Of a stretch of DNA of 64,000 bases, positions 1 through 64,000 are shown piece by piece. The notes below the pieces were generated by a model. The model saw only the letters and a list, made by a program, of their open reading frames with translations, had not been told where the DNA came from and did no database searches. Positions within the stretch are counted from its first letter, which is position 1. Every line of letters begins with the position of its first letter. The stretch spans positions 1,669,268 to 1,733,267 of the forward strand of contig OZ244620.1 in assembly GCA_965218395.1 (NCBI GenBank), given 5' to 3'. This stretch comes from an uncultured Candidatus Binatia bacterium (GTDB lineage: Bacteria; Desulfobacterota; Binatia; Bin18). The translations under genes and the position numbers were made by a program.

Positions 1-91
1 GTAAGGCATCGAGTTCGGCCAACAAGGCGTGGCCGCGTGCGCCACCGAGCAAATGCCGGGTATCAAACCACAGGTTGCGAACGGATGACAT
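1..91 (-). CDS. N-terminal fragment of an unidentified gene running off the left edge (MSSVRNLWFDTRHLLGGARGHALLAELDAL...)
   Basis: Reverse-strand ATG near position 91 with an open frame to the window edge; no convincing RBS and no recognisable family. Confidence 0.3.
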   Translation of the reverse strand, partial: MSSVRNLWFDTRHLLGGARGHALLAELDAL

Positions 92-94
92 GGA

Positions 95-173
95 GGGGAG
101 ATAGAGAGGGGAGATAGAGATGAGGAGTGAGGGGTCAATCCCCAGCCCCCAATCCCTAACCCCCAATCCCTAA
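95..173. repeat. two adjacent 2-copy tandem repeats (GGGGAGATAGAGA x2, CCCCCAATCCCTAA x2) in the intergenic region downstream of ilvE
   Basis: Read directly from the sequence at 95-120 and 146-173. Confidence 0.5.
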
Positions 174-179
174 TTTTCC

Positions 180-1094
180 TTATACATAGGTCAGCCAATC
201 CTGATACTTTGGATTGCTGCCCTTGATGACGGCATCGAAGCGGGCTTTGAGTTCTCGTGTCACCGCTCCGGGCGTTTCCCCACGGATCACCCGGTCGTCG
301 AGCTCGCGAATCGGCGTCACCTCTGCGGCCGTGCCGGTAAAAAAGACCTCGTCGGCAAGATACACCTCGTCCCGGGTGATCCGGTCCTCTTCCAGCGGGA
401 CGTCCATATCGCGCAGCAGGCTGAGGGCGGTATCGCGGGTAATACCGGGCAGGAGCGAAGACGAGAGCGGCGGCGTTTTGATCTTGCCCCGCCGGACGAC
501 AAAGATATTTTCTCCCGGTCCTTCGGCCACGTAGCCGTCGGTATCGAGCAGCAGGGCCTCGTCATAGCCCAGCGCCCAGACCTCCTGACCGGCAAGAATG
601 GAATTCAGGTAGGCGCCGACGGCCTTGGCCTTGGTCATCAGGGTATTGACGTGAAAGCGCTGAAACGACGAAGTCTTGACCCGAATGCCCTTGAGCAGCC
701 CTTCTTCGCCCAGATAGGCCCCCCAGGCCCAGGCCGCAATGGAAACGCGAATCGGGTTGGTCCGGGCGTGCAGGCCACGGTCTCCCTCGCCGACAAAGAC
801 CAGCGGACGGATATAGCATTCCTTGAGGGCGTTGGCCCGCACCGTTTCCAGGCAGGCCCGCATCACTTCGTCTTGGGAAAAGGGGATGGTGAGGCCGAGG
901 ATGTGGGCCGAGTCGAACAGCCGCTCGATGTGTTCGGGTAAGCGGAAAACGCCGGACCGACCGTCTTCACCCGCATAGCAGCGAATGCCTTCAAATACGC
1001 CCACACCGTAGTGGAGCGTATGGGTGAGGACATGGACTTTTGCCTCGTCCCAGGGAACGAGTTCACCGTCCATCCAGATTTTGCCGTTTTCCAC
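180..1094 (-). CDS. ilvE: branched-chain amino acid aminotransferase (class IV); start probably the GTG giving VENGKIWMDGELVPW, the upstream extension being non-coding
   Basis: ORF 180..1226. Motifs KIWMDGELVPWDEAKVHVLTHTLHYG, EGPGENIFVV and GITRDT are typical of IlvE; canonical IlvE proteins begin just before the KIWMDG motif. Confidence 0.85.
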   Translation of the reverse strand: MENGKIWMDGELVPWDEAKVHVLTHTLHYGVGVFEGIRCYAGEDGRSGVFRLPEHIERLFDSAHILGLTIPFSQDEVMRACLETVRANALKECYIRPLVFVGEGDRGLHARTNPIRVSIAAWAWGAYLGEEGLLKGIRVKTSSFQRFHVNTLMTKAKAVGAYLNSILAGQEVWALGYDEALLLDTDGYVAEGPGENIFVVRRGKIKTPPLSSSLLPGITRDTALSLLRDMDVPLEEDRITRDEVYLADEVFFTGTAAEVTPIRELDDRVIRGETPGAVTRELKARFDAVIKGSNPKYQDWLTYV

Positions 1095-1244
1095 AGAAAC
1101 CTCCTTGCAAAAAGAGGTTTTTTGCAAATCAGAAGCCCTGGGGAAAGTCAACGGGTGGGGAGTGCTGGGAGAGAGGTCGGGTGTCTTGTCTATGTCTATG
1201 GGAAAGCCTATATCTGCACAATACATCCAATATGCGGAGGAAAA

Positions 1245-1499
1245 ATGCGTACCGTCTCCTTTACAGAAGCGCGCAATGGACTGAAAAAGATTTTAGATCA
1301 AGCGATTAACGATGCTGACTGTACGGTGATAACCCGTCGGGACAGTGAGGATGCCGTCGTCATGTCTTTAGACTACTACAACAGTCTTATGGAAACGGTT
1401 CATCTGCTCAAATCTCCAGCTAACGCTGTCCATCTCAGCAAATCTATTGAACAGTTCCGCACCGGCCAAACCAAGGAGAGAGAACTGTTGGATGAGTAG
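1245..1499 (+). CDS. yefM: YefM/Phd-family type II antitoxin (84 aa)
   Basis: MRTVSFTEARNGLKKILDQAINDADCTVITRRDSEDAVVMSLDYYNSLMETVHLL is a typical Phd/YefM fold. GGAGG RBS lies 5 nt upstream; in frame with track ORF 1011..1499; overlaps the downstream toxin by 8 nt. Confidence 0.85.
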   Translation: MRTVSFTEARNGLKKILDQAINDADCTVITRRDSEDAVVMSLDYYNSLMETVHLLKSPANAVHLSKSIEQFRTGQTKERELLDE

Positions 1500-1754
1500 G
1501 AATCTGGCTTGGACCGACGCCGCCTGGTCCGATTATGTGTATTGGCAGGGCCAAGATAAAAAGACAGTAAACGCATTAATACGTTGATAACGAGTGTGCT
1601 CCGAACTCCGTTTGAAGGGATTGGAAAGCCGGAGGCGCTAAAGGAAAATCTCTCCGGGTTCTGGTCTCGGAGAATCGACGCGACACATCGGCTCGTTTAC
1701 GCCGTGACCGATACCCATGTGACGATCATTGCCTGCCGGTATCACTACGGTTGA
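1492..1754 (+). pseudogene. yoeB: YoeB/Txe-family toxin interrupted by a -1 frame break near 1580-1587
   Basis: Frame 1 reads MSRNLAWTDAAWSDYVYWQGQDKKTVNALIR then stops. The -1 frame continues ITSVLRTPFEGIGKPEALKENLSGFWSRRIDATHRLVYAVTDTHVTIIACRYHYG, which matches the YoeB consensus (RTPFEG, GKPE, LSGFWSRRI, HRLVY). Either an authentic inactivating frameshift or a sequencing indel. Confidence 0.65.
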
Positions 1755-1776
1755 GTCGGGAATACGGAAGAACAAA

Positions 1777-1842
1777 GGGCCGAATCGCCTAAAAAGGCAG
1801 CTCGGTGGGCATGAACTCTTCCCGGTCAAGGACGAGAGCGGT
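1777..1842. repeat. 66-bp direct repeat, copy A; a duplicated moeA 3' end (encodes TALVLDREEFMPTELPF* on the minus strand); left boundary of the islet
   Basis: 62 of 66 nt identical to 5427-5492, which is the genuine moeA C-terminus plus stop. Confidence 0.8.
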
Positions 1843-2285
1843 TATTCTTCGTCCTGGAGCCTGTCTTTCTTCGTTTGATGGCGGTCGTAGAGAAAGGCTC
1901 CGACGAGTGATCCGACACCAGTGCCCCCGAAGATCGTCCCAGAGATTGGATTTCCAAGGGAGACCAGTATGCCACCTATGGCTAGGGCCACTAACCCAAT
2001 ACTGAGTCCGAACGTTTGCCCGCGTTTACGTAAATCGTGTTCTTGCTTAGCCGCTTCATGAGCGAGGGCGATCTGCTCACGATCTAGAGATATCTCATGG
2101 CGGGTCTGTTCTTCTAGGAGCGTGAGAAAGCGTTCGGCTGCTCCTGGGAGAATCTCCTCCCAACGCTGAATCTCTGCGGCTGGCGGCAGCGGACCAGCAT
2201 AACTCACCGCACGGGCACGCTGCTCAACCTGTCCCTCACTATCGGATTGCGCTTGGGGAGCGCTTGCCGGCAGTTGGTCAGCCAT
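1842..2285 (-). CDS. DUF2335-like membrane protein (phage/island associated)
   Basis: ORF 1842..2363; start inferred at MADQLPASAP. The EEQTRHEISLDREQIALAHEAAKQEHDLRKRGQTFGLSIGLVALAIGGILVSLG pattern, followed by two TM segments, matches DUF2335 architecture. Confidence 0.55.
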   Translation of the reverse strand: MADQLPASAPQAQSDSEGQVEQRARAVSYAGPLPPAAEIQRWEEILPGAAERFLTLLEEQTRHEISLDREQIALAHEAAKQEHDLRKRGQTFGLSIGLVALAIGGILVSLGNPISGTIFGGTGVGSLVGAFLYDRHQTKKDRLQDEE

Positions 2286-2586
2286 CTGTGCCTGTCGAGA
2301 TATCTGGCATTTTGCTACGAATCGCGGAAGCGTTTTTCGATAGCTTATAGACGGCCCGCGCAAGTGGAGATTGCGTATTCCGTCCGATGGTTACTCGGTA
2401 TGGTTGAGGGAAAATCTGGACAGTAGAACCGATACCGGCAATTACGGTGCGTAAGCGTCCAGTCTGTATTGGTCTGAAAGAGACAATTTTCCCACGAGGA
2501 TAGAGGAGCTTTCTCTGTCCTTTTGTCGTGATTCCACTCCAGGCGCGCTCTGCCTTGGCTGCGCTCTTGTCGTGTCTCCGTTCCAT
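2278..2586 (-). CDS. hypothetical basic 102-aa protein, 2 nt upstream of the DUF2335 gene in the same orientation
   Basis: Track ORF only; the tight spacing suggests translational coupling. No homology recognised. Confidence 0.3.
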   Translation of the reverse strand: MERRHDKSAAKAERAWSGITTKGQRKLLYPRGKIVSFRPIQTGRLRTVIAGIGSTVQIFPQPYRVTIGRNTQSPLARAVYKLSKNASAIRSKMPDISTGTDG

Positions 2587-2669
2587 GACTTTTGCTATAC
2601 GCTGACGAACTGTGCCTGATAACCTTTACGTACCTCAAAGTGTGAAGAAACGCAAAAGATGGCACTGTC

Positions 2670-3146
2670 CTAATTCGGCCGTTCTTTTTGAAAATAGGAC
2701 GTGAGGGGGAGTTTATTGTTGCTCACATGCATTCTCCTGAACCGCAACATTTTCTCGGTCTCCTTGGAGGTGAGCGTATAGTAGTTGTCAATTGCGCGCT
2801 GAAGCATGTCCTTCGCCTCCTCCGCTGCGTCAAACTCGACGCTCTTCGACTGATTGGGAGACCCATGTTTTACTCTATTCTTCGCATTATTTGCCCGTGT
2901 GGCGACCCACTTTTCGGTAGTAGCTTCACCCCGCAGCCGTTCGGAGACTGCACGGACCGCTTTCTTGATTGTATCCAAAGCAGTCTCCTGGCCGTTTTCC
3001 TTAAGCAGCTTTCCTAGTATTTCCTCCGCAGCACCCGCCAACGTGATAACGGAGTAGTAACTCTTCTCTGCTTCAAAGTATAAGCGCAGGGCGGTTTCCA
3101 ATTGTTCGAGTGCCATATCCTCTATCTGATGATCCAAGGTTTTCAT
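2670..3146 (-). CDS. hypothetical protein (158 aa from MKTLDHQIED)
   Basis: ORF 2670..3251. Internal ATG preceded by an AAAGAGGGA RBS; lower-GC segment. Confidence 0.5.
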   Translation of the reverse strand: MKTLDHQIEDMALEQLETALRLYFEAEKSYYSVITLAGAAEEILGKLLKENGQETALDTIKKAVRAVSERLRGEATTEKWVATRANNAKNRVKHGSPNQSKSVEFDAAEEAKDMLQRAIDNYYTLTSKETEKMLRFRRMHVSNNKLPLTSYFQKERPN

Positions 3147-3413
3147 TAGGCTGCTTTCCCTCTTTGGATGATGCGGAGACACGGCAAGCTTTTCATTTTC
3201 CACTGTCTGAAACCAATACGGTGCAGATTTTATTTTCTGGACCCACCACACAAGAAGACATTGAGAAGGTCAAGTCACACTTGGATCTCTCGAAAGACTC
3301 CTTTCCGCTGCGATCCCAATTGTTCCAACCTTCCCCTGGGTCCGACAAATCGGACGGAGAGTAAGAATACTCTCCGTCGCCCGATCACGGCCGCAGATGT
3401 AGCTGTGCTTCGG

Positions 3414-3980
3414 CTACTTTTCACGACAGGCAGGTTCATTCACCCGCAAGTACTGGTCAATGAAGTAGTCAAAAGTTCCTGATACCTTTTCATAGAGCCG
3501 TTCGGCGCGAGCCCAGCCGTCATATCTCCAGGTATCGATGGTGCCAGAAAGTTCCGTGAGCGGATCAACCACTTTCTTGTGAAACGTAAAAGAGAATGTG
3601 GCGAAGCTGTGGTCGCTGGATAGCGGTTTATCTCCTACCATAAATCCAAGTTTAGATTCGATTAACGGATCAATCTTGATAGTAAGCCTACCATGAAGCG
3701 ACTTTGATTCTCGGTAGATACGGGCGGCACGTAGCCGCCTTTGTAGAGTAGTGTCAATACTTTTGTGTGATGGGTAAGCGCTATATCGCGACGAGATAAG
3801 GCTATTATCTACTGGGGAGGCATACAGTACAAACAAATCGACGGGCTGGCAATTATTCCAGAGTGAAAAACGCTCGGTTTTTTTCATTGCGTCTGCCGCA
3901 GTTGCAGGTATATCCTCATTTGCTGCCCACGCCTCTGCCACACAGCATATCCATAGCAAGAGCGCAATAACGACGCCCAT
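3414..3980 (-). CDS. secreted hypothetical protein with signal peptide MGVVIALLLWICCVAEAWA
   Basis: AGGAGG RBS 6 nt upstream; hydrophobic N-terminus with an AXA cleavage motif; 9 nt downstream of the preceding gene. Confidence 0.6.
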   Translation of the reverse strand: MGVVIALLLWICCVAEAWAANEDIPATAADAMKKTERFSLWNNCQPVDLFVLYASPVDNSLISSRYSAYPSHKSIDTTLQRRLRAARIYRESKSLHGRLTIKIDPLIESKLGFMVGDKPLSSDHSFATFSFTFHKKVVDPLTELSGTIDTWRYDGWARAERLYEKVSGTFDYFIDQYLRVNEPACREK

Positions 3981-3989
3981 GACGTCCTC

Positions 3990-5147
3990 CTACCGCCGTT
4001 TCGCTTTTTCTAGACGTTTGGCCGCACGGGCAGCGGCGCGGGCTTCCCGCTCCCGCGCCTCGCGGTTGACCTCTCGTTGCCGCGATTGGGGCGCTGGTTT
4101 TACCCCCATTTCCCGTTCAAAGTGAGTCCGTTCTCGTGCCTCACGAGTGATTACTGGTTGCCTTCCAGCACGATCAATGTACACCCGATACGAAAAGCTT
4201 TGTAATTTCCTACTCTGCATCGCCACGTTCCGAATGGTGACCTGATAGGGCGTGTCATACTCCCAGCCGCGCACACGCCAGCTTAGGAAGTTCGGCACTC
4301 CATTCCAGTCGGTATCCATATAGATATTGCTGACTGGCAAGCGCGCGCCGTCCGCAATACGAGCCACGGTGACCGTGGCGAGTTGAAAATACGGGTGTCG
4401 ATTGTTCCCCCGTTTGGTTTTGTCTTCGATAACGCTGAAGCTCCACGGTGGATCATCCTCCATGAAGACGGCGGGATATGTCCTATACGGGAAGGCCACA
4501 TAATCGACCGTAATCAGCGGGGTGATAGTCGGTTCATGATCGAAGTCAAAGACTTTCTGCACCGTATAACCATACACTTGCCCATAGCTCACATGCGTGG
4601 CAAAGGGATTGAGCACCCAGCGGCGATGCCCAGCCGCAGCTACCTCACTCCTGTTATGCGCGTCGTGCGTCCATCCGATCATCTCTTCGACTGGGTCGTT
4701 GTCTCGACCACGTCCACCTCTTCTTGATCGTGAGAGGTTGCTGCTCTCACTGGCTTCTCTCCCTGCGGTGGTGTAACACCGTGCGCTGGAGGATGGGTGG
4801 TGCCCTGGATAGCCGTTCGCCGCCTGAATCAGTGCCGCCTCTTGAACACTCCGGTCGTAGAGGTAGCTGTATCGCACGGGAGCGAGACCATGCAGCGCCC
4901 GAATCCGGTTCATGCCTGCCAGCGCTCGATCCTTCGCCTTCTGGGTCAGCGTGCCCGGTCTGCACGCGTTGACGTTGGGACGAGACGTATACAGGAAGTG
5001 CTCGCCGGCATAGGTTTTGGTTGCAATATCTCGTCTGACCTCATGCCAAAATGGAGTCGCCCACACGGGGAGAGAAAAGACTGTGTTGGCGAATACCGAA
5101 CAGAGGAGGAGGGCGGTGAAACCACGCAGAGCGGACCATGAGCGCAT
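3990..5147 (-). CDS. secreted CAP/SCP (PR-1-like) domain protein with a basic C-terminal tail
   Basis: ORF 3990..5249; start chosen at MRSWSALRGFTALLLCSVFANTVFSLPVWA (signal peptide). GMNRIRALHGLAPV ... GHRRWVLNPFATHVSYGQVYGYTVQKVF resembles the CAP-domain GHYTQ/GHRxN...VQxF motifs. C-terminal REAREREARAAARAAKRLEKAKRR. Confidence 0.5.
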   Translation of the reverse strand: MRSWSALRGFTALLLCSVFANTVFSLPVWATPFWHEVRRDIATKTYAGEHFLYTSRPNVNACRPGTLTQKAKDRALAGMNRIRALHGLAPVRYSYLYDRSVQEAALIQAANGYPGHHPSSSARCYTTAGREASESSNLSRSRRGGRGRDNDPVEEMIGWTHDAHNRSEVAAAGHRRWVLNPFATHVSYGQVYGYTVQKVFDFDHEPTITPLITVDYVAFPYRTYPAVFMEDDPPWSFSVIEDKTKRGNNRHPYFQLATVTVARIADGARLPVSNIYMDTDWNGVPNFLSWRVRGWEYDTPYQVTIRNVAMQSRKLQSFSYRVYIDRAGRQPVITREARERTHFEREMGVKPAPQSRQREVNREAREREARAAARAAKRLEKAKRR

Positions 5148-5426
5148 GAGCAGTGTTGGACCACCTGCAGGGATGACGGCCCCGCAGGTGGCACATATTC
5201 GAGTAGCCATAGGGGAGTTTCCCGGTAGTGTCAAATCGAAAACAGCCACTCTTCAGAACATGGTGATCCCATCCGGCACCCAAAGATATCCGGCCCGGGA
5301 AGTGACTCCCAGGCCGTTTCTTCTTATATCTTTTGGCACCTCGCACGGCAAGCGTCAGACCTCCCAACCTAGGACACTATTTTCTGAAACTCGGACACTC
5401 ACTGTCAAATTAGGACAGGACCGGCA

Positions 5427-5492
5427 GGGCCGAGTCGCCTAAAAGGGCAGTTCGGCGGGCATGAACTCTTCCCGGTCAAGGACGAGAGCGGT
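5427..5492. repeat. 66-bp direct repeat, copy B (authentic moeA 3' end); right boundary of the islet
   Basis: Matches 1777-1842; overlaps the moeA stop codon at 5439-5441. Confidence 0.8.
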
Positions 5493-6677
5493 CGCGGTGG
5501 TACCCTTGCGGAGCAGCGCCACCTCGGGCGGGCCGATCACCAGGCTCTCTCCAAGAGAGAGCGAACTCAGGACGCCGGAGCTTTGGGTGCCGGTTGAATG
5601 CGCCACATAGCCGGAGCCGTTCCGGGTCAACTGACAGCGGACGAATTCCGTCAGGCCCTGGGCCTTGGGAATGTCCTCACCCAGAGTGACCTGGACGGTC
5701 GGAAAGAAGAGCTTGCGGTAGCCGGCCATGCGACGCAGCGCGGCCCAGGTGTAGAGATAAAAACACACCAGGGCGGAGACCGGATTGCCGGGCAGACCAA
5801 AATACGGGCGTCCGCGGAGCAGGCCAAACGTCAGCGGCTTGCCCGGCCTTTGGGCGACCCGCCAGAACAGACGCTCAATGCCAATGTCGTCCATGGCCGC
5901 TTTGACAAAATCAAAATCCCCAACCGACACCCCACCCGTGGATAACACGACATCGTGCCGTACGGCCTCTTCGAGCGCGGCGCGCGTTTCTTCCAGGCTG
6001 TCGCGGGCAATGGCCAGGGGAACGGGCTGACCGCCGGCCTCACGCACGGCCGCGGCCAGGGTGTAGGCGTTGGAGTTCACGATCTGACCCGGTTGCAGCG
6101 GGATATCGACCTCGGCCAGCTCATTGCCCGTACTCAAGATGGCCACCCTAGGCTGCTGATGCACCAGCACAAAGCTGCGCCCGACCGAGGCCAGCAGACC
6201 GATGTCCGCCGGACGCAGGACCCGGCCCGACTTGAGAATCGTCTGGCCGGGTTGGATGTCTTCCCCACTCGCGCGAATATTATTGCCTTTGGGACCGGCC
6301 TGACGAATGAGCACCTGGCCGGCTTGTTCCTGGGTGTCTTCGACCTTGATGACGCTATCGGCGCCCGGCGGCAGGACGGCGCCGGTCATAATTTTACTCG
6401 CCGTCTTGGGTTCGACCGTTCTGGTTGGCACGGCACCGGCTTGAATGACTTCCAGGACCGACAGCACAACGGGCCGGTCGGCCCGGGCGGACTGAATATC
6501 GTCGTGCCGAACCGCATAGCCGTCCATGGCCGAGTTGGTGAACGGCGGCACTTTGCGGACGGACTCGACCCCCTCGGCCAGGACGCGTCCGGTGGCTTCA
6601 AACAGACCGATACGCTCACCGGCCAGCGGAGAGACGGTCTCCAGAATCTGGGTCAGAGCCTCATGCACGGAGATCAT
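5439..6677 (-). CDS. moeA: molybdopterin molybdenumtransferase MoeA
   Basis: ORF 5439..6695; MoeA N and C domains (GGVSVGDFDFVK, GLPGNPVSALV). Start chosen at MISVHEAL because GGAGGG lies 7 nt upstream and the longer N-terminal extension reads through a palindromic repeat. Confidence 0.85.
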   Translation of the reverse strand: MISVHEALTQILETVSPLAGERIGLFEATGRVLAEGVESVRKVPPFTNSAMDGYAVRHDDIQSARADRPVVLSVLEVIQAGAVPTRTVEPKTASKIMTGAVLPPGADSVIKVEDTQEQAGQVLIRQAGPKGNNIRASGEDIQPGQTILKSGRVLRPADIGLLASVGRSFVLVHQQPRVAILSTGNELAEVDIPLQPGQIVNSNAYTLAAAVREAGGQPVPLAIARDSLEETRAALEEAVRHDVVLSTGGVSVGDFDFVKAAMDDIGIERLFWRVAQRPGKPLTFGLLRGRPYFGLPGNPVSALVCFYLYTWAALRRMAGYRKLFFPTVQVTLGEDIPKAQGLTEFVRCQLTRNGSGYVAHSTGTQSSGVLSSLSLGESLVIGPPEVALLRKGTTATALVLDREEFMPAELPF

Positions 6678-6693
6678 ACGCATACCCTCCGAC

Positions 6694-6747
6694 AAAGAGT
6701 AAACGTGTCCGGCATCTCATGTCTATTGGAGGACACGTTTACTCTTT
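6694..6747. repeat. family-1 palindromic element, copy a (arms AAAGAGTAAACGTGTCC / GGACACGTTTACTCTTT, 20-nt loop GGCATCTCATGTCTATTGGA), between the purE stop and the moeA start
   Basis: Perfect 17-bp inverted arms read from the sequence; four related copies elsewhere. Confidence 0.7.
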
Positions 6748-6765
6748 CAAGTCCGTTTGAGCGCC

Positions 6766-7272
6766 TTACAACGCACCTGCCTTGACACGCTCCTGTAAGC
6801 GCCGGTCTTTGTCGCGTGTCTTTTCAACCAGTTCGGCTTTGAAGGCCTGAAACCGTTCTAGCAGACCGGCGTTGCTGGTTGCCAGGATTTGAATAGCCAG
6901 CAGACCGGCGTTGCGGGCGCCATCGATGGCGACGGTCGCTACCGGCACGCCGGCCGGCATCTGGACAATCGACAGGAGTGAGTCCTGTCCGTTTAGGGCC
7001 GCGCTTTTGATCGGCACGCCAATAACCGGCAGGGGGGTATGGCCGGCAACCACCCCCGCCAGATGGGCAGCGCCCCCGGCTCCGGCAATGATGACCTTGA
7101 GGCCCCGTTCGTGCGCCTGACTCGCATAGTCGGTGGCATCGTGCGGTGTCCGGTGGGCGGACAGGACGCGGATTTCATACCCAACCTCAAACTCCTCACA
7201 GACTTTGGCCGCTTGTTTCATCGTCTCGAGGTCTGAATCGCTGCCCATAACAATGCCGATCTGGGGGGTCAT
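6766..7272 (-). CDS. purE: N5-carboxyaminoimidazole ribonucleotide mutase PurE
   Basis: [33 protein letters not shown] and VIGVPI motifs. Confidence 0.9.
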
Positions 7273-8687
7273 GCTTCCTCCTTTTCATTCCGGTCAACGA
7301 GCGCTTCCAATATATACTCCAGATGCACCCCGCGGGAGCCTTTGACCAGCATGAGCTGCGGCCCGTCGGCCTGCCGCACCAGCGCCCGGACACACGGCGC
7401 GGCCGTGGTTGCGTCGGGGAAGACGTGGGCCGGGAGCCCGGCCTGAACTGCTGCCTCGGCAAGCTGCGGGGCGTACCGGCCAACCGTCACCAGAGCGTCC
7501 GGGGCGGGTTTGAGCCCGGCGACATAGGCCCCGATCTCTCGGTGCCGCAACTCGCCGACTACTCCCAATTCGAGCATATCGCCCAAGACGAGAATCAATC
7601 GCTCGCCGGCCTGCCGAATCGTATTGGCGGTCCGCAGCGCGTGCTGCACGGAGGCTGGATTCGCGTTATAGCAGTCGTCCAGCCCGGTGAGTTGATAGGC
7701 CGGCAGGCTGAACGGGGCGAGACGACGGGGGGCGCCCTGGGCGGTCCGCAGCGTTGCGCAGGCCGTCTCCAGGTCCAAACCGTTCTCCAGCACCGCGGCC
7801 ATGGTCGCGAGGGCCGCGGGGACGCAATGGGAGCCGATGAGCGGCAGTTGCACCTGTCGGCGCTGTCCCAGGGCGTGCAGCTCAAAACGCGTCCCCGTCC
7901 GCGACACCTGAATCTGCGCGGCCCGTACCTGATTGGGCGGCTGTTCACCGAATGTGACAATCCGGCACCGGGCCTGGCGCTGGACGGCGGCCAGCAGCAC
8001 GGGGTCGTCGCCATTGATAATGACCAGCCCGTCGGGCGGCAGGGCGGCGAGCAACTCGGTTTCGGCGGCCAGCACCCCGGCCAGGTCGCCGAGCGTCTCG
8101 GTGTGTTCTTCGCTAATGGTGGTAATGACACCAATATGAGGCTGCGCAAAGCGGCCCAGCGCGGTGAGTTCTCCGGGGCCGCTCGTCCCCATTTCCAGGA
8201 CCAGGAAGTCGTCCTCCGGCGCGGCGCATAGCAGGGTCAGCGGCAGGCCGATGTGATTATTCAGATTGCCCTGGGTCGCCCGGGTGGGGCGTTGGGCGCT
8301 AAAGACCTGGGCCATCAACTCTTTGGTCGTTGTTTTGCCGTTGCTGCCGGCAATGCCGATCACTCGCGCGGCAAGCCGCCGGCGGTGCCAGGTGGCGAGG
8401 TCTTGGAGGGCGCTCAGCGGATCGGCGACGGCGATCCCGGTGGCGCCGTCGGGCGGCTCGACCGGGAAAGACGCCGAAAAAAGAAAGCCGGCCGCGCCAC
8501 TCTCCACCGCCGCCGGGATATAGTGGTGGCCATCGACCCGCTCGCCGGCCAGCGGAACGAACAACGCCTGGGGCGCGATGTGGCGCGAATCAATGCCGAC
8601 CGAGGTAAAGAGCGTCTCCGGGCGACCCCACTTCAGGGTTCCTCCGGTGGCGGTACAGACGTCGTGCGCGCGCAGTGCAACTCCCAC
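7269..8687 (-). CDS. murF: UDP-N-acetylmuramoyl-tripeptide--D-alanyl-D-alanine ligase MurF (GTG start)
   Basis: [14 protein letters not shown]-loop; [10 protein letters not shown]...[15 protein letters not shown]; 4-nt overlap with purE. Confidence 0.85.
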
Positions 8688-8802
8688 AATGGGCCAACTC
8701 TATCGAGGCGGCCCAGGCGTCGCAAGCGTACAGGTCCAGCGGTTTCTCCGGGATACGCCGTGCTCCGTTGCTCTCCAGGGCGCGGCGTGTCACCATGCGC
8801 GT

Positions 8803-10131
8803 ATGGGCCAGCGGGAAGAACAGGCCAGGACGATTGTGCAGACGCTGCGCCGGCATGGCCATACGGCCTATTTTGCGGGTGGCTGTGTGCGGGATCGACT
8901 GCTGGGCAGGCAGGCTCAAGACTTCGATATCGCCACGGATGCCCGAACCGCCGAGGTCCGGGATATATTTCCGCAGACCATCCCGGTCGGGGCGCAGTTT
9001 GGGGTTATCCTCGTTGTCCTGGAGGGCATTCCCTACGAGGTGGCGACCTTTCGGGCCGATGGCCCCTATCATGATGGCCGTCACCCGGTGGCGGTCTGCT
9101 TCAGCACGGCCCGAGAGGACGCGCTGAGACGCGATTTCACGATTAACGGCATGTTCTTCGATCCGCTGACGGATACGGTCATTGATTATGTGGACGGGCA
9201 GGCAGACCTGAACAACCGGATCATTCGGGCCATTGGGGAGCCGGCGGCACGCTTTCACGAAGATCGCATCCGCCTGCTGCGGGCCGTCCGCTTTGCCGCC
9301 CGGCTGGGCTTCGCCATCGAGCCCGAGACCTGGCGCGCCGTGGGTCAGCTCGCCCCGACGCTGACCGAGATGGCCTGGGAGCGGATTGGCGACGAGGTGG
9401 TGAAAATCCTGACCGCAGGGAGCGCCCGGGTGGGGATGACGCTGCTGGCGGAGTCGGGCCTGCTGGAGGCCGTGCTGCCCGAGGTCATGGCGCTGCGCGG
9501 GGTGGCACAGTCGCCCGATTTTCATCCCGAAGGCGATGTGTTTGTGCATACGCTCCTGGTGCTGCACCATCTCGACGCTCTGGAGCAGCCGAGCGAGAGC
9601 CTGGCCCTGGGTGCGCTGCTGCACGACATCGCCAAACCGCTGTGTCAGAGGCAAAAAGGCGAGCGGGTGACATTTTACGGCCACTGCGAACAGGGCGCGG
9701 AGATGGCGCTGGACATCTGTCAGCGTCTGAAACGCTCTCGCGTGACCTGGGAGCGGGTAGCCTTTCTGGTCAAAAACCATCTACGCCTGCTTGACGCGCC
9801 GCGCATGCGAGCGGCCACGCTCAAGCGCTTCCTGCGTCTGGAGGGTATTGAAGAACTCCTGGACCTGGCGCGTCTGGATGCCCTGGCCTCAAACGGCAAT
9901 CTTGAGGCGTATGCATTCTGCCGCCAAAAACTGCTCGCACTCGACCCCGAGGAGCTGCGCCCGCCCCGTCTGTTGAGCGGTCGGGATCTGATCCAACTCG
10001 GATTGCAACCGGGTCCGCAGTTCTCCACCATCCTCGGGGCGCTGGAGGAAGCCCAACTCGAAGGGCGGGTACGCACCCGACGGGCGGCGCTCGCTTGGGT
10101 GCAGCGCAACTGGATGCAGCCGTCTGAGTAA
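8803..10131 (+). CDS. cca: CCA tRNA nucleotidyltransferase / poly(A) polymerase-family enzyme with HD domain
   Basis: ORF 8578..10131; start inferred at MGQREEQARTIVQ. GGCVRDRLLGR...DFDIAT NTase motif, RRDFTINGMF, HD-domain HDIAKP; divergent from murF. Confidence 0.75.
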   Translation: MGQREEQARTIVQTLRRHGHTAYFAGGCVRDRLLGRQAQDFDIATDARTAEVRDIFPQTIPVGAQFGVILVVLEGIPYEVATFRADGPYHDGRHPVAVCFSTAREDALRRDFTINGMFFDPLTDTVIDYVDGQADLNNRIIRAIGEPAARFHEDRIRLLRAVRFAARLGFAIEPETWRAVGQLAPTLTEMAWERIGDEVVKILTAGSARVGMTLLAESGLLEAVLPEVMALRGVAQSPDFHPEGDVFVHTLLVLHHLDALEQPSESLALGALLHDIAKPLCQRQKGERVTFYGHCEQGAEMALDICQRLKRSRVTWERVAFLVKNHLRLLDAPRMRAATLKRFLRLEGIEELLDLARLDALASNGNLEAYAFCRQKLLALDPEELRPPRLLSGRDLIQLGLQPGPQFSTILGALEEAQLEGRVRTRRAALAWVQRNWMQPSE

Positions 10132-10339
10132 GTAGGTCGGATGAGCGGAGCGTAATCCGACAAGGACGGGCTGTCGGGTTACGCCTACGGCTAGAGCAGT
10201 TTTCAGATTGGCGTAGCGGGCGGGCGGCGCTCCAGAACCGGAGGGTGCATCCCATGCACCAGCTTCCTGGTGCGCAGGGCACACCCTACGCGCCCCCGTT
10301 GTCTGAGGGCCGGCTGGCTATACGGAATCGTGAATTGGT
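10132..10339. repeat. REP/BIME-like block of GC-rich hairpins (TCGGATTACGCTCCGCTAATCCGA, GGTGCATGGGATGCACC) between the convergent cca and phoR genes
   Basis: Its end segments recur in inverted orientation at ~21610-21766. Confidence 0.5.
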
Positions 10340-11851
10340 CTAGTCCGACGGGGGAGGCGGGAGCGGCAGGGCGACCCGGACCGTGGTACCGTGATTGACC
10401 TTGCTCTCTATGCGGAGTGCGCCGTTATGGGCCAGGACGATATGTTTGACAATGGCCAGCCCCAGGCCGGTTCCCCCCAGCTCGCGTGAACGGGCTTTAT
10501 CCACCCGGTAAAAACGCTGGGTCAGACGTGGGATATCGGCTTCCGGGATACCACAGCCGGTATCGGCTATGGCAATCTCCAGCCAGCCCTGGGCGCCGTT
10601 GCCGGCGGCAACGGGAGCGCTGACCTCATGTGCCCCACGAGTGTGATCCGCCGCAGCGGCGCGCCCCCACCAGGCCGCTGGCTCGCCGCTGTCGTCACGC
10701 GCCGGGTGCAGTTCCGCGGAGACCGTGACCCGACCCTGAGCGGCCGTATATTTGACCGCGTTGTCAATCAGGTTGATCAGGACCTGATGCAGGCGATCCC
10801 GATCGCCTCTCACGCTGGGCAGGGCGGGCGGGAGATGCTGAGAGAGCGTCACCTTCCCCCGCTGGGCTTTCTCCTGGATCATGTCAAACGCTTCCTGGAC
10901 GAGCTCGGGAATATGGAGTTCTTTGCGGTGGAGCTCGGCCTGCCCCAATTCCAGATTGGATAGGGTCAGCAGGTCGTCTATGAGGCGGCTGAGGCGTTCC
11001 GAGTGGCGGTCAATAATGGTGAGGAAGCGGGTCGCGTGCTCGGGGTCGTGGAGGGCACCCGTGAGCAGGGTTTCCGCATAGCCCTTGATCGCGGTGAGCG
11101 GGGTGCGAAGTTCGTGCGACACATTGGCCACAAAGTCCGCCCGGATGGATTCGAGCCGTTTGATCGGGGTCAAATCATGACAGCTCAGCACATATCCGCT
11201 GGCCGTCGGGCGGCTTCCCTGAGGCGCTCCGTATTCTCCGCTGTGGGGCAGGCGCAAGACGCTCACGGCAAGCTGTCGCGGCTCCCGGCCCTCAACCTCG
11301 ATTTCCTGGGTGACGCCCTCAGCCGCTTCGGCGGACAAAAGCTGGTGCAGCACAGGGTGGCGGGAAAAGTCTTGGAAGGGCCGGCCCTGCCAGTCTTCCG
11401 TGGGGTCCAGACCAAACAGATGCAACGCGGCCGGGTTATAACGCACGATGCTGCCGTGCGGATCAATCACGACAATGCCTTCAGCCATGCTGTGGAGCAG
11501 GGCTTCGAGTTCTTTCTTCTCGTCCTGGAGCTGTCGAAGGTGTCGGTCTTGCGTGGTGAGGAGGCGGGAGAGCTGGTACTCGATGGTGCCCAGTACGTCG
11601 TTTTTGCGGACAGGCAGCGCGGGCAGCAGGGCGCCGTCCGGGGTCAGAGAAAGAAAGGCACTGAGCGCGCTCAGACGCCGTCGCAACTGTATCCGCTGAC
11701 GCAGCGCAGAGCCCAGCGCGGCCAGGCCACACACCAGGGCGGCATACCAGACCCAGTGCGGGCGGGCGTCTGCCGGAAAGAGCAGAAGGAGCAGGGCCAG
11801 CAGGGCCAGGCCGACCGGAAACAGAACGGCGAGGGTAATATTATCTTTCAC
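10340..11851 (-). CDS. phoR: phosphate-regulon sensor histidine kinase (PhoR-like; TM + PAS + HisKA HELRTPLTAIKGY + HATPase)
   Basis: Domain motifs; immediately downstream of phoB in the pst-pho operon. Confidence 0.8.
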   Translation of the reverse strand: MKDNITLAVLFPVGLALLALLLLLFPADARPHWVWYAALVCGLAALGSALRQRIQLRRRLSALSAFLSLTPDGALLPALPVRKNDVLGTIEYQLSRLLTTQDRHLRQLQDEKKELEALLHSMAEGIVVIDPHGSIVRYNPAALHLFGLDPTEDWQGRPFQDFSRHPVLHQLLSAEAAEGVTQEIEVEGREPRQLAVSVLRLPHSGEYGAPQGSRPTASGYVLSCHDLTPIKRLESIRADFVANVSHELRTPLTAIKGYAETLLTGALHDPEHATRFLTIIDRHSERLSRLIDDLLTLSNLELGQAELHRKELHIPELVQEAFDMIQEKAQRGKVTLSQHLPPALPSVRGDRDRLHQVLINLIDNAVKYTAAQGRVTVSAELHPARDDSGEPAAWWGRAAAADHTRGAHEVSAPVAAGNGAQGWLEIAIADTGCGIPEADIPRLTQRFYRVDKARSRELGGTGLGLAIVKHIVLAHNGALRIESKVNHGTTVRVALPLPPPPSD

Positions 11852-11883
11852 ACGAAGGTGCTGCGTTGCGTCCGGGAGCGCGG

Positions 11884-12597
11884 CTAGACCTCAAGCGCTT
11901 CCGGGTTAAATTTATACCCCACCCCCCGCACGGTCAGGAGCAGACTCGGGTTGGCATCATCCTGCTCAATGCGCTTGCGCAGGCGGCGGATATGGACATC
12001 GATCGTGCGGGGCTCGATATAGACATTATGCCCCCACACCAGATCCAGGATTTGGGTCCGGCTGAAGACGCGGTTGGGAGACTGGACGAAGAATTTGAGC
12101 AGTTCAAACTCGCGCAAACCAAGGTCGAGCGGATGGCCGTCGAGCTTCACTTCGTAGGTATCGTAGTCGATCTCCAGACGACCACGGACATACATCTGGT
12201 GCGGCTGGTCCGCCGGCGGACCATAGGTCCGTCGCAGGACGGCTTTGACCCGAGCGACGAGTTCGCGCGGGCTGAAGGGTTTGGTGATGTAGTCGTCCGC
12301 CCCCATTTCGAGGCCCAGGACCTTATCCACCTCGGAGGCGCGCGCCGTCAGCATCAGGATCGGGACGGTGGCCAGCTTGTCCTGGGCGCGTAAAGTGCGA
12401 CACACCTCAAGGCCGGACAGGCCGGGCAGCATAAGGTCGAGAATAATCAGCGCCGGCCGTTCGGCAGCAGCGAGATGCAGACTCACCTCGCCGTCACCCG
12501 CTTCGAGGACGGTAAAACCCTCGGTTTCCAGATGATACCGCACCAGGTCGCGGATGTCTTTTTCATCCTCGATGATCAGGACTTTCCGCTTGGACAA
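11884..12597 (-). CDS. phoB: phosphate-regulon response regulator (PhoB/OmpR family); probable TTG start giving (M)SKRKVLIIEDE
   Basis: ORF 11884..12684; receiver plus winged-helix domains. The 29-aa N-terminal extension in the track ORF is a translation of the palindromic repeat. Confidence 0.75.
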   Translation of the reverse strand: MSKRKVLIIEDEKDIRDLVRYHLETEGFTVLEAGDGEVSLHLAAAERPALIILDLMLPGLSGLEVCRTLRAQDKLATVPILMLTARASEVDKVLGLEMGADDYITKPFSPRELVARVKAVLRRTYGPPADQPHQMYVRGRLEIDYDTYEVKLDGHPLDLGLREFELLKFFVQSPNRVFSRTQILDLVWGHNVYIEPRTIDVHIRRLRKRIEQDDANPSLLLTVRGVGYKFNPEALEV

Positions 12598-12650
12598 AGA
12601 GGAAGCGTGTCCAGCATCTGCATGTCTATTGGAGGACACGTTTCCTCTTC
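12596..12650. repeat. family-1 palindromic element, copy b (AAAGAGGAAGCGTGTCC ... GGACACGTTTCCTCTTC) between phoU and phoB
   Basis: One G:T mismatch in the arms; loop AGCATCTGCATGTCTATTGGA as in copies a and e. Confidence 0.65.
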
Positions 12651-12697
12651 CGGCCGTCTCCGCCGGCTGCTGGTATAGCGCCATAGCCCCCTCGGTT

Positions 12698-13453
12698 TTA
12701 GACTGACTCGGGTAAGGGCGAGAGGTGGCGGATGCTCTTGCCCTTGGCCAGATAGATCACCATCTCGGCGATATTGGTGGCGTGGTCGGCCACCCGCTCC
12801 AGGTATTTGGCGATAAACAATATCCGCATGGCGCGGGGGGCGTATTCGGGTTCCTGCCGCATCTGAGACAGCATGGTGTTGAAGACCTGAGCGGTTAAAT
12901 CATCGATCCGGTCATCGCGCTGACACACACTCAGGGCCAGGTCGGGTGCCTCGGATACAAAATCGCTGAGTTTATCTCCGAGGGTCATGCGCGTATTGGG
13001 GGCGGCGGTGACATCGGAGGAAGACTGCAAGAAGGCGTCAAGACTGTCGCGCAGCATGGCCCGGGCGCCCTCGGCCATTTCGGGCAGTTCCGGCCGCGGG
13101 GCGAGGGGCGCCTCCTGATTGAGCTCGATCGCCCGCTCACAGATATTCTCGGCAATATCGCCGATGCGCTCAAGATCGGTTGAAATCCGCAGGCTGGTGG
13201 TAATAAAGCGCAGGTCGCGCGCGGCCGGCTGATGCAGGGCAAGGAGGCGGATGCAGGCCTCATCAATGGCGACATCAAGATAGTTGACCATATGGTCGCG
13301 CTCTATGATCTCCTGGGCGGTGTGCGAGTCGCGCGCGACGAACGCGGTGAAAGCGTCCCCGATCTGCTTTTCAACCAGCCCGCCCATTTCCAACACCTTG
13401 GCCCGCAGTTGCTGGAGTTCTTCTTCGTATTGTCTATCCGTATGGAGTGGCAT
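12698..13453 (-). CDS. phoU: phosphate signalling complex protein PhoU
   Basis: Two PhoU repeats (ERIGD ... ERVADHATNIAE). Confidence 0.9.
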   Translation of the reverse strand: MPLHTDRQYEEELQQLRAKVLEMGGLVEKQIGDAFTAFVARDSHTAQEIIERDHMVNYLDVAIDEACIRLLALHQPAARDLRFITTSLRISTDLERIGDIAENICERAIELNQEAPLAPRPELPEMAEGARAMLRDSLDAFLQSSSDVTAAPNTRMTLGDKLSDFVSEAPDLALSVCQRDDRIDDLTAQVFNTMLSQMRQEPEYAPRAMRILFIAKYLERVADHATNIAEMVIYLAKGKSIRHLSPLPESV

Positions 13454-13475
13454 ACTCCCTCCGCTGCTTGCCGAT

Positions 13476-14333
13476 CTAGCCGAATCGGCCGGTAATATAA
13501 TCTTCCGTGGCCTGCTTTTCCGGGGTCGTAAATAATTTTTCGGTCTGCCCGAACTCTATCAACTCGCCCAAATACATAAAAGCCGTGAAATCTGAGACCC
13601 GCGCGGCCTGCTGCATATTGTGGGTGACGATGACTATCGTATACTGCTTTTTCAGCTCATGAATGAGTTCCTCGATTTTTGTCGTGGCAATCGGGTCCAG
13701 AGCCGAGCAGGGCTCATCCATCAGGACGACTTCGGGTTCAACCGCAATGGTCCGGGCAATGCACAGGCGTTGGTGCTGCCCACCGGATAAACCCAGCGCA
13801 TTGTCGTGCAGCCGATCCTTGGCTTCTTCCCACAGGGCGGCAGCGCGCAGGCTCTGCTCGACAATATCATCCAACTGCGCCTTGTTGTGTATCCCGAGCA
13901 CGCGCGGCCCGTAGGCGACATTTTCATAGATGGTCTTGGGAAAGGGATTCGGCTTTTGGAACACCATGCCGACCCGTTTGCGCAGCGCGGTGACGTCAAG
14001 CGTTTGATCCAGAATCTGGAGGCCGCCCACGACGATACTGCCGCTGGTCGTACAGCCGTCGATCAGGTCGTTCAGGCGATTCAGGCAGCGCAGCAGGGTG
14101 GACTTGCCACAGCCCGACGGACCGATGAAGGCCGTCACCTGGCCTTTTGCAATATCCATATTGATATGCTTGAGGGTCTGGGTCGTGCCGTCGTAGCTGA
14201 GACAGACGTCCCGGATTTCGACTTCCACGGTGTCACGCGTGCCGAGCGCCGTGGGGTCATGACCGTTACCCGAACCCGGCCGCGGCGGCAGGGTAACGGC
14301 GTGGCCGACCGGCGATCTTTCCTGGCTTTCCAT
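13476..14333 (-). CDS. pstB: phosphate ABC transporter ATP-binding protein PstB
   Basis: ORF 13476..14396; start at MESQERSPV with an [19 protein letters not shown] Walker A, LSGGQQQRL signature. Confidence 0.85.
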
Positions 14334-14346
14334 ACGAACACTCCCT

Positions 14347-15975
14347 TTAGAAGGCTTCAAAGCGCAAGCGGCTGCGTAAGCGATTCCGAATCGCAATCGC
14401 AGCCAGGTTCAAGGTAATGACGATCACAATCAGCAGCAGGGTCGTCATAAAGACCATGGGCTTGGCCGCCTCGACGTTCGGCGACTGGAAACCCACATCG
14501 TAAATATGAAACCCCAGATGCATGAATTTCCGTTCCAGATGAAAGAACGGCCAGTGGCCGTCAACGGGTAAGGTCGGGGCAAGTTTGACCACGCCGGTGA
14601 TCATCAGCGGGGCGACTTCCCCGGCGCCGCGGGCCATGGCCAGAATAGTCCCGGTCAGGATGCCCGGCAACGCGCCGGGAATAACGATTTTCCGCAGGGT
14701 CTCCCACTTGGTCGCGCCCAGGGCCAAGGAGCCCTCGCGCCACTCTGTGGGGATGGAGGACAACGACTCTTCGGTGGCGACAATCACCACCGGGACGGTC
14801 AGCAGGGCCAGGGTCAACGACGCCCACAGAATCCCGCCGGTGCCGTAGGTCGGGGTGGGCAGGGAATCCTGGTAGAAGAGTTGGTCCAGCGACCCGCCAA
14901 TGACATACACAAAAAACCCGAGGCCAAAGACGCCAAACACAATCGAGGGCACCCCGGCAAGATTGTTGACCGCAATCCGGACGGCGCGGACGAGGGGCCC
15001 CTGCTTGGCATACTCGCGTAGATACAGGGCGGCGACCACGCCAAAAGGGACCACCATAATGCTCATGATGATGACCATCATGACCGTCCCGAAAATGGCG
15101 GGGAATACGCCGCCTTCGGTGTTTGCCTCGCGCGGGTCTTCCCAAAAGAATTCCCAGAAGCGCGTCACATACAGGCCGAAGCGTTCCAACCAACTCATAT
15201 TATTGGGCAGAAAGCCGCGCACCACACCGGCGATGGCCAGCTCTTTGTGCTTGCCGTTAATGTCCTGCACAGTAATGTGATAGCGCGAGTTTTCCTGGTA
15301 TAGGGCTGCGAGCTCCTGGGCCTTTTCCTCATAGACCTGTTGCCAGGCTGCTATTTCCGCCTCAAGGCCGGCAATTTTTTCGGCGGCCCGGGTCGGATCG
15401 GTTTCCCGGCGTTGCGTCCGCTTGACCTCAATGCGCAGTTGTTCGAGGTCGTAGTTAATCTCCCCAATATCTTTCTTTTCGATGGTGTGGATATCATCCA
15501 GCGTGGCGTGCGTCCGGGCGTGGAGTGCGAGGAATTTTGGCCAGGCCCGGTCAAAGCCCTCGGCCACGATTTCGCCATCCTGCCGCACCGTGGTGAGAAA
15601 GCCAAAAAACGGGCCCCATTCATACCGTTCCAAATATATCACCTGCTCGGGAAACGAATGCCCGGTCATCAGGCTGTCATCCACCCAGCGAAAATCGGAG
15701 CCGTACAGATCGCGGTTGGCGACCTGGAACTGCGTCCGGTAGTATTCCCGGTCGTCTCCAGCCTGTCGCGGAATAGCCTCCTGGGCACGGACCGCCCCCA
15801 GGAGCTTGTGTCCGCCCTGAAGGTCAACCGCCTTGAGTTGATCGGGCCAGAAGAACCCGAGCGCATTGGCTCCAACGATCCAAATGAGGGCGGCGATCAT
15901 GAGCAGGCTGAAGGCCAGGGTTCCCCCCGTCATCCAGATGAACGGGTCGCCGCTGCGTAGAAAACCTTTGAACAT
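14347..15975 (-). CDS. pstA: phosphate ABC transporter permease PstA, long form with N-terminal periplasmic extension
   Basis: ORF 14347..16059; start chosen at MFKGFLRSG (AGGGGGTGG RBS). C-terminal permease core with the [11 protein letters not shown]-like loop. Confidence 0.75.
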
Positions 15976-16018
15976 GCCACCCCCTGAGGTGTGCGGCGCT
16001 GCGGATGCCGAAGAAGTA

Positions 16019-18355
16019 TTAGATGCGGCCATAGCGGTCTCGTAAGCGTTGGCGGACAACTTCCGCCGTAGTATTGACCAAAAACGTTAAAATAAAGAGG
16101 AGCAGGGCGGCCAGGAAAAGGATGCGGTAGAGCGTCCCGCCGTGGGGCGCTTCCGGGATTTCCACCGCGATATTGGCCGATAAGGCACGGAAGCCCGTAA
16201 AAGGATCAAAGTCCATGACGGGCGTATTGCCGGTGGCCATCAGGACAATCATGGTTTCTCCGACCGCCCGGCCAAAGCCGATCATAATCGCCGAGAACAC
16301 CCCCGGGCTGGCCGTCGGCAGCACGACCCGCAGGGCGGTTTGCCAGCGCGTCGCCCCCAGCGCCAACGAGCCCGAAATAAGATGCTGGGGCACGTTGGAA
16401 AAGGCGTCTTCACAGATGGTGTAGATAATGGGGATGACGGCAAAGCCCATGGCAAAACCTACAATCAGGGAGTTGCGGGGGTCGTAGCGCACCCCGGTGG
16501 TGTCGTACAGCCACTGGGGGAAATCGCCGGCGAAAAAGACGGCCTCAAGCGGGTTGTCGAGCAGGATACAGACGTAGATGGCCAGCATAAGCAGCGGGAC
16601 CAGAAAAAAGAGTTCCACGCCCGGCTTCAGGCTGCTGCGGAATCCCAGCGGCAGCAGGCGCCAGGCGAATGAGGCGCCCAGGGTCACCAGGGGCAGCGCA
16701 ATGAACAGCAGCAACAGGGCGGGCACCATGTCGGCCACCAGGGGCGCCAGCCACAGACCGGCGAAAAAGCCAAGGACAACGCTGGGCAGGGCGGCCATCA
16801 CCTCAACCGAGGGCTTGACCGCATTGCGCAGGCGCGGGTGCATGAACTGGGAGGTATACAGCGCGCCGCACAGGCTGAGGGGAATGGCTAACAGCAGGGC
16901 GTAAAATGTTCCTTTTAAGGTTCCGTAGGCCAGCGGGGAGAGGCTGAATTTCGGCTCAAAATCATCCGTTCCACTGCTGGATTGCCAGGTATAGTCCGGG
17001 GCGTCATAGCCCTCGTACCACACCTTCCCGAACAGGGCGGAAAGGGTGATCTCCGGATGGGGATTATCAACGCTCCAGTTATACAGTTGGCCGTGTTGAT
17101 TGAGGGCCAGGATGCCATTGGTACGTGGGGCATAGACGAGCTGCGTAATCGGGCTGCCGGTGTCGCGGCTCAGCATGGTGGCTTCGGTGGTGGCGTACTG
17201 GATGCGCACCGTGCCGGCGGTATCGCCGGTGACGAAGCCTTTATTACGTGGAGAGGGGGAGATGGTCGTGATGGGTGCTGCATGGGACTGCATCACGTGA
17301 ATTTCACGAAAGGGGAGTTCGGCCGGATTGTCCTGGTCGCGCACCTGGAACCAGACGCTCACTCCCCCGGCGTCATCCCCCATGACCAGAGAGCGGTCAC
17401 CAATCAACCAGGCCATGGCCCGGACGGGGGCGCGCTTTTGACCCTGCGCTCGCAGGCGCGGCATGACCTGGGGCGCAGCGGCGTTGCGGATATCCCAATG
17501 GATCACTTCGCCGGTTTCTAAGGCGGCAAAGACGTTCCGCTGTTCCGCATCCAAGGTCAACGCCGTCGCGTCCGCATCCAGCCCGGCTGAGAGCTCTGCC
17601 CGGTGTTCCGAGACTTGGGGCTCACCCAAGAACGATTCTTCGGTTGTGCGCGACAGGAAGAGGAGGGTGCGGGGGCCGAACAGGGCGGCCAGGGTCATCT
17701 TGTCCTCGTCTTCGCTGGTACGCTGATACGCCACAGCACGAATAGCACGGCCCTGCGGGTCGAGGACAATCGTCTCGTCCTCCGTGACCTGAGGCATGCT
17801 GATGCGGGTCTTACCCTCAAACGAGACCGGGAAGGAGATCGTCAGGGGAATAACGACACCGTCGGCGGTTCCGAGCGCGGCGGTGTGGGTCAGGTTGCGA
17901 TAGTGGACCGCCGTTATTTGTCGTCCCTGCAGGGCTTGGATCTCATAGCGCTGCAGGAGTCGGTTGTCGGCGAGGGAGAGAAAATCAACCGTTCCCGCCT
18001 GGGTAATGGTGTAGGCGATCTCTCGATATTCATCGATGCCCAGAGCGAGGACGTCCGCATGGGGTCCATTGCCTGCCAGGTCGGCCAGCGGAGTCGGCGG
18101 GGTCTCAAGCTCCGCGGTGGGCGCGTTCCAGAGAGGTAAGGTCTCGGCCACGATCACAAAAAGTATCGCGGCGATGCTCAGAATAACGGCAAAGCCACCC
18201 GCGGTGATCAGGATGGTCGCGGCCTTATCAACCAGCTTTTTCCGTCGGAGCCGGCTTTTATCCTCGGTCGCCGAGAGACGGATGCCGACCGGATGGGCTC
18301 CGTTGGCGGTCGGCAGCGACGCGGGTTTGGATGGGTGTTCCTGCATCTCCGGCAT
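16019..18355 (-). CDS. pstC: phosphate ABC transporter permease PstC, long form (~780 aa) with a large periplasmic domain
   Basis: ORF 16019..18388; start probably MPEMQEHP. C-terminal permease with ALGATRWQT motif. Confidence 0.75.
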   Translation of the reverse strand: MPEMQEHPSKPASLPTANGAHPVGIRLSATEDKSRLRRKKLVDKAATILITAGGFAVILSIAAILFVIVAETLPLWNAPTAELETPPTPLADLAGNGPHADVLALGIDEYREIAYTITQAGTVDFLSLADNRLLQRYEIQALQGRQITAVHYRNLTHTAALGTADGVVIPLTISFPVSFEGKTRISMPQVTEDETIVLDPQGRAIRAVAYQRTSEDEDKMTLAALFGPRTLLFLSRTTEESFLGEPQVSEHRAELSAGLDADATALTLDAEQRNVFAALETGEVIHWDIRNAAAPQVMPRLRAQGQKRAPVRAMAWLIGDRSLVMGDDAGGVSVWFQVRDQDNPAELPFREIHVMQSHAAPITTISPSPRNKGFVTGDTAGTVRIQYATTEATMLSRDTGSPITQLVYAPRTNGILALNQHGQLYNWSVDNPHPEITLSALFGKVWYEGYDAPDYTWQSSSGTDDFEPKFSLSPLAYGTLKGTFYALLLAIPLSLCGALYTSQFMHPRLRNAVKPSVEVMAALPSVVLGFFAGLWLAPLVADMVPALLLLFIALPLVTLGASFAWRLLPLGFRSSLKPGVELFFLVPLLMLAIYVCILLDNPLEAVFFAGDFPQWLYDTTGVRYDPRNSLIVGFAMGFAVIPIIYTICEDAFSNVPQHLISGSLALGATRWQTALRVVLPTASPGVFSAIMIGFGRAVGETMIVLMATGNTPVMDFDPFTGFRALSANIAVEIPEAPHGGTLYRILFLAALLLFILTFLVNTTAEVVRQRLRDRYGRI

Positions 18356-18424
18356 AATAGACCTAATGCGATTCTGCGGACAGGGCAAGCGGCGAAAAAG
18401 AGGAAACGTGCGTGGGAAGAGCGC

Positions 18425-19393
18425 CTATTCCATCGCGGCCCGGTCTTCATTCACCAACTGGGCGGACATTGGATAGTAGCCGTCCTTGACCACGATCTCT
18501 TGGCCTTCCTTGCTCAGGACAAACTTGAGAAATTCCTTGGTCAGGGGATCGATCGTCTTGTTCGGCTCCTTGTTCACATAGACATACAGGAAACGGGCCA
18601 GGGGATATTGCCCGCCGGCCACGTTGTCGTACGTAGGCTCGACATAGTCGCTGCCCTCTTTGACCAGGGGGATGGGGTGCACGCCCGAGGTCGTGTAGCC
18701 AATCCCGCTATAGCCGGCGCCGTTGCGATCCTCACTCACGCCCTGGACCACAGAGGCCGAGCCCGGCTGCTCTTTCACCGTATCCTTGTAGTCGCCCTTG
18801 CACAGCGCTTTCTTCTTGAAGAAGCCGTAGGTGCCGGAGGCGGAATTACGACCGTACAGGCTGATCGGCGCCGAGGTCCAGGCGTCCGTCAGACCCAGGT
18901 CGCCCCAGACGGTGGCATCCGCGATGGCGCCGCATTTGCGGTTCCTCGAGAACAGGGCATCGACCTGCTGAAGGTTGAGACCCTTGATCGGATTGTCCTT
19001 GTTGACAAAGACGGCCAATGAGTCGAGCGAGGTCCGAATCGGGGTCGGCTTATAGCCGAACTTCTTCTCGAAGGCGTCCAGCTCTTTGCTCTTCATGGCA
19101 CGCGACATGGGGCCAAGTTGGGCCGTGGCTTCAATCAGGGCCGGGGGAGCCGTGCTTGAGCCCTTGCCCTCGATCTGGACGTTCACGTTGGGGTAGACTT
19201 TTTTAAACCCTTCGGCCCACAGGGTCATCAGGTTGTTGAACGTGTCCGAACCGATGCTGTTCAGATTGCCCGAGATGCCGCTGACCTTTTCGTAGCTTGG
19301 CAGCTCGGCGTCAACTTCAATCGTCTGGGCGCTTGCCAGCGCAGCGCTCAGGCTCAGGGCTCCACACATGGCCAGTATTTTCCGTATTTTCAT
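18425..19393 (-). CDS. pstS: phosphate-binding periplasmic protein PstS
   Basis: Signal peptide MKIRKILAMCGALSLSAALASAQ; SGNLNSIGSDT ... GYSGIGY motifs; GAGGAGAG RBS. Confidence 0.85.
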   Translation of the reverse strand: MKIRKILAMCGALSLSAALASAQTIEVDAELPSYEKVSGISGNLNSIGSDTFNNLMTLWAEGFKKVYPNVNVQIEGKGSSTAPPALIEATAQLGPMSRAMKSKELDAFEKKFGYKPTPIRTSLDSLAVFVNKDNPIKGLNLQQVDALFSRNRKCGAIADATVWGDLGLTDAWTSAPISLYGRNSASGTYGFFKKKALCKGDYKDTVKEQPGSASVVQGVSEDRNGAGYSGIGYTTSGVHPIPLVKEGSDYVEPTYDNVAGGQYPLARFLYVYVNKEPNKTIDPLTKEFLKFVLSKEGQEIVVKDGYYPMSAQLVNEDRAAME

Positions 19394-19414
19394 ACTCTCT
19401 CCTCTCTAGAGCAA

Positions 19415-19605
19415 ATCACGATGCTATGTAGCGCGTCTCTCTCCTCCTTGAGGAGGGCGGGCTTCCAGCCCGCATGGCGGCCAGGATGGCCGCCCTCCCA
19501 GGCGGGGAGCCCCCCCCATCCCCTCCCTGGCCGCTTGGTGCCAGCCATTGTCTTTCCCGACGAGCGCGGACGGGCACGGCTACAACAACTTATCGTGAAA
19601 CGCTC
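19415..19605. repeat. ~190-bp inverted repeat, left copy (IR-L), between the pstS start and the oprP stop
   Basis: ~95% identical to the reverse complement of 21293-21496; contains the internal near-palindrome GGCGGCCAGGATGGCCGCC. Confidence 0.75.
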
Positions 19606-19611
19606 TAGGGT

Positions 19612-21027
19612 TTAGAAATCGACCTGGAAACGCGCCTGGACGATGTCGGCATCGCCGCAGTGGTCGCCCATGTCGCCTTTGTAGTAGCAGTCGTCATCGT
19701 CCAACATGGCCCGCACATAGTTGAGCATGAAGCGCAGGTTGGGGTTGAGATACCAGTTGACGCCGAGGGTGAAGTTGCTCAGCTCGCCGCCGTTCATGTC
19801 CTCGTCGTTCAGGTCCAGCATGGAGTAGCGGCCCGCGAATTCCAGCGCGCCCCAGCCACCCTTGCCGTCGAAGTTGTTCTTGGGCTTGACGCGGTCGAAG
19901 GCGCCGCTGGAGGTCTTGTAGGGCCGGTGCTCACCGGTCAGGAAGAAGCTGCCGAAGATGTAGTAGCCGTTGTACCGGATGTCGTCGCCCGTGGGTCGGT
20001 CAATGAGCGCGCTCATCCACTCGAACTGTAACGAGGCCGGGCCGTAGACCAGCGCTACTTCGGGGTTGAAGTAGTCCACGTCCTCGACGTGAAACTTCGG
20101 GGTTGCCACGAACCGCGGGCCTAAATGGGCCTCAGGCCGCTGCCGCCACCGAATCGTGTTGCCCCGGTCGTGGAAGGCGTGCCGATAGGACAGCCCGAGG
20201 TGCAGGAGCTGCCGGCCCTTTTCCTGATACCAGGGCAGGACGGTCAGCCGGGTCGTGGCGTTGTAGATGCCACTGTTGCCGAAGGTCGTGCTGGTGTCCG
20301 CCGGGTTGCCTTCCCGGAAAAAGCCGAACGCCGCGGTGGCGCGCTTGTCCATAAAGGCCCGGTTCAGGCGCACGCCCAGGTTACGGCCGCTGGAGAACAC
20401 GTTGGGCAGCGAACGCTCCATAAAGGTGATGTATTTATCGCTGGTCAGCTCTTCGAGCGAGAACGGCTCCTTAAAGTGACCAACCGTGAAGTTCCCGGCC
20501 AGCGGGAGCTTCTTCAGTTGAATATAGGCATCCTTGAACGGGTCGGAGCTGGCGAAGTCGTACTGAAACTTGTACTTGATGTTGCCGTAGACGCTGCCTT
20601 CCATGAAAAACCGCGCCCGCCGGAACTCCGTACCGTCGCCGATCCGACCGAACTGCCGGCGCAGTTTTTTGTCCGTGCTGTAGACGGCCCAGTCGTTCAT
20701 GATCCGACCGCCGATTTTGAGCTTGAATTCGCCGTCGGCCGAGTCGAGCCGCAGCCCGTTCTTCCAGTAGGCGGCCAGAAAGTTCTTCTTGCCAACGCTT
20801 TTCTCCAAGCCTTCGACCTTTTGCGTCAGGCCCGAGGCGGCTTCGGCCTGCTCATCCTCGGCTTGGGCTTTAATCATCAGGTCGCGGTATTGCTGCTCGC
20901 TGATCTGCCCATTGGCTTTGAGGATATCCAGGATTTCCGCGGCCACATTCTTGGCCTGGGTAGGTCGTGCCAAAAGCAGCCCGGCCGCAACAAGGCCGGC
21001 GCAGAACGCTATTCCCAATCGTTTCAT
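19612..21027 (-). CDS. oprP: phosphate-selective porin O/P family outer-membrane protein
   Basis: Signal peptide; beta-barrel-like alternating pattern; C-terminal ARFQVDF with terminal Phe; family-typical length and motifs; GGAGGAGG RBS; placement at the head of the pst operon. Confidence 0.7.
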   Translation of the reverse strand: MKRLGIAFCAGLVAAGLLLARPTQAKNVAAEILDILKANGQISEQQYRDLMIKAQAEDEQAEAASGLTQKVEGLEKSVGKKNFLAAYWKNGLRLDSADGEFKLKIGGRIMNDWAVYSTDKKLRRQFGRIGDGTEFRRARFFMEGSVYGNIKYKFQYDFASSDPFKDAYIQLKKLPLAGNFTVGHFKEPFSLEELTSDKYITFMERSLPNVFSSGRNLGVRLNRAFMDKRATAAFGFFREGNPADTSTTFGNSGIYNATTRLTVLPWYQEKGRQLLHLGLSYRHAFHDRGNTIRWRQRPEAHLGPRFVATPKFHVEDVDYFNPEVALVYGPASLQFEWMSALIDRPTGDDIRYNGYYIFGSFFLTGEHRPYKTSSGAFDRVKPKNNFDGKGGWGALEFAGRYSMLDLNDEDMNGGELSNFTLGVNWYLNPNLRFMLNYVRAMLDDDDCYYKGDMGDHCGDADIVQARFQVDF

Positions 21028-21137
21028 GGAGTGTGTCTCCTCCTCCAGTAATGAACTCTTGCTCTGACTTTCCTCCAGTATTCAGGTTGACGCATGTAAG
21101 CCGTTTCCGCAGATCACCCCCTCTCGTGCGGGCCAGA

Positions 21138-21178
21138 GGTGAACAGGGTAAGTGCGCGCTGTTACAAGAGAGTGACAG
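21138..21178 (-). promoter_or_regulatory. candidate Pho box (CTGTCAC-tctc-TTGTAAC ... CCTGTTCAC direct repeats) upstream of oprP
   Basis: Loose match to the CTGTCAT-N4-CTGTCAT PhoB-box periodicity, ~110-150 nt upstream of the oprP ATG. Not tested. Confidence 0.3.
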
Positions 21179-21292
21179 GGCCGTTATGAATGTGTGAAAA
21201 TTCAGGAGCGGAACATATTGAATATAAATAAGAATATCGGTCGGAAGAGCGGTCCGAAGGGGAGGAATCTGGTCACCCGAACGCCGAGGCTG

Positions 21293-21496
21293 GAGCGTTT
21301 CACGATAAGTTGTAGCCGTGCCGGTCCGCGCTCGTCGGGAAAGACAAGGGCTGGCCCCAAGCGGCCAGGGAGGGGATGGGGGGGCTCCCCGCCTGGGAGG
21401 GCTCCCCGCCTGGGAGGGCGGCCATCCTGGCCGCCATGCGGGCTGGAAGCCCGCACTCCTCAAGGAGGAGAGAGACGCGCTACACAGCATCGTGAT
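21293..21496. repeat. ~200-bp inverted repeat, right copy (IR-R); carries an extra 19-bp tandem unit (CTCCCCGCCTGGGAGGG)
   Basis: Reverse complement aligns with 19415-19605. Confidence 0.75.
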
Positions 21497-22054
21497 TGGC
21501 GCGAGAGCAAATTACGGTTCTGTGTAGCCGCCCGTCATTCCTGCGGAAGCAGGAATCCAGCCCCCGCCCCCTCCGCCCGCTGGATGCCGGATCAAGTCCG
21601 GCATGACGAGAGCGCGCCAGGAAGCTGGTGCATGGGATGCACCCTACGGTTCTGGAGCGCCGGGCACCACATGAGCGCAGTGTTCAGCCTTGTAGGTCGG
21701 GTTAGCCACAGGCGTAACCCGACATCCCGGACTTGTCGGATTACGCTCCGCTAATCCGACCTACTGACTCCCAGAGGGAGAGGGATTCTTTTCTTTCCCT
21801 CTCCCCTGGAGGGAGAGGGTGGCCGAAGGCCGGGTGAGGGGGCAACGGACCCTCGTAGGGGGCTAATGACACAATATGCATCACACGTCCAAGGAGGGGA
21901 GTTTTTCCTATCCCCTCCTTGGAGGCCCGTCCCGAGCCTGTCGAAGGGGGTGGCCCTGAGCTTGTCGAAGCCTGACCTGAGCCTAGTCGAAGGAGGCCGG
22001 GGTGGGGTTCCTGTCGCATCACACGTCTTGGAGGGGGCGACGCACACGTCGCCC
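21497..22054. repeat. non-coding block packed with hairpins/palindromes (e.g. CAAGGAGGGGA...TCCCCTCCTTG; three TGTCGAAG units; GGAGGGGGCGACG...CGTCGCCCCTACTCC); shares inverted segments with 10132-10339
   Basis: Read from the sequence; no credible ORF. Confidence 0.5.
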
Positions 22055-23095
22055 CTACTCCGCGTCCGTAATCACAAAATTCTGCCAGCTCTGTTGCCAC
22101 ACCAGCGTCACCGTCTCGCCTGCCATCGGGAAGTCTGCCACCACACATTCCCCCTCGGCCCCCCGCAGAAACTCTTCCTCCGCCCCTTCCCCCACCGTCG
22201 TCACCCGCACCACCGCCCGGCCTAACTCTACGTCATCCACGTAGGCCACCACCGTATGCTCCCCCGCGCCCAGCCGGTTCCAGTTAAAGAGCAGTCCAAA
22301 GCCGTTGTCCGTATCCCCACACAGCGGCGTCCCGTCCGGCTGCACCGCCGTGTCCAGCCGCGCCGTCCCATACCCGGCCTCGTACCGCTCCGTCTCACCC
22401 CTCTCTGTCTCTATCTCAATCTCTACCTTATCCGCCTCACACACCCAGCCTGAAATCACCCCGATGCCGCTCTGAAAGGAATTGTGCCCTGGGTTCTCCA
22501 GATAGCCGGGGCTAAAGGTGACGACTATTTCATAGTCCCCGGTCGCCCCACCCTGGCCCGCCACGGCCACCACCACATCACCGGCGTCCACGAGCGCCCC
22601 AAGTCGGGCGTCCGGCTGCTGGCCTGTGGGACCGGTCGCTAAGACCGCCTCGTTCTGCCACAGCGTGCCCTGGAATTGCCCTCCACCGGTCGTGTCCACA
22701 AAGACGAGGCCCCGCCCTGGAGCAGTGAGCGTAAAATAGTCCACGTCGGCAGCCGGACAGATGGCCCCGACCGTCTCGGTGGCCAAGGCAATGCCGGTAG
22801 CCTGCGCAGCGGTGTTGCCATGCAGGTCCGCCGCGCAGGCGGGACCGCCACCACCGCCACTGGGTGGGCCGCCGCCACTGGGTGGGCCGCCGCCACTGGG
22901 CGAGGCCGCCCGGGTGATGGTCAAGGTGTAGGTTTGCTCGTCGTCTCCGACCGTCACGGTCAGGCTGAGCGTATTGGGCCCGACCGCCAGGTCCATCTGA
23001 TGCCCATCGGTGCCGGTGTCCGCATCATCGGCCGGGTCAAAGGCCACCTCGGCGTTGGCGGACATCGGGGTCGCGGTCACGGTGATCTGATCCAC
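22055..23095 (-). CDS. C-terminal part of the adhesin-like surface protein: cadherin-like beta-sandwich domain (ITVTATPMSANAEVAFDP...NTLSLTVTVGDDEQTYTLTITR), GGGPPSGGGPPSGGGGGP linker, unknown C-terminal domain
   Basis: Track ORF. The domain actually begins upstream of the annotated M, in the +1 frame across the stop of the preceding ORF (LRTLELSD*/FTLAPDTDTYELTVPH), so the two ORFs probably form one gene. Confidence 0.6.
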   Translation of the reverse strand: MDQITVTATPMSANAEVAFDPADDADTGTDGHQMDLAVGPNTLSLTVTVGDDEQTYTLTITRAASPSGGGPPSGGGPPSGGGGGPACAADLHGNTAAQATGIALATETVGAICPAADVDYFTLTAPGRGLVFVDTTGGGQFQGTLWQNEAVLATGPTGQQPDARLGALVDAGDVVVAVAGQGGATGDYEIVVTFSPGYLENPGHNSFQSGIGVISGWVCEADKVEIEIETERGETERYEAGYGTARLDTAVQPDGTPLCGDTDNGFGLLFNWNRLGAGEHTVVAYVDDVELGRAVVRVTTVGEGAEEEFLRGAEGECVVADFPMAGETVTLVWQQSWQNFVITDAE

Positions 23096-23147
23096 CGCGT
23101 GAGGGACGGTCAGCTCATAGGTGTCGGTGTCGGGAGCGAGGGTGAAG

Positions 23148-25139
23148 TCAATCGCTCAGTTCCAGGGTGCGGAGTCTCGTATCTGCGGTCTTACCCTTAC
23201 CACACGTCACCCCGGCCCGCTCGTGTGCCCCGCAATTATGCTCCCCTATATCGGCATGAGGGCACTCCAGCAGGGTGGCTTCGTTCCCCTCGCAGTTCAC
23301 GTCGTCCAGCCAGTACCAACTGTCCTCTGAATCATCGGGCCCAAACGACAGCTTTATGAGCGCCGCGACGGTCTCCCGCTCCACCTCCGTATATCCCAAC
23401 TCGCGACACACAACTCTGGCACCCCTGTAGGTCCAGGAGTCATCACAGACACTCCGCCATTCATCATTATAAGCAATCTCGACGATGCCGGTCACCTCCG
23501 TCATGCCATCAGGCATGAGTGCCTCCCCCGTCTCTCGGTCCACAAGCCGCACCGTGCCATCATTGGCGTCCGCCGGGTCCACGTCGTCCGGCGGGTCCGG
23601 GGGGGGCGGCGTGATGATCTCCGCATTCGTGCTGACCGCGTCCGAGGCGTCCGACCAGTCGCTGTCCGTCTCGCCGTTCTTGGCCCGCACCTGCACCTGG
23701 TAGGACGTGTCCGCCGTCAGCCCGGTGATGGTCGTCGCGACCGCCTCGCCGGTGTGTGCGAAGGCGGTCCACGAGGAGTCCGTGCTCACCTTGTACTGCA
23801 CGTCGTAGCCGGTGATCTCCGGGCCGCCGTTCAGGTCCGGCTCCGTCCAGGTCGCGGTCAGGGTCGTCGACGAGCCCATGACCGCCGCCAGCGTCGGCTT
23901 GGCCGGCTTGGCCGATTTCTCGGTGTCGTCCGTGACGTCGATCGTCACCGCGATCGTGGCGCTGGCCGTGCCGTCCGACGCCTTCACCGTCACCGAGTAG
24001 GAATTCTTCGTCGCCTCATAGTTGTAGTCCACGCCCGTGATCGTCGTGATCTGCCGGGTCGAGGCGTCGAAGGCGAACGAGGCCGCGTCCGTCCCCTCCA
24101 TGGAGTAGGTCAGCGTGTCGCCGCTGTCGGCGTCCGTGGCTTCGGGAATGACCGCGCCGACGTTCGTGCCCGCCGGGCTGTTCTCCTCCACCTCGCGCGT
24201 CGCCGTCGCGGGGTCGAACACCGGGGCGTTGTTGCCCGTCCGCGAGCCGTCCACCTTGTGGCCGGACTGCACGCCGAGCGCGGCATGCGTGAGCCCCGCC
24301 GGCTCGCTGGTGGCCACGATCGTGATCGTGCCGGTCTGGTGACTGCCCACCAGGGTCTGGCCCTGGTGCCCGATCCAGATGCCGTCGTTATCCTCGTCGC
24401 TCGACACCACGGTGTAGCCGAACACCAGCGCGGCGGAGCCCGCGCCCGACTCGTACGCCGCATCGACCTGCCGCCCTACGCCCAGGTTGCCGAGCGAGAA
24501 CCTGAAAGCCGGGCTCGTGCCAATGTTCACCCCCGAGCTGAACGTCACCGTGAAGCGGATCGTCTCGCCCGCCCCGTAGGTGTCGGTCTCCAGCCCCGGC
24601 GTCGAGCTCACCGCCACCGAGACGATCGAACGCGAGCCGTCCACCTTGTGGTCGGCGTCCGTGCCGAGCCCGGCATGGGTGAGGTCCACCGCCGTGCTCG
24701 GCGTGGCCACGCTCGTGATCGCGCCCTCCTGGGTAAGACCCATGCGGTCACCCACCAGGGTCCGGTCCTGGTCCCCGATCCAGATGCCGTTGTCGTCCTC
24801 GTCGCTCGCCCCCACGGTGTAGGAGAACACCAGCCTCGTCGTCCCCGAGCCGAACAGCAGCGGCGCGCGCGTGTCGTCGCCGCCCACGGACAGCACGAAG
24901 GTCGTGGCGTCCGTGGCGTTCACCGCCGCGCTGAAGGTCACCGTGACCTCGATCCTCTCGCCCGCCCCGTAGGTGTCGGTCTCCAGCACCGGGTTCGACG
25001 TGATCGCCACAGTGGTGACCGTCTGCGCCTGGGCCGTGGCGGGCAGGGCGAGGGCGGCGAGCACCGCGAGCCAAGCCGCGACGCGCTGCCCTCTCCGGCC
25101 AAGCGCGTCCAACACCCCGGCCCCCAGCACGCCCCTCAT
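23148..25139 (-). CDS. N-terminal part of the adhesin-like protein: signal peptide, two ~105-aa Ig-like repeats, a cadherin repeat (NAPVF...DADSGDTLTYS...DYNYE), an FN3 domain, and a C-terminal SRCR (scavenger receptor cysteine-rich) domain
   Basis: ORF 23148..25343; start at MRGVLGAGV...AWLAVLAALALPATAQA. SRCR signature VRLVD...GIVEIAYNDEWRSVCDDSWTYRGARVVCRELGY...SWYWLDDVNCEGNEATLLECPHADIGEHNCGAHERAGVTC at ~23200-23580. Confidence 0.65.
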   Translation of the reverse strand: MRGVLGAGVLDALGRRGQRVAAWLAVLAALALPATAQAQTVTTVAITSNPVLETDTYGAGERIEVTVTFSAAVNATDATTFVLSVGGDDTRAPLLFGSGTTRLVFSYTVGASDEDDNGIWIGDQDRTLVGDRMGLTQEGAITSVATPSTAVDLTHAGLGTDADHKVDGSRSIVSVAVSSTPGLETDTYGAGETIRFTVTFSSGVNIGTSPAFRFSLGNLGVGRQVDAAYESGAGSAALVFGYTVVSSDEDNDGIWIGHQGQTLVGSHQTGTITIVATSEPAGLTHAALGVQSGHKVDGSRTGNNAPVFDPATATREVEENSPAGTNVGAVIPEATDADSGDTLTYSMEGTDAASFAFDASTRQITTITGVDYNYEATKNSYSVTVKASDGTASATIAVTIDVTDDTEKSAKPAKPTLAAVMGSSTTLTATWTEPDLNGGPEITGYDVQYKVSTDSSWTAFAHTGEAVATTITGLTADTSYQVQVRAKNGETDSDWSDASDAVSTNAEIITPPPPDPPDDVDPADANDGTVRLVDRETGEALMPDGMTEVTGIVEIAYNDEWRSVCDDSWTYRGARVVCRELGYTEVERETVAALIKLSFGPDDSEDSWYWLDDVNCEGNEATLLECPHADIGEHNCGAHERAGVTCGKGKTADTRLRTLELSD

Positions 25140-25359
25140 CGAACCGCCCCCCGCACGGGCACGAGCCGACGGGCGGAACCGGGGGGCGAAACCGGGTCGC
25201 AGCGGCCTCGGACGGGGCTGACTGTACGGGGGAACTGTGCTATGCGGAGAGGTTCGTTCGGGGAGCAGCAGGGATGTCATAACGGCATACCCGTCCTTTC
25301 CGTGTGATGCACGACCGCCTTGTAAAAGGTTCCCGTACAACATCTCGCCGCGTTTGACC

Positions 25360-25722
25360 CTAGGGCGTGTTCACACTTCTGAGGGCTTCGATGATGAGCG
25401 CGAAGTGGATGAAGAAGGCGAACACCACATCCAATTTGTCGAACCGGGAAAAGATACGGCGGAAGCCCTTGAGGCGGCGAAAGAGCCGTTCTACTTCATT
25501 GCGTTTCTTATATTTCTCGCGGTCGTACGGCCACGGCGCGGTACGATTGCTCTTGGGAGGCACGACCGGCGTGGCCCCTAAATCACGCACACACTGACGT
25601 GTCTCCTCCCCCTCATAGGCACGATCCATCACGACGTAGTCGGCCCACAGGGCCGTTTCACTCAGCAATTTCCGTCCCTCAGGCGCAGCGCCAGCTTGGC
25701 CCGGCGACAGCGAAAACCTCAC
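25360..25722 (-). CDS. IS5-family transposase OrfB (DDE C-terminal part)
   Basis: VMDRAYEGEETRQCVRDLGATPVVPPKSNR...YKKRNEVERLFRRLKGFRRIFSRFDKLD. Confidence 0.8.
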   Translation of the reverse strand: MRFSLSPGQAGAAPEGRKLLSETALWADYVVMDRAYEGEETRQCVRDLGATPVVPPKSNRTAPWPYDREKYKKRNEVERLFRRLKGFRRIFSRFDKLDVVFAFFIHFALIIEALRSVNTP

Positions 25723-26126
25723 GGCGGTGCAAGCATCCGCGGCAACCAGATGAATCTTGGTCGTCCAGCCGCCGCGAGACTTCCCGAGGGCTTGCGGCCC
25801 GTTTTTTTTCGCGCCCCCGTCCCGTCCGGATGAACTTTGATCACCGTACTATCCAGCGAGACCACTTCGACCCGCACGCGGATGATCTGCTGCTGCTGTA
25901 ACGCGGCAAAGACCCGGTCCAGGACCCCGTTCTTCGCCCAACGATTCAGGCGCGTATAGAGCGTATGCCAATTCCCAAAGTGCTCCGGTAAGCCCCGCCA
26001 CTTACACCCCTGCTCCACAATGTACAGAAGCGCGGCCAGCACTGGCCGATTGTCTCCCTTCACATTCCCGCGCTGCCGCGGAAGCAGATCCTTGAGGTGC
26101 TCGTACTGCTGTTGGGTAAGCTCCAT
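25719..26126 (-). CDS. IS5-family transposase OrfA (N-terminal helix-turn-helix part); -1 ribosomal frameshift site A8 at ~25802-25809 joins it to OrfB
   Basis: MELTQQQYEHLKDLLP...LYIVEQGCKWRGLPEHFGNWHTLYTRLNRWAKNGVLDRVFAAL. Shifting -1 at the A-run continues into KSRGGWTTKIHLVAADA, matching family consensus. Confidence 0.8.
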   Translation of the reverse strand: MELTQQQYEHLKDLLPRQRGNVKGDNRPVLAALLYIVEQGCKWRGLPEHFGNWHTLYTRLNRWAKNGVLDRVFAALQQQQIIRVRVEVVSLDSTVIKVHPDGTGARKKTGRKPSGSLAAAGRPRFIWLPRMLAPP

Positions 26127-26231
26127 TGAGAAAGTATAACAAATATAGTGTGAACACGCCCTAGTCACAGTCAAGGGAGGTCCCATGAACAAAGCGCCTC
26201 CAACTCAAGCAGAAAAACGGCCAATCGATAG

Positions 26232-26338
26232 CAGTCTCAGTCCTTGAGCTCTCCGACTCGACCGTCACGCTGGATGCCAACCACCCTCTGGCGGGCAAGG
26301 ACCTGACGTTTGACCTTCAACTCGTCGAGATCACCTGA
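26232..26338 (+). pseudogene. remnant of an FKBP-type peptidyl-prolyl isomerase C-terminus (AVSVLELSDSTVTLDANHPLAGKDLTFDLQLVEIT*)
   Basis: The LDANHPLAGK...LTFD...VEI motif matches the SlyD/FkpA C-termini; no N-terminal part is present; directly abuts the IS. Confidence 0.4.
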
Positions 26339-26489
26339 CCCCCCTCCGGACGTATTCCGCCGCCCAGTCCGAGTCGGCCTGCGGATGGATTATTCAAACG
26401 GAAATACGACCCGGCAGCGATGACCGGCCGGGAGCGTCCCGCCTTGATTGGGCAGCGTCAGACGCACCCCGAACGAACCACTGGCCGAG

Positions 26490-26810
26490 TCACGCCTGTC
26501 TCAAGCGACTGCCGACAAATATGGGCTCTGGCACGAGCCGTGATGCCAAGGGGTCCGCGACCGAGCGGGGGCTGCCTTCAGGCCACCTCCCCTCGCGCGC
26601 ACAGGATAGGTGGCGGGTGTTTTCCGGTCTCAACTCGATTGTGTCGTCTCCAATGTAGAGACGCTTCACGGTTGCCTCCTCGCCCAGCAGCGCTACGACG
26701 ATGTCCCCGCTCTCCGCCAGCTGCCGCCGCCGAACCACGACGAGGTCCCGGTCGTGGATGCCGCACGAAGACGGAACGGTCGCCAGGAGCCGTTGGAGTC
26801 CGCTCGACAT
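26490..26810 (-). pseudogene. degenerate peptidase-S24 (LexA/UmuD C-terminal domain)-like fragment
   Basis: GIHDRDLVVVRRRQLAESGDIVVALLGEEATVKRLYIGDDTIELRPEN fits the S24 fold (Lys in TVKRL), but the GDSM Ser motif is absent and there is no DNA-binding domain. Confidence 0.35.
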
Positions 26811-27188
26811 CGTACGGGGGCGATGCCGCCGGCACCCACAACGGGCTCCGCTCTCACGGCCACGGCCGCTGTCTGGTGATCGGCCGGACCCCTGTGGTCC
26901 GACCTGCTCGCTGACCGCGCGGGCCCTGGCGCTGCCGGTCACGCCCTACGACCCGGAGGTCAATTACCGCCGGGTGCGCGGCAAGTGGTGGGGCATGGGG
27001 ATAGAATGAGGAGCCCTCACAGGGGAGATGATGGGCCATGCCCACGCCAGAAAGGGGCCGGGGAGCGACTGGGAGGAAAGAGAACTGGCTTATGAAGGTT
27101 CATGAAGGTATGACATATAGTCAATAATCCTTTCTTTATTGATTATGGTAAGGCAAACCAATATATTGAAAGGTATTAGGAGCACAGT

Positions 27189-27422
27189 ATGATTGAATCC
27201 TCCGTCACGAAGAAGGGGCAAACGACACTGCCCAAGCCCGTTCGGGAGTCACTTGGCCTGCAAGCCGGGGACCGGGTGCGCTACGTCATTTCCGACGGCG
27301 AGGTGCGCATTTTGCCCGTGCGTCCCATCAGTCGGCTGTTCGGCGCGCTCCAGCATAACGGTCCCGCCGTCACGTTGGAGAAAATGGAGCAGGCCGTAGC
27401 CGACGGGGCATGCGAGGGATGA
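27189..27422 (+). CDS. vapB: AbrB/SpoVT-MazE-type antitoxin (VapB-like)
   Basis: MIESSVTKKGQTTLPKPVRESLGLQAGDRVRYVISDGEVRILP swapped-hairpin motif; AGGAG RBS; overlaps the downstream PIN gene by 13 nt. Confidence 0.75.
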   Translation: MIESSVTKKGQTTLPKPVRESLGLQAGDRVRYVISDGEVRILPVRPISRLFGALQHNGPAVTLEKMEQAVADGACEG

Positions 27423-27811
27423 TCGCACTCGACACCAACGTCCTCGTGCGCTATCTGGTCCGCGACGATGTGCAGCAGGCAGACGCCGCCCGCGCACTCC
27501 TGGAGTCGCTTACGGCCGAACGTCCCGGCTACGTATGCCGTGAGGTGACGGTCGAACTCGCCTGGGTGCTGGAACGGGCCTATGGCTTTTCCCGTGACCG
27601 GATTGCGACGATATTGGAAGAACTCGTGGCAACCGAGGGGCTCGTGGTTGAGGAGGCCAACGATGTAGCCCGTGCGGCGTTCCGGTATCGAGCGGGTGGC
27701 GCTGGATTTTCCGACCTGATGATCCTGGCGGCGGCCGAACGGTCCGGAGCCCAGCCGCTGTACACCTTCGATCAGAAGGCCGCACGGCTTGAGGGTGTGT
27801 CGCTGCTGTAG
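27410..27811 (+). CDS. vapC: PIN-domain toxin VapC
   Basis: MIALDTNVLVRYLVRDD ... conserved acidic residues of the PIN fold; partnered with vapB. Confidence 0.8.
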   Translation: MRGMIALDTNVLVRYLVRDDVQQADAARALLESLTAERPGYVCREVTVELAWVLERAYGFSRDRIATILEELVATEGLVVEEANDVARAAFRYRAGGAGFSDLMILAAAERSGAQPLYTFDQKAARLEGVSLL

Positions 27812-27944
27812 CGTCCAGGCTAGACCGGTTCTCGATAGTCTCTCGCCGTGCAGGGGGCTCCTGTCATGCCGGACGTGATCCGGCATCCAGAGGGCGGAGG
27901 GGTCGGGAGCCTGCTGCTCGCGAGAGCGAGTCCGAGCCCAATCA

Positions 27945-28628
27945 TCAGATATCCTGTTCGAGGATTTGGCCGTTATCCCTCAGCCAGCTTCGCGCCTTTT
28001 CCATCCTTGGCGCGTGCGTCCGAACGACATTCCAGAATCGGGGGGTATGATTTGCTTCGAGCAGATGGGCGAGTTCATGCACAATGACGTAATCGATCAC
28101 GAACATCGGCGCTTTGATCAGCCGCCAGTTCAGGTTCACGTTGTTCTTGACAGTGCATGAACCCCAGCGGAAACGATTGTCCACGATCTTCGCGCCGGCA
28201 AACTCCACCCCGAGCATAGCCGCAAGGGATTTTACCTTTGGAAGAATCCTCTCTCTCGCTCGGTTGACGTACCAGTTGCGAAGCACACTTCTTCGTTCGC
28301 CCGCCAGGGAAGCCGGGATCAAGAAACGCTGCCCGAAGCGTATCTCCGTCGAGTCGGTCGGGATGACTTCGACTTGGTACTCGCGGCCAAGGTAGAGCGC
28401 GGATTCGCCGTTTACCAGCTCCTTGCCGGGCGGATGGGGCCGCTCTGCGTACTTCTGGGTATGCTTCGTCTTCTCATAAATCCACTGACGTTTTGACTCG
28501 ACAGCTTCCCGAATCGTCTCTTCAGGGGTGGACTCGGGGGCATGAACGACCACGCTACGGTCCCGCTCGACGGTGATCGTCAGCTTCTTACGTTTCGGTG
28601 AGCGTTTGATTGTGTAGGCCGTGTCCAT
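27945..28628 (-). CDS. M48-family (YgjP-like/DUF45) zinc metallopeptidase associated with Type I RM
   Basis: HELAHL zincin motif; 2 nt downstream of hsdR. Confidence 0.8.
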   Translation of the reverse strand: MDTAYTIKRSPKRKKLTITVERDRSVVVHAPESTPEETIREAVESKRQWIYEKTKHTQKYAERPHPPGKELVNGESALYLGREYQVEVIPTDSTEIRFGQRFLIPASLAGERRSVLRNWYVNRARERILPKVKSLAAMLGVEFAGAKIVDNRFRWGSCTVKNNVNLNWRLIKAPMFVIDYVIVHELAHLLEANHTPRFWNVVRTHAPRMEKARSWLRDNGQILEQDI

Positions 28629-28630
28629 GC

Positions 28631-31600
28631 TTACTCCGCGTAGAGAATGATGTCATGGTTCTTTTCCGCGATCTCCATCACACGGCTGATTATTTGGGCA
28701 TGCTTGTTCACAAGGTTCGGGAGCGCTACGAACGACGGCTGGAGAAGCGTCTTCTGAATCTCGGCTCTTAGTTTGTTGCGCGCTGGAATACTTTCCCAAA
28801 ATCCGACCAGCTTCAACTCTCGCTCGACCACCAGTGAGACCCCCTGCGTCAGCGCGACCAAGTGGCTGATTTTGTCGTCCTCGCTCAAGCCGTAACGCGG
28901 ACTCGTTTCCGCTACCCTCAATTCGTCAGCGTCCTTGACCATGTCCGCACCAAACAGCTCGCGTCGAAACATGCGAAAGAACGGCATCTGCCTTTTCCTG
29001 TGGAGGCCATAGGTTGGTTCCTTGCTGGAATTGATGATCCTTGTTCGTAGCTTCTCCAGCTCTTCGTAAATCCTTTTCCAGTTATCCTGGAACTCTTGCA
29101 ATATCTGCGCGAGTGCTTCCGCGAAGGACGCTTGCAAGTCCGGGTCGTCACCCAACTCAACGTCGAGGTGGTGGCGGATAGCGTGTTCTACTTCTGCCGC
29201 TTTTGTCTTTGTGCGGCTGCGCTGATCGACGTTCTTTTGGAAGTCCTCGTCCAGAATGGAAATCGGTTTGACCTTCTGGGCTATGCTCTTTGACTCCAGA
29301 TATTTGTCTGTGATGGCGCGTAGCTTCGGCGGGATGCCCTTCATGCTGAGGCGTTCATCCCGGAAGTGCTTGCCGGCGAGGATGTTGATTTCAGAAAGAG
29401 CATTGTAATCGTCCATAAACTCCAATGCCTGCCGCGCGGGGAAAACGAGGTTCAGGCACTTGGTCAACTTCTTGAACGCCTGCATGTAGTCAAAGCGCAG
29501 GTCCTCGTCGTAGAGCACATCAAAAAAAGCGTCATGGTCCGTCAGGTCTGTCAGGCCATGCTGCTCAAGCAAGGCTATAATCGCAGCATGGCTGTCCTTG
29601 AGGTTGCGCAGTTCTTCTTCGGGAAAGCTGAGGGTGTCAATGACTTCCTTTTGTTCTCGCTCGTCATAAACGTCGATGGCTTTCTTGAGATGATGCCCAA
29701 CGCCGACGTAATCAACCACGAAGCCTTTGTCCTTCGTGTCGCCTCCAACCCGATTCACCCGAGCAATGGCCTGCAATAGGTTGTGGTCGGTGATGACTCT
29801 ATCCAAATACATGACCTGCTCCACCGGAGCGTCGAAACCCGTGATGAGCATATTGTTGACGACGAGGATGCCCATGTCTCCGCTCACGCCTTCGTCTTCA
29901 CCCCCGAACACCATTTTGAAGCTCTTGATACTGCGTCCGTGCTTGGTCTGGTCAGCGTACTCCTTTAAGTGCGGCAGATCGTTGTGTCCGCCGGAGATCA
30001 CGACATCGGTTTGCAGCTTCTTTAGCTGTTCTAGGTCGAGGCCGGGCGGGTTTGGTTTTTCCAACTCGGCAACGGCTGCACCCAGGGCAGTGTCGAGGTG
30101 CTTCTTGTAACGGATCGCCGCCTCGCGCGATGTAGCCACCACCTGGGCCTTGTAGCCGTTCGGAAATACATGGGTCAGGTAGTGCCTGACCATATCCTTG
30201 GCCTTGGCTTGAATCGTGGGTTCTGCCTCCAGGTAGGCGTCTCGGGAGCCGTAGCCAAGGATTTGAAGTCTTTGCTGGAGGTCGTAGTCGCTGAATACAT
30301 CCGCAAACGCCGCATCCATGCCTCCCTGGTCGGGTATTTCTGCGTTGTGGGTGCGGCCTTCGTAGACGATCTCCAGGGTAACGCCATCGTCTATGGACTG
30401 CCGCATGGTGTACTTGTCGATGTAGTCGCCAAAGACGCGCTCGGTCTTGTCAATCGGCGTGCCGGTGTAGCCGATCTTTGCGGCGTTCGGGATGCCCCTA
30501 TCGAGATTCGCTCCGAGCATCTTGTATTGGGAGCGATGGGCCTCGTCCGTCATAACCAGGATATGTGGGCTGGCATTAAGCTGTGGGAAGGTTTCGGTCA
30601 GGTCCGGGTCGCGGAATTTGTGGATCATGGCCATGACCAGGTCCGAGGTGTCGGCCCGAAGCAGTTCCTTCAGCTCGCGGATGCTGTTGGCCGTCTTCAC
30701 GGGAAACCCGATGCTTTGGCTGGTCTCGCTCAACTGGTCTTCGAGCTGTGTCCGGTCGGTGACGAAGACCACTTTCCAGCGTGCCAATTGTGCGTGTCGG
30801 TACATTTCACGCACCATGAACATCATGGTCAGCGATTTGCCCGAGCCCTGGGTGTGCCAGATGATGCCGCTCCGTTCGCGCGGGTTCCCGCCCTCCAGCA
30901 ATCGCTTGACCGCGAGTTTGACCGCCCGGAACTGCTGATAGCGCCCCACAATCTTGATGGTCTGGCCTCTGTCGTTGGTCGAAAACAGGGTGAACGTCCG
31001 CATGAGATCAAGCAGGTTATCCTTATCCATCATCCCGGCGACCAAGCGCTGCTGGTCGTTCGGGCTGCCAGCGCCATGATCGAGGTCATTGACCGTTCGC
31101 GGATAGGGGTCGGCCCAGCGGTAAAAATACTTTTCACTCCGCGTGGTGATCGTCCCGAACTTGGCCTCCTGGCGACAGGTGGCGACCACAAACTGATTGA
31201 AATAAAAGAGCGGTGGGCTTCCTTCGCCTGTGACACCACGTTGCTCGCCGTAGCGCAGCATCTGGTCAATGGCCTCGGGGATGGCGTCCTTCACCTTGGG
31301 CGACTTGCATTCAATCAGGACCACGGGCAGGCCATTCACGAACAACACAACGTCCGGGATGATGTGGTGCTCGGTGCCCAGGATGCGGACCTTGAATTGG
31401 CACACGGCAATAAAGTGGTTTTTGTCGCGGTTCTTGAAGTCGATAAAGTGCACAGTCGGGCTCTTCTCGCCCGTCTGTCGGTTCTCACTGACGCTGGTGT
31501 TCTCCAGAAGCAGATGAAGGATGTGCTTGTTGTTCTCGATCAATCCGGTGCCGGGGAAATTCGTGATGAGTTGCCTGACGACTTCTTCGACCTGGTCGTC

Positions 31601-31813
31601 TGCCAGCCACGGATTGATGACTGTGAGCTGTTCTCGCAGTACCGGCAGCATGACGACTTCGGTAAAGTTCTCTCGAAACGTATCAGCGGGCTTCTGCTGC
31701 TTGTCGGTCAGGTCGATGATCTCCCAGCCCAGACCGTGCAACTGCTCAAGGAGGGGTATCTCGACGTGGTTACGTTCGTCCATGCGAAGGGACTGCGCCC
31801 TCATAGTCATCAC
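28631..31813 (-). CDS. hsdR: Type I restriction enzyme R subunit HsdR
   Basis: 1,060 aa; helicase motifs (GSGKSLTM, DEAH box VMTDEAHRSQ), characteristic N-terminal nuclease and C-terminal domains. Confidence 0.9.
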   Translation of the reverse strand: MMTMRAQSLRMDERNHVEIPLLEQLHGLGWEIIDLTDKQQKPADTFRENFTEVVMLPVLREQLTVINPWLADDQVEEVVRQLITNFPGTGLIENNKHILHLLLENTSVSENRQTGEKSPTVHFIDFKNRDKNHFIAVCQFKVRILGTEHHIIPDVVLFVNGLPVVLIECKSPKVKDAIPEAIDQMLRYGEQRGVTGEGSPPLFYFNQFVVATCRQEAKFGTITTRSEKYFYRWADPYPRTVNDLDHGAGSPNDQQRLVAGMMDKDNLLDLMRTFTLFSTNDRGQTIKIVGRYQQFRAVKLAVKRLLEGGNPRERSGIIWHTQGSGKSLTMMFMVREMYRHAQLARWKVVFVTDRTQLEDQLSETSQSIGFPVKTANSIRELKELLRADTSDLVMAMIHKFRDPDLTETFPQLNASPHILVMTDEAHRSQYKMLGANLDRGIPNAAKIGYTGTPIDKTERVFGDYIDKYTMRQSIDDGVTLEIVYEGRTHNAEIPDQGGMDAAFADVFSDYDLQQRLQILGYGSRDAYLEAEPTIQAKAKDMVRHYLTHVFPNGYKAQVVATSREAAIRYKKHLDTALGAAVAELEKPNPPGLDLEQLKKLQTDVVISGGHNDLPHLKEYADQTKHGRSIKSFKMVFGGEDEGVSGDMGILVVNNMLITGFDAPVEQVMYLDRVITDHNLLQAIARVNRVGGDTKDKGFVVDYVGVGHHLKKAIDVYDEREQKEVIDTLSFPEEELRNLKDSHAAIIALLEQHGLTDLTDHDAFFDVLYDEDLRFDYMQAFKKLTKCLNLVFPARQALEFMDDYNALSEINILAGKHFRDERLSMKGIPPKLRAITDKYLESKSIAQKVKPISILDEDFQKNVDQRSRTKTKAAEVEHAIRHHLDVELGDDPDLQASFAEALAQILQEFQDNWKRIYEELEKLRTRIINSSKEPTYGLHRKRQMPFFRMFRRELFGADMVKDADELRVAETSPRYGLSEDDKISHLVALTQGVSLVVERELKLVGFWESIPARNKLRAEIQKTLLQPSFVALPNLVNKHAQIISRVMEIAEKNHDIILYAE

Positions 31814-31885
31814 TCCCGTAGCACCAGCGCAAATTCCGATTCTGTGTAGCTGTCCGTCATTGCTACCCCTCGCTTCAGTGAAGAA

Positions 31886-32212
31886 TCAAGGAGCTTCCTT
31901 GTCCAGAGCGGCAATGCCGGTTAGCACAATGGGGGGACGGTCGGGGAATTCCGCCACCAGACTTAATTTTCCGCCCATTGCTTGAACGTAGCTTCGGAGC
32001 GTGGATATCAGTAGATCGCTCCGCTTTTCGATACGCGATACGTTTTCCTGGTTGATCCCGAGTTCCTTGGCTACGCGTACCTGCGTCTGTCTCCGCGCCT
32101 TGCGCAGGTCTTGGAGCGACATCTCTTCGGCAATCAACGTGTTGGCCCGTTCCTCCACTTTCTTCCGGCGTGCAGTGGGGAGATTGTCCATTCTCTCTGC
32201 GAGAGTCGTCAT
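31886..32212 (-). CDS. XRE-family HTH antitoxin (HigA-like) embedded in the RM operon
   Basis: KELGINQENVSRIE HTH; 4-nt overlap with the upstream toxin gene. Confidence 0.7.
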   Translation of the reverse strand: MTTLAERMDNLPTARRKKVEERANTLIAEEMSLQDLRKARRQTQVRVAKELGINQENVSRIEKRSDLLISTLRSYVQAMGGKLSLVAEFPDRPPIVLTGIAALDKEAP

Positions 32213-32577
32213 CGTGACCTCCTTTCGTCTTTCAGCCGGTTGAGATGCGTATCGAACCGTTCGTCCGCCTTCTTGATCATCTGTCTGTAAAAATGTCTTT
32301 CGCTGACACCGGATTTGTCGCCAGCAACGAGCAGGATGGCCTGCCGCTTTGGGTCAAAGGCAAAAGCAACTCGCCACACGCCGTTATCGGCCTGAAAGCG
32401 AAGCTCCTTCATGTTGGCGTGGCGAGATCCATTCAGAGTGTCCACCCGCGGGCGGCCCAGAGAAGGGCCGAATGTCTCAAGAAGCTTCGCCTGCGCAAGT
32501 AGCTCATCCTGCACTGCGGTGGGCAGGGCATCGAACTCCAGGTCAAAGGCCGGATCGAAGCCGACTTCCCAGTTCAT
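32209..32577 (-). CDS. RelE/ParE-superfamily toxin (HigB/Gp49-like) embedded between hsdS and hsdR
   Basis: ELRFQADNGVWRVAFAFDPKRQAILLVAGDKSG...FYRQMIKKADERFDTHL matches HigB/Gp49-type toxins; toxin-first gene order typical of higBA. Confidence 0.7.
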   Translation of the reverse strand: MNWEVGFDPAFDLEFDALPTAVQDELLAQAKLLETFGPSLGRPRVDTLNGSRHANMKELRFQADNGVWRVAFAFDPKRQAILLVAGDKSGVSERHFYRQMIKKADERFDTHLNRLKDERRSR

Positions 32578-32615
32578 TATCTAAGTATGATCCTAGATAA
32601 AATATGCTGTCAAGG
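32578..32615 (-). promoter_or_regulatory. putative sigma70 promoter (TTGACA-17-TCATAC) overlapped by a perfect 7-bp inverted repeat TTATCTA...TAGATAA (candidate operator) upstream of the toxin gene
   Basis: Read on the minus strand in the 105-nt hsdS-higB gap. Confidence 0.4.
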
Positions 32616-32682
32616 TCATATAGGAGACCCGGTTCCGCCCGTAGTACCCGACCGGGATGTGTCTTTACTCGCGTCTTGGTAC

Positions 32683-33933
32683 TCATATGCCGCCCTCTAC
32701 GTCAGTCAGTAACGGAGTAACAGACACCTTGCCGGTGAGGAGGTCTTGCATGAGGGCCGTTTTGAGAGAGCGAAGTTTTGTTAATGAGCCTACCTGATAT
32801 TCGTATTCATTTCTTAATAAATTTATTTGCATAATCACCTTTGACTGCTCGGCAGGCGGTGGATAAGGGACCAAATAACTACGAATATCTCCGAGGGAAA
32901 GATTTGCTCTAGCTGTCTCAACTTGCTCTCCAAGTAGTCGTTCAATGTTTTTGGATAATTGGAGATATTCGCATAGCCACAATGGTTTCACTTCATTACT
33001 TAAACGAACTGAACAAACAGCTTGATTTATGTTCGCATCACGGTCCAAGTCATAAACTGCTGATCGTGCAATTGATGCCCCAACGAGATTAACTAGAATA
33101 TCACCATACCTCAGTGCGGAGCGTTTAAGTTTTTTGTGAAAGGTATCGGAAATAAACTTTTCCGACTTTGTAATATCTAAAAAACCGACTCTCACATTTT
33201 CACTAGTAATAAATAGTATGCCTTCCTCGTGATACTTAAATCCTTGCCATGTGGGAGACTCTCCTTTAGTAACTTGAGCGGCTAGATTGCCAATCGTCTT
33301 TACCTCCCACTCCACCGGAATGCGCCCAAGTGGCGAGTCCTTGAATTCGTGTGTATCTTCGGAGCGAAGGTTTCCGTCTTTGTCGATGCCGCGCGTGAGC
33401 AGGTCTTGCATCAGGCCGGTCTTGATGCGCTGCTGCTTGGCGATTAACGCTTCGGTCTGGTCAATGGATTGATCGACTGTCGAGAGTATTTCGGCGATTT
33501 TGGTTTGTTGGGGTTTCTGATAATTGAAAAGCGAAAGATCGCCAAAGATTTCTTTGTCAACGTGCGGAATACCAGAGCCAGCCGTTTGGCCCTTGAGATA
33601 GTCTTCCCAACCTTTTAGAGCGTAATGGAAATAGCCAGTATCATAATCGGAGTTATGGCGGACCCTCATCATTGTTGACGCAAGCATCCCATCACGCGCC
33701 CTAAGAATTTCACCAGCATTTGAACCGTCCCAGAGAATAATCGTTTCCCCATCCATAACCCGTATAGCATCCGAACTTGGGCGGGCGTACTCAGGTTCCG
33801 CCTTCCCTCGTAGGAAGTCAGGCGTCAGATATCGTTCTGCTCCAAGCCCATTGTAAGAAGTCTGTAGCGGCGGTTTCCCTTTTTCTAGCGTACATACGTC
33901 CCGAAGAGGGCGAGACTGAGTAGTTGGGCTCAT
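32683..33933 (-). CDS. hsdS: Type I RM specificity subunit HsdS (two target-recognition domains)
   Basis: Two TRD halves with conserved inter-domain repeats; 4-nt overlap with hsdM. Confidence 0.85.
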
Positions 33934-36614
33934 TTGGAATACCCAAGACCTTTCAAGAATCCGTCCAGGCGATCTACTGTGGCCAACCGCGACCGTTCCA
34001 TGTCCTGGCTACTCACCGCGTACTTGCCCCACAGATTCTCAACACCCGAAACCAAGTCGCGCATTTCCGCATTAAGATAGCGTTCGAGTTCGGCGCTGGC
34101 GATGTCGTAGAGCTTCTTGAGGATAAGGTGCTTGGCTTCGTCATTGGTTAGCTGGCCGTTGATTGCTTCCAGTATCACGTCGGTCTTGGCAATGCGCTCC
34201 TCAAGTGTGGCCTTGTCCTTGTTCAGGACATTGATCTTCTTCTTGTCGGTCTTGTCGAGGGGGTCCAGCTTGGCAAGCTGGCTTTCGACCTGCTGGATGA
34301 GTTCCCGGCTTTCGGCTTTGAACCCTTCGCCGCCAAGCCGTTTGAGTTGGATTTTGAGTTCCAATTCGGTGGTCTTATTCTTCGACAAGGCTCTGCTGAC
34401 CCTGATTTGATTCTCAATCTTCTTGATGGCGGCATCCTGTGCCTTGAGGTCATCACGCTCTCGATGGGCGGATGCGCCCGCACTATCCTTGAGGTCATCT
34501 ATGAGGGCTTTCAGAGCCTTCTTGATGACTGTGGCCGTTATCTTTTCATCTTCGTTGGGTTCGTAGGCAGCCACCTCTTGCGCGGTTTCCACGGCCTCGG
34601 CCAGCTCGGTTTGGAGTTCATTGATACGGGTCTCCAATTCCTCAATGGCGTCCGCGTCGCTCTGGAAAAACGCGGCGATCAGATATTCGTCCGGGATGAG
34701 GGTGTGATGCCAGCCGGTTGAGACAATGGTTTTCAGGTCGTAGCGATTTTGCTGCCACCAGTTGACAAACACACCGGCGCTCTTGAATTCGTCCAGCACT
34801 CCCAAGGGAACGAGCTTGTCCTTGAGCGTGGTCAAAAGCTCACGCCGGACTTCCGGCATTTTCCGACCGCCGTGATTGGCGCGTTCAAGCTCGGCGAAGT
34901 CGTCACGGGCTACGCCCCACCATTCCTTGAGGGCATTTCGGTGGGTATCCAACGTATGCCCGACCGATTGGTCCACTTCGATGATGCCTTTTATGTCGGC
35001 CTTGCTTGCAATCGACTCTTTGAATGTCAGGTATCCCGGTCGGTCCGGCTGGAATAGCGTTTCGCATTGAAGGCCAAACTTGTTGAAATTGTCGCTTTGT
35101 GCCGAAACCTCACTTTCAGGGATGCCGCCGATAAGATGGGCTTGTACGTCTTCCGGTTCCGGCTCGGGCGTGTTGTCCACATAGCGTCGGATGTTCAGGT
35201 TGTAGTCGTGTTTGTCGGCAATCTCTGACTTGTCCACAAGTCGGCTATATTTCGGAATCTCGCGTTTGGTGGAAAACACGAAGTCGATTTTCTCCACGTC
35301 TTCCGGGCGCAGTTTGTTTTGATTTTTTCCCTCCGCATATTCACGGTCCGCATTGATGAACAAAATCTTGCCGCGTAAGGCATCGGGTTTGTTCTTGTTG
35401 CAGACCAGCACACAGGCCGGAATACCGGTCCCATAAAAAAGACCCTGCGGCAAACTGATGATCGCCTCGATAACATCGTCGTTTATCAACCGCTCCCGAA
35501 TCAGCTTCTCCTTACCGCCACGAAAAAGTACGCCGTGAGGCATGATCGTGGCCATGTGGCCGTCGCTCTTGAGGCTCGCCAGCATGTGCTGGACGAACAT
35601 CAGGTCGGCTTTCTTGCCGGTTTCCGGGCACCACTCTTGGAAGCGGTTGGTGAATTTCATACTGGCGCGACTGTAGTTCTGTGAAAATGGAGGATTGGCC
35701 AACACCCGGTCGAACCTGCGTATCTGCCCGTTTTGCAGGATCAGCGGGTCTTCCAAGGTGTCCCCGTTCTCGATGGTGAAGCGCGCAATGTTATGGAGGA
35801 TCATGTTCATGTTGCAGATCGACCACGTGGTGCCGTTGGGGTCCTGGCCGTAGAGGGCCAGATTGTTGGCGTTCTCGCCCTGCTCCTCAACGTACTGGTG
35901 GGCCTGGATGAGAAAGCCACCGGAACCGACGGCTGGATCGTAAATCTCGTTCCCTGCCGTTGGCTTGGTCAACTGGACCAGCAGGCGCACGACTTCCGCA
36001 GGGGTATAGAACTCGCCTCCTTTCTTGCCCGCGCTGTCCGCGAAATACTTGATCAGGTACTCGTAGGCTGCGCCGAGCAGGTCGGGGAACTCGAAATTTT
36101 CGTTGACCAGGACGAAGCCCGGCTGGTTGAAATGATCGAGCAACTCCTTCCACTTCTGATTCTCTATTTTCGTCTTGCCCTTGGCGGCGTTGAAGTCGAT
36201 GTTGTTCTTCAGCACCCCGGCCAGCGAGTCGTTCGCGTCCTCGACCGCAGCAAGGGCTTTGTTCAGCATGTTGCCGATATCGTCTTTGAGGTCCTTGAGC
36301 GCAGGAACCAAGTCACCATTCTCATCCGCCCATGTCTCGTGCCAGCGGGCACGAACGGGGACGAAGAACGTCTCGCCGAAGGCGGTCTTGTCCTCAACGA
36401 GTTGCGCCAGGAGATCAGGCTGGTCCTTGAGATGGGCGTATTCCGCTCGTACCTGTTCGCGCTTGCGGTCGAACTCGTCAGACAGCCGTTTCAGGAACAG
36501 CATGCCGAAGATGAACTCCTTGAACTCGGAGGCGTCCATCTTGCCGCGCAGAATGTCGGCGGCTCTGAACAGAAAGGATTCGAGTTGGGCTAAGGTAATT
36601 TTTTCAGTCGTCAT
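33930..36614 (-). CDS. hsdM: Type I RM methyltransferase HsdM, long form (894 aa) with a ~400-aa coiled-coil C-terminal extension
   Basis: HsdM N-terminal domain plus N6-MTase (VLANPPF motif IV, GSGGFL motif I); C-terminal half rich in heptad-like repeats. Confidence 0.9.
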
Positions 36615-36622
36615 GTGGGGGC

Positions 36623-36937
36623 TCAGGCGGCTTCATACACCACTCTGCCTTCCCGCAGGGCGGGCTTGATGATGAGCGCGTGGCTATCCTTGAATCGCTC
36701 TACATCCTCGGGGGAGACGACGATGGCATCAACCGCAGCACCGACCCCGTGCAGCTTTCGATAGATCCGAGCCATGAGATCGAGTGCATCCGCCCCTTCC
36801 TTGATGATGAGCAGGTCCACGTCGCTATTGGGACCCATGTCGCCCCGAGCGGCAGACCCGAAGAGAATGATCTTCTCCGGCTGGGCTGTTTCCACAACGC
36901 GCCGGATGATGTCGTCCAATGTCTGTCTGTCGAGCAT
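36623..36937 (-). CDS. minimal nucleotidyltransferase (MNT/Pol-beta superfamily), first gene of the RM operon; no HEPN partner found
   Basis: [10 protein letters not shown]...DVDLL NTase signature. Confidence 0.7.
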
Positions 36938-37087
36938 TCTTCAGCAGCTCTCTCTGACTGGCCTCTCTTCAAGAGAACCAAAAGAATAGCACTAAAGTAT
37001 ATGAAAATCGTAGTCTTCGCTTAACGAATCGGACCTCAAGAAGCACGGAGGTGCACAAGTCTTTGCTAACAGGTTAGATACGACAAG

Positions 37088-37115
37088 ACCCCGAGGGGGT
37101 TGGCCCTCGGGGTCT
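37088..37115 (-). terminator. stem-loop GACCCCGAGGG-ggttgg-CCCTCGGGGTC downstream of tRNA-Asn
   Basis: Perfect 11-bp stem; weak T-tract. Confidence 0.45.
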
Positions 37116-37153
37116 CACGTTCGCTGGCGAGTTGCCGGATTTGGCGGTCGAGT

Positions 37154-37229
37154 TGGCTCCTCGGGTTGGACTCGAACCAACAACCCATCGGTTAACAGCC
37201 GATTGCTCTGCCGATTGAGCTACCGAGGA
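37154..37229 (-). tRNA. tRNA-Asn (anticodon GTT), CCA encoded
   Basis: Hand-folded cloverleaf: acceptor TCCTCGG/CCGAGGA, anticodon loop CTGTTAA, T-arm GTTGG-TTCGAGT-CCAAC. Confidence 0.85.
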
Positions 37230-37232
37230 TCA

Positions 37233-37287
37233 AAAGAGTAAGCGTGTCCTCCAATACGCATACAGATGCCGGGCACGTTTACTCTTT
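37233..37287. repeat. family-1 palindromic element, copy c (loop in opposite orientation), between the recR stop and the tRNA-Asn 5' end
   Basis: AAAGAGTAAGCGTGTCC ... GGGCACGTTTACTCTTT. Confidence 0.65.
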
Positions 37288-37338
37288 AAGAGCCAGAGCG
37301 CAGTTTTAGCAAAGGCAAAAACAAGAGTAAAGGTAGGA

Positions 37339-37938
37339 TTACATCTCCCGCCGGCCCTCAATCGCCCGGCCGAGGGTGACCGCGTCGGTGTATTCCACAT
37401 CCCCGCCCATCGGAATGCCGTGGGCAATCCGACTCACCTGGACGCCCAGCGGCTTAATGACCTTGGCCAGATACAAGGCGGTCGCCTCTCCTTCGACATT
37501 GGGGTTGGTCGCAATAATGACCTCTTGCACCGCACCCGAGCGCAGGCGGTCCAGGAGCGGGGCAATCTTGAGTTCGTCCGGCCCAATACCGTCAAGCGGG
37601 GCTAAAACGCCGTGCAGGACATGATAGCGGCCGGTATATTCGTGCGAGCGTTCGACGGCCATCAGGTCCGCCGGTTCTTCGACGATGCAGATCGACTCGG
37701 CACTCCGCTGCGGATCGCGACAAATGGCACACCGCTCGCCCTCAGCCAGCCCAAAGCATTCCTGGCACAGGGTGGTCTCGGTCTTCACCACCCAGATGGC
37801 CTCGGCCAGGCCTTCGGCATAGTCTCGCCCCGCGCTCAGGATGAACATGGCCAGGCGAGTCGCGGTTTTCTCTCCTATCCCCGGCAGTCTCCCCAACTCT
37901 TGGACCAGGCGAGCCAGGGCGGGGGTCAGCATCGTCAT
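37339..37938 (-). CDS. recR: recombination protein RecR
   Basis: HhH motif LPGIGEKTA, C4 zinc finger CQEC...CAIC, Toprim domain. Confidence 0.9.
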   Translation of the reverse strand: MTMLTPALARLVQELGRLPGIGEKTATRLAMFILSAGRDYAEGLAEAIWVVKTETTLCQECFGLAEGERCAICRDPQRSAESICIVEEPADLMAVERSHEYTGRYHVLHGVLAPLDGIGPDELKIAPLLDRLRSGAVQEVIIATNPNVEGEATALYLAKVIKPLGVQVSRIAHGIPMGGDVEYTDAVTLGRAIEGRREM

Positions 37939-37960
37939 ACATCCCTCGTCATCACTGGGC

Positions 37961-38278
37961 TCACGCGGTCAGCCCAGGAATCTTGAGCCCGCCGGTGACT
38001 TTTCCCATTTCAGTGGCCATCATGTTCTGGGCTTGCCGAATGCCCTCGTTCACCGCGGCGGTAATGAGGTCTTGCAGCATTTCGACATCGTCGGCTGAGA
38101 CCACGGCCGGATCAATCCGTAGCGCAACGAGCTCCAACTTGCCGTTCACCGTCGCCCTGACCATACTGCCCCCGGCCGAGGCTTCGACCGTCTTTTTCCC
38201 GGCCTCTTCCTGAATCTGAGCCAGTTTGGCCTGCAACTGCTGGGCCTGCTTCATCATATCTCCCATATTGGGTGCCAT
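37961..38278 (-). CDS. ybaB: nucleoid-associated protein YbaB/EbfC
   Basis: ORF 37961..38431. Start at MAPNMGDMMKQAQQLQAKL with GGAGG 7 nt upstream; the longer extension reads through repeat copy d. Confidence 0.85.
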   Translation of the reverse strand: MAPNMGDMMKQAQQLQAKLAQIQEEAGKKTVEASAGGSMVRATVNGKLELVALRIDPAVVSADDVEMLQDLITAAVNEGIRQAQNMMATEMGKVTGGLKIPGLTA

Positions 38279-38310
38279 GCTGTGTCCTCCACTCTGCGTC
38301 TGTGTGACGG

Positions 38311-38364
38311 AAAGAGTAAACATGTCCTCCAAAAACATACAGATGCTGGACACGTTTACTCTTT
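38311..38364. repeat. family-1 palindromic element, copy d, between dnaX and ybaB
   Basis: AAAGAGTAAACATGTCC ... GGACACGTTTACTCTTT. Confidence 0.65.
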
Positions 38365-38381
38365 GGCGCAGTCTGCCGTGT

Positions 38382-40166
38382 CTAGGTTCCGCTTGCTCTC
38401 GACGTCCGCTTTGTCTGGATTTCTCCGCCAAGAATGTCCAGCGCGGTTCTGACGAGAGGGTCTACCGAGCCTGCCGAGTCCTGGGTGCTCTTGGGCGGCC
38501 GGCCTTCCTCCCCTGCTGGTGAGCCGGGCTGTTGTGTGGCCGGCCCGGGTCTGTCCTTTTGCACCTCAACGCTGAGCCTGCGTCCGAAAAACTGTTCGGC
38601 AGACTCCTCCAAAACGGTCCGATTCTCTTGGCGCAACAACTCTTTCAGATAGGGGTCCTTGTCCACGCCAATCTGTAAAGCGGTTGGGGTCAGGTCGAGC
38701 AAATAGCCCGCCTTCAGGGCAAAAAAGAGCGATATTTTCCTGCTCCGCACCGTCGCCAGAAAGCCGTCCCACTGCTCGCCCTGTTCCAGGTGTTCTACGG
38801 TACCGCTCGTAACAGGCGCCGACACAGGCACGGCGGCAGGATCGGGGGGGGGAGCGGGCTGAGCTGCCTCCTCGGCTTGTGGCACTGTGGTTGGGGGCGT
38901 ACTCAGGTCGGTAGAGTCCTTTGAGTCCTTTGAGTCCTTGAGACCCGAAGGCCCAATAGACCCAGCTGAGGCGGCAGGTCGAAAGCGCTGCTGTCTTGTC
39001 GGGGCCGGGCGGCTACCGCTGCCGAATTGGTGTTGCAACTCTTCCAGTGTGGCCAGGGCTTCCTGAATCGGGAGCACCGGCGGCTGACTGGCCAGCTTGA
39101 CCAGCGCCATCTCAATGACGAGCTGGGTATAGGCCGACTTCCGCACGGCTTCTTCCGTCTCCAACAGCGAGGCAAAGAAGCGCTGGAGATCTTCTCGTGA
39201 GCGCAGGGCGGCCTGTTTGCGGACGATCTCAACCTCGTGATCGGGCAGATCGGCCAGAATAGACACGTCAGCACTTACTTTGGCAACCACGAGATCGTGG
39301 AAGTGGGTGAGCAGATCGTGACACAGCCGACGCGGGTCATAGCCGTATTGGTACAGATCCCCGGTCAGCCGGAGCACCTGAGCCGGGTCTTCGGCCAGGA
39401 TCGCCTCAACCACCCGAAACAGGGCCTGGCGGTCGGCCACGCCCAGGGCGTCTCTGACCGCCGTCTCATCGACCCGGCCGTTGCTCCACGCCACCACCTG
39501 GTCGAGGAGCGATTCGGCATCGCGCAGGCTCCCGTCGGCCTCCCGCGCCAGCAGGGCCAGCCCGGCCTCATCGCACTCAAAGCCTTCGGCCTGGGTGAGG
39601 TGCCGGAGTTGCTGTATGAGGTCGCGCAGGGGGATGCGCTTGAAGTCGTAGCGCTGACAGCGCGACAGAATCGTCTGCAAAATTTTATGCGATTCCGTGG
39701 TCGCAAAAATGAATTTGACATGCGCCGGCGGCTCTTCCAGGGTTTTCAGCAGGGCGTTGAAGGCGGCATTTGAGAGCATGTGGACTTCGTCGATAATGAC
39801 CACCCGAAAACGGCCCGTGGCCGGTCGATACTGCACCCCTTCGGTCAAATCTCGCACATTGTCCACGCCGGTATGCGAGGCGCCGTCGATTTCCAGGACG
39901 TCGATGGCGCTGCCGTTGGTGATCTCCTCGCACTGGCTACAGGCGTTACACGGGTCCGGCGTCGGCCCCTGTTCACAATTCAGGGCTTTGGCCAAGAGCC
40001 GGGCGGTGGTCGTTTTGCCCACCCCGCGCGGCCCGGTAAACAGGAAGGCGTGCGCCACGCGCTCGCTGCGGATGGCATTCCGCAAGGTGCGCGTGACATG
40101 TTCCTGCCCAATGACGTCGTCGAACGTCTGAGGGCGCCACTTCCGGGCAAGAACGAGATAGCTCAT
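38382..40166 (-). CDS. dnaX: DNA polymerase III subunits gamma/tau
   Basis: GPRGVGKTTTAR Walker A, zinc module CNACSQCEEI, SRC motif; the proline-rich C-terminal linker carries an in-frame repeat insert (GLKDSKDSKDSTD). Confidence 0.9.
   Translation of the reverse strand: MSYLVLARKWRPQTFDDVIGQEHVTRTLRNAIRSERVAHAFLFTGPRGVGKTTTARLLAKALNCEQGPTPDPCNACSQCEEITNGSAIDVLEIDGASHTGVDNVRDLTEGVQYRPATGRFRVVIIDEVHMLSNAAFNALLKTLEEPPAHVKFIFATTESHKILQTILSRCQRYDFKRIPLRDLIQQLRHLTQAEGFECDEAGLALLAREADGSLRDAESLLDQVVAWSNGRVDETAVRDALGVADRQALFRVVEAILAEDPAQVLRLTGDLYQYGYDPRRLCHDLLTHFHDLVVAKVSADVSILADLPDHEVEIVRKQAALRSREDLQRFFASLLETEEAVRKSAYTQLVIEMALVKLASQPPVLPIQEALATLEELQHQFGSGSRPAPTRQQRFRPAASAGSIGPSGLKDSKDSKDSTDLSTPPTTVPQAEEAAQPAPPPDPAAVPVSAPVTSGTVEHLEQGEQWDGFLATVRSRKISLFFALKAGYLLDLTPTALQIGVDKDPYLKELLRQENRTVLEESAEQFFGRRLSVEVQKDRPGPATQQPGSPAGEEGRPPKSTQDSAGSVDPLVRTALDILGGEIQTKRTSRASGT
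38908..38963. repeat. family-2 dispersed repeat copy (TCGGTAGAGTC CTTTGAGTC CTTTGAGTC ... CCCAATAGACCC) inside the dnaX linker coding region
   Basis: Shares the TCGGTAGAGTC, GAGTCCTTTG and CCCAATAGACC blocks with copies at 45028-45136 and 48951-49039. Confidence 0.5.
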
Positions 40167-40234
40167 ACCATAGCCGACGGTTTGGGGTTGTCCGGTGTGC
40201 TACGCCGGGGTGTCACTCTCCCCACGCGGTGTCA

Positions 40235-40282
40235 AGAGTAAACGTGTCAACATCTGCATGTTTGAGGACACGTTTACTCTTT
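40235..40282. repeat. family-1 palindromic element, copy e, in the dnaX 5' leader
   Basis: AAGAGTAAACGTGTC ... GGACACGTTTACTCTTT, loop AACATCTGCATGTTTGA. Confidence 0.65.
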
Positions 40283-40297
40283 GAGGATGAGCCGGGC

Positions 40298-40416
40298 GTC
40301 AGTGGTGATAGCTAGGCTACCCTGCGGCACAGGGAGAATTCCGGTACCGCTGCTTCCTTCCGGACCTGACGGATTTCCCGGCTTCCCTTGCGCAGGACCT
40401 AGCTATCACCACTGAC
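40298..40416 (-). ncRNA. ffs: signal recognition particle RNA (4.5S/ffs type)
   Basis: Minus strand contains GUCAGGUCCGGAAGGAAGCAGC and UGUGCCG...GGGUAGCC (domain IV motifs), closed by a 19-bp terminal helix GUCAGUGGUGAUAGCUAGG/CCUAGCUAUCACCACUGAC. Confidence 0.75.
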
Positions 40417-40502
40417 GGAGAGGGAGGGATTCGAACCCTCGGTACCGTGAGGTACACACGATTTCCAGTCGTGCCCGATCGGCCTGACTCTGGCACCTCT
40501 CC
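40416..40502 (-). tRNA. tRNA-Ser (anticodon GGA), class II with long variable arm; CCA not encoded
   Basis: Acceptor GGAGAGG/CCTCTCC, anticodon loop CTGGAAA, variable stem GTACC...GGTAC, T-arm GAGGG-TTCGAAT-CCCTC. Confidence 0.8.
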
Positions 40503-40796
40503 CATACATAGGCCCATCCTCCAGGGCCGCGCGTGTGCAAGAGGTTTACCACCTCCCCAGTCCTCCTGCAAGGAAGGGACGAGGCAACACCGTGCGGTCT
40601 GACGGACCGAGCCCAGCGGCCCGAAAAAGCGAACCTCAAGCAGGGGCCGCAGCTCCGTGTCGGGCGTCCGGGGAGCTGGTGCTTGGGGTTGTTGACACCG
40701 TGCCGGGCCTCTGTATCTTGTGCCGAGGGCACTGGGCAGACGACAACACCATAATACGCTGCCCAGCGTGGCTGTCGGAGTTGACACGAGCGAGCT

Positions 40797-41150
40797 ATGG
40801 ATCAATACGTTCCCGTCCTGATTGCGCTGATCCTGGGTGGGGTTGTGGCCCTGGTCATGACCTTTGCGAGCACGCTGCTCGGCGTCAAAACCCACTCGGC
40901 GGTCAAGGACGAACCGTTCGAGTGCGGCAATCCACCCAGCGGTTCTGCGTGGGGTCGCTTTTCCGTCAAATTCTATCTCGCCGCCATCCTCTTCATTGTC
41001 TTTGATGTCGAAGTGGTCTTCCTCTATCCCTGGGCGGTCGTCTTCCGCCAGTTGGGCCTGTTCGGCTTCATGGCCATGTTACTCTTCGTGCTCGTGCTGG
41101 TTGTGGGTTTGGTCTATGAGGTGAAAAAGGGGGGGCTGGAATCGACCTGA
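40797..41150 (+). CDS. nuoA: NADH-quinone oxidoreductase subunit A
   Basis: Three-TM NuoA pattern ending ...VYEVKKGGLE. Confidence 0.9.
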   Translation: MDQYVPVLIALILGGVVALVMTFASTLLGVKTHSAVKDEPFECGNPPSGSAWGRFSVKFYLAAILFIVFDVEVVFLYPWAVVFRQLGLFGFMAMLLFVLVLVVGLVYEVKKGGLEST

Positions 41151-41167
41151 CCAGCCCGTAGGCAGAC

Positions 41168-41677
41168 ATGGCTGAAGCAGACATTCTCTCCCATATCGAG
41201 ACGGCCTTGCCCGGCACGATACAAGAGCGGCACTCCTCGCACGGGAACGATACGATTGTCATCGACCGGGCAGACCTGTCGACTGTTTTGAGCCAGCTCA
41301 AGGCGCAGCCGGATTTTGCCTTCAACCTGTTGCTCGATATCACCGGGGTCGATTTTTTCGGGAAAGAGCCGCGCTTCGAGGTCGTCTACCACCTCCACTC
41401 ACTGACACATAACCATCGCCTGCGGGTCAAAGTCCGACTCACGGAGGAGAGTGCCCAGTTGCCCTCGGCGGCGTCGGTCTGGAAGTCGGCAGACTGGCTG
41501 GAGCGCGAGGTCTGGGACATGTTCGGGATTAGGTTTACCGATCATCCGGATCTGCGTCGGATTCTGATGTACGAAGAATTCCGCGGCCATCCGCTCCGCA
41601 AAGACTATCCGGTCAACAAACGTCAACCCCTGGTCGAAGAACGCGACCCCATTACCAATCCATGGCATAAAGGGTAA
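41168..41677 (+). CDS. nuoC: NADH-quinone oxidoreductase subunit C (30 kDa); follows nuoA directly with no nuoB between
   Basis: ERE(V/A)WDMFGI motif; 17-nt gap after nuoA. Confidence 0.85.
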   Translation: MAEADILSHIETALPGTIQERHSSHGNDTIVIDRADLSTVLSQLKAQPDFAFNLLLDITGVDFFGKEPRFEVVYHLHSLTHNHRLRVKVRLTEESAQLPSAASVWKSADWLEREVWDMFGIRFTDHPDLRRILMYEEFRGHPLRKDYPVNKRQPLVEERDPITNPWHKG

Positions 41678-41683
41678 CAACCT

Positions 41684-42910
41684 ATGGCGGAAGCCGCGGC
41701 CGACCTGCTTCGTGCGCAAAAAGACGTTGCTGAACACGACCCCACCTCTGAAATCATGGAATTGCAGATGGGTCCGTCCCATCCGGCAACCCACGGTACA
41801 ATCAAATTCAACCTCACCCTGGACGGGGAAAAAATCCTCAACTGCGAGGTCGAGATCGGCTATCTGCACCGCGGCTTTGAGAAGATGTGTGAGCAGCGCA
41901 CCTGGAATCACTGCATCCCCTACACCGACCGCCTGAATTACGCCTCGCCGCTCATCAATAACGTGGCCTTTGCCTTAACCGCCGAACAACTGCTCGACGT
42001 TGAGGTCCCGGAACGCTGCCAGTATATCCGGGTCATCATGAGCGAGATCTCCCGGATTACCGACCATTTGACGTGTCTGGGCATGGCCGCGGCTGAAGCC
42101 GGCGCGATTTCCGTGGGCTTCTATCTGATGGAAGCGCGTGAGACCCTGTACGACCTGGTCACGGCCGTGACCGGCGCCCGCCTGACGGTCAGCTATGCCC
42201 GGGTCGGTGGTGTCACGCACGATCTGCCGCAGGACTTTGACGAGCGCGTGCGGACTGCATTCACTGACATACGTCACCTCCTGGGTGACTGTGACAAGCT
42301 GCTGTCCAAGAATCGTATATTCATTGACCGTATGTCCGGGGTTGGCATCATGTCTCCGGAAGACGCGATTTCGTACAGCCTCACCGGTCCGCTACTGCGC
42401 GCAACCGGCGTCCCCTACGATGTGCGCAAGGCGCAGCCCTACTCGGGCTACGAGCGTTTTGAGTTTGACATCCCGACCGGGACCCAGGGCGACAATTACG
42501 ACCGCTTTTCCGTGCGCTTTGAGGAAATTAAACAGAGCATGCGGATTATCGACCAGGCCCTGAACGGCATTCCGAGCGGCCCGATTCGGATTGACGACCC
42601 GCAGATTAGCCTGCCTGAAAAAAAGCAGGTATACGGCAATATCGAGGGTCTGATGAACCATTTCAAGCTGGTCATTGAGGGGGTTAAAATTCCACCCGGC
42701 GAGGCGTTTCTGAGTGTGGAAGGTGCCAACGGCGAACTCAGCTTTTATCTCGTCAGTGACGGCAGCGGTCGTCCCTATCGCGTCCGGGTTCGTCCGCCCT
42801 GTTTTTTCGGCATGGCGGCGCTGGGCGATATGTTACGCGGCTGTCTGATCTCCGACATTATTACGACTTTTGGTATGGTCAATATGATAGGCGGGGAGTG
42901 TGACCGCTAA
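41684..42910 (+). CDS. nuoD: NADH-quinone oxidoreductase subunit D (49 kDa)
   Basis: GPSHPATHG start motif, RVIMSEISRITDHL, C-terminal ...GGECDR. Confidence 0.9.
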   Translation: MAEAAADLLRAQKDVAEHDPTSEIMELQMGPSHPATHGTIKFNLTLDGEKILNCEVEIGYLHRGFEKMCEQRTWNHCIPYTDRLNYASPLINNVAFALTAEQLLDVEVPERCQYIRVIMSEISRITDHLTCLGMAAAEAGAISVGFYLMEARETLYDLVTAVTGARLTVSYARVGGVTHDLPQDFDERVRTAFTDIRHLLGDCDKLLSKNRIFIDRMSGVGIMSPEDAISYSLTGPLLRATGVPYDVRKAQPYSGYERFEFDIPTGTQGDNYDRFSVRFEEIKQSMRIIDQALNGIPSGPIRIDDPQISLPEKKQVYGNIEGLMNHFKLVIEGVKIPPGEAFLSVEGANGELSFYLVSDGSGRPYRVRVRPPCFFGMAALGDMLRGCLISDIITTFGMVNMIGGECDR

Positions 42911-42950
42911 GGGACGGTGGGAGCCGTCCCGATAGTGCTGAGAGCAGAGT

Positions 42951-43433
42951 ATGGCTGTCCAATTTTCGGAGGAAACGCACAAACGGTTCGAGGAAGTGCT
43001 GACCCGCTATCCAACCAAGCGGGCCGCCATCCTGCCCACCCTGTGGCTGGCGCAGACCGAGTTCGGCTATCTGAGCCCCGCGGCGATGGAGCATGTGGCC
43101 GGTCTGCTCGACCTGTCGCCGGCCTATGTGCAGGGTGTCGCGACCTTTTACACCATGTTCTACAAGGAGCCGATGGGGCAGTGTCACGTACAGGTCTGCA
43201 CCAACCTGTCCTGCACCCTGGTTGGCGCCGAAAAAATTGTCCGCTGCCTGGAAGACCGGCTCGGCGTCAAAGTCGGGCAGACCACCGGCGATAAGGTGTT
43301 TTCACTGAGCGAGGTCGAATGTCTGGGTTCGTGCGGCACCGCTCCGGTTGTCCAGGTCAACGACGACTATCACGAGCAGCAGACCCCGGAGAGCATGCTC
43401 GGCCTGATCGATGAGTTGGCAAAACAGGCCTGA
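42951..43433 (+). CDS. nuoE: NADH-quinone oxidoreductase subunit E (24 kDa, 2Fe-2S)
   Basis: Thioredoxin-like ferredoxin cysteines CHVQVC...C...CLGSCGTAP. Confidence 0.85.
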   Translation: MAVQFSEETHKRFEEVLTRYPTKRAAILPTLWLAQTEFGYLSPAAMEHVAGLLDLSPAYVQGVATFYTMFYKEPMGQCHVQVCTNLSCTLVGAEKIVRCLEDRLGVKVGQTTGDKVFSLSEVECLGSCGTAPVVQVNDDYHEQQTPESMLGLIDELAKQA

Positions 43434-43441
43434 AACAACCT

Positions 43442-44533
43442 ATGATAGATTTTCTCATCACGTTTAGCCTGACCCTGCTGATGGTGCTGATGGTGCTGAA
43501 TCTCGGCGGGCTGCTGGGGTGGGTAGAGCGCAAAGGCAGCGCGGTTCTGCAAGATCGGATTGGGGCCAATCGAGCCGCCGTGTTTGGAAAACTCCCCTTT
43601 AATCTTGGCATCGTGAACACCTTGGTTGCCGACCCGGTCAAGTTTTTCACCAAAGAAGATTTTATTCCTCCGGGGGCTGACAAGCTGCTGCATACGCTCG
43701 CCCCGGCTATTGGTCTGGTCCCGCTCTTAGCCACCTTTATTGTGATTCCGTTTGGTGACGTGCTCATTGTTGGCGGACGGGAAATCAGGCTCCAGGCCGC
43801 CAATCTGAATATCGGCATTCTGTACGTCCTGGCGATGGTCTCGCTCAGCGTGTACGGCGTTGTCCTGGGCGGCTGGGCCTCCAATAACCGCTGGGCGCTG
43901 CTGGGCGGGATTCGGGGCTGTGCCCAGATGATCTCGTACGAGATTCCCTTGGGGCTGGCGCTCATCGGCGTGGTCCTGGCCTTCGGCTCGCTGGACCTGC
44001 AAGAGATTACGCGCGCCCAGGGTGCGCTGCTTGGCGGCTGGATCCCAGCCTGGGGCATTGTGTATCAGCCCGTTGCTTTTCTGGTCTTCCTGGCCGCCGG
44101 GATGGCCGAGAGTAAACGGGTTCCGTTTGATATGCCCGAGGCCGAGTCCGAGTTGATATCCGGCTATTTCACCGAGTATTCCGGCTCCAAGCATCTCATG
44201 TTCATGCTGAGTGACTTTGTTGAGGTCATTATCGTCGCCGGGCTGATTACCACGCTCTTCTTTGGCGGTTGGCAGGTCCCGTTTCTGCTGCGCGACGGGT
44301 TTCATTTTCCGTGGGGCGGGACACTCGCACTGCCCTCACTCCTGGTGACTTTACTTCAGGTTGGGGCGTTTACGCTGAAGGTGCTCTTCTTCTGTTGGTT
44401 CCAGATCATGATTCGCTGGACCCTGCCCCGCTTCCGCTATGACCAGCTCATCGGCCTGGGCTGGAAAATTCTCCTGCCGCTGGCGCTGGCCAACGTCATG
44501 CTGACCGCGCTGGCTATTCTCCTGTTCGAGTAG
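43442..44533 (+). CDS. nuoH: NADH-quinone oxidoreductase subunit H; follows nuoE directly (no nuoF or nuoG)
   Basis: NuoH/ND1 TM pattern (GWASNNRWALLGGIRG, QMISYEIPLGLAL). Confidence 0.9.
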   Translation: MIDFLITFSLTLLMVLMVLNLGGLLGWVERKGSAVLQDRIGANRAAVFGKLPFNLGIVNTLVADPVKFFTKEDFIPPGADKLLHTLAPAIGLVPLLATFIVIPFGDVLIVGGREIRLQAANLNIGILYVLAMVSLSVYGVVLGGWASNNRWALLGGIRGCAQMISYEIPLGLALIGVVLAFGSLDLQEITRAQGALLGGWIPAWGIVYQPVAFLVFLAAGMAESKRVPFDMPEAESELISGYFTEYSGSKHLMFMLSDFVEVIIVAGLITTLFFGGWQVPFLLRDGFHFPWGGTLALPSLLVTLLQVGAFTLKVLFFCWFQIMIRWTLPRFRYDQLIGLGWKILLPLALANVMLTALAILLFE

Positions 44534-44538
44534 ACGCT

Positions 44539-45027
44539 ATGGATTTCGTGACCTTCTTTGCCTTGGCTATTCCGTTGGTCGTGATCGCGCTCATGGTCAT
44601 CGCCCATCCCAGCCCGGTCTATAGCGCCCTGTTTCTGGTCCTGACGCTTTTTCTGTTGGCGGTCTATTTTCTGTTTCTGGACGCCCATATGGTCGCCGCG
44701 CTCCAGATCATCGTGTACGCCGGGGCGATCATGGTCCTGTTTTTATTTGTGATTATGCTGCTCAATTTGCAGACCGACCCCCAGCCGACACCGCGCCGCG
44801 GCCTGGGCCGAGCGGCCATTATTGGCGGCGTCATCCTGGTTGCGGAACTGGGTCTGCTGCTGCAACGCTCCTCGTCCGAGCAAGCCGAGCGCAGCCTGCC
44901 CGAGAATTTCGGGACGGTCGAAGCCTTGGGGAGTCAGCTCTTCACCACGTATCTGCTGCCCTTTGAAATCACCGGCCTGCTGCTGTTGGTGGCGGTTGTG
45001 GGGGCAGTGGTCTTAGCCAAACGATAG
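44539..45027 (+). CDS. nuoJ: NADH-quinone oxidoreductase subunit J; follows nuoH directly (no nuoI)
   Basis: ND6-like TM protein. Confidence 0.85.
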   Translation: MDFVTFFALAIPLVVIALMVIAHPSPVYSALFLVLTLFLLAVYFLFLDAHMVAALQIIVYAGAIMVLFLFVIMLLNLQTDPQPTPRRGLGRAAIIGGVILVAELGLLLQRSSSEQAERSLPENFGTVEALGSQLFTTYLLPFEITGLLLLVAVVGAVVLAKR

Positions 45028-45136
45028 AAAGAGTAGATGTATGCGTCTGTTGAGTCCTTTGCGTCTGTTGAGTCCTTTGCGTCCGACCCAACAGACTCAA
45101 CACACCCAACAAACCCCATAGACCCAATACTCTTTG
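45028..45136. repeat. compound repeat E1 between nuoJ and nuoK: family-1-like termini (GAAAGAGTA ... TACTCTTTG) enclosing family-2 units (GCGTCTGTTGAGTCCTTT x2, CCCAACAGACTCAA, CCCATAGACCCAAT); its 3' end supplies the GAGGG RBS of nuoK
   Basis: Read from the sequence. Confidence 0.6.
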
Positions 45137-45146
45137 AGGGCGACAG

Positions 45147-45449
45147 ATGGTCCCAATCAGCTATCATCTCATTCTGAGCGGCATCCTGTTCACCATCGGT
45201 GTGACGGGCGTTCTCCTGCGCCGCAATATCATTATTATTTTCATGGCGATTGAACTCATGCTCAACGCCGTCAACCTGTCTTTTGTGGCCCTGGCGCGGC
45301 ATTTCGGCAATATGGACGGACAGATCATCGTGTTCTTTGTCATGTCGGTTGCGGCGGCGGAGGTCGCGGTTGGGTTGGCCATCATCCTGCTCGTTTTCCG
45401 CGGCCGGGAGACGGTCAATGCCGACGAACTCAACCTGATGCGGTGGTAA
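45147..45449 (+). CDS. nuoK: NADH-quinone oxidoreductase subunit K
   Basis: 100-aa three-TM ND4L-like protein. Confidence 0.9.
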
Positions 45450-45564
45450 AGCGTATGACACAATTACCGAGTTGTAGGGGCAGGCCCCTGTGCCTGTCCT
45501 CATTCGACATCACGGGCAACCACAGGGGGTTGCCCCTACATCGACCGGGAGTGGTGCTGTAGAG

Positions 45565-47475
45565 ATGGAACATCCGCACGTGGCTGAAGTCGCCGTCCAG
45601 ACGGTCTCGTATCTCCGCTATATCGTTCTCTTTCCCCTGCTCGGGGTGGTGTTCAACCTCTTCTTGGGGCCGCGCTACGGCCGACGGGTCGTGAACTGGG
45701 TGTCGCCGGGCATGGTCTTCCTGGCGTTCTGCTTTGCGTTTGCGGCCTTTGTCCAACTGCCGGACGGCGGCGCCCTGGTCGATAGTGTCTACCCCTGGAT
45801 TTACTCGGGCGCCCTACAGGTTGATATGGTGCTCCGGGTTGACCCCCTGTCCGGCACAATGATCATGGTCATCACCGGCGTCGGCTTTCTCATCCATGTC
45901 TATTCCGTCGGCTATATGGCCCACGACGACGATGTGGTGCGCTACTTTGCCTATCTCAACCTCTTCACCACCGCCATGCTGCTGCTGGTGCTGGGCGATA
46001 ATATCCTGCTGCTGTTCGTGGGCTGGGAAGGCGTTGGCCTGTGCTCCTATTTACTCATTGGCTTTTGGTATACGGACGATGAAAAAGCCAGTGCCGGGAA
46101 AAAGGCGTTTATCGTCAATCGGGTCGGTGATGCCGGTTTTCTGCTGGGCCTGTTTCTGTTGTTCTGGAGTCTGGGCGCCCACGGTATCTGGACGCTGTCG
46201 TTCAGCGAAATCGAAGCCCACGCCTCCGTGTTGCCCGTGCCGACGGTCACGCTTATCTGTCTGCTCTTCTTTGTGGGCGCGGCCGGCAAGTCGGCCCAAA
46301 TTCCGCTCTATGTCTGGCTGCCGGATGCCATGGCCGGTCCCACCCCGGTGAGCGCCCTCATTCATGCCGCGACTATGGTGACGGCCGGCATCTATCTGAT
46401 TGCGCGTATGCATTTCCTGTATTCCCTGTCCCACACCGCCTTAGCCGTTGTGGCCGTGGTCGGCGCCGTTACTGCCCTGTTTGCCGCCACGATTGCCCTG
46501 GTGCAGACCGATATCAAAAAGGTCCTGGCCTACTCAACGGTCAGTCAGTTGGGCTATATGTTTCTGGGGCTGGGGGTGGGCGCGTATGCGGCGGGCGTGT
46601 TTCATGTCATGACCCACGCTTTCTTCAAGGCCCTCCTTTTTCTCGGTGCCGGCAGCGTCATCCACGGCATGAGCGAAGAGCAGGACATCCGCAAGATGGG
46701 CGGGCTGAAAAGTAAGATGCCGACCACCTACGGCACGTTTGCCGTCGGCTGTCTGGCCATTGCCGGCTTTCCCTTGCTGTCCGGTTTTTTCAGCAAGGAC
46801 CTCATCCTGGAACACGCCTTTGGGAGTCCGCACGGCTCTCCCCTGCTGTGGCTGATGGGCACCCTGGGGGCGGGCCTGACCGCCTTCTATATGTTTCGCT
46901 TATTCTTTGTCACGTTCTGGGGCGAAAATCGTTCTGACCCCGAGGTCGCCCGGCATATTCATGAATCGCCCCAAGTCATGACCATACCCCTGGTGGTGCT
47001 CGCCATCCTGTCTTTGATCGGCGGCTATTTTACCCTGCCCGAACTGCTCAGCCCGCTGTACGGCCATGCCCATCCGCAGGTGTCGCCCCTGGTGAAATAT
47101 CTGCCCACCCTGCTTGGGTTGGGTGGGATTGGGCTGGCGTATCGGCTGTATGTGCACGACCCCCCTTTTGTCCCTGGTAGAGGAGGGGCCGACCGCCTCA
47201 GCCGGCAGTTCTCCGGCCTGCACCGGTTGTTGCTGAATAAATATTATGTTGACGAGTTCTACGAAGCGGCGATTGTCCGGCCTCTGCTGGCCGCCTCGGA
47301 CTGGCTGTGGAAGGTGTGGGATACGCTCGTTATTGATGGCCTGGTCAACGGCACGGCGCAGATGATGCAGGCCAACGGCTCGGTCCTGCGCCTGTGGCAA
47401 ACCGGCAATGTCCAGACCTACGCCCTGTCGTTCTGTTGCGGCGCGATCGTGATTCTGGGGTATTATCTGTGGTAA
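45565..47475 (+). CDS. nuoL: NADH-quinone oxidoreductase subunit L
   Basis: ORF 45490..47475; start at MEHPHVAEVAVQ. Antiporter-like TM core plus a long C-terminal amphipathic region. Confidence 0.85.
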   Translation: MEHPHVAEVAVQTVSYLRYIVLFPLLGVVFNLFLGPRYGRRVVNWVSPGMVFLAFCFAFAAFVQLPDGGALVDSVYPWIYSGALQVDMVLRVDPLSGTMIMVITGVGFLIHVYSVGYMAHDDDVVRYFAYLNLFTTAMLLLVLGDNILLLFVGWEGVGLCSYLLIGFWYTDDEKASAGKKAFIVNRVGDAGFLLGLFLLFWSLGAHGIWTLSFSEIEAHASVLPVPTVTLICLLFFVGAAGKSAQIPLYVWLPDAMAGPTPVSALIHAATMVTAGIYLIARMHFLYSLSHTALAVVAVVGAVTALFAATIALVQTDIKKVLAYSTVSQLGYMFLGLGVGAYAAGVFHVMTHAFFKALLFLGAGSVIHGMSEEQDIRKMGGLKSKMPTTYGTFAVGCLAIAGFPLLSGFFSKDLILEHAFGSPHGSPLLWLMGTLGAGLTAFYMFRLFFVTFWGENRSDPEVARHIHESPQVMTIPLVVLAILSLIGGYFTLPELLSPLYGHAHPQVSPLVKYLPTLLGLGGIGLAYRLYVHDPPFVPGRGGADRLSRQFSGLHRLLLNKYYVDEFYEAAIVRPLLAASDWLWKVWDTLVIDGLVNGTAQMMQANGSVLRLWQTGNVQTYALSFCCGAIVILGYYLW

Positions 47476-49055
47476 GCCTGATCGTTTTCCTTCCGCTGCT
47501 GACGGCGTTCTTCCTGTTGAGCCTCAACAAGAATGCGGTGGAGTTGGTCCGGCGAACCGCCTTTGGTGCTTCGCTGCTGACCTTCTTCATCTCGCTCGGC
47601 CTGTTCACCGGCTTTGATAGTGAGACCGCCGCGTTTCAATTCGTGGAGCGCTATGCCTGGATCAGCGAATTCGGGATCGAATACTATGTTGGCGTCGATG
47701 GTATCAGCCTGTTCCTCGTCCTGCTGACGACGTTTCTTTCGCCGCTGGTGATTCTGTCCACCTGGAGCAGTGTCGAACATCGGGTCAGAGAGTATCTGTT
47801 TTTCTTTCTCATTCTGGAAACCGGCATGATCGGGACCTTTGTCGCGGTTGATGTCTTTCTCTTCTATGTCTTCTGGGAAGTCATGCTGATTCCCATGTAC
47901 TTCCTGATTGGCGTCTGGGGTGGCGAACGGCGTATTTATGCCGCGCTCAAATTCCTGCTCTATACCATGGTCGGCAGCCTCCTGATGCTGGTGGCCATCC
48001 TGTATCTGGCCTATCTGCATAATACCCAGCACGGCACGCTCAGTTTCGACCTGCTGCGCCTGTATACGCTTGAGATTCCGGTCAGCGCCCAGATGTGGTT
48101 GTTCGCCGCGTTTGCCCTGTCCTTTGCTATCAAGGTTCCGCTCTTCCCCTTTCACACCTGGCTGCCGGACGCGCACGTCGAAGCCCCAACCGGCGGCTCT
48201 GTCATTCTGGCCGGCGTGCTGCTCAAAATGGGCACCTACGGCTTTCTGCGTTTTGCCCTGCCCCTCTTCCCCGATGCCGCCCAGGCCGCAGTGCCGCTAA
48301 TCATGGCGCTCTCGGTGGTTGGTATCGTGTATGGGGCGCTGGTGGCCCTGGTGCAGCCGGATATGAAAAAGCTGGTGGCCTACTCGTCCGTCAGCCACCT
48401 CGGCTTTGTCATGCTGGGGCTGTTTGCGTTCAACATACAGGGGGTCGAAGGCGCGCTGTATCAGATGCTCGGCCACGGCCTGTCAACCGGCGCCCTCTTC
48501 CTGTTGGTCGGCGTGGTGTATGAGCGCCGCCATACGCGGCTCATCAGTGAGTACGGCGGCTTATGGAAACAACTGCCGCTCTTTGCCTCGGTCTTTCTGA
48601 TTACCATGCTGTCTTCGATCGGCCTGCCGGGCCTGAACGGATTTGTCGGGGAGTTCCTCATCCTCTTGGGGACCTTTCAGGCGAACGCGCTCGTAGGTGC
48701 GATAGCGGTTTCCGGCGTTGTGCTGGGTGCGGTGTATATGCTGCGGCTGTATCAGCGGGTTGTTTTCGGACCGCTGACCCGGCCGGAGAACGCCAAGCTG
48801 ACCGACCTGTCCCGCCGCGAGCTGGCCATATTCGTTCCGTTGATCGCCCTGATGGTGCTGATGGGTCTCTACCCCAAGCCCTTCCTCAGCCGTATGGAGA
48901 AGTCGGTAGAAGCCACCCTGGCTCGGATTCACAAAACTGCCGATAATAAGTCGGTAGAGTCTGTTGAGTCGATAGAGTCTGTCCTGAGCCGTGTCGAAGG
49001 GTCCAAGAGGCCCAACAGACTCAAAGACCCAATAGACCTAAAAGGAGCGGGTTGA
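47469..49055 (+). CDS. nuoM: NADH-quinone oxidoreductase subunit M, with a repeat-encoded C-terminal tail (KSVESVESIESVLSRVEGSKRPNRLKDPIDLKGAG)
   Basis: ORF 47394..49055; probable GTG start overlapping the nuoL stop (GTGGTAA). Antiporter-like core; the last ~35 aa are read from repeat E2. Confidence 0.8.
   Translation: MVSLIVFLPLLTAFFLLSLNKNAVELVRRTAFGASLLTFFISLGLFTGFDSETAAFQFVERYAWISEFGIEYYVGVDGISLFLVLLTTFLSPLVILSTWSSVEHRVREYLFFFLILETGMIGTFVAVDVFLFYVFWEVMLIPMYFLIGVWGGERRIYAALKFLLYTMVGSLLMLVAILYLAYLHNTQHGTLSFDLLRLYTLEIPVSAQMWLFAAFALSFAIKVPLFPFHTWLPDAHVEAPTGGSVILAGVLLKMGTYGFLRFALPLFPDAAQAAVPLIMALSVVGIVYGALVALVQPDMKKLVAYSSVSHLGFVMLGLFAFNIQGVEGALYQMLGHGLSTGALFLLVGVVYERRHTRLISEYGGLWKQLPLFASVFLITMLSSIGLPGLNGFVGEFLILLGTFQANALVGAIAVSGVVLGAVYMLRLYQRVVFGPLTRPENAKLTDLSRRELAIFVPLIALMVLMGLYPKPFLSRMEKSVEATLARIHKTADNKSVESVESIESVLSRVEGSKRPNRLKDPIDLKGAG
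48951..49039. repeat. family-2 repeat E2 (TCGGTAGAGTCTGTTGAGTC GATAGAGTC ... CCCAACAGACTCAAAGACCCAATAGACC) forming the nuoM 3' end and the nuoN RBS region (AAAAGGAG)
   Basis: Shared blocks with 38908-38963 and 45028-45136. Confidence 0.55.
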
Positions 49056-50602
49056 GTATGGACATGACACTCCCCGCCGTTAATTGGCTCTCGGTCCTGC
49101 CGACCCTGCTCCTGTCCGCGACCGGCATGCTGGCCCTGTTCTGGGACATCTGGATCAAAGACGATGAGCGCTCTTTGCTCGGCTGGCTGAGCCTGACGGG
49201 TATTGTTGGCACGGCGCTGTGTTCCTGGTTGTTGTGGGGCCACAACGATGTGACGTCGTTCAGCGGCATGTTTGCCCTCGATACGTATGCCCTGTTCTTC
49301 AATCTCGTCTTTTGTCTGGTCGCGGGTCTGACGGTGTTGATGTCTTTGAGCTATCTCGAAACCGCCGAGATCCGGCACGGAGAGTATTACGCCCTCATTC
49401 TCTTTGCCACGGTCGGCATGACGGTCATGGCTGCCGCCACCGACCTCATTTTTATCTTTCTGGGTCTGGAAACCATGTCGATTGCCGTGTACGTCCTGGC
49501 CGGGATCTGGCGGCAACATCTCACCTCGCATGAAGCGGCGCTCAAATATTTTCTCCTCGGGGCGTTTGCGAGCGGATTCCTGCTGTATGGCATTGCCCTG
49601 ATTTATGGGGCGACGGGCAGCGTTCAGCTCGGACCCATTGCCGAACACGTCGGTGCCCAGGGCTCTTCGCCCTTACTGTTGATTGGCATGGGGCTCTTGA
49701 TCGTGGGTTTTGGGTTTAAGGTTGCCGCTGTCCCGTTCCACGTCTGGACCCCGGATGTGTATCAAGGCTCACCCACAACCGTCACCGCTTTTATGGCGGT
49801 GGGTGTCAAAGCCGCCGCCTTTGCCGCCTTTGCCCGGATATTCCTGCATACCCTGGGTGCGGTCCATGCGGATTGGCAGGGTATTCTGTGGGTCGTGGCC
49901 GCCCTGACCATGACGGTCGGGAATATCACCGCGCTTGTCCAGCATAACATCAAACGCATGCTGGCCTACTCAAGCATAGCCCATGCCGGCTATCTCCTGG
50001 TCGCCATGGTTGCCGGCGGGGACTTGGGCGGCGCGGCTCTGCTGTACTACCTGGTGGCCTATGGGCTGATGAATCTGGGCGCATTTGGGGTGATGGTCGC
50101 GGTTGGGCGCAGGGGTGAGCCGCATGAAGAGCTTGACGATTATGCCGGCCTGGGTTTTCGTTATCCGGCCCTGGGGATGGCCATGACCGTGTTCATGCTC
50201 TCTCTGACGGGGGTTCCGCCGCTGGTCGGGTTCACCGGCAAGTTTTATATTTTCAGCGCTGCGGTGCAGGCCGGCTATATCTGGCTGGCGGTGATCGGCG
50301 TGCTGAACAGCGCGGTATCAGCCTATTACTATATTCGCGTCGTCGTCAATATGTATATGCGTGAGGGCGAGGCCATAGTCGAATTACCCTCACTCCGTTC
50401 GGCATTAGGGCTGGCCATCCTGATAGCCGCAATCGGCACCGTGCTGATGGGCGTCTTCCCGTCCGCGTCATGTCCTTGGCCGGCGCGTCGTTTTTGTCGT
50501 TGGGATGAACCGAGGAGAGCCGCGGGCTGCTTTTTGCAGGTGGGCAACGCCTCTGGCCGTTTGCGCGTGGGCGGGGAAGTGGTATGCGAGCCAGTATGCT
50601 GA
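49052..50602 (+). CDS. nuoN: NADH-quinone oxidoreductase subunit N; the last ~45 aa may be out of frame (an alternative frame gives ...FPSRVMSLAGASFLSLG* ending at ~50516)
   Basis: ATGA overlap with nuoM; ND2-like core. The C-terminal tail as read (SASCPWPARRFCRWDEPRR...) is unlike NuoN and overlaps cobS by 19 nt. Confidence 0.8.
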   Translation: MSMDMTLPAVNWLSVLPTLLLSATGMLALFWDIWIKDDERSLLGWLSLTGIVGTALCSWLLWGHNDVTSFSGMFALDTYALFFNLVFCLVAGLTVLMSLSYLETAEIRHGEYYALILFATVGMTVMAAATDLIFIFLGLETMSIAVYVLAGIWRQHLTSHEAALKYFLLGAFASGFLLYGIALIYGATGSVQLGPIAEHVGAQGSSPLLLIGMGLLIVGFGFKVAAVPFHVWTPDVYQGSPTTVTAFMAVGVKAAAFAAFARIFLHTLGAVHADWQGILWVVAALTMTVGNITALVQHNIKRMLAYSSIAHAGYLLVAMVAGGDLGGAALLYYLVAYGLMNLGAFGVMVAVGRRGEPHEELDDYAGLGFRYPALGMAMTVFMLSLTGVPPLVGFTGKFYIFSAAVQAGYIWLAVIGVLNSAVSAYYYIRVVVNMYMREGEAIVELPSLRSALGLAILIAAIGTVLMGVFPSASCPWPARRFCRWDEPRRAAGCFLQVGNASGRLRVGGEVVCEPVC

Positions 50603-51345
50603 CCAACTTGCTGACGGCTTTACACTTTCTCACCCCGGTGCGGACGAAAAGAGAGCTGCCTTTTGACGCACCGGCCTGTCGGCGGTCCGCAATTTTTTTC
50701 CCGCTGATTGGGCTCCTCATCGGTGGGCTGGTCTGGGGGGCGGACTGCTTGCTCCGGCCCGTACTCCCAACGACACTGCTCAGTATTGTGCTGGTTGGGT
50801 TGCTGGCGGTCTTGAGTCGAGGGGTTCATCTTGATGGGGTGGTGAAGAGCGCCGACGCGCTGTTTGGCGGCTCGGGCTCGACCCGGAAAGGGTCGGGGCG
50901 TGGACCGTTTGGCGTCCTGGTCCTTGTTTTTATCCTGGCGTGCAAAGTCCGCGCCTTGGAACTGCTACTCGGCGGCTATCGAGACATCGCTCTCTTGCTC
51001 GGCCCTATGCTGGGGCGGTGGGCGTGCGTGGTGATGGCCTATAGCTCCCGTCCTGCTCGGGACGAGGGGCCGGGCACGACCTTTGTGCAGGGTGTCGAGT
51101 TCAACGAGTTTGCCCTCGCCAGCCTCATCGCTCTGGGGGTCTTGTTTACGCTGATTGAGATTGCCGGTATTGCGCTGGTTCTTCCCCTGGGCGGGCTCAT
51201 TATCGGCTTTACGCTGTTGTGCAATCGTCGCCTGGGCGGCGTCGCCGGAGACCACTGGGGGGCGGTGGCGGAACTCGTCGAGACCGCCGCGTTATGCCTC
51301 TTCGCCCTCCTCGCCGGAGGGGGGACGACCGCTACCCCGGTGTAG
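50584..51345 (+). CDS. cobS: adenosylcobinamide-GDP ribazoletransferase (cobalamin synthase) CobS
   Basis: Polytopic membrane protein with the HLDGVVKSADALFGG motif of the CobS family. Confidence 0.75.
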   Translation: MRASMLTNLLTALHFLTPVRTKRELPFDAPACRRSAIFFPLIGLLIGGLVWGADCLLRPVLPTTLLSIVLVGLLAVLSRGVHLDGVVKSADALFGGSGSTRKGSGRGPFGVLVLVFILACKVRALELLLGGYRDIALLLGPMLGRWACVVMAYSSRPARDEGPGTTFVQGVEFNEFALASLIALGVLFTLIEIAGIALVLPLGGLIIGFTLLCNRRLGGVAGDHWGAVAELVETAALCLFALLAGGGTTATPV

Positions 51346-51367
51346 ATAACCGGGGCGATAATGGGAG

Positions 51368-51397
51368 TGGGGCAAGCCTCAAGGCGAGGCTTGCCCC
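51368..51397. terminator. bidirectional stem-loop GGGGCAAGCCTC-aaggc-GAGGCTTGCCCC between convergent cobS and the downstream gene
   Basis: Perfect 12-bp GC-rich stem. Confidence 0.5.
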
Positions 51398-51424
51398 ATC
51401 CGCTGCTGTATTAGACGGGAGAGA

Positions 51425-51796
51425 TCAGATATCGGCGCGGACAGGAATCTCCGCGCTGAGAGCGACATCAACCAGGGCTTCGCCATGCCGCGCGTAGCTG
51501 AGCGTTTGCTCCTCTTTCCACGCCTTGAGCGCTTCCCGCATCCGGCCCGGATTGATGCCCAGCACGTCACAAATATTTTCAAAAGAGAAGAACCAGAGTC
51601 CATCGGTGGAAACAATCCACTCCTCGGCTTCCTGAAAGAGTCGCCGCTCGTGGGGTTTTTTTGCTAACAGATAGGTCTGGAAACAATGCACGGCATCCTC
51701 TAGCATAGCGAGCAGGAGTCGTTTTTCACCCTGTAAGGGTTTACGCCCGAGCAGGGTAAAGTACTGCTCCGGCAAGAGGGTGTCTGGTTCAAACAT
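51425..51796 (-). CDS. hypothetical protein (123 aa from MFEPDTLLPEQY)
   Basis: ORF 51425..51814; strong GGAGGAGAGG RBS before the internal ATG. Confidence 0.5.
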   Translation of the reverse strand: MFEPDTLLPEQYFTLLGRKPLQGEKRLLLAMLEDAVHCFQTYLLAKKPHERRLFQEAEEWIVSTDGLWFFSFENICDVLGINPGRMREALKAWKEEQTLSYARHGEALVDVALSAEIPVRADI

Positions 51797-51913
51797 AGAG
51801 CCTCTCCTCCACAAAAGATTGATCGATAATGGTGATTGCGTGTGAAGGTGGGAAAATAGCGAAAATTCATCTATAAGTAAAGTAAAAAAATCTTCTTTCC
51901 ATTATTAGCAACC

Positions 51914-52840
51914 ATGCATATTGAAACACTCAAGGTTTTTTGTGATCTGGCTGAGACCGGCAGTTTTTCGCTGGCCTCCTCCAAGAATTTTATTACCCAA
52001 TCTGCGGTCAGTCAGCAGATTCGCGGACTGGAGGAGCGCTACGGCCGAGAACTGGTTGAACGCTCGAAGGGCAATGTGCGCCTGACACAAGCCGGTCAGG
52101 TCTTGTATGAGGCCGGCAAGGAGATTGTACAGAAGTATCGTGAAATCGAAGACGGTATCCAGACCCTCTCCCGCTCGGTTGCGGGCACGGTGCGGGTTGC
52201 CACGGTGTATAGTGTCGGACTCTATGAGCTCTCTTCGCCACTCAAGCGCTACTTGCAGACTTTTCCCGATGTCAATATCCACCTGGAGTATACCCGCGTC
52301 AACAAAATCTACGAAGATATCAGTCGCGGCGATATCGATCTGGGTATTGTCGCCTACCCGAGTAAGCGACCCCAGATTCGACTCACCCCGTTCCGGGAGG
52401 ACCGACTGGTCCTGATTTGCGCTCCGCAACATCGCTTTGCCTCACTCCGGCGTCTCAATATCAAGAAGCTCGACGGCGAGAAATTTATCGGCTTTGAGCG
52501 CGATATTCCGACGCGCCGGGCGCTTGATCGTCTCTTCCGGCGGCATGGGGTCAAAGTCCAATACATGATGGAAATGGATAACGTTGAAACGATCAAACGC
52601 GCGGTCGAAATAGGGGCCGGGATCGCTATTGTGCCCGAGCCGTCCGTTTCTCTTGAGGTCAAGAATGAGACCCTCAAGGTCGTCCATTTTTCCGGCGAAG
52701 TCCTGATGCGCCCACTTGGCCTTATTTCCAAGCGGGGCCGTCGTTTTACCCAGGCGACCCAAAAGTTTATCGATTTCCTCAAAGATAAGCCTGCTCAGCC
52801 TCCAGAGTCTTCGGACCGGGTTCTCCAAGCCATTGTGTAG
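51914..52840 (+). CDS. LysR-family transcriptional regulator
   Basis: N-terminal HTH (FITQSAVSQQIRGLEERYG) plus LysR substrate-binding domain; divergent from an AT-rich promoter region. Confidence 0.85.
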   Translation: MHIETLKVFCDLAETGSFSLASSKNFITQSAVSQQIRGLEERYGRELVERSKGNVRLTQAGQVLYEAGKEIVQKYREIEDGIQTLSRSVAGTVRVATVYSVGLYELSSPLKRYLQTFPDVNIHLEYTRVNKIYEDISRGDIDLGIVAYPSKRPQIRLTPFREDRLVLICAPQHRFASLRRLNIKKLDGEKFIGFERDIPTRRALDRLFRRHGVKVQYMMEMDNVETIKRAVEIGAGIAIVPEPSVSLEVKNETLKVVHFSGEVLMRPLGLISKRGRRFTQATQKFIDFLKDKPAQPPESSDRVLQAIV

Positions 52841-52844
52841 GAGG

Positions 52845-52880
52845 CGGGGCGATGGGCGGGATGCCCTCCCCGTTTTTCTC
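52845..52880 (+). terminator. rho-independent-type terminator (GGGCGGGATGCCCTCCCC followed by GTTTTTCTC) after the LysR gene
   Basis: GC stem (one mismatch) followed by a T-tract. Confidence 0.45.
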
Positions 52881-52933
52881 TTGAGGTTGAGAGCTATTCC
52901 CGGAGATGTCCCGGACTCGGAGACGCGCGGGAA

Positions 52934-54715
52934 TCACGCTCCGGGTGACGCGACCCGGGCTGACGCCGCCTTCAGATATTCGGAGAACTCATAGATGCCA
53001 TACGCCTCCCGTCCCTGCCACACGGTTCGAGACAGCCCAAAGGTGACCGCCAGGGCCGGCCCGTCATGCGTATGGCGCACGATGGGAATAGCCGTCAGGG
53101 TTTCTCCCTGGCACTCAAGCGACACTGGGGCCGAGGGCGAGAAGGAGACGGAGAAGCGTGTGGGTCGGCCATGCTCAAAGGCGTATTCGAGCTGCCAGTC
53201 CGTGGGGTCCAGCGGCTGTGGGCTGCCGTGCTGATAGACAATGCCGGAAGACTGGGGTCCGTCAGGAGTTTCGGAGCGGGCCAGGAAAATCCCCAGGTCA
53301 GACCCAAAGGGTAATGACAGCAGGCGGCGCGGCAGGAGCCGGTCGGTTTCATCAGGTCTGAGCACGTCAACAAAGCCCCAGGCGTTGACCGTATACGCGC
53401 GGTCCGGAAAAGCCACGCGGCCCTGGAGTCGACACAGCTGAATAAGCGCCGGACGGCTGGCATTCAGCGCCGGAAACAACAGGTGCAGGTCCACCTCAGC
53501 CGGCTCTATCCAGGAAGCGGCCAGCCCGTCTTCGAGCCGGATAAATGCCTGGGGGTGGGCAAAGCGCATGAGCGTTCCCCTGTAGCTAATGGAAAGTCCC
53601 CTCGGCTGTCGCCGCCACCCGCACTGTCCGATCTGCACGTGGCCACGGTCCGGTCCACGTCTGTCTTCACCGGTAAAGAGCACCATCTCGGTCCCGCCCA
53701 GGGAGAGGAGCAGGCGTCCGGAATGGACGGACGCCTGAGGGTCAAATTCCACGCCGCCCATTACCCCTAAGCCGCTTCTCGGGTCGTGAAAGTGCAGGGC
53801 CAAGCGGGTAGGACTGCGCTCCCAGGTCTCAGGCAGCAAAGAGTCGTACGGCGTTGCGTCCTCTGTGGGTGGAGCCTCAAGAAAAGAACACGCAGAAAAG
53901 TCGCGCTCCCCCTTCTGGTCAGGTACGGCGCCATTCTGCAAAGAATTACCCAAGGTATGGCAAAAGACGCGGACAAAGCGCTCGCGCTCCGGTCCGGGCC
54001 AACGCAGGCCCACGCCAAGTTCCAACTGCGCGGCGTTAATCTTTCCCTGCACGGTCAGCGCGGCCAGCGTTCGTATCTGCGCAGAGTCGTCGTGCAGGAA
54101 GCGCGCGCTGAAGACCTGCATGAAATTATTTTTGGCCGCCGCGGCATAGCGTCGTCCAATCGCGACATCGATCTGCTGTTCCTGGGCGGCTGCACAAAAG
54201 GGGAGCACGACATCGGAAAAGAAGGATACACCCAGCGTGGGCTCTCCCTTGCCCGCTCGGATCAGTTTGCCCGCGCGTTGGCGCAGGCCAATGCCCACAT
54301 CGCACACGGGCTGGACCACGTTCCAGCCATGAATGAAAAAGACGCGCACCGCGGCATGCTGCGCCGTCAGCGCTGACAGGAGTTCGACCAGGGAGCGCAG
54401 AAACCAGGGCGCCTCGTGTTTGACCTGACTCACGCGGTTCAGGTCCAGCTCGTTGCGGTCATGCGAGCGGTTGATCAGCGCATAGCTGCGGGTGTGCTCG
54501 GCTAGGTCGTGGGTGAGCTCGGCCGTATACAGATCGTTGACCTTGATACTATCGGTGATCGGGGCGTTGGCTGGGCGGCGGCCCCCGTGCGGAGCGACGA
54601 GGACGATAGGAACCTGACCAGGGGTAAACGTCATCCAGGCGGGCAGGCTGGACTCAAATGAAAACGGCATGGCGTTACTATATCCGATCTGTGCGGAAGA
54701 CAGAACGTCTCCCAC
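52934..54715 (-). CDS. large hypothetical protein; N-terminal region resembles the N-formylglutamate amidohydrolase (FGase) fold (IVLVAPHGG)
   Basis: 593-aa ORF; weak motif similarity only. Confidence 0.5.
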   Translation of the reverse strand: MGDVLSSAQIGYSNAMPFSFESSLPAWMTFTPGQVPIVLVAPHGGRRPANAPITDSIKVNDLYTAELTHDLAEHTRSYALINRSHDRNELDLNRVSQVKHEAPWFLRSLVELLSALTAQHAAVRVFFIHGWNVVQPVCDVGIGLRQRAGKLIRAGKGEPTLGVSFFSDVVLPFCAAAQEQQIDVAIGRRYAAAAKNNFMQVFSARFLHDDSAQIRTLAALTVQGKINAAQLELGVGLRWPGPERERFVRVFCHTLGNSLQNGAVPDQKGERDFSACSFLEAPPTEDATPYDSLLPETWERSPTRLALHFHDPRSGLGVMGGVEFDPQASVHSGRLLLSLGGTEMVLFTGEDRRGPDRGHVQIGQCGWRRQPRGLSISYRGTLMRFAHPQAFIRLEDGLAASWIEPAEVDLHLLFPALNASRPALIQLCRLQGRVAFPDRAYTVNAWGFVDVLRPDETDRLLPRRLLSLPFGSDLGIFLARSETPDGPQSSGIVYQHGSPQPLDPTDWQLEYAFEHGRPTRFSVSFSPSAPVSLECQGETLTAIPIVRHTHDGPALAVTFGLSRTVWQGREAYGIYEFSEYLKAASARVASPGA

Positions 54716-54723
54716 GCGGGAGT

Positions 54724-55701
54724 CTAGCTGCTGACCTCGTCAAGCCGGCGTTCCAGGTCCTCGACGGCCATGCTGCCCGGTGTCTGGCCGGTAGAGGCCA
54801 TGTCGTTGACAAGGTGTTGCAGCAGGGCGTTGCAGGGGGTGGGAATCCCGTGGAGTCTGCCCAGCATGACGATCTCTCCGTTCAAAAAGTCAGCCTCGAC
54901 CGTGGGCAGACCGCGCATCAGACTTTGCCACGACGAACCGCCCGCCCGCGGGTGGCCCTCAATATCAACCAGCTTGATCTGAGATCGTACCCGCGTTTGT
55001 AATTCATCCTCGGGCACAAACTCGATGCCCGCCGCCTGGTAGCAGGCCAGGGCTTCGGCGCGTAGCGCCCGAATAATTTTGCGCGAGCGCGCCTCAAAAC
55101 CGCACGCCGCCTGAAAGGCGTTGCGCACATTACTCAGCAGCTTGGTGTATTTCCAGCGCATGATATTACGCTCAGGCGCGGCACTAAAGCCACAGGTGGT
55201 CAGCTCCTGCGTCACCTGGCTAATGAGCGGATCAACCCCGTCGGGATAGCGCCCGGCATCCAGCATCCCGCCAACGGGCTCGGCATGATTCAGCACCAGC
55301 CCCGGCTCCAGATAGGTGGCCGGCATCCAGACCACCATGCCGTAGACGCGCGCAAAGCGGCGGATGGCCAGGCGCTCATTGTCCACCCCGTTCTGCCCGC
55401 AGATGACGGCCAGGTCCCGACCCCCCGCGCGCTCAAGGTCGCGTAGCGCCATCTCCGTGTCCTGGGACTTCATCGTCAACAACACCACATCGTCCGGGCT
55501 CAGCGTGATCTCTTCGGGATGGCTGACCGCACGGATTGTGAGTGTGAGGGTTTCCGTGGGGGTCTTTAAGGTCAGGCCTGTGGATTGGATGGCGTGTAAG
55601 TGCGCACCCCGGCAGATCAGGATAACTTCATGCCCGTGCTGGAGCAGCCGCGCCCCAATGGCCCCGCCAATGCCACCGGCTCCGTAGATGATGTAGCGCA
55701 T
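54724..55701 (-). CDS. panE: 2-dehydropantoate 2-reductase (PanE/ApbA family)
   Basis: ORF 54724..55722; start MRYIIYGAGGIGGAIGARL (Rossmann); ApbA C-terminal domain. Confidence 0.8.
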   Translation of the reverse strand: MRYIIYGAGGIGGAIGARLLQHGHEVILICRGAHLHAIQSTGLTLKTPTETLTLTIRAVSHPEEITLSPDDVVLLTMKSQDTEMALRDLERAGGRDLAVICGQNGVDNERLAIRRFARVYGMVVWMPATYLEPGLVLNHAEPVGGMLDAGRYPDGVDPLISQVTQELTTCGFSAAPERNIMRWKYTKLLSNVRNAFQAACGFEARSRKIIRALRAEALACYQAAGIEFVPEDELQTRVRSQIKLVDIEGHPRAGGSSWQSLMRGLPTVEADFLNGEIVMLGRLHGIPTPCNALLQHLVNDMASTGQTPGSMAVEDLERRLDEVSS

Positions 55702-55870
55702 GGGAATCCCCCGTCCTTTCAATACCCTCAGGGTCGGATTCTAGCTCTCGCCGGTGCGTCTATACACCCCATTCGACCGGGCGAGCGGAATAACCCCTGA
55801 ACGGTTCGGCCGGATTGACATTGCCCAGCCAAGCGCAGGATAATCACCGCCACCAAGGAAGGGGGACAGC

Positions 55871-56980
55871 ATGGCACAGGATGCAACACCGAGCACGATT
55901 TTTTCGGCGGACTCGCACACCATAGAGCCCGCGGACCTTTGGGTCCAACGCGTGGACCGGGGCTTTCGAGACCGGGCACCGCGCGTCATCAAAGACTATC
56001 AGGACAAACCGGGCAGCTTTTTTGTGGCGGAAGGACTCACACCCTTTCCCGTGGGTGGTGGGTTTGCCGCGGGCAAGGACCCCAAAGACTTGGCGACCAA
56101 TCAGAACGTCGGCTACGAGCAGGCGCGTCCGAGCGGCTGGGACCCGGTCGAACGGCTCAAGGATCAGGATATCGACGGGGTCGAGGGAGAGGTGCTGTAT
56201 ACGACTCTCGGCATGTTCCTCTTCCACCTCAAAGACGCCGACCTGCAGTGGGAGTGTTTCCGCGCCTATAACGATTGGATAGCCGAATTTGTCAGTCACG
56301 CCCCCCGGCGGCTGGTTGGTTTGGGGCTGATTGCCATGCAGGATGTCGAGCAGGCCGTGGGCGAGTTGCGGCGCGTTGCCAACAAAGGCTTGCGCGGGAT
56401 CATGATCAACGCGGCCTCCCCCCGAGAGGTGCCCTACAGCGACACTTACTTTGATGCGTTCTGGGCGGCCGCTCAGGACCTGAACCTGCCGGTGAGCCTG
56501 CATATTCTGACCGGCAAGCAAAACATCCGGCTCAAAAAGGGCCGGGTAGCCTCAAACATGTCTATTATTCACGAAGTCCAAAACTCGCTGACCGACCTGA
56601 TTTATAATGGCGTGTGCGAACGCTTTCCCCGGCTGAGGCTGGTTTCCGCAGAAAACGATATTGGCTGGATTGCCCATTATTTGGGTCGTTTGGACATCTC
56701 GTCCGAAACGCTCAAGTACGTAGACCCCACCCCGAACAGCCTCCTGCCCAGCGAGTATTTCAGACGGCAGATCTATGCCACTTTTCAGGACGACCGGGCC
56801 GGGGTCATGACCTATGAGCTGAGCGGTGCGGACAATCTGATGTGGGCCTCGGATTTCCCCCACCGCGCCTCAACCTGGCCGCGCTCACGGGCGGTGATAG
56901 CGCAGAACTTCGCCGGCATTCCCGCCGAGGTCAAGCGCAAGATTACCTATGAGAATGCGCGGCGTTTATACGGATTGTAA
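55871..56980 (+). CDS. amidohydrolase-2 family (TIM-barrel metal-dependent hydrolase, ACMSD/LigI-like)
   Basis: DSHTIEP metal-binding His-x-His start, HILTG, WASDFPH motifs; AAGGAAGGGGG RBS. Confidence 0.8.
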   Translation: MAQDATPSTIFSADSHTIEPADLWVQRVDRGFRDRAPRVIKDYQDKPGSFFVAEGLTPFPVGGGFAAGKDPKDLATNQNVGYEQARPSGWDPVERLKDQDIDGVEGEVLYTTLGMFLFHLKDADLQWECFRAYNDWIAEFVSHAPRRLVGLGLIAMQDVEQAVGELRRVANKGLRGIMINAASPREVPYSDTYFDAFWAAAQDLNLPVSLHILTGKQNIRLKKGRVASNMSIIHEVQNSLTDLIYNGVCERFPRLRLVSAENDIGWIAHYLGRLDISSETLKYVDPTPNSLLPSEYFRRQIYATFQDDRAGVMTYELSGADNLMWASDFPHRASTWPRSRAVIAQNFAGIPAEVKRKITYENARRLYGL

Positions 56981-57024
56981 AACGGGAGGCAGACCGGCTG
57001 ACGCGTCGCGCGGCCGGTCCGTGT

Positions 57025-58239
57025 CTAGGTCAGGATATCCTTCTCTCGGAGCGCGGCGATCTCGTCCTGACTCAGGCCGACGATGTCGGTCAGCACGGCA
57101 TCCGTGTCCTGGCCCAGGCAGGGCGCCGGACGCCGTATCTCACACGGTGTGCGGGACATGCTCCAGGGGATACCCATATGCCGGCGGGTGCCCACCTCGG
57201 GGTGCTCCAGTTCCACGAAATAGTCCCGCGCACCAACGTGTGGGTTGTTGACCATGTCAAGCGCGTCAAGCGACGGATAGGCGGGAATGCCGGCGTTCTG
57301 TAGCGCCTGGGTGGCCTCGTCCGCCGTGCGCTCCTGGGTCCAGGCGGTGACGATCTCTTCCAGCGCCGCCTCGTTTTCTTTCCGCGCGGCCAGGCTGGTA
57401 AAACGCGCGTCCGCACTGAGCGCGGGTTGGCCCATGACCTCACACAAGCGCTGCCATTCCGCCTCGTCCCGGACCGACAGGCTGACCCAGCGGTCGTCAC
57501 CCTTGGAGCGAAACACGCCGTGGGGGGCCATGTGGGGATCGCGATTGCCCATGCGTTCGGGTTGGCTGCCGTTCATGCTGTAGTCCATGACGGCTTCGGG
57601 CAGTAACATGATTGCCGCCTCCCACTGGGAGAGGTCGATATACTGGCCCTGGCCGGTTTTTTCACGGTGGAGCAAGGCGCTCATGACGGCAAAGGCAGCA
57701 TGGATGCCGCCGTTGGGGTCGCCATAGGAAAAACCGGCCATCATGGGCGGACCGCCGACATAGCCGGTCAGGGCCGACAGGCCGCTCTGGGCGACCTGCG
57801 GCGGACCATAGGACACAAAGTCTTTTTCCGGCCCGCTGGTTCCGTAGCCGGGTAGAGAGACCATGATGATGTCGGGTTTGATACGGCGCAGAACGTCATA
57901 GCCCACCCCGAGTTTGTCCATCACGCCCGAGGCAAAATTATTCATCACGATGTCGCTCTTTGAGACTAGCGTCTTCGCAATATCGATGGCTTCCGGGGCT
58001 TTCAGGTCCAGGGTGAGGGAGCGTTTGCCCTGGTTGTACTGGTTAAAATAGCCCGCCCGGTTTACGCCCGATTCGTTGTCCGGCCAGGGCGGAATAAGGC
58101 GTGACGGACATAAGCGTTTGGCGCTTTCGATCCGAATGACGTCCGCGCCCAGGTGGGCCAGTTGCAGGGTGCCATAGGGGCCGGCCCAGGCCCAGCAAAA
58201 GTCAACAACGCGGATTCCATCCAACGGCGGTCGGCTCAT
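57025..58239 (-). CDS. CoA-transferase family III (CaiB/BaiF) protein
   Basis: ORF 57025..58272; start MSRPPLDGIRVVDF with AAGGAG RBS; conserved Asp in the GDP..GG region. Confidence 0.85.
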   Translation of the reverse strand: MSRPPLDGIRVVDFCWAWAGPYGTLQLAHLGADVIRIESAKRLCPSRLIPPWPDNESGVNRAGYFNQYNQGKRSLTLDLKAPEAIDIAKTLVSKSDIVMNNFASGVMDKLGVGYDVLRRIKPDIIMVSLPGYGTSGPEKDFVSYGPPQVAQSGLSALTGYVGGPPMMAGFSYGDPNGGIHAAFAVMSALLHREKTGQGQYIDLSQWEAAIMLLPEAVMDYSMNGSQPERMGNRDPHMAPHGVFRSKGDDRWVSLSVRDEAEWQRLCEVMGQPALSADARFTSLAARKENEAALEEIVTAWTQERTADEATQALQNAGIPAYPSLDALDMVNNPHVGARDYFVELEHPEVGTRRHMGIPWSMSRTPCEIRRPAPCLGQDTDAVLTDIVGLSQDEIAALREKDILT

Positions 58240-58261
58240 GATTTTCTCCTTTTGCTTTCCC

Positions 58262-59467
58262 CTAAACAGCACCGGCTTGCCGAAGCGCGGCCAGGTCCTG
58301 GGCGGTCATGCCGAGTTCGGTATAGACCTCGGCGTTATGCTGTCCCAAACACGGCGCCGGACGGCGCAGTTCCCACGGGGTTTCCGAGCAGATATGGGGT
58401 GCGCCGGGATAGGTCAGGCGGCCGGCTTCGGGATGGTCGAGCTGGACAAAAAAGCCGCGGGCGTTGAGATGCTCGGAGTTCAGCAAATAGCCCATGGTCG
58501 AGACCGGAGCAAAGGGAATCCGGCGCGCCTGCGCCTTGAGGTATAAGTCCTGTACGGTGAAATCCTTGACCCAGTCCTGAATGAGCAGTTTGAGCGCGTC
58601 CCAGCTCTCGCCTCGCTTGAGTCGATCTTCGAAAAGAGGCTCGGCGGCCCACTCCGGATTGTCCATCAGATCGACAAACGAGTGCCAGTGATGCTCCTCC
58701 ACACAGCAGATGAAAATCCAGCCGTCTTTGCACTCCAACAGATCCAGCGGTTGAATCGGTTTATGCCCGAGCCGCGTCACCGCCATACCGGCATAGGCGG
58801 CCATCATGGTGCCGAACTCCGAGATGCCCATCAGGCATTCCTGAACGGAGAACTCGACGTGCTGGCCCAGCCCGTTACGCAGGCCGGCAAACAGTGCGCC
58901 GAGCGACGCCACCGCGGCATGCACCCCAGCCGTAAAGCCGGACTGCTGGCCAAAGGCCTTGAGCGGCGGGAGATGATCGCTGCCCGGCCCCCCGCCGTTC
59001 AGAAAGCACAGCCCGCCGGCATTCCACAGGGTGAGGTCAGACGCCTCATACTCGGTGTGCGGCCCCCTGAGGCCAAAAGGCGTGATGGAGGTCATGACCA
59101 GGCTGGGATTGAGGGCTGCCAGGCGGTCGTAGTCCAGACCAAGGGTCGGCATATGCTTGGGGTGGACATTATGGATAAGCAGGTCCGCGTCCTTGACGAG
59201 ACGCTGAAAGACCTCTTGGCCCTGGGGCTGTTCCAGGTCGAGCGTGATCCCGCGTTTATTGGTGTTCAGGAAAAGGTAGAGTCCGCTCTTTTCCGCGTGG
59301 GGCTTGCCGCCCGGAAACGGGCCGCGCTGCCGGGCCGCGTCTCCCCCGTGCGGCGACTCAATCTTAATGACTTCTGCGCCCATGTCGGCCATGAGCTTAC
59401 TGGCATAGGCGGCCGAGACCATCTCTCCGCATTCGATGATCCGAAAACCTGATAAGGCACCCGGCAT
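58262..59467 (-). CDS. CoA-transferase family III (CaiB/BaiF) protein, tandem paralogue
   Basis: MPGALSGFRIIECGEMVSAAYASKLMADMGAEVIKIE; AAGGAGGG RBS. Confidence 0.85.
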   Translation of the reverse strand: MPGALSGFRIIECGEMVSAAYASKLMADMGAEVIKIESPHGGDAARQRGPFPGGKPHAEKSGLYLFLNTNKRGITLDLEQPQGQEVFQRLVKDADLLIHNVHPKHMPTLGLDYDRLAALNPSLVMTSITPFGLRGPHTEYEASDLTLWNAGGLCFLNGGGPGSDHLPPLKAFGQQSGFTAGVHAAVASLGALFAGLRNGLGQHVEFSVQECLMGISEFGTMMAAYAGMAVTRLGHKPIQPLDLLECKDGWIFICCVEEHHWHSFVDLMDNPEWAAEPLFEDRLKRGESWDALKLLIQDWVKDFTVQDLYLKAQARRIPFAPVSTMGYLLNSEHLNARGFFVQLDHPEAGRLTYPGAPHICSETPWELRRPAPCLGQHNAEVYTELGMTAQDLAALRQAGAV

Positions 59468-59586
59468 ACTCCCTCCTTACTTTGCCGGCCGGATAGCTCC
59501 GACACGGCAGAGTCAGACTCTAGTAGGCCGCTGGTGTCACGTCAAGCTTGACTCCAGCCCGTGCACGCAGTACTCGTGGTGCGGAC

Positions 59587-59862
59587 ATGGAGCTGATCGA
59601 CATTTATTTGCGGGTTGAGCGGGCCGATATTGCGCTTATCAAATGTGTCATCGAGTCCTACGAAGAACTCGGCATTGTGCGCACGATTGACAATACCAAG
59701 GCTATTATCGTGCTCCTGATCGTGCCGGACTTTATCGAGCACGCCTGGGCCGCGCTCGAATCCCTGCGTCAGCATATGGACTGGCACCAGGTCCCCCGTC
59801 CGACCGCGTATGATGACTGGTTGATGGAGAAGATGCATCCGGAGACGACGGGCGCAGCGTAA
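59587..59862 (+). CDS. small DUF4911-like protein
   Basis: ORF 59548..59862; start MELIDIYLRVERADIALIKCVIESYEELGIVRT. Assignment by recalled family pattern only. Confidence 0.45.
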   Translation: MELIDIYLRVERADIALIKCVIESYEELGIVRTIDNTKAIIVLLIVPDFIEHAWAALESLRQHMDWHQVPRPTAYDDWLMEKMHPETTGAA

Positions 59863-59910
59863 GGCGGGTCCTCGGCCCCACCAACTCCGTGTCTCCCTAC
59901 CCGATCGACT

Positions 59911-60156
59911 ATGGCCAAACGCTCCGAGTGGGTCACCGCAAGTGAAATCGGCACCTACGTCTATTGCGAGGAAGCCTGGCGGCTGACGCATGGACTCAAA
60001 ATCCCGCCGGGCAATATGCGAGCGCTCCGCCGGGGCACGGAAACACACGCCGCCTGGCAACGGGTCGAACGCCGGACCGCCCGGCTCATGCGCGCCGCCC
60101 TCATTGTGGCGGCCATCGCCCTGGCCTGCATCCTGCTGCGTGCATACCTATTGTGA
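59911..60156 (+). CDS. Cas4/DUF83-like PD-(D/E)xK nuclease, N-terminal piece (first Cys motif YVYCEEAWRL, GTETH)
   Basis: Ends in TGATG, overlapping the start of the next ORF; C-terminal hydrophobic stretch. Confidence 0.45.
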   Translation: MAKRSEWVTASEIGTYVYCEEAWRLTHGLKIPPGNMRALRRGTETHAAWQRVERRTARLMRAALIVAAIALACILLRAYLL

Positions 60157-60641
60157 TGGTCATCCTGACGCTGCTGCTCAGCCTGTCCGTCCTGCTCTTT
60201 GTCGTCGCCCTCATAGGCCGCCGCCGGGCCGGCTTTGGCTCCGGCAGGACCATCAGCCACGATGACGTGCGGCTGTCTTCCGAGCGCTATATGCTCCGCG
60301 GGCAACCGGATCGCATTGTCCAACGCGGTCGATATTTTATTCCGGAAGAAAAGAAGTCCGGACGACAGATGAACGAGAGCTATCAAGCCCAACTCGGGGT
60401 ATACCTGGTGCTGGTCGAAGAAGAGTACGGCGTCCGGCCCCCCTACGGCTTCATCATTTTGAGAGACGGCGAGCGGGTCAAGGTAAAAAACACGCGCCGG
60501 CTGCGTGCGCGGGTGATTGGTATTGCCGAACACATTCGAGGGCATCGGCAGCAACTCGACGCACCCCTCTCCCCACCCGCCACGCCAGCCAAGTGCCGAA
60601 ACTGTAGCCAGCGTCAGAATTGCGAGCAACGCTTGGTGTGA
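60156..60641 (+). CDS. Cas4/DUF83-like nuclease, C-terminal piece (GQPDRIV, IPEEKKSG, QLGVYLVLVEEEYG, C-terminal CRNCSQRQNC)
   Basis: ORF 59964..60641; internal M at 60156. D...ExK and QxxxY motifs plus a Cx2Cx5C cluster. Confidence 0.5.
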   Translation: MVILTLLLSLSVLLFVVALIGRRRAGFGSGRTISHDDVRLSSERYMLRGQPDRIVQRGRYFIPEEKKSGRQMNESYQAQLGVYLVLVEEEYGVRPPYGFIILRDGERVKVKNTRRLRARVIGIAEHIRGHRQQLDAPLSPPATPAKCRNCSQRQNCEQRLV

Positions 60642-60662
60642 GAGTAGCCTGAGGTTTCCCTC

Positions 60663-60992
60663 TTATACCGAGACCCGGTGGGTGTGAGTACGTGGCCGGG
60701 TCGTCACCGTGACCTCTACCTCCTGATCGAGCTTGTTCAAGATAGTCATCAGGCGATCCACCGTAAAACGAGTGAGCTTGGCGTTACGGACACGGGAGAA
60801 CTCGCTTGCCGCGACCCCGGTTAATTGTTGGGCTTTCCGAACAGACAGGCTCCGGTCATCCAGAATACCGATGATCTGAGCCGCTAGTATGCTCTTGAGC
60901 TGTAAAATATCGGCTTGCGGATCATCGAAGTCACGAAATACATTCCCACTACCGTGAACCAGTTCGAGTGCTTCCCCACGTGCTTTGCTCAT
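60663..60992 (-). CDS. HigA2-like XRE-HTH antitoxin (SGNVFRDFDDP... type)
   Basis: 4-nt overlap with the upstream toxin gene; paralogue at 61400-61753. Confidence 0.7.
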   Translation of the reverse strand: MSKARGEALELVHGSGNVFRDFDDPQADILQLKSILAAQIIGILDDRSLSVRKAQQLTGVAASEFSRVRNAKLTRFTVDRLMTILNKLDQEVEVTVTTRPRTHTHRVSV

Positions 60993-61336
60993 CGTAACAT
61001 CTCCTTCAGGCGTTTGAGCCGCGTTCGGATTACATCAATTTCGGCCTTCGGGGTCTTCAGGCCGGTCTTAGATTTTTTCTGAAAAGCATGGACAACCCAT
61101 ATCGCTTCCCCAATCTGGACGGCATAGACCACCCGGTAGGCATCTGAGCGGTATGCGAGTGCGACTTCGAACACGCCAGAGCCCAGACCTTTCACAGGCA
61201 TGGCCGTATCGGCTTTACGCCCTTCTGCTGCTAGAGTCAGAGCGATTTCAATTTCTCGTCTCGCTCCGAGTGGAAATTTTTCAAATTCCTTACGGGCGGC
61301 CTTGATCCAGGAGAGCCTACGGCTGTCTCTGACCAT
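60989..61336 (-). CDS. RelE/ParE-superfamily toxin (HigB/Gp49-like)
   Basis: GVFEVALAYRSDAYRVVYAVQIGEAIWVVHAFQKKSKTGLKTPKAEIDVIRTRLKRL. Confidence 0.7.
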   Translation of the reverse strand: MVRDSRRLSWIKAARKEFEKFPLGARREIEIALTLAAEGRKADTAMPVKGLGSGVFEVALAYRSDAYRVVYAVQIGEAIWVVHAFQKKSKTGLKTPKAEIDVIRTRLKRLKEMLR

Positions 61337-61399
61337 TTCTTAATGTTGGTAAATTTATCAACACCTGTCAACTCTGGCGTTGTGGAAGGCAGGCGGAAA

Positions 61400-61753
61400 A
61401 TGACACGAACAAAAAGCGCGACGAACTCCATTGCATATGAAGAGAGTAGCGGCAACGTCTTTGCGGACATTGGGCTACCCAACCCAGAGGAACATCTGGC
61501 CAAGGCGGAGCTTGCCTTTCAAATCTGCCAGATAATCCGGGCACGGAAGCTCACCCAGGTCAAAGCGGCCAAGCTGCTCGGTATCAAGCAGCCGAATGTT
61601 TCTGCCCTCATGAAAGGCCATTTGGATGGTTTCTCGGCGGAACGCTTGTTTCGCTTTCTCAATAAGCTGGATAAGTCTATTGAGATTGTTATCAAGGACA
61701 AGCCGCGTCGGGCCAAGCAGGCCGATGTACGTGTTGTCGTGGATGCCGTGTAG
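61400..61753 (+). CDS. HigA2-like antitoxin paralogue (SGNVFADIGLPNPEE...), no cognate toxin adjacent
   Basis: ORF 61343..61753; start MTRTKS. Alignable with the 60663..60992 product over ~85 aa. Confidence 0.6.
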   Translation: MTRTKSATNSIAYEESSGNVFADIGLPNPEEHLAKAELAFQICQIIRARKLTQVKAAKLLGIKQPNVSALMKGHLDGFSAERLFRFLNKLDKSIEIVIKDKPRRAKQADVRVVVDAV

Positions 61754-61762
61754 CGATTCCTC

Positions 61763-62071
61763 TTGGGTGGGCCTGCAATGCCAAACAACATGCGACCGAT
61801 TCACCCAGGTGAGCATCTCCGGGAGGAGCTTGAGGAGTTAGGACTTTCTGCGCGGGCTTTTGCGCAGGCCCTGCGTGTCCCAACGAATCGTATCACGGCT
61901 ATTTTAAATGCACGGCGCACAGTGACAGCCGATACGGCCTTACGGTTAGCTCGCTACTTTGGGACCTCGGCCGAATTTTGGCTCAATCTCCAAAGCGCCT
62001 ATGATCTCCGCCGCACCCGTCAAGCCGTCGGGAAACAAATCGAGCGGGATGTCGTTCCACACGCCGCCTGA
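61763..62071 (+). CDS. higA: HigA/VapI-type HTH antitoxin (XRE family)
   Basis: MRPIHPGEHLREELEELGLSARAFAQALRVPTNRITAILNARRTVTADTALRLARYFGTSAEFWLNLQSAYDL, a canonical HigA sequence. Confidence 0.7.
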   Translation: MGGPAMPNNMRPIHPGEHLREELEELGLSARAFAQALRVPTNRITAILNARRTVTADTALRLARYFGTSAEFWLNLQSAYDLRRTRQAVGKQIERDVVPHAA

Positions 62072-62121
62072 GCGACTAGGCATCTTATCTCGCCTGAAAA
62101 CACCGGCCTATCAAAAAGCTG

Positions 62122-62889
62122 TTACTCGTCCTCATTCTCCACCTCTGCCCCCTTATCCGCTCCTTCCTTTTTTCCAAACACATAGGCCACCCCGATACTG
62201 AGCACATACAGCAGGAGCAGCGGGACGGCGAGGAGCATTTGGGAGATCGCGTCGGGCGGAGTGAGGATGGCGGCCAGGATGAATACGCCGACCGCGGCAT
62301 AACGGAATGCACCAATGAGGGTCTGGTGGGTGATGAGTCCCACGCGTGCAAAGAAAAAGGCGAAGACGGGCAGTTCAAACGTGACCCCAAAGGCGAGCAG
62401 CGTTCTGGCCGTGAAGGTCAGATATTCGCTGATTTTTAGGGTGGCCTGTACCCCGATGCTGCGGAACTCTCCCAGGAAAAACGCATACGCAATCGGTAGG
62501 ACGACGGTATAACAAAAGCCGGCCCCCAGCACGAAAAAAAATGAACAGAATATGACAAACGGCCAGACGTAGCGGCGTTCCTGCGGGTATAAGCCTGGGG
62601 CAACGAACTGCCAGAGCTGGTAGAAAATAGCGGGACTGGCGCCAAAGAGCGCCGCAATAAAAGCCACCTTGATTTTTGTAAAGAATGCCTCGGTCGGGCT
62701 GGTGCCAATCAGAGCATGGGGATCGGTCGTTATGTGATGGAGGGGCTGAGCGAGAAAATCAAACAGCACATTGGCAAAGAAATAGGCCGGAAGAAAGACA
62801 ATGAAGATGGCAAGCAAAGACCGAATGAGGCGGTTGCGCAACTCATCCAGATGGCCGGTGAGCGGCATGGACCGGTCGTCATAGACCAT
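62122..62889 (-). CDS. tatC: Sec-independent protein translocase TatC
   Basis: Six-TM TatC with LTGHLDELRNRL start motif. Confidence 0.9.
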   Translation of the reverse strand: MVYDDRSMPLTGHLDELRNRLIRSLLAIFIVFLPAYFFANVLFDFLAQPLHHITTDPHALIGTSPTEAFFTKIKVAFIAALFGASPAIFYQLWQFVAPGLYPQERRYVWPFVIFCSFFFVLGAGFCYTVVLPIAYAFFLGEFRSIGVQATLKISEYLTFTARTLLAFGVTFELPVFAFFFARVGLITHQTLIGAFRYAAVGVFILAAILTPPDAISQMLLAVPLLLLYVLSIGVAYVFGKKEGADKGAEVENEDE

Positions 62890-62892
62890 GTC

Positions 62893-63195
62893 CTAGTTGT
62901 CCCCTCCAGTGCTCTCTTTTTTTTCTGTTGTCTCTGAAGACTGTGTCGAGGCGGAAGGGGGAGCAGGCGGCATGGCCGTGGGGTTCGTCCGCGCGTTGCG
63001 TTCGGCGGCGCGCACTTCTTCGTCCAGCATGATCTGGGCATTGTCGAGCTCTTCGGTGATGCCGCTCGTTGCCCGGCGCAATTCGGCAAAGGCTTTGCCC
63101 AAACCACGCGCCGCTTCGGGCAGGCGCTTGGGGCCGAGGACGATCAGCGCCACGACCATAATGACCACCAATTCCGGCATCCCGATTCCAAACAT
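62893..63195 (-). CDS. tatA: twin-arginine translocase TatA/E-family protein
   Basis: ORF 62893..63240; start MFGIGMPELVVIMVVALIVLGPKRLPE (TatA TM plus hinge/amphipathic helix). Confidence 0.8.
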   Translation of the reverse strand: MFGIGMPELVVIMVVALIVLGPKRLPEAARGLGKAFAELRRATSGITEELDNAQIMLDEEVRAAERNARTNPTAMPPAPPSASTQSSETTEKKESTGGDN

Positions 63196-63264
63196 ATTTG
63201 CCTCTCGGGCTACGGTAGTATAATCGAAAAACTGGCGCAAGTTATGGCCGGTAAGGAGCGATCA

Positions 63265-64000
63265 ATGCTACAGACAGGCATCGTGCTGGACGCACGCTAT
63301 CAAGACCACAACCCCGGTCCGGGTCATCCGGAACGGGCGGAGCGGATCGGCGCCTTACTCAGCCGTTTCGCGTCCTATGAACGCGACGGGTTGAAACGGT
63401 TTGACCCCAGACGGGCGACGCATGAAGAGATCGCCTTGGTCCACGACACCAGCCTGATTGGTCAGGTCGCCGCCTCTGCCGGTCTCGAAGCCGCGGCCTT
63501 TGACGCGGATACGCGCGTGTCCGCGCAGTCGTATGAGACGGCCCTGCTCGCCACCGGTGGTCTGTTGACCCTTCTGGATGCCGTCATGGAGCGCGAAGTG
63601 GACAACGGGTTCGCCTTGGTGCGACCGCCCGGTCATCATGCCGAACGCAACCGGGCGATGGGCTTTTGTCTCTTCAACAGCGTTGCGGTTGGGGCGCAGT
63701 ATCTGCGGGAACGGTTTGGGCTGAGCCGGATTCTGGTGATGGACTGGGACCTGCACCACGGTAATGGCACCCAGCACAGTTTCTACGACGACCCTGGCGT
63801 ACTGTATCTCTCGACCCATCAATATCCGTACTACCCCGGCACGGGGGCCGCTGAGGAAGCCGGCCAAGGCAGCGGCGCGGGCTATACCGTCAATCTGCCG
63901 CTCAGCGCCGGCTGGGGAGATGCCGCCATTGTGCCGCTCTTTGAAGAGGTGATTGATCCTATTTGCTGGCAGTTTCAGCCCGAGTTTGTGTTGATCTCGG
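63265..64000 (+). CDS. histone deacetylase-family protein (AcuC/AphA-like), 3'-truncated by the window edge
   Basis: AAGGAG RBS; HDAC motifs RPPGHHA, DWDLHHGNGTQ. Confidence 0.8.
   Translation, partial: MLQTGIVLDARYQDHNPGPGHPERAERIGALLSRFASYERDGLKRFDPRRATHEEIALVHDTSLIGQVAASAGLEAAAFDADTRVSAQSYETALLATGGLLTLLDAVMEREVDNGFALVRPPGHHAERNRAMGFCLFNSVAVGAQYLRERFGLSRILVMDWDLHHGNGTQHSFYDDPGVLYLSTHQYPYYPGTGAAEEAGQGSGAGYTVNLPLSAGWGDAAIVPLFEEVIDPICWQFQPEFVLIS

Follow-up and report, generated by a model that had tools for sequence, protein, structure and literature searches.

One of the questions raised by the locus between moeA and ilvE in this Candidatus Binatia bacterium is why the 3' end of moeA is found twice, on both sides of a low-GC insert. 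The window analyzed here is a stretch of 64,000 nucleotides that includes this locus. An earlier note on it proposed site-specific integration at the moeA end by an island that has lost its integrase or was mobilised in trans. The features concerned are the following (window positions).

180..1094, reverse strand: ilvE, class IV aminotransferase (Pfam Aminotran_4, E = 1.5e-54)
1095..1160, no strand assigned: conserved ilvE promoter/leader block; its reverse complement contains CCACCCGTTGACTTTCCCCAGGGCTTCTGATTTGCAAAAA
1245..1499, forward strand: yefM antitoxin (Pfam PhdYeFM_antitox, E = 7.5e-21)
1492..1754, forward strand: yoeB toxin, broken (Pfam YoeB_toxin, E = 1.7e-27, C-terminal part)
1776..1842, reverse strand: distal repeat copy, an orphan moeA 3' end of 17 codons, TAG and 13 nt
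1843..2660, reverse strand: module A, two overlapping genes (90% identity to locus copy L020 across 1843-2660)
1842-2285, reverse strand: DUF2335/phrog_3996 membrane protein, 147 aa (phrog_3996, E = 3e-25)
2278-2586, reverse strand: orf102, with its frame retained in 6/8 complete copies
2661..5422, reverse strand: module B cassette, with 17-bp terminal inverted repeats, orf158, sp188 and a CAP-domain protein
2661-2677: module B inverted repeat, GGCACTGTCCTAATTCG
5406-5422, reverse strand: module B inverted repeat, GGTCCTGTCCTAATTTG
2670..3146, reverse strand: orf158, hypothetical, a called gene in L051
3414..3980, reverse strand: sp188, hypothetical, signal-peptide-like N-terminus
3990..5147, reverse strand: CAP/SCP-domain protein, 385 aa (Pfam CAP, 25.2 bits; cut-off 21.1)
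5426..5492, reverse strand: proximal repeat copy, the functional moeA 3' end and 13 nt
5439..6677, reverse strand: moeA, molybdopterin molybdotransferase, 412 aa (Pfam MoeA_N, MoCF_biosynth, MoeA_C)
5493..6030, reverse strand: moeA 3' half, hyper-variable among conspecific strains (strain alignments)

The direct repeat, described before as 66 bp with 62/66 identity, is real and measures 67 nt, with 63/67 positions identical between 1776-1842 and 5426-5492 and a start-to-start spacing of 3650 nt. In moeA orientation its first 36 nt do not differ between the copies, and this 36-mer has just two occurrences in the 64 kb window and none in 100 shuffles. There is no third copy of the 67-mer within the window and sequence searches found none outside the moeA–ilvE locus; the 67-mer is not a widespread repeat. 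The right (proximal) copy consists of the final 17 moeA codons, TAG and 13 nt, and its translation (TALVLDREEFMPAELPF, then stop) confirms it as the genuine moeA C-terminus. The left (distal) copy reads TALVLDREEFMPTELPF and a stop, and so encodes 17 residues where 16 had been counted.

The segment enclosed by the copies (1843-5425) is 3.58 kb long with 53.1% GC, in line with the visibly lower GC reported for an islet of ~3.6 kb, compared with 63.7% in moeA, 60.5% in ilvE and 67.3% in murF. GC3 is also lower, at 0.48-0.62 in the islet genes versus 0.69-0.79 in the flanking genes, and the low-GC zone reaches beyond the repeat to include yefM–yoeB (49.6%). Pfam supports each of the calls of moeA, ilvE, yefM and yoeB and places the CAP/SCP-like protein above its cut-off. 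The DUF2335 match to Pfam (23.7 bits) is slightly under the cut-off of 25, but the phrog_3996 match and homologues that carry PF10097 bear out the call. Signal peptides in the insert were assigned solely by eye.

One option, which is the model of the earlier note, is that the moeA 3' end served as attB and that modules B and A form a remnant without an integrase, or a cis-mobilisable element, whose tyrosine or serine recombinase lies elsewhere or has since been deleted. The replacement moeA end would then be attL and the original end, beside yefM–yoeB, attR. We consider this rather unlikely, although it has clear points in its favor. A direct repeat covering a gene's 3' end, its stop and 13 nt, while moeA remains intact, looks like the classical attL and attR pair made by an integrase, which counts against the allele fusion favored below; precise empty sites were found, and DUF2335 is a phage-associated family.

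The analysis compared ~45 distinct copies of the locus across species and strains. Two core genes border the hotspot, moeA on the left and ilvE on the right. They adjoin in 15 species, with an empty spacer of 84-86 bp. The suggested check for empty sites also succeeds at strain level: L062 and L065 are contigs with only the toxin–antitoxin pair (TA-only), with YefM and IlvE proteins identical to those of the window and one 67-mer copy. L010, L017 and L073 are also TA-only, and yefM is part of this allele in all five. In the sister alleles L064, L068 and L011 yoeB is deleted altogether; L012 has module A and an IS630-like remnant, L014 other cargo and L018 a 109-nt insert, while L020, L069-L072, L077 and L078 are A-only. 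Every insert lies in the interval from 13-20 nt past the moeA stop to the common promoter block, which is found directly upstream of ilvE at every locus, whichever the insert, and at which all inserts stop. The segment is therefore a genuine insertion polymorphism, present or absent between strains and between species. The yefM–yoeB pair does lie just outside the left repeat, but it is no outsider, since it is one of the alternative inserts of the hotspot.

None of the ~45 copies has an integrase or a larger element at moeA. The insert itself also lacks an integrase, as the earlier note stated; the absence of a recombinase gene argues against the site-specific model, as does that of any module A or 67-mer copy beyond the locus. 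An integrase could still have acted in trans, but the locus copies examined gave no positive evidence for it. In moeA, the 3' half is 95.9-96.7% identical between the window and L052, L064 and L065, compared with ~99% for its 5' half, purE, murF and ilvE in the same strains. This half differs as a mosaic from one conspecific strain to another, as recombination tracts that border on the hotspot would explain.

The insert is not the single islet described before but consists of two units, each with a history of its own. To judge from the alleles compared, module A has long been resident at this site in other genomes, in which it stands without the full repeat, and homologue searches never found it outside the locus. 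In a simple midpoint-rooted NJ tree (816 nt, recombination ignored) the window and L052 are nested, with L069 as sister at 8.3% divergence and L077 as outgroup at 20%. Every other member has a short right flank, and so the full repeat together with the TA pair is the derived state. A-only alleles without an orphan moeA end beyond 15 nt are thus ancestral to the window's form, against what site-specific integration would lead us to expect. Module B, in contrast to A, is absent from all other moeA–ilvE loci compared.

Module B is, by its sequence, a cassette in its own right, with inverted repeats at its ends. Its motif TGTCCKAGKTT recurs as two further phased repeats at 5386-5397 and 5365-5376 (4 sites versus 0.17 expected), and the three phased repeats beside the proximal copy could be read as the arm-type sites of an integrase. 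We assign them to the module B ends because they recur, away from any moeA, in the marine contig L081, which has homologous module B ends and a 6-bp target duplication around the only other sp188 homologue. Ends held in common with an unrelated contig set the history of B apart from that of A, again in conflict with one integrated element. As for the cargo, orf158 is probably cytoplasmic and helical, and gave no Pfam hit above cut-off and no PHROG, NCBIfam or PADLOC match. Between the two islet strains sp188 varies more than any other gene (95% amino-acid identity), and it has a single other homologue cluster among 5.8 billion clusters (P0151, 63% identity). The CAP/SCP protein has a C-terminal beta-rich domain, a basic tail and 199 homologues; its AF2 model is of low confidence (pLDDT 59.6), and its closest relatives outside the species (66-78% identity) lie at a different locus, ybeY–lnt, in related Binatia. 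The function of the cargo would be irrelevant to its insertion.

A somewhat more probable explanation, which we favor by a modest degree of belief, is that the insert arose by tandem fusion of an A-type and a TA-type allele at an integrase-less recombination hotspot. The orphan copy adjoins yoeB exactly as the genuine moeA end does in TA-only alleles, and window 1034-1842 is colinear with TA-only L010 at 91% identity. The flank downstream of the proximal copy, to ~16 nt past the moeA stop (GCGACTCGGCCCTGCC), matches the A-only flank at 13/16 positions. The repeat ends at the exact point where A-type and TA-type alleles part. Since the distal copy resembles the TA-only allele, the proximal copy the A-type and the window is nested in the A-only tree, the repeat is most likely the seam where the two allele types were joined.

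In such a hotspot, alternative alleles would be swapped by homologous recombination within the flanking core genes. The A-type allele would have given moeA, ~16 nt of flank and the orf102–DUF2335 pair, plus module B, and the TA-type allele moeA, yoeB, yefM and ilvE. The joint would fall directly after the DUF2335 stop, where a 15-nt patch of A-type alleles is similar to moeA codons -17 to -13. Recombination at this patch, with homologous pairing in moeA (or ilvE), could set the incoming allele beside the resident one, and the resident moeA 3' end would be displaced downstream as an orphan with yefM–yoeB still attached. The same end structure would be expected if a circularised A-type fragment integrated by a single crossover (Campbell-type). 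We infer both this mechanism and which allele was the donor, and a donor allele moeA–B–A–ilvE without the TA pair was not found among the locus copies examined. The 67-bp repeat would then be a displacement seam and not an att site of the islet's own integrase. Gene conversion would still act between its copies, and a RecA-dependent deletion across them would restore the TA-only allele. Repeat position 18 is C in both copies of the window and T in both copies of L052, a sign that the copies evolve in concert.

Two observations bear on how specific the joint is. L011 has an independent orphan moeA end, which starts at about -48 in moeA compared with -54 in the window, that is within ~6 nt. For random illegitimate joints this near-coincidence is unexpected and hints at a preferred site, as an integrase would provide; but the DNA between the L011 copies is the flank of a chromosomal TA allele (a yoeB 3' remnant) with REP-like hairpins and not element DNA. 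The second is the patch. The right flanks of L078 and L072 match moeA -54 to -40 at 12-13/15, always at the same distance from the stop codon, and could hold an attR core; the other A-only lineages match at 5-8/15. The patch, well kept in only two A-only lineages, could be chance or an att-core relic.

Another hypothesis is that the attR is ancient: the arrival of module A made the full 67-bp repeat, and the A-only lineages later deleted most of the distal copy together with yefM–yoeB. The joint directly after the DUF2335 stop, common to all A alleles, and the 12-13 of the first 15 nt held by L072 and L078 would fit. Yet the window's module A is nested in short-flank A-only lineages, the 20%-divergent outgroup L077 included, and beyond the patch A-only flanks show no further moeA match and no likeness to the TA right junction either. 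The distal copy is moreover 94% identical to the functional one, although on this history it would have escaped selection throughout the 8-20% divergence of A. We hold this history to be improbable. The island, integrated and then degraded, of the earlier note is not borne out, given ~45 loci without an integrase, a composite insert and a derived repeat form, and the fusion of two alleles is the reading favored here.

It can also be asked if the tandem is real. A metagenome assembler might have placed co-occurring A-type and TA-type haplotypes in tandem: TA-only and islet-bearing contigs share the sample ERZ25067264, and L067 from this sample is an evident mixed-haplotype consensus. The junctions are however repeated in three separately assembled contigs, the proteins are recorded in a 5.0 Mb NCBI/ENA contig, and the joint lies at a 15-nt patch, too short to mislead an assembler, and not at the shared flanks of a bubble. 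An artefact is very improbable, and we dismissed it on the identical junctions of L051 (99.65% identity) and L052, a second strain 1.7% diverged with 79 SNPs across the region. The frameshift reported in yoeB was seen as a 1-nt deletion near position 1569 (one A missing from an A-run), the sole indel of the window relative to L051. It may be an assembly error, because three other same-species assemblies (L051, L052 and L065) have yoeB intact, with 87 aa.

The case is one of ordinary genome plasticity, and its parts can be compared with known systems. As a type II TA module, yefM–yoeB shows strong matches to both Pfam families, an 8 nt gene overlap and the usual antitoxin–toxin order, but yoeB in the window is interrupted by the homopolymer deletion. 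Cis-mobilisable elements (CIMEs), such as those related to ICESt1/3 of Streptococcus thermophilus, are flanked by att sites and lack recombination genes. Like these, 3'-end islands and prophage remnants, the window has repeats that contain the 3' end of a regenerated target gene, lower GC and a phage-family gene in the cargo; unlike them, it has no cognate integrase-bearing element at moeA in any relative examined, its 'island' is not one unit and its repeat-bearing form is derived from repeat-less forms.

For module B alone, mobile insertion cassettes and cargo-carrying MITE-like elements (PMC3913671) are the comparison. Terminal inverted repeats enclose passenger genes without a transposase, and one copy (L081) has a target-site duplication of 6 bp. 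Module B differs in that two complete members and two solo ends are all that was found, that its copy in the window has no target duplication, that no autonomous partner is known and that its ends are asymmetric, one of them with three phased sub-terminal repeats.

Gene-turnover hotspots without mobile-element genes diversify via homologous recombination in flanking core genes, and a mosaic signature is expected there (Oliveira et al., 2017, PMC5635113). The locus shares with them the fixed flanking core genes moeA and ilvE, content highly variable among species and strains, most alleles without integrase or transposase, and raised, mosaic diversity in a flanking core gene. It differs in that the window allele is a tandem of two others with a duplicated gene end. 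Simple double homologous exchange does not give such a structure, which calls for one further joint, by short homology or illegitimate. For T6SS effector–immunity arrays, displacement with orphaned 3' ends left behind has been documented and ascribed to illegitimate recombination facilitated by homology (Kirchberger et al., 2017, PMC5361080), and it is also known for Rhs C-terminal ends (Jackson et al., 2009, as cited in PMC5361080). In the window the duplicated gene is the housekeeping moeA and not a polymorphic toxin, the orphan has only 54 nt of coding sequence, and the retained downstream partner is a toxin–antitoxin pair in place of an immunity gene. For the window as for these arrays the mechanism is inferred, and in both the incoming DNA would be anchored by homology to a conserved upstream gene, while the old 3' end and its partner are pushed along as a tandem orphan fragment.

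The lower-GC islet in the spacer between moeA and ilvE is enclosed by a direct repeat of 67 nt, whose two copies are 63/67 identical and lie 3650 nt apart from start to start. In the moeA orientation the first 36 nt are identical between the copies, and this 36-mer occurs twice in the 64 kb and in none of 100 shuffled sequences. The elements of the islet are the following:

1776-1842, distal (left, orphan) copy of the repeat
1843-2660, module A, the overlapping gene pair orf102 and DUF2335
2661-5422, module B, with orf158, sp188 and the CAP gene
5426-5492, proximal (right) copy of the repeat
5439-6677, minus strand, moeA, whose true end (17 codons, TAG and 13 nt) is the right repeat copy

The left copy encodes the same peptide as the right one except for one Ala/Thr change, and the duplication of the moeA 3' end that the earlier note had described is therefore real. 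The lower GC content that it had reported also holds: the enclosed segment of 3583 nt has 53.1% GC versus 60-67% in ilvE, moeA, purE and murF, and a GC3 of 0.48-0.62 versus 0.69-0.79 in the flanking genes. The low-GC zone takes in yefM-yoeB as well, outside the repeat. A Pfam search of the window ORFs recovered ilvE, yefM, the C-terminal part of yoeB, moeA and the CAP domain above the cut-off; DUF2335 fell just below it, and its assignment rests on a match to phrog_3996 (E = 3e-25), so that the DUF2335 and CAP content is confirmed. The yefM-yoeB pair is a type II toxin-antitoxin (TA) module (PF02604, E = 7.5e-21; PF06769, E = 1.7e-27) with antitoxin-toxin operon order and overlapping genes.

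One possible source of such a tandem structure is an error of assembly. L051, a contig of ENA sample ERZ25067264, matches the window at 99.65% identity over 16.7 kb and within window positions 42-6822 differs by one indel only; the sample also contains a second strain (L052), with 98.3% identity over the region and both junctions in common. Since independent strains bear the same architecture on two independent contigs, an artefact is very unlikely. The sole indel relative to L051 is a missing A in an A-run at ~1569, which shifts the frame of yoeB; because yoeB is intact (87 aa) in L051, L052 and a strain without the islet (L065), the frameshift is either very recent or a homopolymer error, perhaps of long reads. 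In three other alleles (L064, L068 and L011) yoeB is wholly deleted and a 3'-truncated yefM is kept. The window and L051 differ by 57 SNPs, of which 55 fall outside the islet in 6823-10796 (purE-murF-cca, 1.4% divergence); the other 12.7 kb has almost none, and the cluster looks like a recent recombination tract. A 20x long-read contig from the same sample (L067) was considered as an intermediate allele and ruled out as a garbled mixed-haplotype consensus: its positions 3118-3620 mix pieces of module A, the joint of module A with the orphan copy and two moeA-end copies at 70-86% identity. This stretch looks like a consensus of several co-occurring alleles and is unfit to be read as a real one.

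The relatives of MoeA assign the window to a Candidatus Binatia bacterium. The window proteins were placed on the loci of 39 Binatia species and the junctions were then read, with strain-level alleles added by exact-protein look-up. At least seven states were found between moeA and ilvE, with the same flanking core genes and a content that differs among close relatives. In 15 species the site is empty and ilvE follows moeA after 84-86 bp. The TA module alone (moeA-yoeB-yefM-ilvE) is present at species level in L010 and L017 and at strain level in L065, whose sample is shared with the islet strains, and in L062, a short-read assembly of another sample; yoeB-deleted alleles are found in L064 and L068. 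Module A alone occurs in eight other alleles. L069-L072, L077 and L078 are A-only alleles with a DUF2335 protein of 147 aa; the insert of L020 corresponds to window 1843-2660 alone, at 90% identity. In L012 an IS630-like remnant splits module A. The site is occupied by three unrelated ORFs in L014 and by an insert of 109 nt in L018. Module B was found at no other copy of the locus and no allele joining modules B and A without the TA module was found among the alleles; no copy is larger than that of the window. Every insert is bounded by 13-20 nt past the moeA stop and by the same conserved ilvE promoter block. A search of JGI metagenomes with the ilvE-promoter pattern gave four loci and no new allele, and no relative of module A was found in JGI metagenomes or in IMG/VR scans. 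Short CT-rich sites that contain GACCTCTCTC were seen in L072 (3857-3870, directly after the DUF2335 stop) and in the window (1161-1177, just upstream of the ilvE promoter block, where the right junction of the TA module lies); they resemble moeA GCGACCGCTCTCG, but the similarity is so short and so rich in CT that nothing can be read from it.

These alleles bear directly on the suggestion that the islet is a degraded island made by an integrase. Its prediction of an insertion polymorphism with empty sites was borne out, by the 15 empty species and by the single repeat copy at the TA-only sites L062, L065 and L010. The remainder was not supported: the insert is not one unit, and Pfam detected no recombinase among the islet ORFs, in the precomputed tables of 20 or more related contigs or in the inserts of L012 and L014.

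A different origin is suggested by the sequences on the two sides of each repeat copy. Each copy belongs to its own pre-existing allele. The distal copy passes directly into yoeB, in exactly the way seen for the genuine moeA end of TA-only alleles, and the proximal copy goes on as GCGACTCGGCCCTGCC, a 13/16 match to the A-only flank. The end of the repeat is the exact point where TA-type and A-type alleles part. On its opposite side the distal copy adjoins the DUF2335 stop codon, a position at which the A-only alleles pass into a short flank (about 40 nt) to the ilvE promoter. It was considered that this joint might be an illegitimate one specific to the window that truncates DUF2335, as the gene extends 24 codons further in L020; this was ruled out, as the other A-only alleles stop at the same codon and L020 has lost 4 nt at this point. 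Over its first 15 nt the A-only flank matches moeA positions -54 to -40 at 13/15 in L072, 12/15 in L078 and 5-8/15 elsewhere (7/15 in L069, the closest relative), and the L072/L078 patch has a 9-nt exact run against C7-type moeA alleles. The remainder of the flank has no significant similarity to moeA. The idea that A-only right flanks are decayed full copies of the moeA end was rejected, since an nhmmer profile matched the window, L052 and L011 only and shuffle tests were significant for L072 only (2/1000), due to the first 15 nt; no more degenerate moeA-end copies rose above the shuffle background at the borders of module B with module A and of the TA module with ilvE.

In a neighbour-joining tree of module A, the window and L052 lie within the A-only lineages; their sister is L069 (8.3%) and the outgroup is L077 (20%). 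The A-only lineages around them all have the short flank, so that the full orphan copy together with the TA module is the derived state. Retention of an ancient attR, which would make the orphan copy the older condition, conflicts with this tree and we consider it improbable. The window allele is better described as the probable fusion of an A-type with a TA-type allele, in or close to the 15-nt patch.

Several further observations are signs of homology-driven exchange. The 3' half of moeA is 95.9-96.7% identical among four conspecific strains, versus about 99% for the moeA 5' half, purE, murF and ilvE, and its differences are clustered and mosaic, in a pattern different for every strain pair. 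The window has 17 private SNPs in 5451-5961, yet all four strains differ mutually there. The islet-bearing strains differ by ~2.3% in the moeA 3' half and module B versus ~0.4% in module A and the TA module, a concentration that implies later tract replacement by a diverged allele of the same architecture. Repeat position 18 is C in both window copies and T in both L052 copies, which points to concerted evolution of the two copies. An independent orphan moeA end is present in L011, where the sequence between the copies is the flank of a TA allele (a 38-nt yoeB remnant) and two REP-like hairpins, and where the second moeA-end copy is joined to yefM as in the yoeB-deleted L064 and L068. This, too, is a tandem of two chromosomal alleles and not an element with cargo. 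The two hairpins of L011 (11270-11452) are inverted: one is GTAGGTCGGGTTAGCCGTAGGCGTAACCCGAC and the other ends in CCTAC. REP elements typically bear GTAG/CTAC tetranucleotides.

The mechanism that we prefer, and that we hold to be probable by a modest measure, is recombination between two alleles of the hotspot. We infer both this mechanism and its direction; the alleles, their junctions and colinearity, the derived state of the window allele and the lack of integrases are shown by the data. One exchange would take place where homology is extended (in moeA or ilvE) and the other where it is short, at the 15-nt patch; the A-type allele would be set beside the TA-type allele, and the displaced moeA end would be left as an orphan. 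Single-crossover integration of a circularised A-type fragment would give an equal product. In T6SS effector-immunity arrays and Rhs loci, a displacement of this kind was ascribed to homology-facilitated illegitimate recombination (PMC5361080), and here it would operate inside a hotspot free of mobile-element genes, a kind described by Oliveira et al. (PMC5635113). The main rival, possible but unlikely, is that a recombinase supplied in trans acts on an att site in moeA. The classical look of the repeat speaks for it, as do the starts of the two independent orphan copies, which lie no more than about 6 nt apart; yet no positive evidence was found for it, and it must explain why no cognate element is present at roughly 45 distinct copies of the locus. 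A literature search for integrases that target moeA gave nothing relevant.

Module B has borders of its own. These were set independently, by the start of homology to A-only alleles and by the stop of moeA-flank-like sequence, and they coincide with 17-bp inverted repeats (2661-2677 and 5406-5422; 14/17 matching, exact 11-mer core). The ends consist of GGYACTGTCCTAATTCG followed by sub-terminal GTCCTAGTTT repeats, and the moeA-proximal end (within 5365-5422) has three phased TGTCCKAGKTT copies 20-21 nt apart and a promoter-like site directed at the CAP gene. Among 5.8 billion protein clusters sp188 has one other homologue (63% identity), on the marine TARA contig L081. There it is surrounded by an 18-bp inverted repeat (17/18) in a unit of 794 bp (within 3995-4800), both sub-terminal regions of which are homologous to the two ends of module B. 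A 6-bp GAGGAG duplication abuts both inverted repeats in L081, and the window module has no target duplication (AAAGAT versus GGCAGG); the orientation of the cargo gene relative to the ends is reversed between the two. Based on these borders and on the homologous ends in L081, module B appears to belong to a rare family of non-autonomous cassettes with inverted repeats at their ends. The members found are those of the window lineage, L081 and two solo ends of 'D-type' (GGATACTGTCCTAATTCGGCAGTT...TTTTCAAAG) in the cca-murF spacer of L021 (6001-6054) and L069 (1538-1590), with no partner end nearby. This spacer is itself variable, with extra genes in L069-L071 and L077 and none in the window. 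No autonomous partner or further copy was found in IMG/VR or plasmids searched with the inverted-repeat 14-mer: the plasmids gave no match, and the 88 single matches in IMG/VR were dismissed as chance since none has extended similarity.

No function can be assigned to the cargo with confidence. It comprises a secreted protein in which a CAP/SCP domain is followed by a beta-rich C-terminal domain, a rare protein whose N-terminus resembles a signal peptide, a small helical protein, and a membrane protein of a phage family that is accompanied by a conserved small ORF. In six of eight complete copies the orf102 frame is intact, although the nucleotide sequences diverge by 8-13%. Neither PADLOC nor NCBIfam found a match on the cargo, hence no sign of a defence system; an Rfam scan, hairpin folding of the module B ends and a terminator scan gave nothing significant, and the AF2 model of the CAP protein (pLDDT 59.6) is not good enough to search for similar folds. 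Outside the species, the closest CAP homologues (66-78% identity) are at the ybeY-lnt locus of related Binatia, and no gene other than CAP is shared. In L053-L058 a CAP-domain gene lies between ybeY and lnt with a small downstream ORF, and L058 also has a Phd/PIN TA pair; here again a small variable spacer combines a CAP gene and a TA module. The two islet-bearing strains differ by 25 SNPs in 390 nt of sp188 (3558-3947; 95% amino-acid identity) and by 12 SNPs in 37 nt of the CAP gene (4266-4302), well above the 0.4% of module A. Such clusters point to local recombination or diversifying selection.

Elsewhere in the window a second lower-GC block (27945-36614, 50-57% GC) lies next to tRNA-Asn (37154-37229). 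It encodes a YgjP-like metallopeptidase, no integrase was seen among its scanned ORFs, and it contains a type I restriction-modification system:

28631-31813, HsdR
32683-33933, HsdS
33930-36614, HsdM

It is also conceivable, although distinctly unlikely, that the moeA 3' end, around codons -17 to -13, is a preferred attachment point of an unrecognised recombination system that acts in trans and stacks cassettes downstream of moeA. Such a system would explain why the orphan copies start so close together. Equally, module B could represent a new family of non-autonomous mobile cassettes. If this were true, the module B family would have asymmetric ends with phased repeats and would carry secreted-protein genes between bacteria as distant as a Binatia lineage and the source of a marine TARA contig.

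The locus provides, for the uncultured phylum Binatota, a cleanly resolved case of a small housekeeping-gene hotspot that gains and stacks cargo without an integrase, in which a single metagenome sample contains the two 'parental' alleles along with the fused product. A caution goes with it: that a gene 3' end is duplicated as a direct repeat does not suffice to prove that an integrase acted. There are modest by-products: a catalogue of hotspot alleles, a spare moeA end that still exchanges sequence with the functional gene, and the rare inverted-repeat cassette family, which is the most original element and rests on two complete copies only. As a hotspot allele that lacks an integrase and bears a displaced orphan end of a gene, the locus is of a known kind; it is well documented and no surprise to a specialist.

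Compared with cassettes of the MIC/MITE-like type bounded by TIRs, module B is alike in having terminal inverted repeats at the exact borders of the insert. Tn7-like elements have TG...CA termini and a 5-bp duplication, whereas the inverted repeat of module B runs past TGT, no 5-bp duplication is present and the window insert lacks tnsABC/tniQ-type genes. With islands made by an integrase the window shares repeats that span a gene end and single-copy unoccupied sites in relatives; in contrast, a recombinase is absent from the insert and from related copies, and the insert is composite, as module A stands alone elsewhere and the ends of module B recur in the unrelated L081. With displacement that leaves orphan 3' ends (PMC5361080) the window shares an orphan moeA end that is placed on the downstream side of the new DNA and still adjoins its old neighbour yoeB. 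With integrase-free hotspots (PMC5635113) the locus has in common its fixed core flanks, its variable content and the raised diversity in the flanking moeA.

Follow-up and report, generated by a model that had tools for sequence, protein, structure and literature searches.

The question raised by this locus is whether five short palindromes, spread over a 64,000-nt stretch of DNA (the window) from an uncultured Candidatus Binatia bacterium, belong to the genes that they accompany or are copies of a mobile repeat. Binatia form an uncultured, globally distributed lineage of which only metagenome-assembled genomes are known. An earlier note, made from the sequence alone, had described the palindromes as dispersed copies of one element with 17-bp arms and a 20-nt loop, each located in an intergenic gap within about 5-40 nt of the downstream start codon. 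A search of the window with the arm AAAGAGTAAACGTGTCC (up to 3 mismatches) gave 10 matches, which form five inverted pairs (0.11 matches in shuffled sequence), and a covariance model applied with filters off returned exactly five copies and nothing else at E≤1 (Table 1). The five positions of the earlier note were thereby reproduced, except that copy 5 starts at 40233 and not at 40235. The best strands in the covariance model bear out that the loop occurs in both orientations, and Pfam agrees with the identities of the neighboring purE, moeA, phoU, phoB and dnaX genes.

Table 1. Copies of the element and related sites in the window
Feature	Position	Best strand	Description
Copy 1	6694..6747	+	54 nt; perfect 17-bp arms; 77.9 bits (covariance model)
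Copy 2	12596..12650	+	55 nt; in-frame within phoB, N-terminal tail
Copy 3	37233..37287	-	55 nt; 51 nt past recR stop
Copy 4	38311..38364	-	54 nt; dnaX-ybaB gap
Copy 5	40233..40282	+	50 nt, loop shortened; SRP RNA-dnaX gap
108-bp segment	45028..45135		nuoJ-nuoK gap; bounded by 8-bp ends AAAGAGTA...TACTCTTT
Empty site	63214..63215		filled in three other species (L013, L045, L053) by a 54-nt copy inserted precisely here

The proposed placement in gaps, 5-40 nt before a start codon, holds for copies 1 and 4 and fails for the other three. Copy 1, in the purE-moeA gap, lies 18 nt past the purE stop codon (6766-6768) and is separated by 3 nt from the moeA Shine-Dalgarno sequence (6685-6690), with the moeA ATG (6677) 16 nt away. 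Copy 4 follows the dnaX stop codon (38382-38384) by 17 nt and precedes the ybaB ATG (38278) by 32 nt. Copy 2 had been assigned to the phoU-phoB gap, and the reading frame running through it had been taken for an artificial extension; this extension is in fact the real phoB ORF, with its ATG at 12684 and its Shine-Dalgarno sequence GAGGGGG directly after the phoU stop codon (12698-12700). The copy encodes about 18 additional PhoB residues (RGNVSSNRHADAGHASSL), which are missing from PhoB homologues of 248-251 aa. Copy 3 stops 3 nt short of the 5' end of mature tRNA-Asn (37154-37229) and is probably part of the pre-tRNA leader, since a conserved promoter-like TTTACN-N17-TAAAAC stands upstream of it. 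Copy 5 lies 24 nt past the SRP RNA gene (40307-40404, minus strand), and the dnaX ATG (40166) is found 66 nt on.

A collection-wide pattern search, of the kind suggested by the earlier note, revealed the element in at least 108 further 8-kb blocks from about 20 Binatia species genomes. A fuzzy search collected 156 copies, most often 54 nt long (97/156). The element is composed of two 17-bp inverted arms, AAAGAGKAAACGTGTCC and GGACACGTTTMCTCTTT, and a loop of ~20 nt that is asymmetric and less conserved than the arms (consensus AGCATCTCATGTCTATTGGA); its boundaries are sharp, information content dropping from ~2 bits to ~0 at both ends. By inspection, the 17-nt arm has no internal self-complementarity beyond ACGT. 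The loop consensus is common to non-orthologous copies, which implies their common descent. Solo arms are decayed full copies, and no longer element with identical ends and an ORF was seen. The 108-bp nuoJ-nuoK segment does have the same 8-bp ends, as had been noticed before, and its interior differs from the element and is internally repetitive; we regard it as a rare non-canonical variant (2 such end pairs in 921 kb versus 0.4 expected). The element gave 0 matches in 462 kb from other lineages and 0 in viral contigs, and no Rfam family matched it.

The most direct evidence comes from orthologous sites with and without the element. In 27 filled/empty comparisons, representing about 16 such sites, the 51-55-nt unit is the sole difference between the two alleles. 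The sites of window copies 2-5 are all empty in some relatives: in L189, which retains the same phoB Shine-Dalgarno sequence and ATG (copy 2); in L104 and L109-L113 (copy 3); in L109-L112 (copy 4); and in L111, with the tRNA-Ser/SRP RNA/dnaX synteny unchanged (copy 5). The window also provides the reciprocal case, an empty site (Table 1) at which the flanking bases are neither duplicated nor lost in the filled species. Throughout the family, a given orthologous site may be filled in one species and empty in another. The copies are thus inserted repeats, and the notion of conserved gene-specific leaders, against which the earlier note had set its own proposal, fails.

No target-site duplication of 2-10 bp was detected above chance, even when the boundaries were shifted by up to 4 nt, and the approximately 16 independent empty sites yielded no consensus target motif. 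The information content of the flanks does not exceed 0.36 bit, and this signal stems from a mosaic subfamily (see below). Insertion 3' of a conserved tetra- or pentanucleotide, as in the IS200/IS605 type, was not observed for the element, and no RAYT/IS200-like ORF (HUH...Y motif) was found in the 0.92 Mb covered by the 108 loci and the window, about 1% of the genomes concerned. Within the species, a strain-level check of copies 3-5 (around dnaX-ybaB-recR) found them in 10/10 contigs, that is, fixed, a point against the mobile reading in that it gives no sign of recent movement. Overall, we consider it likely (at a probability of roughly 0.78) that the five palindromes in the window belong to a mobile, non-autonomous hairpin repeat specific to the Binatia clade. 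Such an element would be mobilized in trans. The enzyme involved, for which a RAYT-like HUH/Y1 transposase is the leading candidate, would recognize the conserved arms or the hairpin on single-stranded DNA and make no staggered cuts when joining.

Folded as RNA, the sense strands of the five window copies reach -18 to -26 kcal/mol (-25.7 kcal/mol for copies 1 and 4), with z-scores of -4 to -7 for four copies (-6.5 for copy 1) and -2.2 for copy 3, in agreement with the stable structure originally postulated. Arm pairing is maintained through compensatory changes: at arm position 7, for example, 82 copies have T:A, 61 have G:C and 10 are discordant; double changes affect 7 of the 17 arm pairs, a number reached by 0 of 500 shuffles; and within orthologous groups T:A and G:C replace each other jointly. 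Among 33 orthologous pairs, 9 have the loop inverted in place, as do 5 of 14 orthologous groups; the alignment of L014, L067 and L097 shows this directly. Such inversions, found between species, account for the two loop versions and imply pairing of, or recombination between, the arms in vivo.

The loops of orthologous copies are at least as well conserved as the DNA around them, which is mostly coding (90% vs 86%, p=0.013), in a comparison that is biased because the sample was conditioned on intact arms. This conservation could reflect a host-level constraint. A different possibility is that the element is not a RAYT passenger but a distinct, self-maintaining hairpin that inserts seamlessly by an undescribed mechanism, needing neither duplication nor target motif nor a transposase nearby, that through its 18-codon, largely stop-free design colonizes the coding parts of essential genes in hosts other than Rickettsia, and that is then kept under constraint; the loop conservation, the double changes and the flips would in that case mean that hairpin-templated repair or a host function acts on it. 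We hold this possibility to be rather unlikely.

The distribution of the copies relative to genes is uneven. Most are intergenic, with a marked preference for positions 5-40 nt upstream of start codons, just before the Shine-Dalgarno sequence, and they occupy 37 divergent versus 15 convergent gaps. RNA-gene leaders also host copies, and at the ends of genes the TAA of the arm often supplies the stop codon. A minority is intragenic and in-frame: the 54 nt correspond to 18 codons, usually read as RGNVSS...DTFPL, a frame that is stop-free in both orientations. For example, two gaps of 17-18 residues in the alignment with E. coli MnmG are in-frame inserts, and further inserts were found in a CoA-transferase, MnmE, YfiH, Mrp subunit A, BamD, a HEAT protein and DUF3047; Pfam domains (CoA_transf_3, MnmE, Cu-oxidase_4, Mrp subunit A and others) flank or span the insert. 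Orientation relative to transcription is modestly biased (55:35, p=0.045; 48:27, p=0.02 with orthologues removed), and this bias and the proximity to start codons are compatible with some selected effect. Copies are retained at any place that tolerates them (pre-Shine-Dalgarno gaps, RNA leaders, gene ends and, in-frame, coding sequences). The transcribed hairpin, at roughly -25 kcal/mol, would probably affect mRNA processing or stability as a side effect, a by-product rather than the reason for its existence.

The strongest competing explanation reverses this last point and regards the hairpin as a host cis-regulatory RNA structure (an intercistronic RNase III site, a stabilizer of mRNA 5' or 3' ends, or an attenuator) kept for its function, as the earlier note had considered. 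The folding energies, the position of many copies just ahead of start codons, the compensatory changes, the fixation of copies 3-5 and orthologous loops no less conserved than their flanks are all consistent with it, as is the precedent of the Correia and ERIC elements, which act on mRNA via RNase III or RNase E (PMC10969869). However, the element occurs in both orientations and flips in place, which rules out a role for the loop sequence at the RNA level; sense-strand mismatches show no excess of G:U (38) over A:C (35); copies are also found between convergent genes, within coding sequences and in the leader of a pre-tRNA; the same operon junctions in close relatives do without the element; and the flanking genes are unrelated in function. 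No promoter or terminator consensus was found at the elements, and a scan of 36900-40600 for intrinsic terminators flagged none of copies 3-5, which have a 20-nt loop, an A/T-rich stem base and no T-run after it. With nothing specifically in favor of a regulatory role, we judge this explanation improbable.

It is less probable still that the palindrome is a DNA site for a host protein, its arms serving as half-sites of a regulon operator or of an architectural site of the nucleoid or gyrase/IHF type, a role that has been proposed for BIMEs. Highly conserved arms around a variable loop, the preserved symmetry and the enrichment near gene 5' ends, including the excess of divergent gaps, would all fit such a site, but the search pattern itself imposes part of the arm conservation, the spacers of non-orthologous copies are related by descent, which is unexpected for independent operators, and an arrangement of 17+17 bp around a 20-bp spacer is not typical of operators. 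Moreover, copies are found inside ORFs and at stop codons, and close species differ in occupancy at housekeeping operons. A classical MITE of the cut-and-paste type, descended from an insertion sequence with a DDE transposase, is an equally poor candidate; it would account for 17-bp terminal inverted repeats at the exact ends, small size, high copy number, presence/absence polymorphism and the 108-bp element with the same 8-bp termini, but is disfavored by the missing target-site duplication, by alleles that differ by the element exactly and by the lack of a longer, ORF-bearing form with the same ends. Thus, of the REP/BIME- or MITE-like character first suggested, the dispersed palindromic repeat stands and the classical MITE with TIR-like ends does not.

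Among known systems, the mobile hairpin repeat that we favor is closest to two. In the REP/REPIN-RAYT system of Pseudomonas and Enterobacteria, the repeats flank a single-copy gene for RAYT (REP-associated tyrosine transposase, Y1/HUH type) in the same genome, an arrangement that was not seen for the element in the 0.92 Mb sampled (about 1% of the genomes concerned). REP/REPINs are likewise short, abundant and mostly extragenic palindromic repeats, inserted without target-site duplication and inherited vertically, with orthologous copies across species; like the element, they carry two highly conserved inverted ends around a more variable spacer and fold into a hairpin in which compensatory changes are common (PMC3116915). 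In contrast to a REP, the arm of the element is not a small imperfect palindrome and has no GTAG-type head, and, unlike in REP/REPINs, the whole unit is only 54 nt long and colonizes coding sequences in-frame. The latter property is shared with the RPEs of Rickettsia, palindromic repeats with no known transposase that are found in-frame in unrelated housekeeping genes and translated as an extra peptide (PMC10969869). RPEs are about 100-150 bp long and belong to an obligate intracellular alphaproteobacterium, whereas the element has 54 nt (18 codons), is mostly intergenic and resides in free-living Binatia; because of these differences in length and host, homology to any of RPE-1 to RPE-10 is unlikely.

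The comparison with BIMEs (bacterial interspersed mosaic elements), also made in the earlier note, applies to a subfamily that forms part of a mosaic with other small palindromic units: the element is preceded by CCCCTCYTGGGAGGG and followed by GTGCCGCG..AGCGGCGGGGTGGGTT, flanks common to about 20 copies, and often adjoins AACCCACCCCGGCC...GGCCACCCCTCC. The mosaic also occurs without the element, and its units bear no sequence relationship to the PU/REP motifs of the E. coli BIMEs. The Correia (Neisseria) and ERIC/IRU (Enterobacteria) MITEs resemble the element as small, co-transcribed and occasionally intragenic inverted repeats that form RNA hairpins, with documented processing by RNase III or RNase E (PMC10969869), but are 100-150 bp long and generate target-site duplications (TA for Correia), which the element does not. 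Overall, we regard the element as a new, previously undescribed REP/REPIN- and RPE-like mobile hairpin family.

Extrapolating from 5 copies per 64 kb, a Binatia genome may hold an estimated few hundred. Gene calling is affected, through false 5' extensions, stop codons supplied by the element and 18-residue inserts in proteins such as PhoB, MnmG and MnmE, and the presence or absence of individual copies provides candidate markers for separating species within the clade. The family represents a second, phylogenetically remote case of palindromic DNA colonizing coding sequences in-frame, and its many clean filled/empty pairs, together with the in-place loop inversions, form a workable body of data for studying the movement and maintenance of seamless hairpin elements.

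A search of the window with the arm AAAGAGTAAACGTGTCC at up to 3 mismatches returned 10 matches that form five inverted pairs (shuffled sequence gave 0.11), and a covariance model built from 61 family members and run on the window with filters off recovered exactly the same five copies at E≤1 and no others. The five palindromes (two 17-bp arms around a loop of ~20 nt) described in an earlier note are thus real, and their best strands show that both loop orientations occur in the window. Folding of the copies as RNA read in the direction of the neighbouring minus-strand genes bore out the expected stable RNA hairpin, with energies of −18 to −26 kcal/mol and z-scores of −4 to −7 for all but copy 3, which has two mismatches and a z-score of only −2.2. 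The identities of purE, moeA, phoU, phoB and dnaX were confirmed with Pfam.

Positions in the window of the element copies and of other features discussed (for copies 1–5 the strand is the best strand)
Feature	Position	Strand	Setting or evidence
Copy 1	6694–6747	+	18 nt after purE stop, 3 nt before moeA Shine-Dalgarno
Copy 2	12596–12650	+	inside phoB
Copy 3	37233–37287	−	51 nt after recR, 3 nt before mature 5′ end of tRNA-Asn
Copy 4	38311–38364	−	17 nt after dnaX stop, 32 nt before ybaB ATG
Copy 5	40233–40282	+	24 nt after SRP RNA gene, 66 nt before dnaX ATG
tRNA-Asn	37154–37229	−	Rfam, ARAGORN
SRP RNA gene	40307–40404	−	Rfam, ARAGORN
tRNA-Ser	40416–40502	−	Rfam, ARAGORN
108-bp segment	45028–45135		nuoJ–nuoK gap
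Inverted repeats (~200 bp)	19404–19608 / 21290–21507		95–96% identical
Phosphate-selective porin gene	19612–21027		Porin_O_P
Repeat pair	10126–10275 / 21612–21770		
Repeat pair	21560–21613 / 27857–27910		
9-nt unit run	38898–38948		inside dnaX
9-nt unit run	45036–45086		interior of 108-bp segment
9-nt unit run	48950–48982		
67-nt direct repeat	1776–1842 / 5426–5492		94% identical; overlaps 3′ ends of ORF 1842–2363 and moeA (stop 5439)
Tandem repeats (~390–405 bp)	24241–25021		79–82% identical; within 731-aa ORF 23148–25343

The proposal that every copy lies in a short gap near a gene start holds for copies 1 and 4, while the context of the other three had to be corrected. Copy 2 does not occupy a phoU–phoB gap. 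It is an in-frame insertion in phoB rather than a spacer between the two genes, because a good Shine-Dalgarno sequence (GAGGGGG) and the phoB ATG at 12684 directly follow the phoU stop, the predicted PhoB has 266 residues (~18 of them encoded by the copy) versus 248–251 in homologues with the same short N-terminal tail, and a relative with an 88% identical PhoB shares the Shine-Dalgarno and ATG and lacks the element. Copy 3 is probably part of the pre-tRNA leader of tRNA-Asn, as it lies downstream of a promoter-like motif kept in relatives.

Evidence that the element is an inserted unit comes from the comparison of filled and empty sites, obtained by fusing the sequences on either side of each copy and seeking the product in other genomes. 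The 27 clean comparisons (~16 independent sites) differ by exactly a 51–55-nt unit, with nothing else gained or lost; the junctions of these independent sites have no shared motif, and the information content drops from ~2 bits to ~0 precisely where the arms end, on either side. An empty site is found in the window, too, between 63214 and 63215, where three other species carry the element. In relatives, the syntenic stretch tRNA-Ser/SRP RNA/dnaX/ybaB/recR/tRNA-Asn lacks copies 3, 4 and 5; a RecR-based metagenome scan, which returned mostly distant lineages, provided five usable close relatives, all empty at the sites. Among contigs with an identical YbaB, copies 3 and 4 are present in 10 out of 10, and copy 5 in all 7 that reach the SRP RNA–dnaX gap, always in the same orientation. 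Copies 3–5 are therefore fixed within the species, and the occupancy of orthologous sites varies between species of the clade. The alternative that the segments are conserved gene-specific leaders is contradicted both by these empty sites and by the further copies described below.

Two side observations concern tRNA-Asn and the region next to it. In one related locus (L111, 5455–5746), downstream of recR, a group I intron (Rfam RF00028, 71 bits) splits tRNA-Asn after the anticodon-loop region, and two more (L110 and L113) have an intron at the same position, the RecR identity of these relatives being 85%; the tRNA-Asn of the window is intact. Beside this gene (~33900–37150 in the window, downstream in the same-species contigs L190–L197) the gene content differs between contigs, comprising NTP_transf_2/HEPN pairs, Eco57I-like HsdM/N6_Mtase, an rve integrase, or a DNA methylase with HTH_17, and resembles a variable island of restriction-modification/defence genes linked to the tRNA gene.

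A scan of a collection holding one genome per prokaryotic species with the pattern AAGAGKAARCRTGYC-N14–28-GRCAYGYTTMCTCTT found at least 108 8-kb blocks with the element, and among the matches listed all blocks come from ~20 metagenome-assembled genomes of Candidatus Binatia/Binatota, one of them labelled Thermodesulfobacteriota. A fuzzy search of the listed blocks and the window gave 156 copies, 97 of which are exactly 54 nt long. The five copies in 64 kb of the window, together with about one additional copy in every 20 kb of the blocks from the scan, suggest a few hundred per genome, as an extrapolation rather than a count. The covariance model had no match in RecR-bearing contigs of other lineages (462 kb), nor did the pattern in viral contigs. 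No Rfam family was found at the elements, either in the window at gathering thresholds or in two element-bearing loci at E≤1, and a search of a literature library with the four arm sequences yielded no paper and nothing relevant on palindromic repeats of Binatota.

Many genomic settings accommodate the element: 94 copies lie between tandem, 37 between divergent and 15 between convergent genes. On the gene-start side, the first in-frame start codon is 5–40 nt from the element in 73 of 176 faces, often just past a Shine-Dalgarno sequence; on the gene-end side, about one-third of the upstream ORFs enter the element, and their stop is often the TAA within AAAGAGTAA. A minority are genuine in-frame insertions within genes. 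These had to be recognized by homology, as a codon-usage classifier failed to tell real open frames from spurious ones in this G+C-rich DNA. Two inserts in mnmG correspond to gaps of 18 and 17 residues relative to E. coli MnmG; further ones are found in mnmE, a family III CoA-transferase, YfiH/Cu-oxidase_4, Mrp subunit A, the BamD tail, a HEAT-repeat protein and DUF3047, where (mnmG apart) Pfam domains flank the insert on both sides or span it. Of the 11 confirmed inserts, nine have a length of 51 or 54 nt, and nearly all are read in the frame (R/K)(G/V)NVSS...DTF(P/T)L, which is stop-free in either loop orientation. The same behaviour, in-frame insertion in coding genes, has been described for the Rickettsia palindromic elements (PMC10969869).

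The RNA function proposed in the earlier note (RNase III site, mRNA stabiliser or attenuator) found no support. The loop is antisense to transcription in 55 cases versus 35 (p=0.045; 48 versus 27 without orthologues, p=0.02), a mild bias against the sense orientation that could be explained by a Shine-Dalgarno look-alike, UUGGAGGA, which the sense orientation brings into the mRNA; orientation relative to local GC skew was not significant (p=0.41). Sense-strand mismatches are about as often A:C (35) as G:U (38), promoter and terminator scans flagged nothing at copies 3–5, and the possibility that the inner arm (GGACA, with TTGACA variants) serves as an outward −35 box was dismissed on inspection by eye, the flank profile having no −10 signal at the needed distance. 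The mild bias, the lack of a G:U excess and of a promoter or terminator consensus, the intragenic and pre-tRNA-leader copies and the empty close relatives argue that any RNA effect is a by-product.

The hairpin as such is maintained. At arm position 7, 82 copies have a T:A pair, 61 a G:C pair and 10 a discordant one, with orthologous copies that have the same site-specific loop switching from T:A to G:C in concert; in the 61-sequence alignment, 7 of 17 stem pairs have changed on both sides, a number reached in none of 500 shuffles. The two mutually reverse-complementary loop versions, both confirmed, are found exchanged at orthologous sites: the loop is reverse-complemented between conserved arms and flanks in 5 of 14 orthologous groups (9 of 33 pairs; e.g. 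locus L014 versus L067). The two versions therefore arise at least partly by in-place inversion, so that the arms must pair or recombine in vivo. The loops are 90% identical at orthologous sites versus 86% for the flanks (150+150 nt; p=0.013), which is no proof of constraint since the sample is conditioned on recognisable arms in both copies. In another Binatia locus (L022, 284–1714), two tandem paralogous FKBP-type isomerase genes each follow a copy, and the two copies have the same loop in opposite orientations. A probable history is duplication of the element along with the gene, followed by a flip.

About 20 G-type copies are part of a recurrent mosaic in which CCCCTCYTGGGAGGG and GTGCCGCG..AGCGGCGGGGTGGGTT flank the element, often adjoined by a further palindromic unit. 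A composite repeat that recurs in element flanks reads AACCCACCCCGGCC-TTCG-GGCCACCCCTCC..GGAGGGG, then ATCCCCTCYTGGGAGGG, the 54-nt element and GTGCCGCG..AGCGGCGGGGTGGGTT (loci L010, L018, L020, L025, L032–L034, L064, L068, L069, L079, L081, L083, L084, L098 and L108); its outer GGGGTGGGTT and AACCCACCCC are complementary, making the whole a larger palindrome. The mosaic, also present without the element, supports the comparison with BIMEs. The 108-bp nuoJ–nuoK segment does share the element's terminal 8 bp, as noted earlier, and nothing beyond them; non-canonical pairs with these ends are rare (2 in 921 kb versus 0.4 expected).

Other repeats in the window were recorded separately. The inverted repeats flanking the porin gene, considered as possible IS ends, proved to be mosaics of other small palindromes (e.g. 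CTCCTCCTTGAGGAGGG, GCGGGCTTCCAGCCCGC, GTCGGGTTACGCC..GGCTAACCCGAC). Since these units occur again in other parts of the window and at other Binatia loci, the genome carries several further hairpin-repeat families in mosaic arrangement. Additional repeat pairs and runs of a 9-nt unit (GTCCTTTGA / GTCTGTTGA) are listed in the table. The 67-nt direct repeat may represent a gene end that was duplicated, or else a further repeat family, and the tandem repeats lie inside an ORF whose protein therefore has repeated domains.

With regard to class, the earlier assignment as a REP/BIME- or MITE-like repeat was right in kind for its first part. A classical DDE-type MITE is disfavoured because no direct 2–10 bp repeat marks a target-site duplication at the flanks, even with shifted boundaries. 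Solo arms, considered as ends of a longer autonomous element, were all decayed full copies. The comparisons show that an exact unit is gained or lost seamlessly, that the hairpin is maintained, that inversion occurs in place and that many genomic settings tolerate the element. In the scheme that we propose, mobilisation would occur in trans, by an enzyme that works on the single-stranded DNA form of the hairpin and makes no staggered cuts. Motif screens of 0.92 Mb of sampled sequence found no HUH/Y1-like ORF, and ORFs bracketed by two copies, considered as RAYT candidates, were ordinary genes (FKBP isomerases in L022, SSB in the locus L024). The best precedent for such mobilisation is the REPIN-RAYT system, with its conserved inverted ends, variable spacer, compensatory changes and vertical persistence (PMC3116915); REP units have an internal palindrome, unlike the arms of the Binatia element. 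Overall, this is an undescribed element family, which behaves as a hybrid of the REPIN and Rickettsia palindromic element (RPE) types.

Follow-up and report, generated by a model that had tools for sequence, protein, structure and literature searches.

In the prr locus of Escherichia coli CT196, the genes are arranged hsdM-hsdS-prrC-hsdR, and one protein, PrrC, combines an ABC ATPase with an anticodon nuclease and is kept masked by the restriction enzyme itself. Genes nested within Type I restriction-modification (R-M), BREX, DISARM and Hma systems have been catalogued as cases of "guilt-by-embedding", and the accessible part of this catalogue reports that PrrC occurs nearly exclusively within Type I systems (Payne et al., bioRxiv 10.1101/2024.01.29.577857; PADLOC PDC models). 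In E. coli EPEC E2348/69, the RRDM island (RptR-HsdM-HsdS-DarT-DarG-HsdR-M48) protects against phage, and its authors report other cargo in the site between hsdS and hsdR (the S|R site), which they call a potential recombination hotspot (Nucleic Acids Res 2025, PMC12255303). In the pneumococcal tvr Type I locus, the Phd-Doc-like tvrAT lies between hsdM and hsdR, and behaved as a regulator rather than a toxin (PMC6265443).

Here, we describe a Type I locus in a 64-kb window (the whole stretch of DNA that was analyzed) in which genes for a HigB-like toxin and an XRE antitoxin separate hsdS from hsdR. It is likely that this locus is an intact Type I operon whose variable S|R cargo slot holds an autonomous HigBA cassette, i.e., opportunistic carriage in a recombination hotspot and not a dedicated, co-evolved two-layer system.

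A complete Type I R-M operon of seven co-oriented genes

The block consists of seven genes, all on the minus strand, and the open reading frame coordinates in the window exactly match those in the earlier note. In order, these genes encode an MNT nucleotidyltransferase (104 aa; 36623..36937), HsdM (894 aa; 33930..36614), HsdS (416 aa; 32683..33933), the HigB-like toxin (122 aa; 32209..32577), the XRE antitoxin (108 aa; 31886..32212), HsdR (1060 aa; 28631..31813) and a YgjP-like peptidase (227 aa; 27945..28628). It follows from these coordinates that hsdM and hsdS overlap by 4 nt, as do the toxin and antitoxin genes, and that hsdR and the peptidase gene are separated by 2 nt, all as previously claimed, with a further gap of 8 nt between the MNT gene and hsdM. 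Domain matches agree with the assignment of the locus as a Type I R-M operon with a toxin-antitoxin (TA) pair between hsdS and hsdR: HsdM, HsdS and HsdR are complete, and the locus is an intact operon of the form MNT-hsdM-hsdS-[cargo]-hsdR-ygjP, which is led by MNT and in which the YgjP/M48-like peptidase comes after hsdR.

HsdM scores 266.6 bits against TIGR00497 (cutoff 242.75), which identifies a full-length methyltransferase subunit, and contains HsdM_N and N6_Mtase domains followed by a C-terminal helical extension; the PADLOC model MTase_I PDLC03031 spans the entire protein (residues 4-892; 4.6e-284), so that the long HsdM belongs to an already known subtype. HsdS matches Methylase_S in two stretches and PADLOC Specificity_I over residues 10-411 (1.8e-82). 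It carries the two target-recognition domains characteristic of Type I systems, separated by conserved regions common to relatives, and at the DNA level hsdS is alignable to related loci only at 33307-33509 and 32643-32763. HsdR scores 465 bits against TIGR00348 (cutoff 284.55) and contains an N-terminal HSDR_N nuclease domain, a SWI2_SNF2 domain (SF2 motor), and T1R_D3-like and T1RH-like_C domains; judging by the sequence, the true start of hsdR is likely to be the ATG at 31810 or that at 31804.

The two flanking genes were also correctly named in the earlier note. The peptidase is a YgjP-like protein (PF01863, DUF45, annotated as M48-family; 2e-57) with a HELAH zinc motif, and in related loci ygjP is located directly after an intact hsdR wherever the contig reaches, starting 6-27 nt past the HsdR match. 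This HsdR-YgjP adjacency is constant among relatives, unlike the hsdS-hsdR junction. The MNT protein matches NTP_transf_2 (1.6e-11) and Polbeta (3.4e-12) and contains the GSAARGD...DVD motif, and its gene is present in only two of 80 related hsd loci (L011 and L088). A type VII (MNT-HEPN) TA system was considered and rejected: there is no HEPN partner, as the neighbor on one side is hsdM and on the other are 216 nt of non-coding DNA up to a tRNA-Asn, and the match to MntA (NF047752; 33.5 bits) is under the cutoff of 60.

A HigBA-like pair between hsdS and hsdR

The RelE/ParE fold predicted for the 122-aa protein was recovered both by family and by structure. The toxin matches Gp49 (PF05973; Gp49/DUF891, RelE fold) at 7.7e-23, and its AlphaFold model (pLDDT 91) has as best Foldseek PDB matches RelE (1wmi), HigB of Streptococcus pneumoniae (6af4/6af3) and HigB2 of Vibrio cholerae (5jaa), with probabilities of 0.98-1.00, at a sequence identity to solved toxins of only 17-20%. 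Strong constraint on the toxin is evident from 47 invariant columns across 30 homologues. The closest PDB chains to the antitoxin in a phmmer search were Mycobacterium tuberculosis HigA2 (7ewc; 1e-06) and HigA3 (6lty; 1.5e-06), and its Pfam matches (HTH_37, HTH_31 and HTH_3) are weak and all below gathering scores. The antitoxin gene lies 3′ of the toxin gene in all 80 of the related TA loci whose contig extends far enough; this order, with the toxin first and the XRE antitoxin second, is the reverse of the usual TA order and is that of HigBA systems. Taken by its sequence and modeled structure, the pair is an autonomous 740-bp type II TA cassette of the HigBA (Gp49/RelE-fold) kind. The slot encodes only two proteins, one of 122 aa with a RelE fold and one of 108 aa with a helix-turn-helix, and no ABC-ATPase/anticodon-nuclease; on these grounds, an anticodon nuclease of the PrrC type was rejected as an identity for this cargo.

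The hsdS-hsdR junction is a variable cargo site

Comparison with related loci demonstrated that the hsdS-hsdR junction is a variable cargo site for many unrelated defense genes. Of the related loci, 57 extend as far as hsdR; in these, the end of hsdM and the start of hsdR are ~0.7 to 9.4 kb apart, and hsdS abuts hsdR directly in 13 of them. Cargo between hsdM and hsdR includes GmrSD (11 loci), Schlafen/HATPase_c_4 (9 proteins in 7 loci), 1270-aa RVT_1 (reverse transcriptase) proteins (7), an OLD-type ATPase with UvrD (3), and SIR2 with HerA; L011 and L090, the nearest Binatia relatives, have Phd and PIN cargo. Gabija-like genes are also found at this junction in relatives.

Conservation of the S|TA|R arrangement did not emerge from this comparison, with the pair present in 0 of 80 species-representative related hsd operons (HsdM 62-92% identical). 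The pair is stand-alone in L003-L010, and in 86 metagenomic and viral loci it has no hsd neighbor, with the toxin followed by the XRE gene throughout; stand-alone occurrences total ~90 loci. The same embedded layout is present in three further metagenomic contigs, and these exceptions mean that the outcome named in the earlier note as counting against its proposal, absence from related hsd operons and presence elsewhere, holds only by half. In addition, every one of the closest toxin copies (92-97% identical) lies within or adjacent to a member of this hsd family (L001/L002, L178, L179 and L177), although in L177 the pair is located just after ygjP, outside the S|R slot.

These distributions bear directly on the proposal in the earlier note of an abortive-infection backup to restriction. 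As a PrrC-like guard, a dedicated backup of this kind would detect that a phage has inhibited the Type I enzyme and respond by releasing the toxin. We regard this as very unlikely, given the absence of the pair from related operons, the ~90 stand-alone loci with the promoter intact, and the position of the L177 copy. Furthermore, the toxin has no PrrC homology, being a RelE fold without an ABC ATPase domain, and has its own antitoxin, so that masking by Hsd proteins is not needed. What the proposal does explain is the position of the pair, which is that of prrC, a gene with the near-exclusive Type I association described above; it would also fit the hsd association of the closest toxin copies in four contexts and the phage defense by a Type I island containing DarTG2 (PMC12255303). 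The PrrC-like backup is only an analogy, since nothing ties the toxin to the Hsd proteins.

Between the window and L001, the cassette DNA is 97% identical, and codons for the same amino acid are unchanged in 92-96% of cases versus 72-75% in hsdM/hsdR, which places the exchange of the cassette after the divergence of the hsd genes. Immediately 5′ of the cassette lies the beginning (~17 codons) of a HigA-family HTH_3 gene (32629..32686, minus strand), which includes the stop codon of hsdS and is truncated by the TA cassette; this remnant was identified by comparison with a full-length gene at L011:14769-15056 (HTH_3, 6.7e-09) and with equivalent remnants in L011 and L090, and its presence indicates that the slot has been overwritten before. 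Between the antitoxin gene and hsdR, a 44-nt motif (AATGACGGACAGCTACACAGAATCG...; 31821..31864, minus strand) forms the 3′ part of a dispersed REP/MITE-like repeat and is a direct repeat with 21499-21542 (82% identical); L001 likewise has the motif downstream of its cassette, and in L178 the cassette is flanked by it on either side.

It is possible, if doubtful, that the pair is purely a selfish passenger, i.e., an addiction cassette in a permissive, recombination-prone spacer with no defense role and at most a part in stabilizing the island. Such a passenger would be consistent with the recent exchange relative to the hsd genes, with the repeat copies flanking the cassette in L178, with most copies being stand-alone, and with the high mobility seen in >120 protein clusters that are 79-97% identical, the few with source names being from Nitrospira, Gemmatimonadota, Latescibacteria and Deltaproteobacteria. 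However, most other cargo in the S|R slot is recognizably defense-related, and embedded Type I genes are described, in the accessible part of the report, as enriched for defense functions (bioRxiv 10.1101/2024.01.29.577857). This reading overlaps our preferred explanation of opportunistic carriage, and the sole difference is whether the toxin ever limits phage.

Promoter and candidate operators of the cassette

As proposed, the toxin has its own predicted sigma70-like promoter. A promoter scan placed this at 32584..32621 (minus strand), with a -35 box TTGACA (32613-32608), an 18-nt spacer and a -10 box CATACT (32589-32584), and the same layout is conserved wherever the pair occurs, including upstream of homologues in unrelated contexts. 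With the toxin ATG 7 nt downstream of the -10 box, the toxin mRNA is predicted to be leaderless. A dyad, ATATG (32621-32617)/CATAT (32606-32602), straddles the -35 box and is conserved in the family, with TATG-N8-12-CATA present in 69 of 86 distinct upstream regions versus 0.58 expected. The 7-bp perfect inverted repeat TTATCTA-N10-TAGATAA (32577..32600, minus strand; arms 32600-32594 and 32583-32577), previously suggested as the autoregulation operator, does exist and overlaps the -10 box and the start codon; it is also present in L001, and with one mismatch in the left arm in L178, but is not conserved in the stand-alone homologues, and such a repeat arises by chance in ~5% of shuffles of the 105-nt hsdS-toxin spacer. 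From sequence conservation, the ATATG...CATAT dyad is the better operator candidate.

This strong, conserved promoter shares the strand of hsdR and precedes it by 0.77 kb, and no terminator was seen between the antitoxin gene and hsdR. The cassette could for this reason be regulatory, with the antitoxin or the TA complex gating the hsdR-ygjP promoter and thereby delaying or limiting the restriction subunit, in the manner of Type II controller proteins or of pneumococcal TvrAT, which acts as a regulator and not as an addiction module (PMC6265443). A solitary HigA-family HTH_3 gene is located directly upstream of hsdR in L011, L018 and L088, and also in L177, and it is of this gene that the window retains a remnant. 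Nevertheless, this regulatory role appears unlikely: the 13 related loci in which hsdS abuts hsdR have no regulator between them, the sequence just before hsdR showed no operator-like dyad, and the strong constraint on the toxin argues for a working toxin.

Surroundings of the block and signs of horizontal exchange

All of the neighboring features described in the earlier note were located. On the MNT side, a tRNA-Asn(GTT) (37154..37229, minus strand; ARAGORN and Rfam) lies 216 nt from the MNT start, with a strong hairpin following it at ~37090-37125 (z-score -3.6), and marks the housekeeping border, with recR, ybaB and dnaX beyond. On the other side are a convergent VapBC-like pair (27189..27811, plus strand), comprising a MazE/AbrB-type antitoxin (PF04014, 7e-10) and a PIN toxin (PF01850, 6e-15), and an IS5-family element with 18-bp perfect terminal repeats (25360-26164).

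The block shares 90-92% DNA identity with the syntenic Binatia genome L011, versus 78-83% in the housekeeping flank; L011 15057-20274 aligns to window 31829-26609 at 92.5%, with the VapBC-like pair inside the shared block. By this measure the block looks horizontally exchanged, in keeping with the acquisition that had been put forward. The GC discontinuity is also real, although smaller than the ~50% versus ~63% first given: the block has a GC content of 54.2% versus 60.0% elsewhere in the window (59-63% in the flanks) and is the lowest 9-kb stretch in the window, and the dip is concentrated in hsdS (46%), where the first and second target-recognition domains are at 50% and 39%, respectively. 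The partial repeat of the tRNA-Asn 3′ end that had been sought at the distal border is absent, with no second copy in the 64-kb window at up to 3 mismatches, and none of the ORFs scanned from 16 to 43 kb contains an integrase domain. With neither an att repeat nor an integrase in these respective ranges, integration of an island at tRNA-Asn is not supported.

Proposed function of the carried cassette

Under opportunistic carriage of an autonomous HigBA cassette, and by comparison with RelE/HigB-family modules, an antitoxin dimer acting at the ATATG...CATAT dyad around the -35 box would repress transcription of the cassette, and the toxin, made from a putatively leaderless mRNA, would be a ribosome-dependent mRNA endonuclease kept inactive by the antitoxin. 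Shut-off of host expression or loss of the locus would allow the labile antitoxin to decay, and the toxin would then arrest translation. Such release would stabilize the island and could abort phage infections that escape restriction, and an abortive-infection role of the pair is plausible by analogy. The cassette promoter probably also adds to hsdR-ygjP transcription, given that cassette and hsdR have the same orientation with no intervening terminator.

The exclusive hsd association of the closest toxin copies sits against a pure cargo view, and this sub-lineage may be more than a chance passenger. Copies of the cassette that are at least 92% identical occupy the S|R slot in four contexts, and lie just after ygjP in a fifth. 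It is conceivable, if rather improbable, that this HigBA sub-lineage is a specific partner of the long-HsdM Type I family, in which a leaderless, autoregulated promoter would gate hsdR-ygjP, and loss of the antitoxin during phage shut-off would both free the toxin and boost HsdR. If true, this would be a genuinely coupled two-layer system, and not chance cargo.

Comparison with known systems

The locus resembles the prr locus in placing a suicidal RNase gene, here a putative one, at the S|R site of a Type I system, and differs in that its RelE-fold toxin is accompanied by an antitoxin and a promoter of its own and is mostly found away from hsd genes. The pair itself resembles HigBA2 and HigBA3 of M. 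tuberculosis, HigBA of S. pneumoniae and HigBA2 of V. cholerae, with the toxin first and the XRE antitoxin second, overlapping genes, a toxin with a RelE fold, and an antitoxin homologous to the solved HigA2 and HigA3; in contrast to these, it is embedded in an hsd operon, and its toxin has the low identity to solved toxins given above. With the tvr locus it shares a TA-like pair inside a Type I locus, whereas tvrAT is accompanied by a recombinase and by hsdS fragments that shuffle; neither a recombinase nor spare hsdS fragments are present here.

As in the cases of guilt-by-embedding, co-oriented cargo is nested in a multi-gene defense system; in the accessible part of that catalogue GmrSD-like cargo is frequent, as it is in the relatives studied here, and the MNT protein matches the PADLOC candidate PDC-S09 (7.9e-11). 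This HigBA pair is not among the names found in the accessible part of Payne et al. (bioRxiv 10.1101/2024.01.29.577857).

At the level of gene layout, the RRDM island has the same seven co-oriented genes, with a small first gene followed by hsdM and hsdS, a two-gene TA system at the S|R site, a metallopeptidase annotated as M48 immediately following hsdR, and insertion sequences nearby. The cargo of RRDM is the DNA ADP-ribosylating DarTG2, whereas that found here is a HigB/HigA-type (mRNA-interferase) pair; the first gene of RRDM encodes the 79-aa RptR, a small helical repressor that goes with 6-bp palindromes at the island promoter, whereas here it encodes a nucleotidyltransferase, which is not an RptR; and none of the complete E. 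coli genomes shows DNA similarity to the locus. The defense island described here is tidy but ordinary, and a TA pair within a Type I locus is a layout already published for other toxin-antitoxin pairs.

Gene content of the Type I locus

The minus-strand block at 27945-36937 is a complete Type I restriction-modification system with an autonomous HigBA-type toxin-antitoxin cassette housed in a variable slot, the junction of hsdS and hsdR. Our list of ORFs returned the seven genes (MNT, hsdM, hsdS, toxin, antitoxin, hsdR and ygjP) exactly where the earlier note had placed them, with hsdM/hsdS and toxin/antitoxin each overlapping by 4 nt, hsdR and the peptidase gene separated by 2 nt, and a gap of 8 nt between the MNT gene and hsdM. 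HMM searches supported the identities proposed for a YgjP-like metallopeptidase (PF01863, 2e-57) with a visible HELAH motif, HsdR (TIGR00348, 465 bits vs a cutoff of 285), a Gp49/DUF891 toxin (PF05973, 7.7e-23), HsdS (Methylase_S in two stretches; PADLOC Specificity_I, 1.8e-82), HsdM (TIGR00497, 267 bits vs a cutoff of 243), and an MNT-type nucleotidyltransferase (NTP_transf_2, 1.6e-11) with a visible GSAARGD...DVD motif and a match to the PADLOC candidate PDC-S09. The XRE antitoxin scored under the Pfam gathering thresholds and matched the solved M. tuberculosis HigA2 (7ewc, 1e-06) and HigA3 (6lty, 1.5e-06). Since a search of the PDB with the toxin sequence gave no meaningful match, we built a structure model of the toxin from 30 homologues (pLDDT 91) and used it in a fold search, where the best structural matches were archaeal RelE (1wmi), S. 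pneumoniae HigB (6af4, 6af3), and V. cholerae HigB2 (5jaa). This confirmed the RelE/ParE fold of the 122-aa ORF, on which the earlier reading of this gene depended.

The PADLOC Type I methyltransferase profile spans residues 4-892 of the 894-aa HsdM, i.e., its full length, which led us to reject a HEPN or other fused domain inside this long protein and indicates that its length is a trait of the family. A frameshift in hsdR was also considered and rejected: a short ORF upstream of hsdR (MTDSYTESEFALVLRE) resembled a displaced N-terminus, but it belongs to a dispersed repeat, and the presence of MDERNHVEIPLLEQL in frame shows that hsdR is intact.

The region between hsdS and hsdR varies among relatives

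A scan of one genome per species identified 80 loci with an HsdM 62-92% identical to that of the window, the best of them in metagenome-assembled Candidatus Binatia genomes, and we compared all seven window proteins with these loci by tblastn. YgjP lies directly after HsdR wherever hsdR is intact and the contig is long enough, i.e., this adjacency is a fixed trait of the hsd family; our literature search for a link between YgjP/DUF45 and hsdR found only the paper on the E. coli RRDM island (PMC12255303). The MNT gene is present in just two of the 80 related loci (L088 and L011, a Candidatus Binatia locus in OY761159.2), and the toxin and antitoxin are present in none. The earlier note had likened the position of the pair to that of PrrC in other Type I loci; a PrrC-like guard role, suggested by this analogy of position, seems to us very unlikely.

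Of these loci, 57 extend as far as hsdR, and in them hsdM ends ~0.7 to 9.4 kb before hsdR starts; hsdS abuts hsdR directly in 13, and the remainder hold cargo. Clustering of the cargo ORFs and domain scans of representatives identified GmrSD-type enzymes (11 loci), Schlafen-AlbA_2/HATPase_c_4/winged-helix proteins (9 proteins in 7 loci), RVT_1 proteins of ~1270 aa (7 loci), YhcG/DUF1016 nucleases (4 loci), a Gabija-like combination of OLD-type ATPase and UvrD helicase (3 loci), SIR2 with HerA, and several small-protein/PIN pairs, with Phd/YefM and PIN occurring in L011 and L090, the nearest relatives among the Binatia. The related loci also differ upstream of hsdM, where a second variable slot is located. 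For example, it encodes a ThsB-like TIR protein in L012 (9415-9912), an HTH_17 protein, a C5 cytosine methylase, and HD-CE and ORC/CDC6-like proteins in L090 (4741-8966), and a reverse transcriptase (529-aa RVT_1) in L001 (4323-5912), and in L011 an additional 4.3 kb between the MNT gene and hsdM encodes a 1380-aa protein without a Pfam match (5857-9999). L001 may also contain a second antitoxin gene in decayed form: a 154-nt stretch (L001:4166-4319), situated just before the reverse-transcriptase gene that lies ahead of hsdM, shares 79% identity with the 5′ part of the window XRE antitoxin gene.

The pair is a widespread module whose embedded layout recurs in a sub-lineage

Homologues of the toxin fall into more than 120 protein clusters of 79-97% identity, the few with a named source coming from Nitrospira, Gemmatimonadota, Latescibacteria, and Deltaproteobacteria. 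Copies that are 88-90% identical are stand-alone pairs with unrelated neighbours. In 86 further metagenomic or viral loci (50-77% identity), an XRE gene follows the toxin gene in 80 of the 80 where the contig permits a view, and no hsd homologue was found near the pair in any of the 86. The copies most similar to the window pair differ from these in their surroundings. The layout of the window, hsdM-hsdS-toxin-antitoxin-hsdR-ygjP, recurs with two toxin clusters, P0001 (97%; L001/L002, a Tara Oceans contig) and P0004 (93%; L178 and L179, which are unlike each other upstream of hsdM). With a third cluster, P0003 (92%; L177:6001-6704), the pair lies directly after ygjP of the same hsd family and outside the hsdS-hsdR slot, which in L177 holds a 90-aa ORF and a full-length HigA-family gene. 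Conservation of the embedded arrangement, which the earlier note had suggested examining, therefore extends to a sub-lineage and not to the 80 species representatives, and the pair is common as an independent module; the contrary case, of a pair absent from related hsd operons and found elsewhere as an unrelated insertion, is half true. That the pair is purely a selfish passenger is possible, although we consider it doubtful.

Between the window and L001, the DNA of hsdM and hsdR is 84-87% identical, with 72-75% of same-amino-acid codons unchanged, compared to 97% and 92-96%, respectively, for the toxin and antitoxin genes; the two HsdS proteins share only 31% identity. The stretch of high identity runs from ~8 nt before the -35 box to the antitoxin stop codon, and the fall-off of identity among the window, L001, and L178 sets the cassette borders to within a few bases. 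The higher identity of the cassette than of the hsd genes, together with its sharp edges, indicates that the divergence of the hsd genes predates the exchange of a unit of ~740 bp (window ~32625-31886).

Immediately before the cassette, at 32629-32686 (-), a HigA-family HTH_3 gene, overlapping the stop codon of hsdS, is preserved for its first ~17 codons and then truncated by the cassette. The full-length gene is present just upstream of hsdR in L011 (14769-15056) and L177 (1738-2025), and related HTH_3 genes (cluster 7) occupy the same place in L018 and L088. The remnant is likewise present in L011 and L090 (L090:13905-13960), where a Phd/PIN cassette truncates it at another codon. Site-specific insertion was rejected on this basis, since different cut codons make a fixed attachment site unlikely, and the slot has been overwritten more than once, at no fixed site. 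An earlier arrangement of the slot may have been a solitary helix-turn-helix gene before hsdR, which might regulate hsdR.

A dispersed REP/MITE-like repeat contributes its 3′ part, a 44-nt motif, to the spacer between antitoxin and hsdR (31821-31864). The repeat consists of two hairpins (CATGCCGGAC..GATCCGGCATC and GGATTCCnGC..GCnGGAA) with TGACGGnnGGCTACACAGAAnCG after them, and is also written AATGACGG...CTACACAG. Other pieces of this repeat are located at 21499-21613 and 27857-27910 of the window and at L011:5229-5309. The 3′ part is present in the antitoxin-hsdR spacer of L001 too, and L178 and L179 contain copies of the motif on both sides of the cassette (L178:5896-5931 and 6711-6739), which hints that repeat-mediated recombination lies behind cassette exchange.

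Promoter and regulation of the cassette

The sigma70-like promoter noted previously for the toxin gene is present as TTGACA-18-CATACT at 32613..32584. Alignment of the regions upstream of 85 distinct toxin homologues demonstrated a common layout, TTGAC(A)-N17/18-CATA(A/C)T, then ~6 bases, then ATG or GTG, with 48 of the 85 matching the strict promoter pattern and many others being near misses. A dyad, (A)TATG-N8-12-CATA(T), spans the -35 box (window ATATG 32621-32617, CATAT 32606-32602); of 86 distinct upstream regions, 69 have its 4-bp form (0.58 expected from shuffles) and 34 its 5-bp form (0.045 expected). This promoter and dyad layout is family-wide, being found with the Gp49-type toxins of the toxin-pair loci L003-L010 and L091-L180, and many homologues start with GTG. 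The 7-bp inverted repeat put forward earlier as an autoregulation operator is indeed perfect (TTATCTA-N10-TAGATAA, 32600-32594/32583-32577), but it is not conserved in the family: the perfect form is confined to the window and L001, L178 has one mismatch, and a comparable repeat appears in ~5% of shuffles. The ATATG...CATAT dyad is the better operator candidate. The A of the window toxin ATG is the seventh base past the -10 hexamer, i.e., the expected transcription start, and no Shine-Dalgarno sequence is present for this gene; from these two features we infer a leaderless toxin mRNA, which would hold across many phyla.

The spacer between antitoxin and hsdR contains no terminator or structured RNA (z-score +0.76), so that transcription from the cassette promoter probably continues into hsdR-ygjP. 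A mainly regulatory role for the pair is possible but improbable. Based on known RelE/HigB modules, the antitoxin of the autonomous cassette would repress the cassette promoter and the toxin would cleave ribosome-bound mRNA; decay of the antitoxin upon host shut-off or loss of the locus would leave free toxin, an outcome that would stabilise the island and could allow abortive infection.

Base composition, flanks and origin of the island

The block is the lowest-GC 9-kb stretch in the window, although at 54.2% vs 60.0% for the rest (flanks 59-63%) the dip is shallower than the ~50% and ~63% estimated previously. It is mostly due to hsdS (46%), with hsdM, hsdR, and the toxin-antitoxin cassette each at 55-57%. 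The second target-recognition domain of hsdS (32764-33306) has 39% GC vs 54% in the conserved hsdS segments that align with relatives, which would fit recent swapping of recognition domains from a donor of lower GC.

As described previously, the block ends near tRNA-Asn, 216 nt from the MNT start, and is bordered on the other side by vapBC (a convergent MazE-type/PIN pair) and by an IS5-family element whose 18-bp terminal repeats are perfect; an S24 peptidase gene lies on this side too. A strong hairpin follows tRNA-Asn, with recR, ybaB, and dnaX further out. Our search for known RNA families in 19-41 kb found two tRNAs and an SRP RNA, and nothing else. The latter, a small bacterial SRP RNA (Rfam, 73 bits; 40307-40404, -), lies beside tRNA-Ser and dnaX, an ordinary housekeeping context that marks the right flank as core genome.

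L011 and the window share synteny on the side of tRNA-Asn. Comparison of 26609-37233 with L011 DNA showed that MNT, hsdM, hsdR, ygjP, vapBC, and part of the S24 gene are 90-92% identical, compared to 78-83% for the housekeeping flank of dnaX, ybaB, recR, and tRNA-Asn. The greater likeness of the island than of its flank supports recent horizontal exchange of the island. Other signs of the acquisition envisaged in the earlier note were not found: the 25-nt 3′ end of tRNA-Asn, searched with up to three mismatches, matched only the tRNA itself in the window, the ORFs scanned contain no integrase domain, and no far border of the island was located.

Elsewhere in the window, inverted repeats of ~205 nt, 95-96% complementary (19404-19608 and 21290-21507), flank a phosphate-selective porin O/P gene (19612-21027, -) beside pst-like transport genes; this unit is no element with a transposase. 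The gene at 23148-25343 (-) encodes a 731-aa protein that combines cadherin, fibronectin type III, and scavenger-receptor cysteine-rich (SRCR) domains, the last of which are unusual in bacteria, and contains internal direct repeats of ~390-405 nt that are 79-82% identical.

Comparison with known systems

This locus reveals no new kind of system; it adds a HigBA-type pair to the list of defence genes housed in the Type I hsdS-hsdR slot. It also provides handles for experiments, i.e., the cassette borders, the cut-off earlier occupant, the flanking REP-like repeats, and the family-wide layout of promoter and candidate operator with its predicted leaderless toxin start, and a quantified turnover of the slot is a further useful by-product. 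In these uncultured soil and marine lineages, the Binatia and others, the slot is quick to turn over and hsdR-ygjP is fixed, which supports the recombination-hotspot idea published for Type I systems: the authors who described the EPEC island RptR-HsdM-HsdS-DarT-DarG-HsdR-M48, which protects against phage, consider the site between hsdS and hsdR a potential recombination hotspot (PMC12255303). Toxin-antitoxin genes within a Type I locus are also known from the pneumococcal tvr locus, which contains a Phd-Doc-like pair (PMC6265443). A catalogue of genes nested within Type I, BREX, DISARM, and Hma systems lists GmrSD-like and PrrC genes among its entries (bioRxiv 10.1101/2024.01.29.577857), and PDC-S09, the PADLOC candidate matched by the window MNT, is one of those that derive from it. 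The closest described system is the EPEC island, which, like the window locus, consists of seven genes, places a toxin-antitoxin pair at the hsdS-hsdR junction, and follows hsdR with an M48-annotated peptidase. This likeness is one of layout, and blastn of hsdR and ygjP against 5,426 complete E. coli genomes gave no matches. The window locus differs from the known systems in the kind of toxin-antitoxin pair, in its first gene, and in its host lineage.
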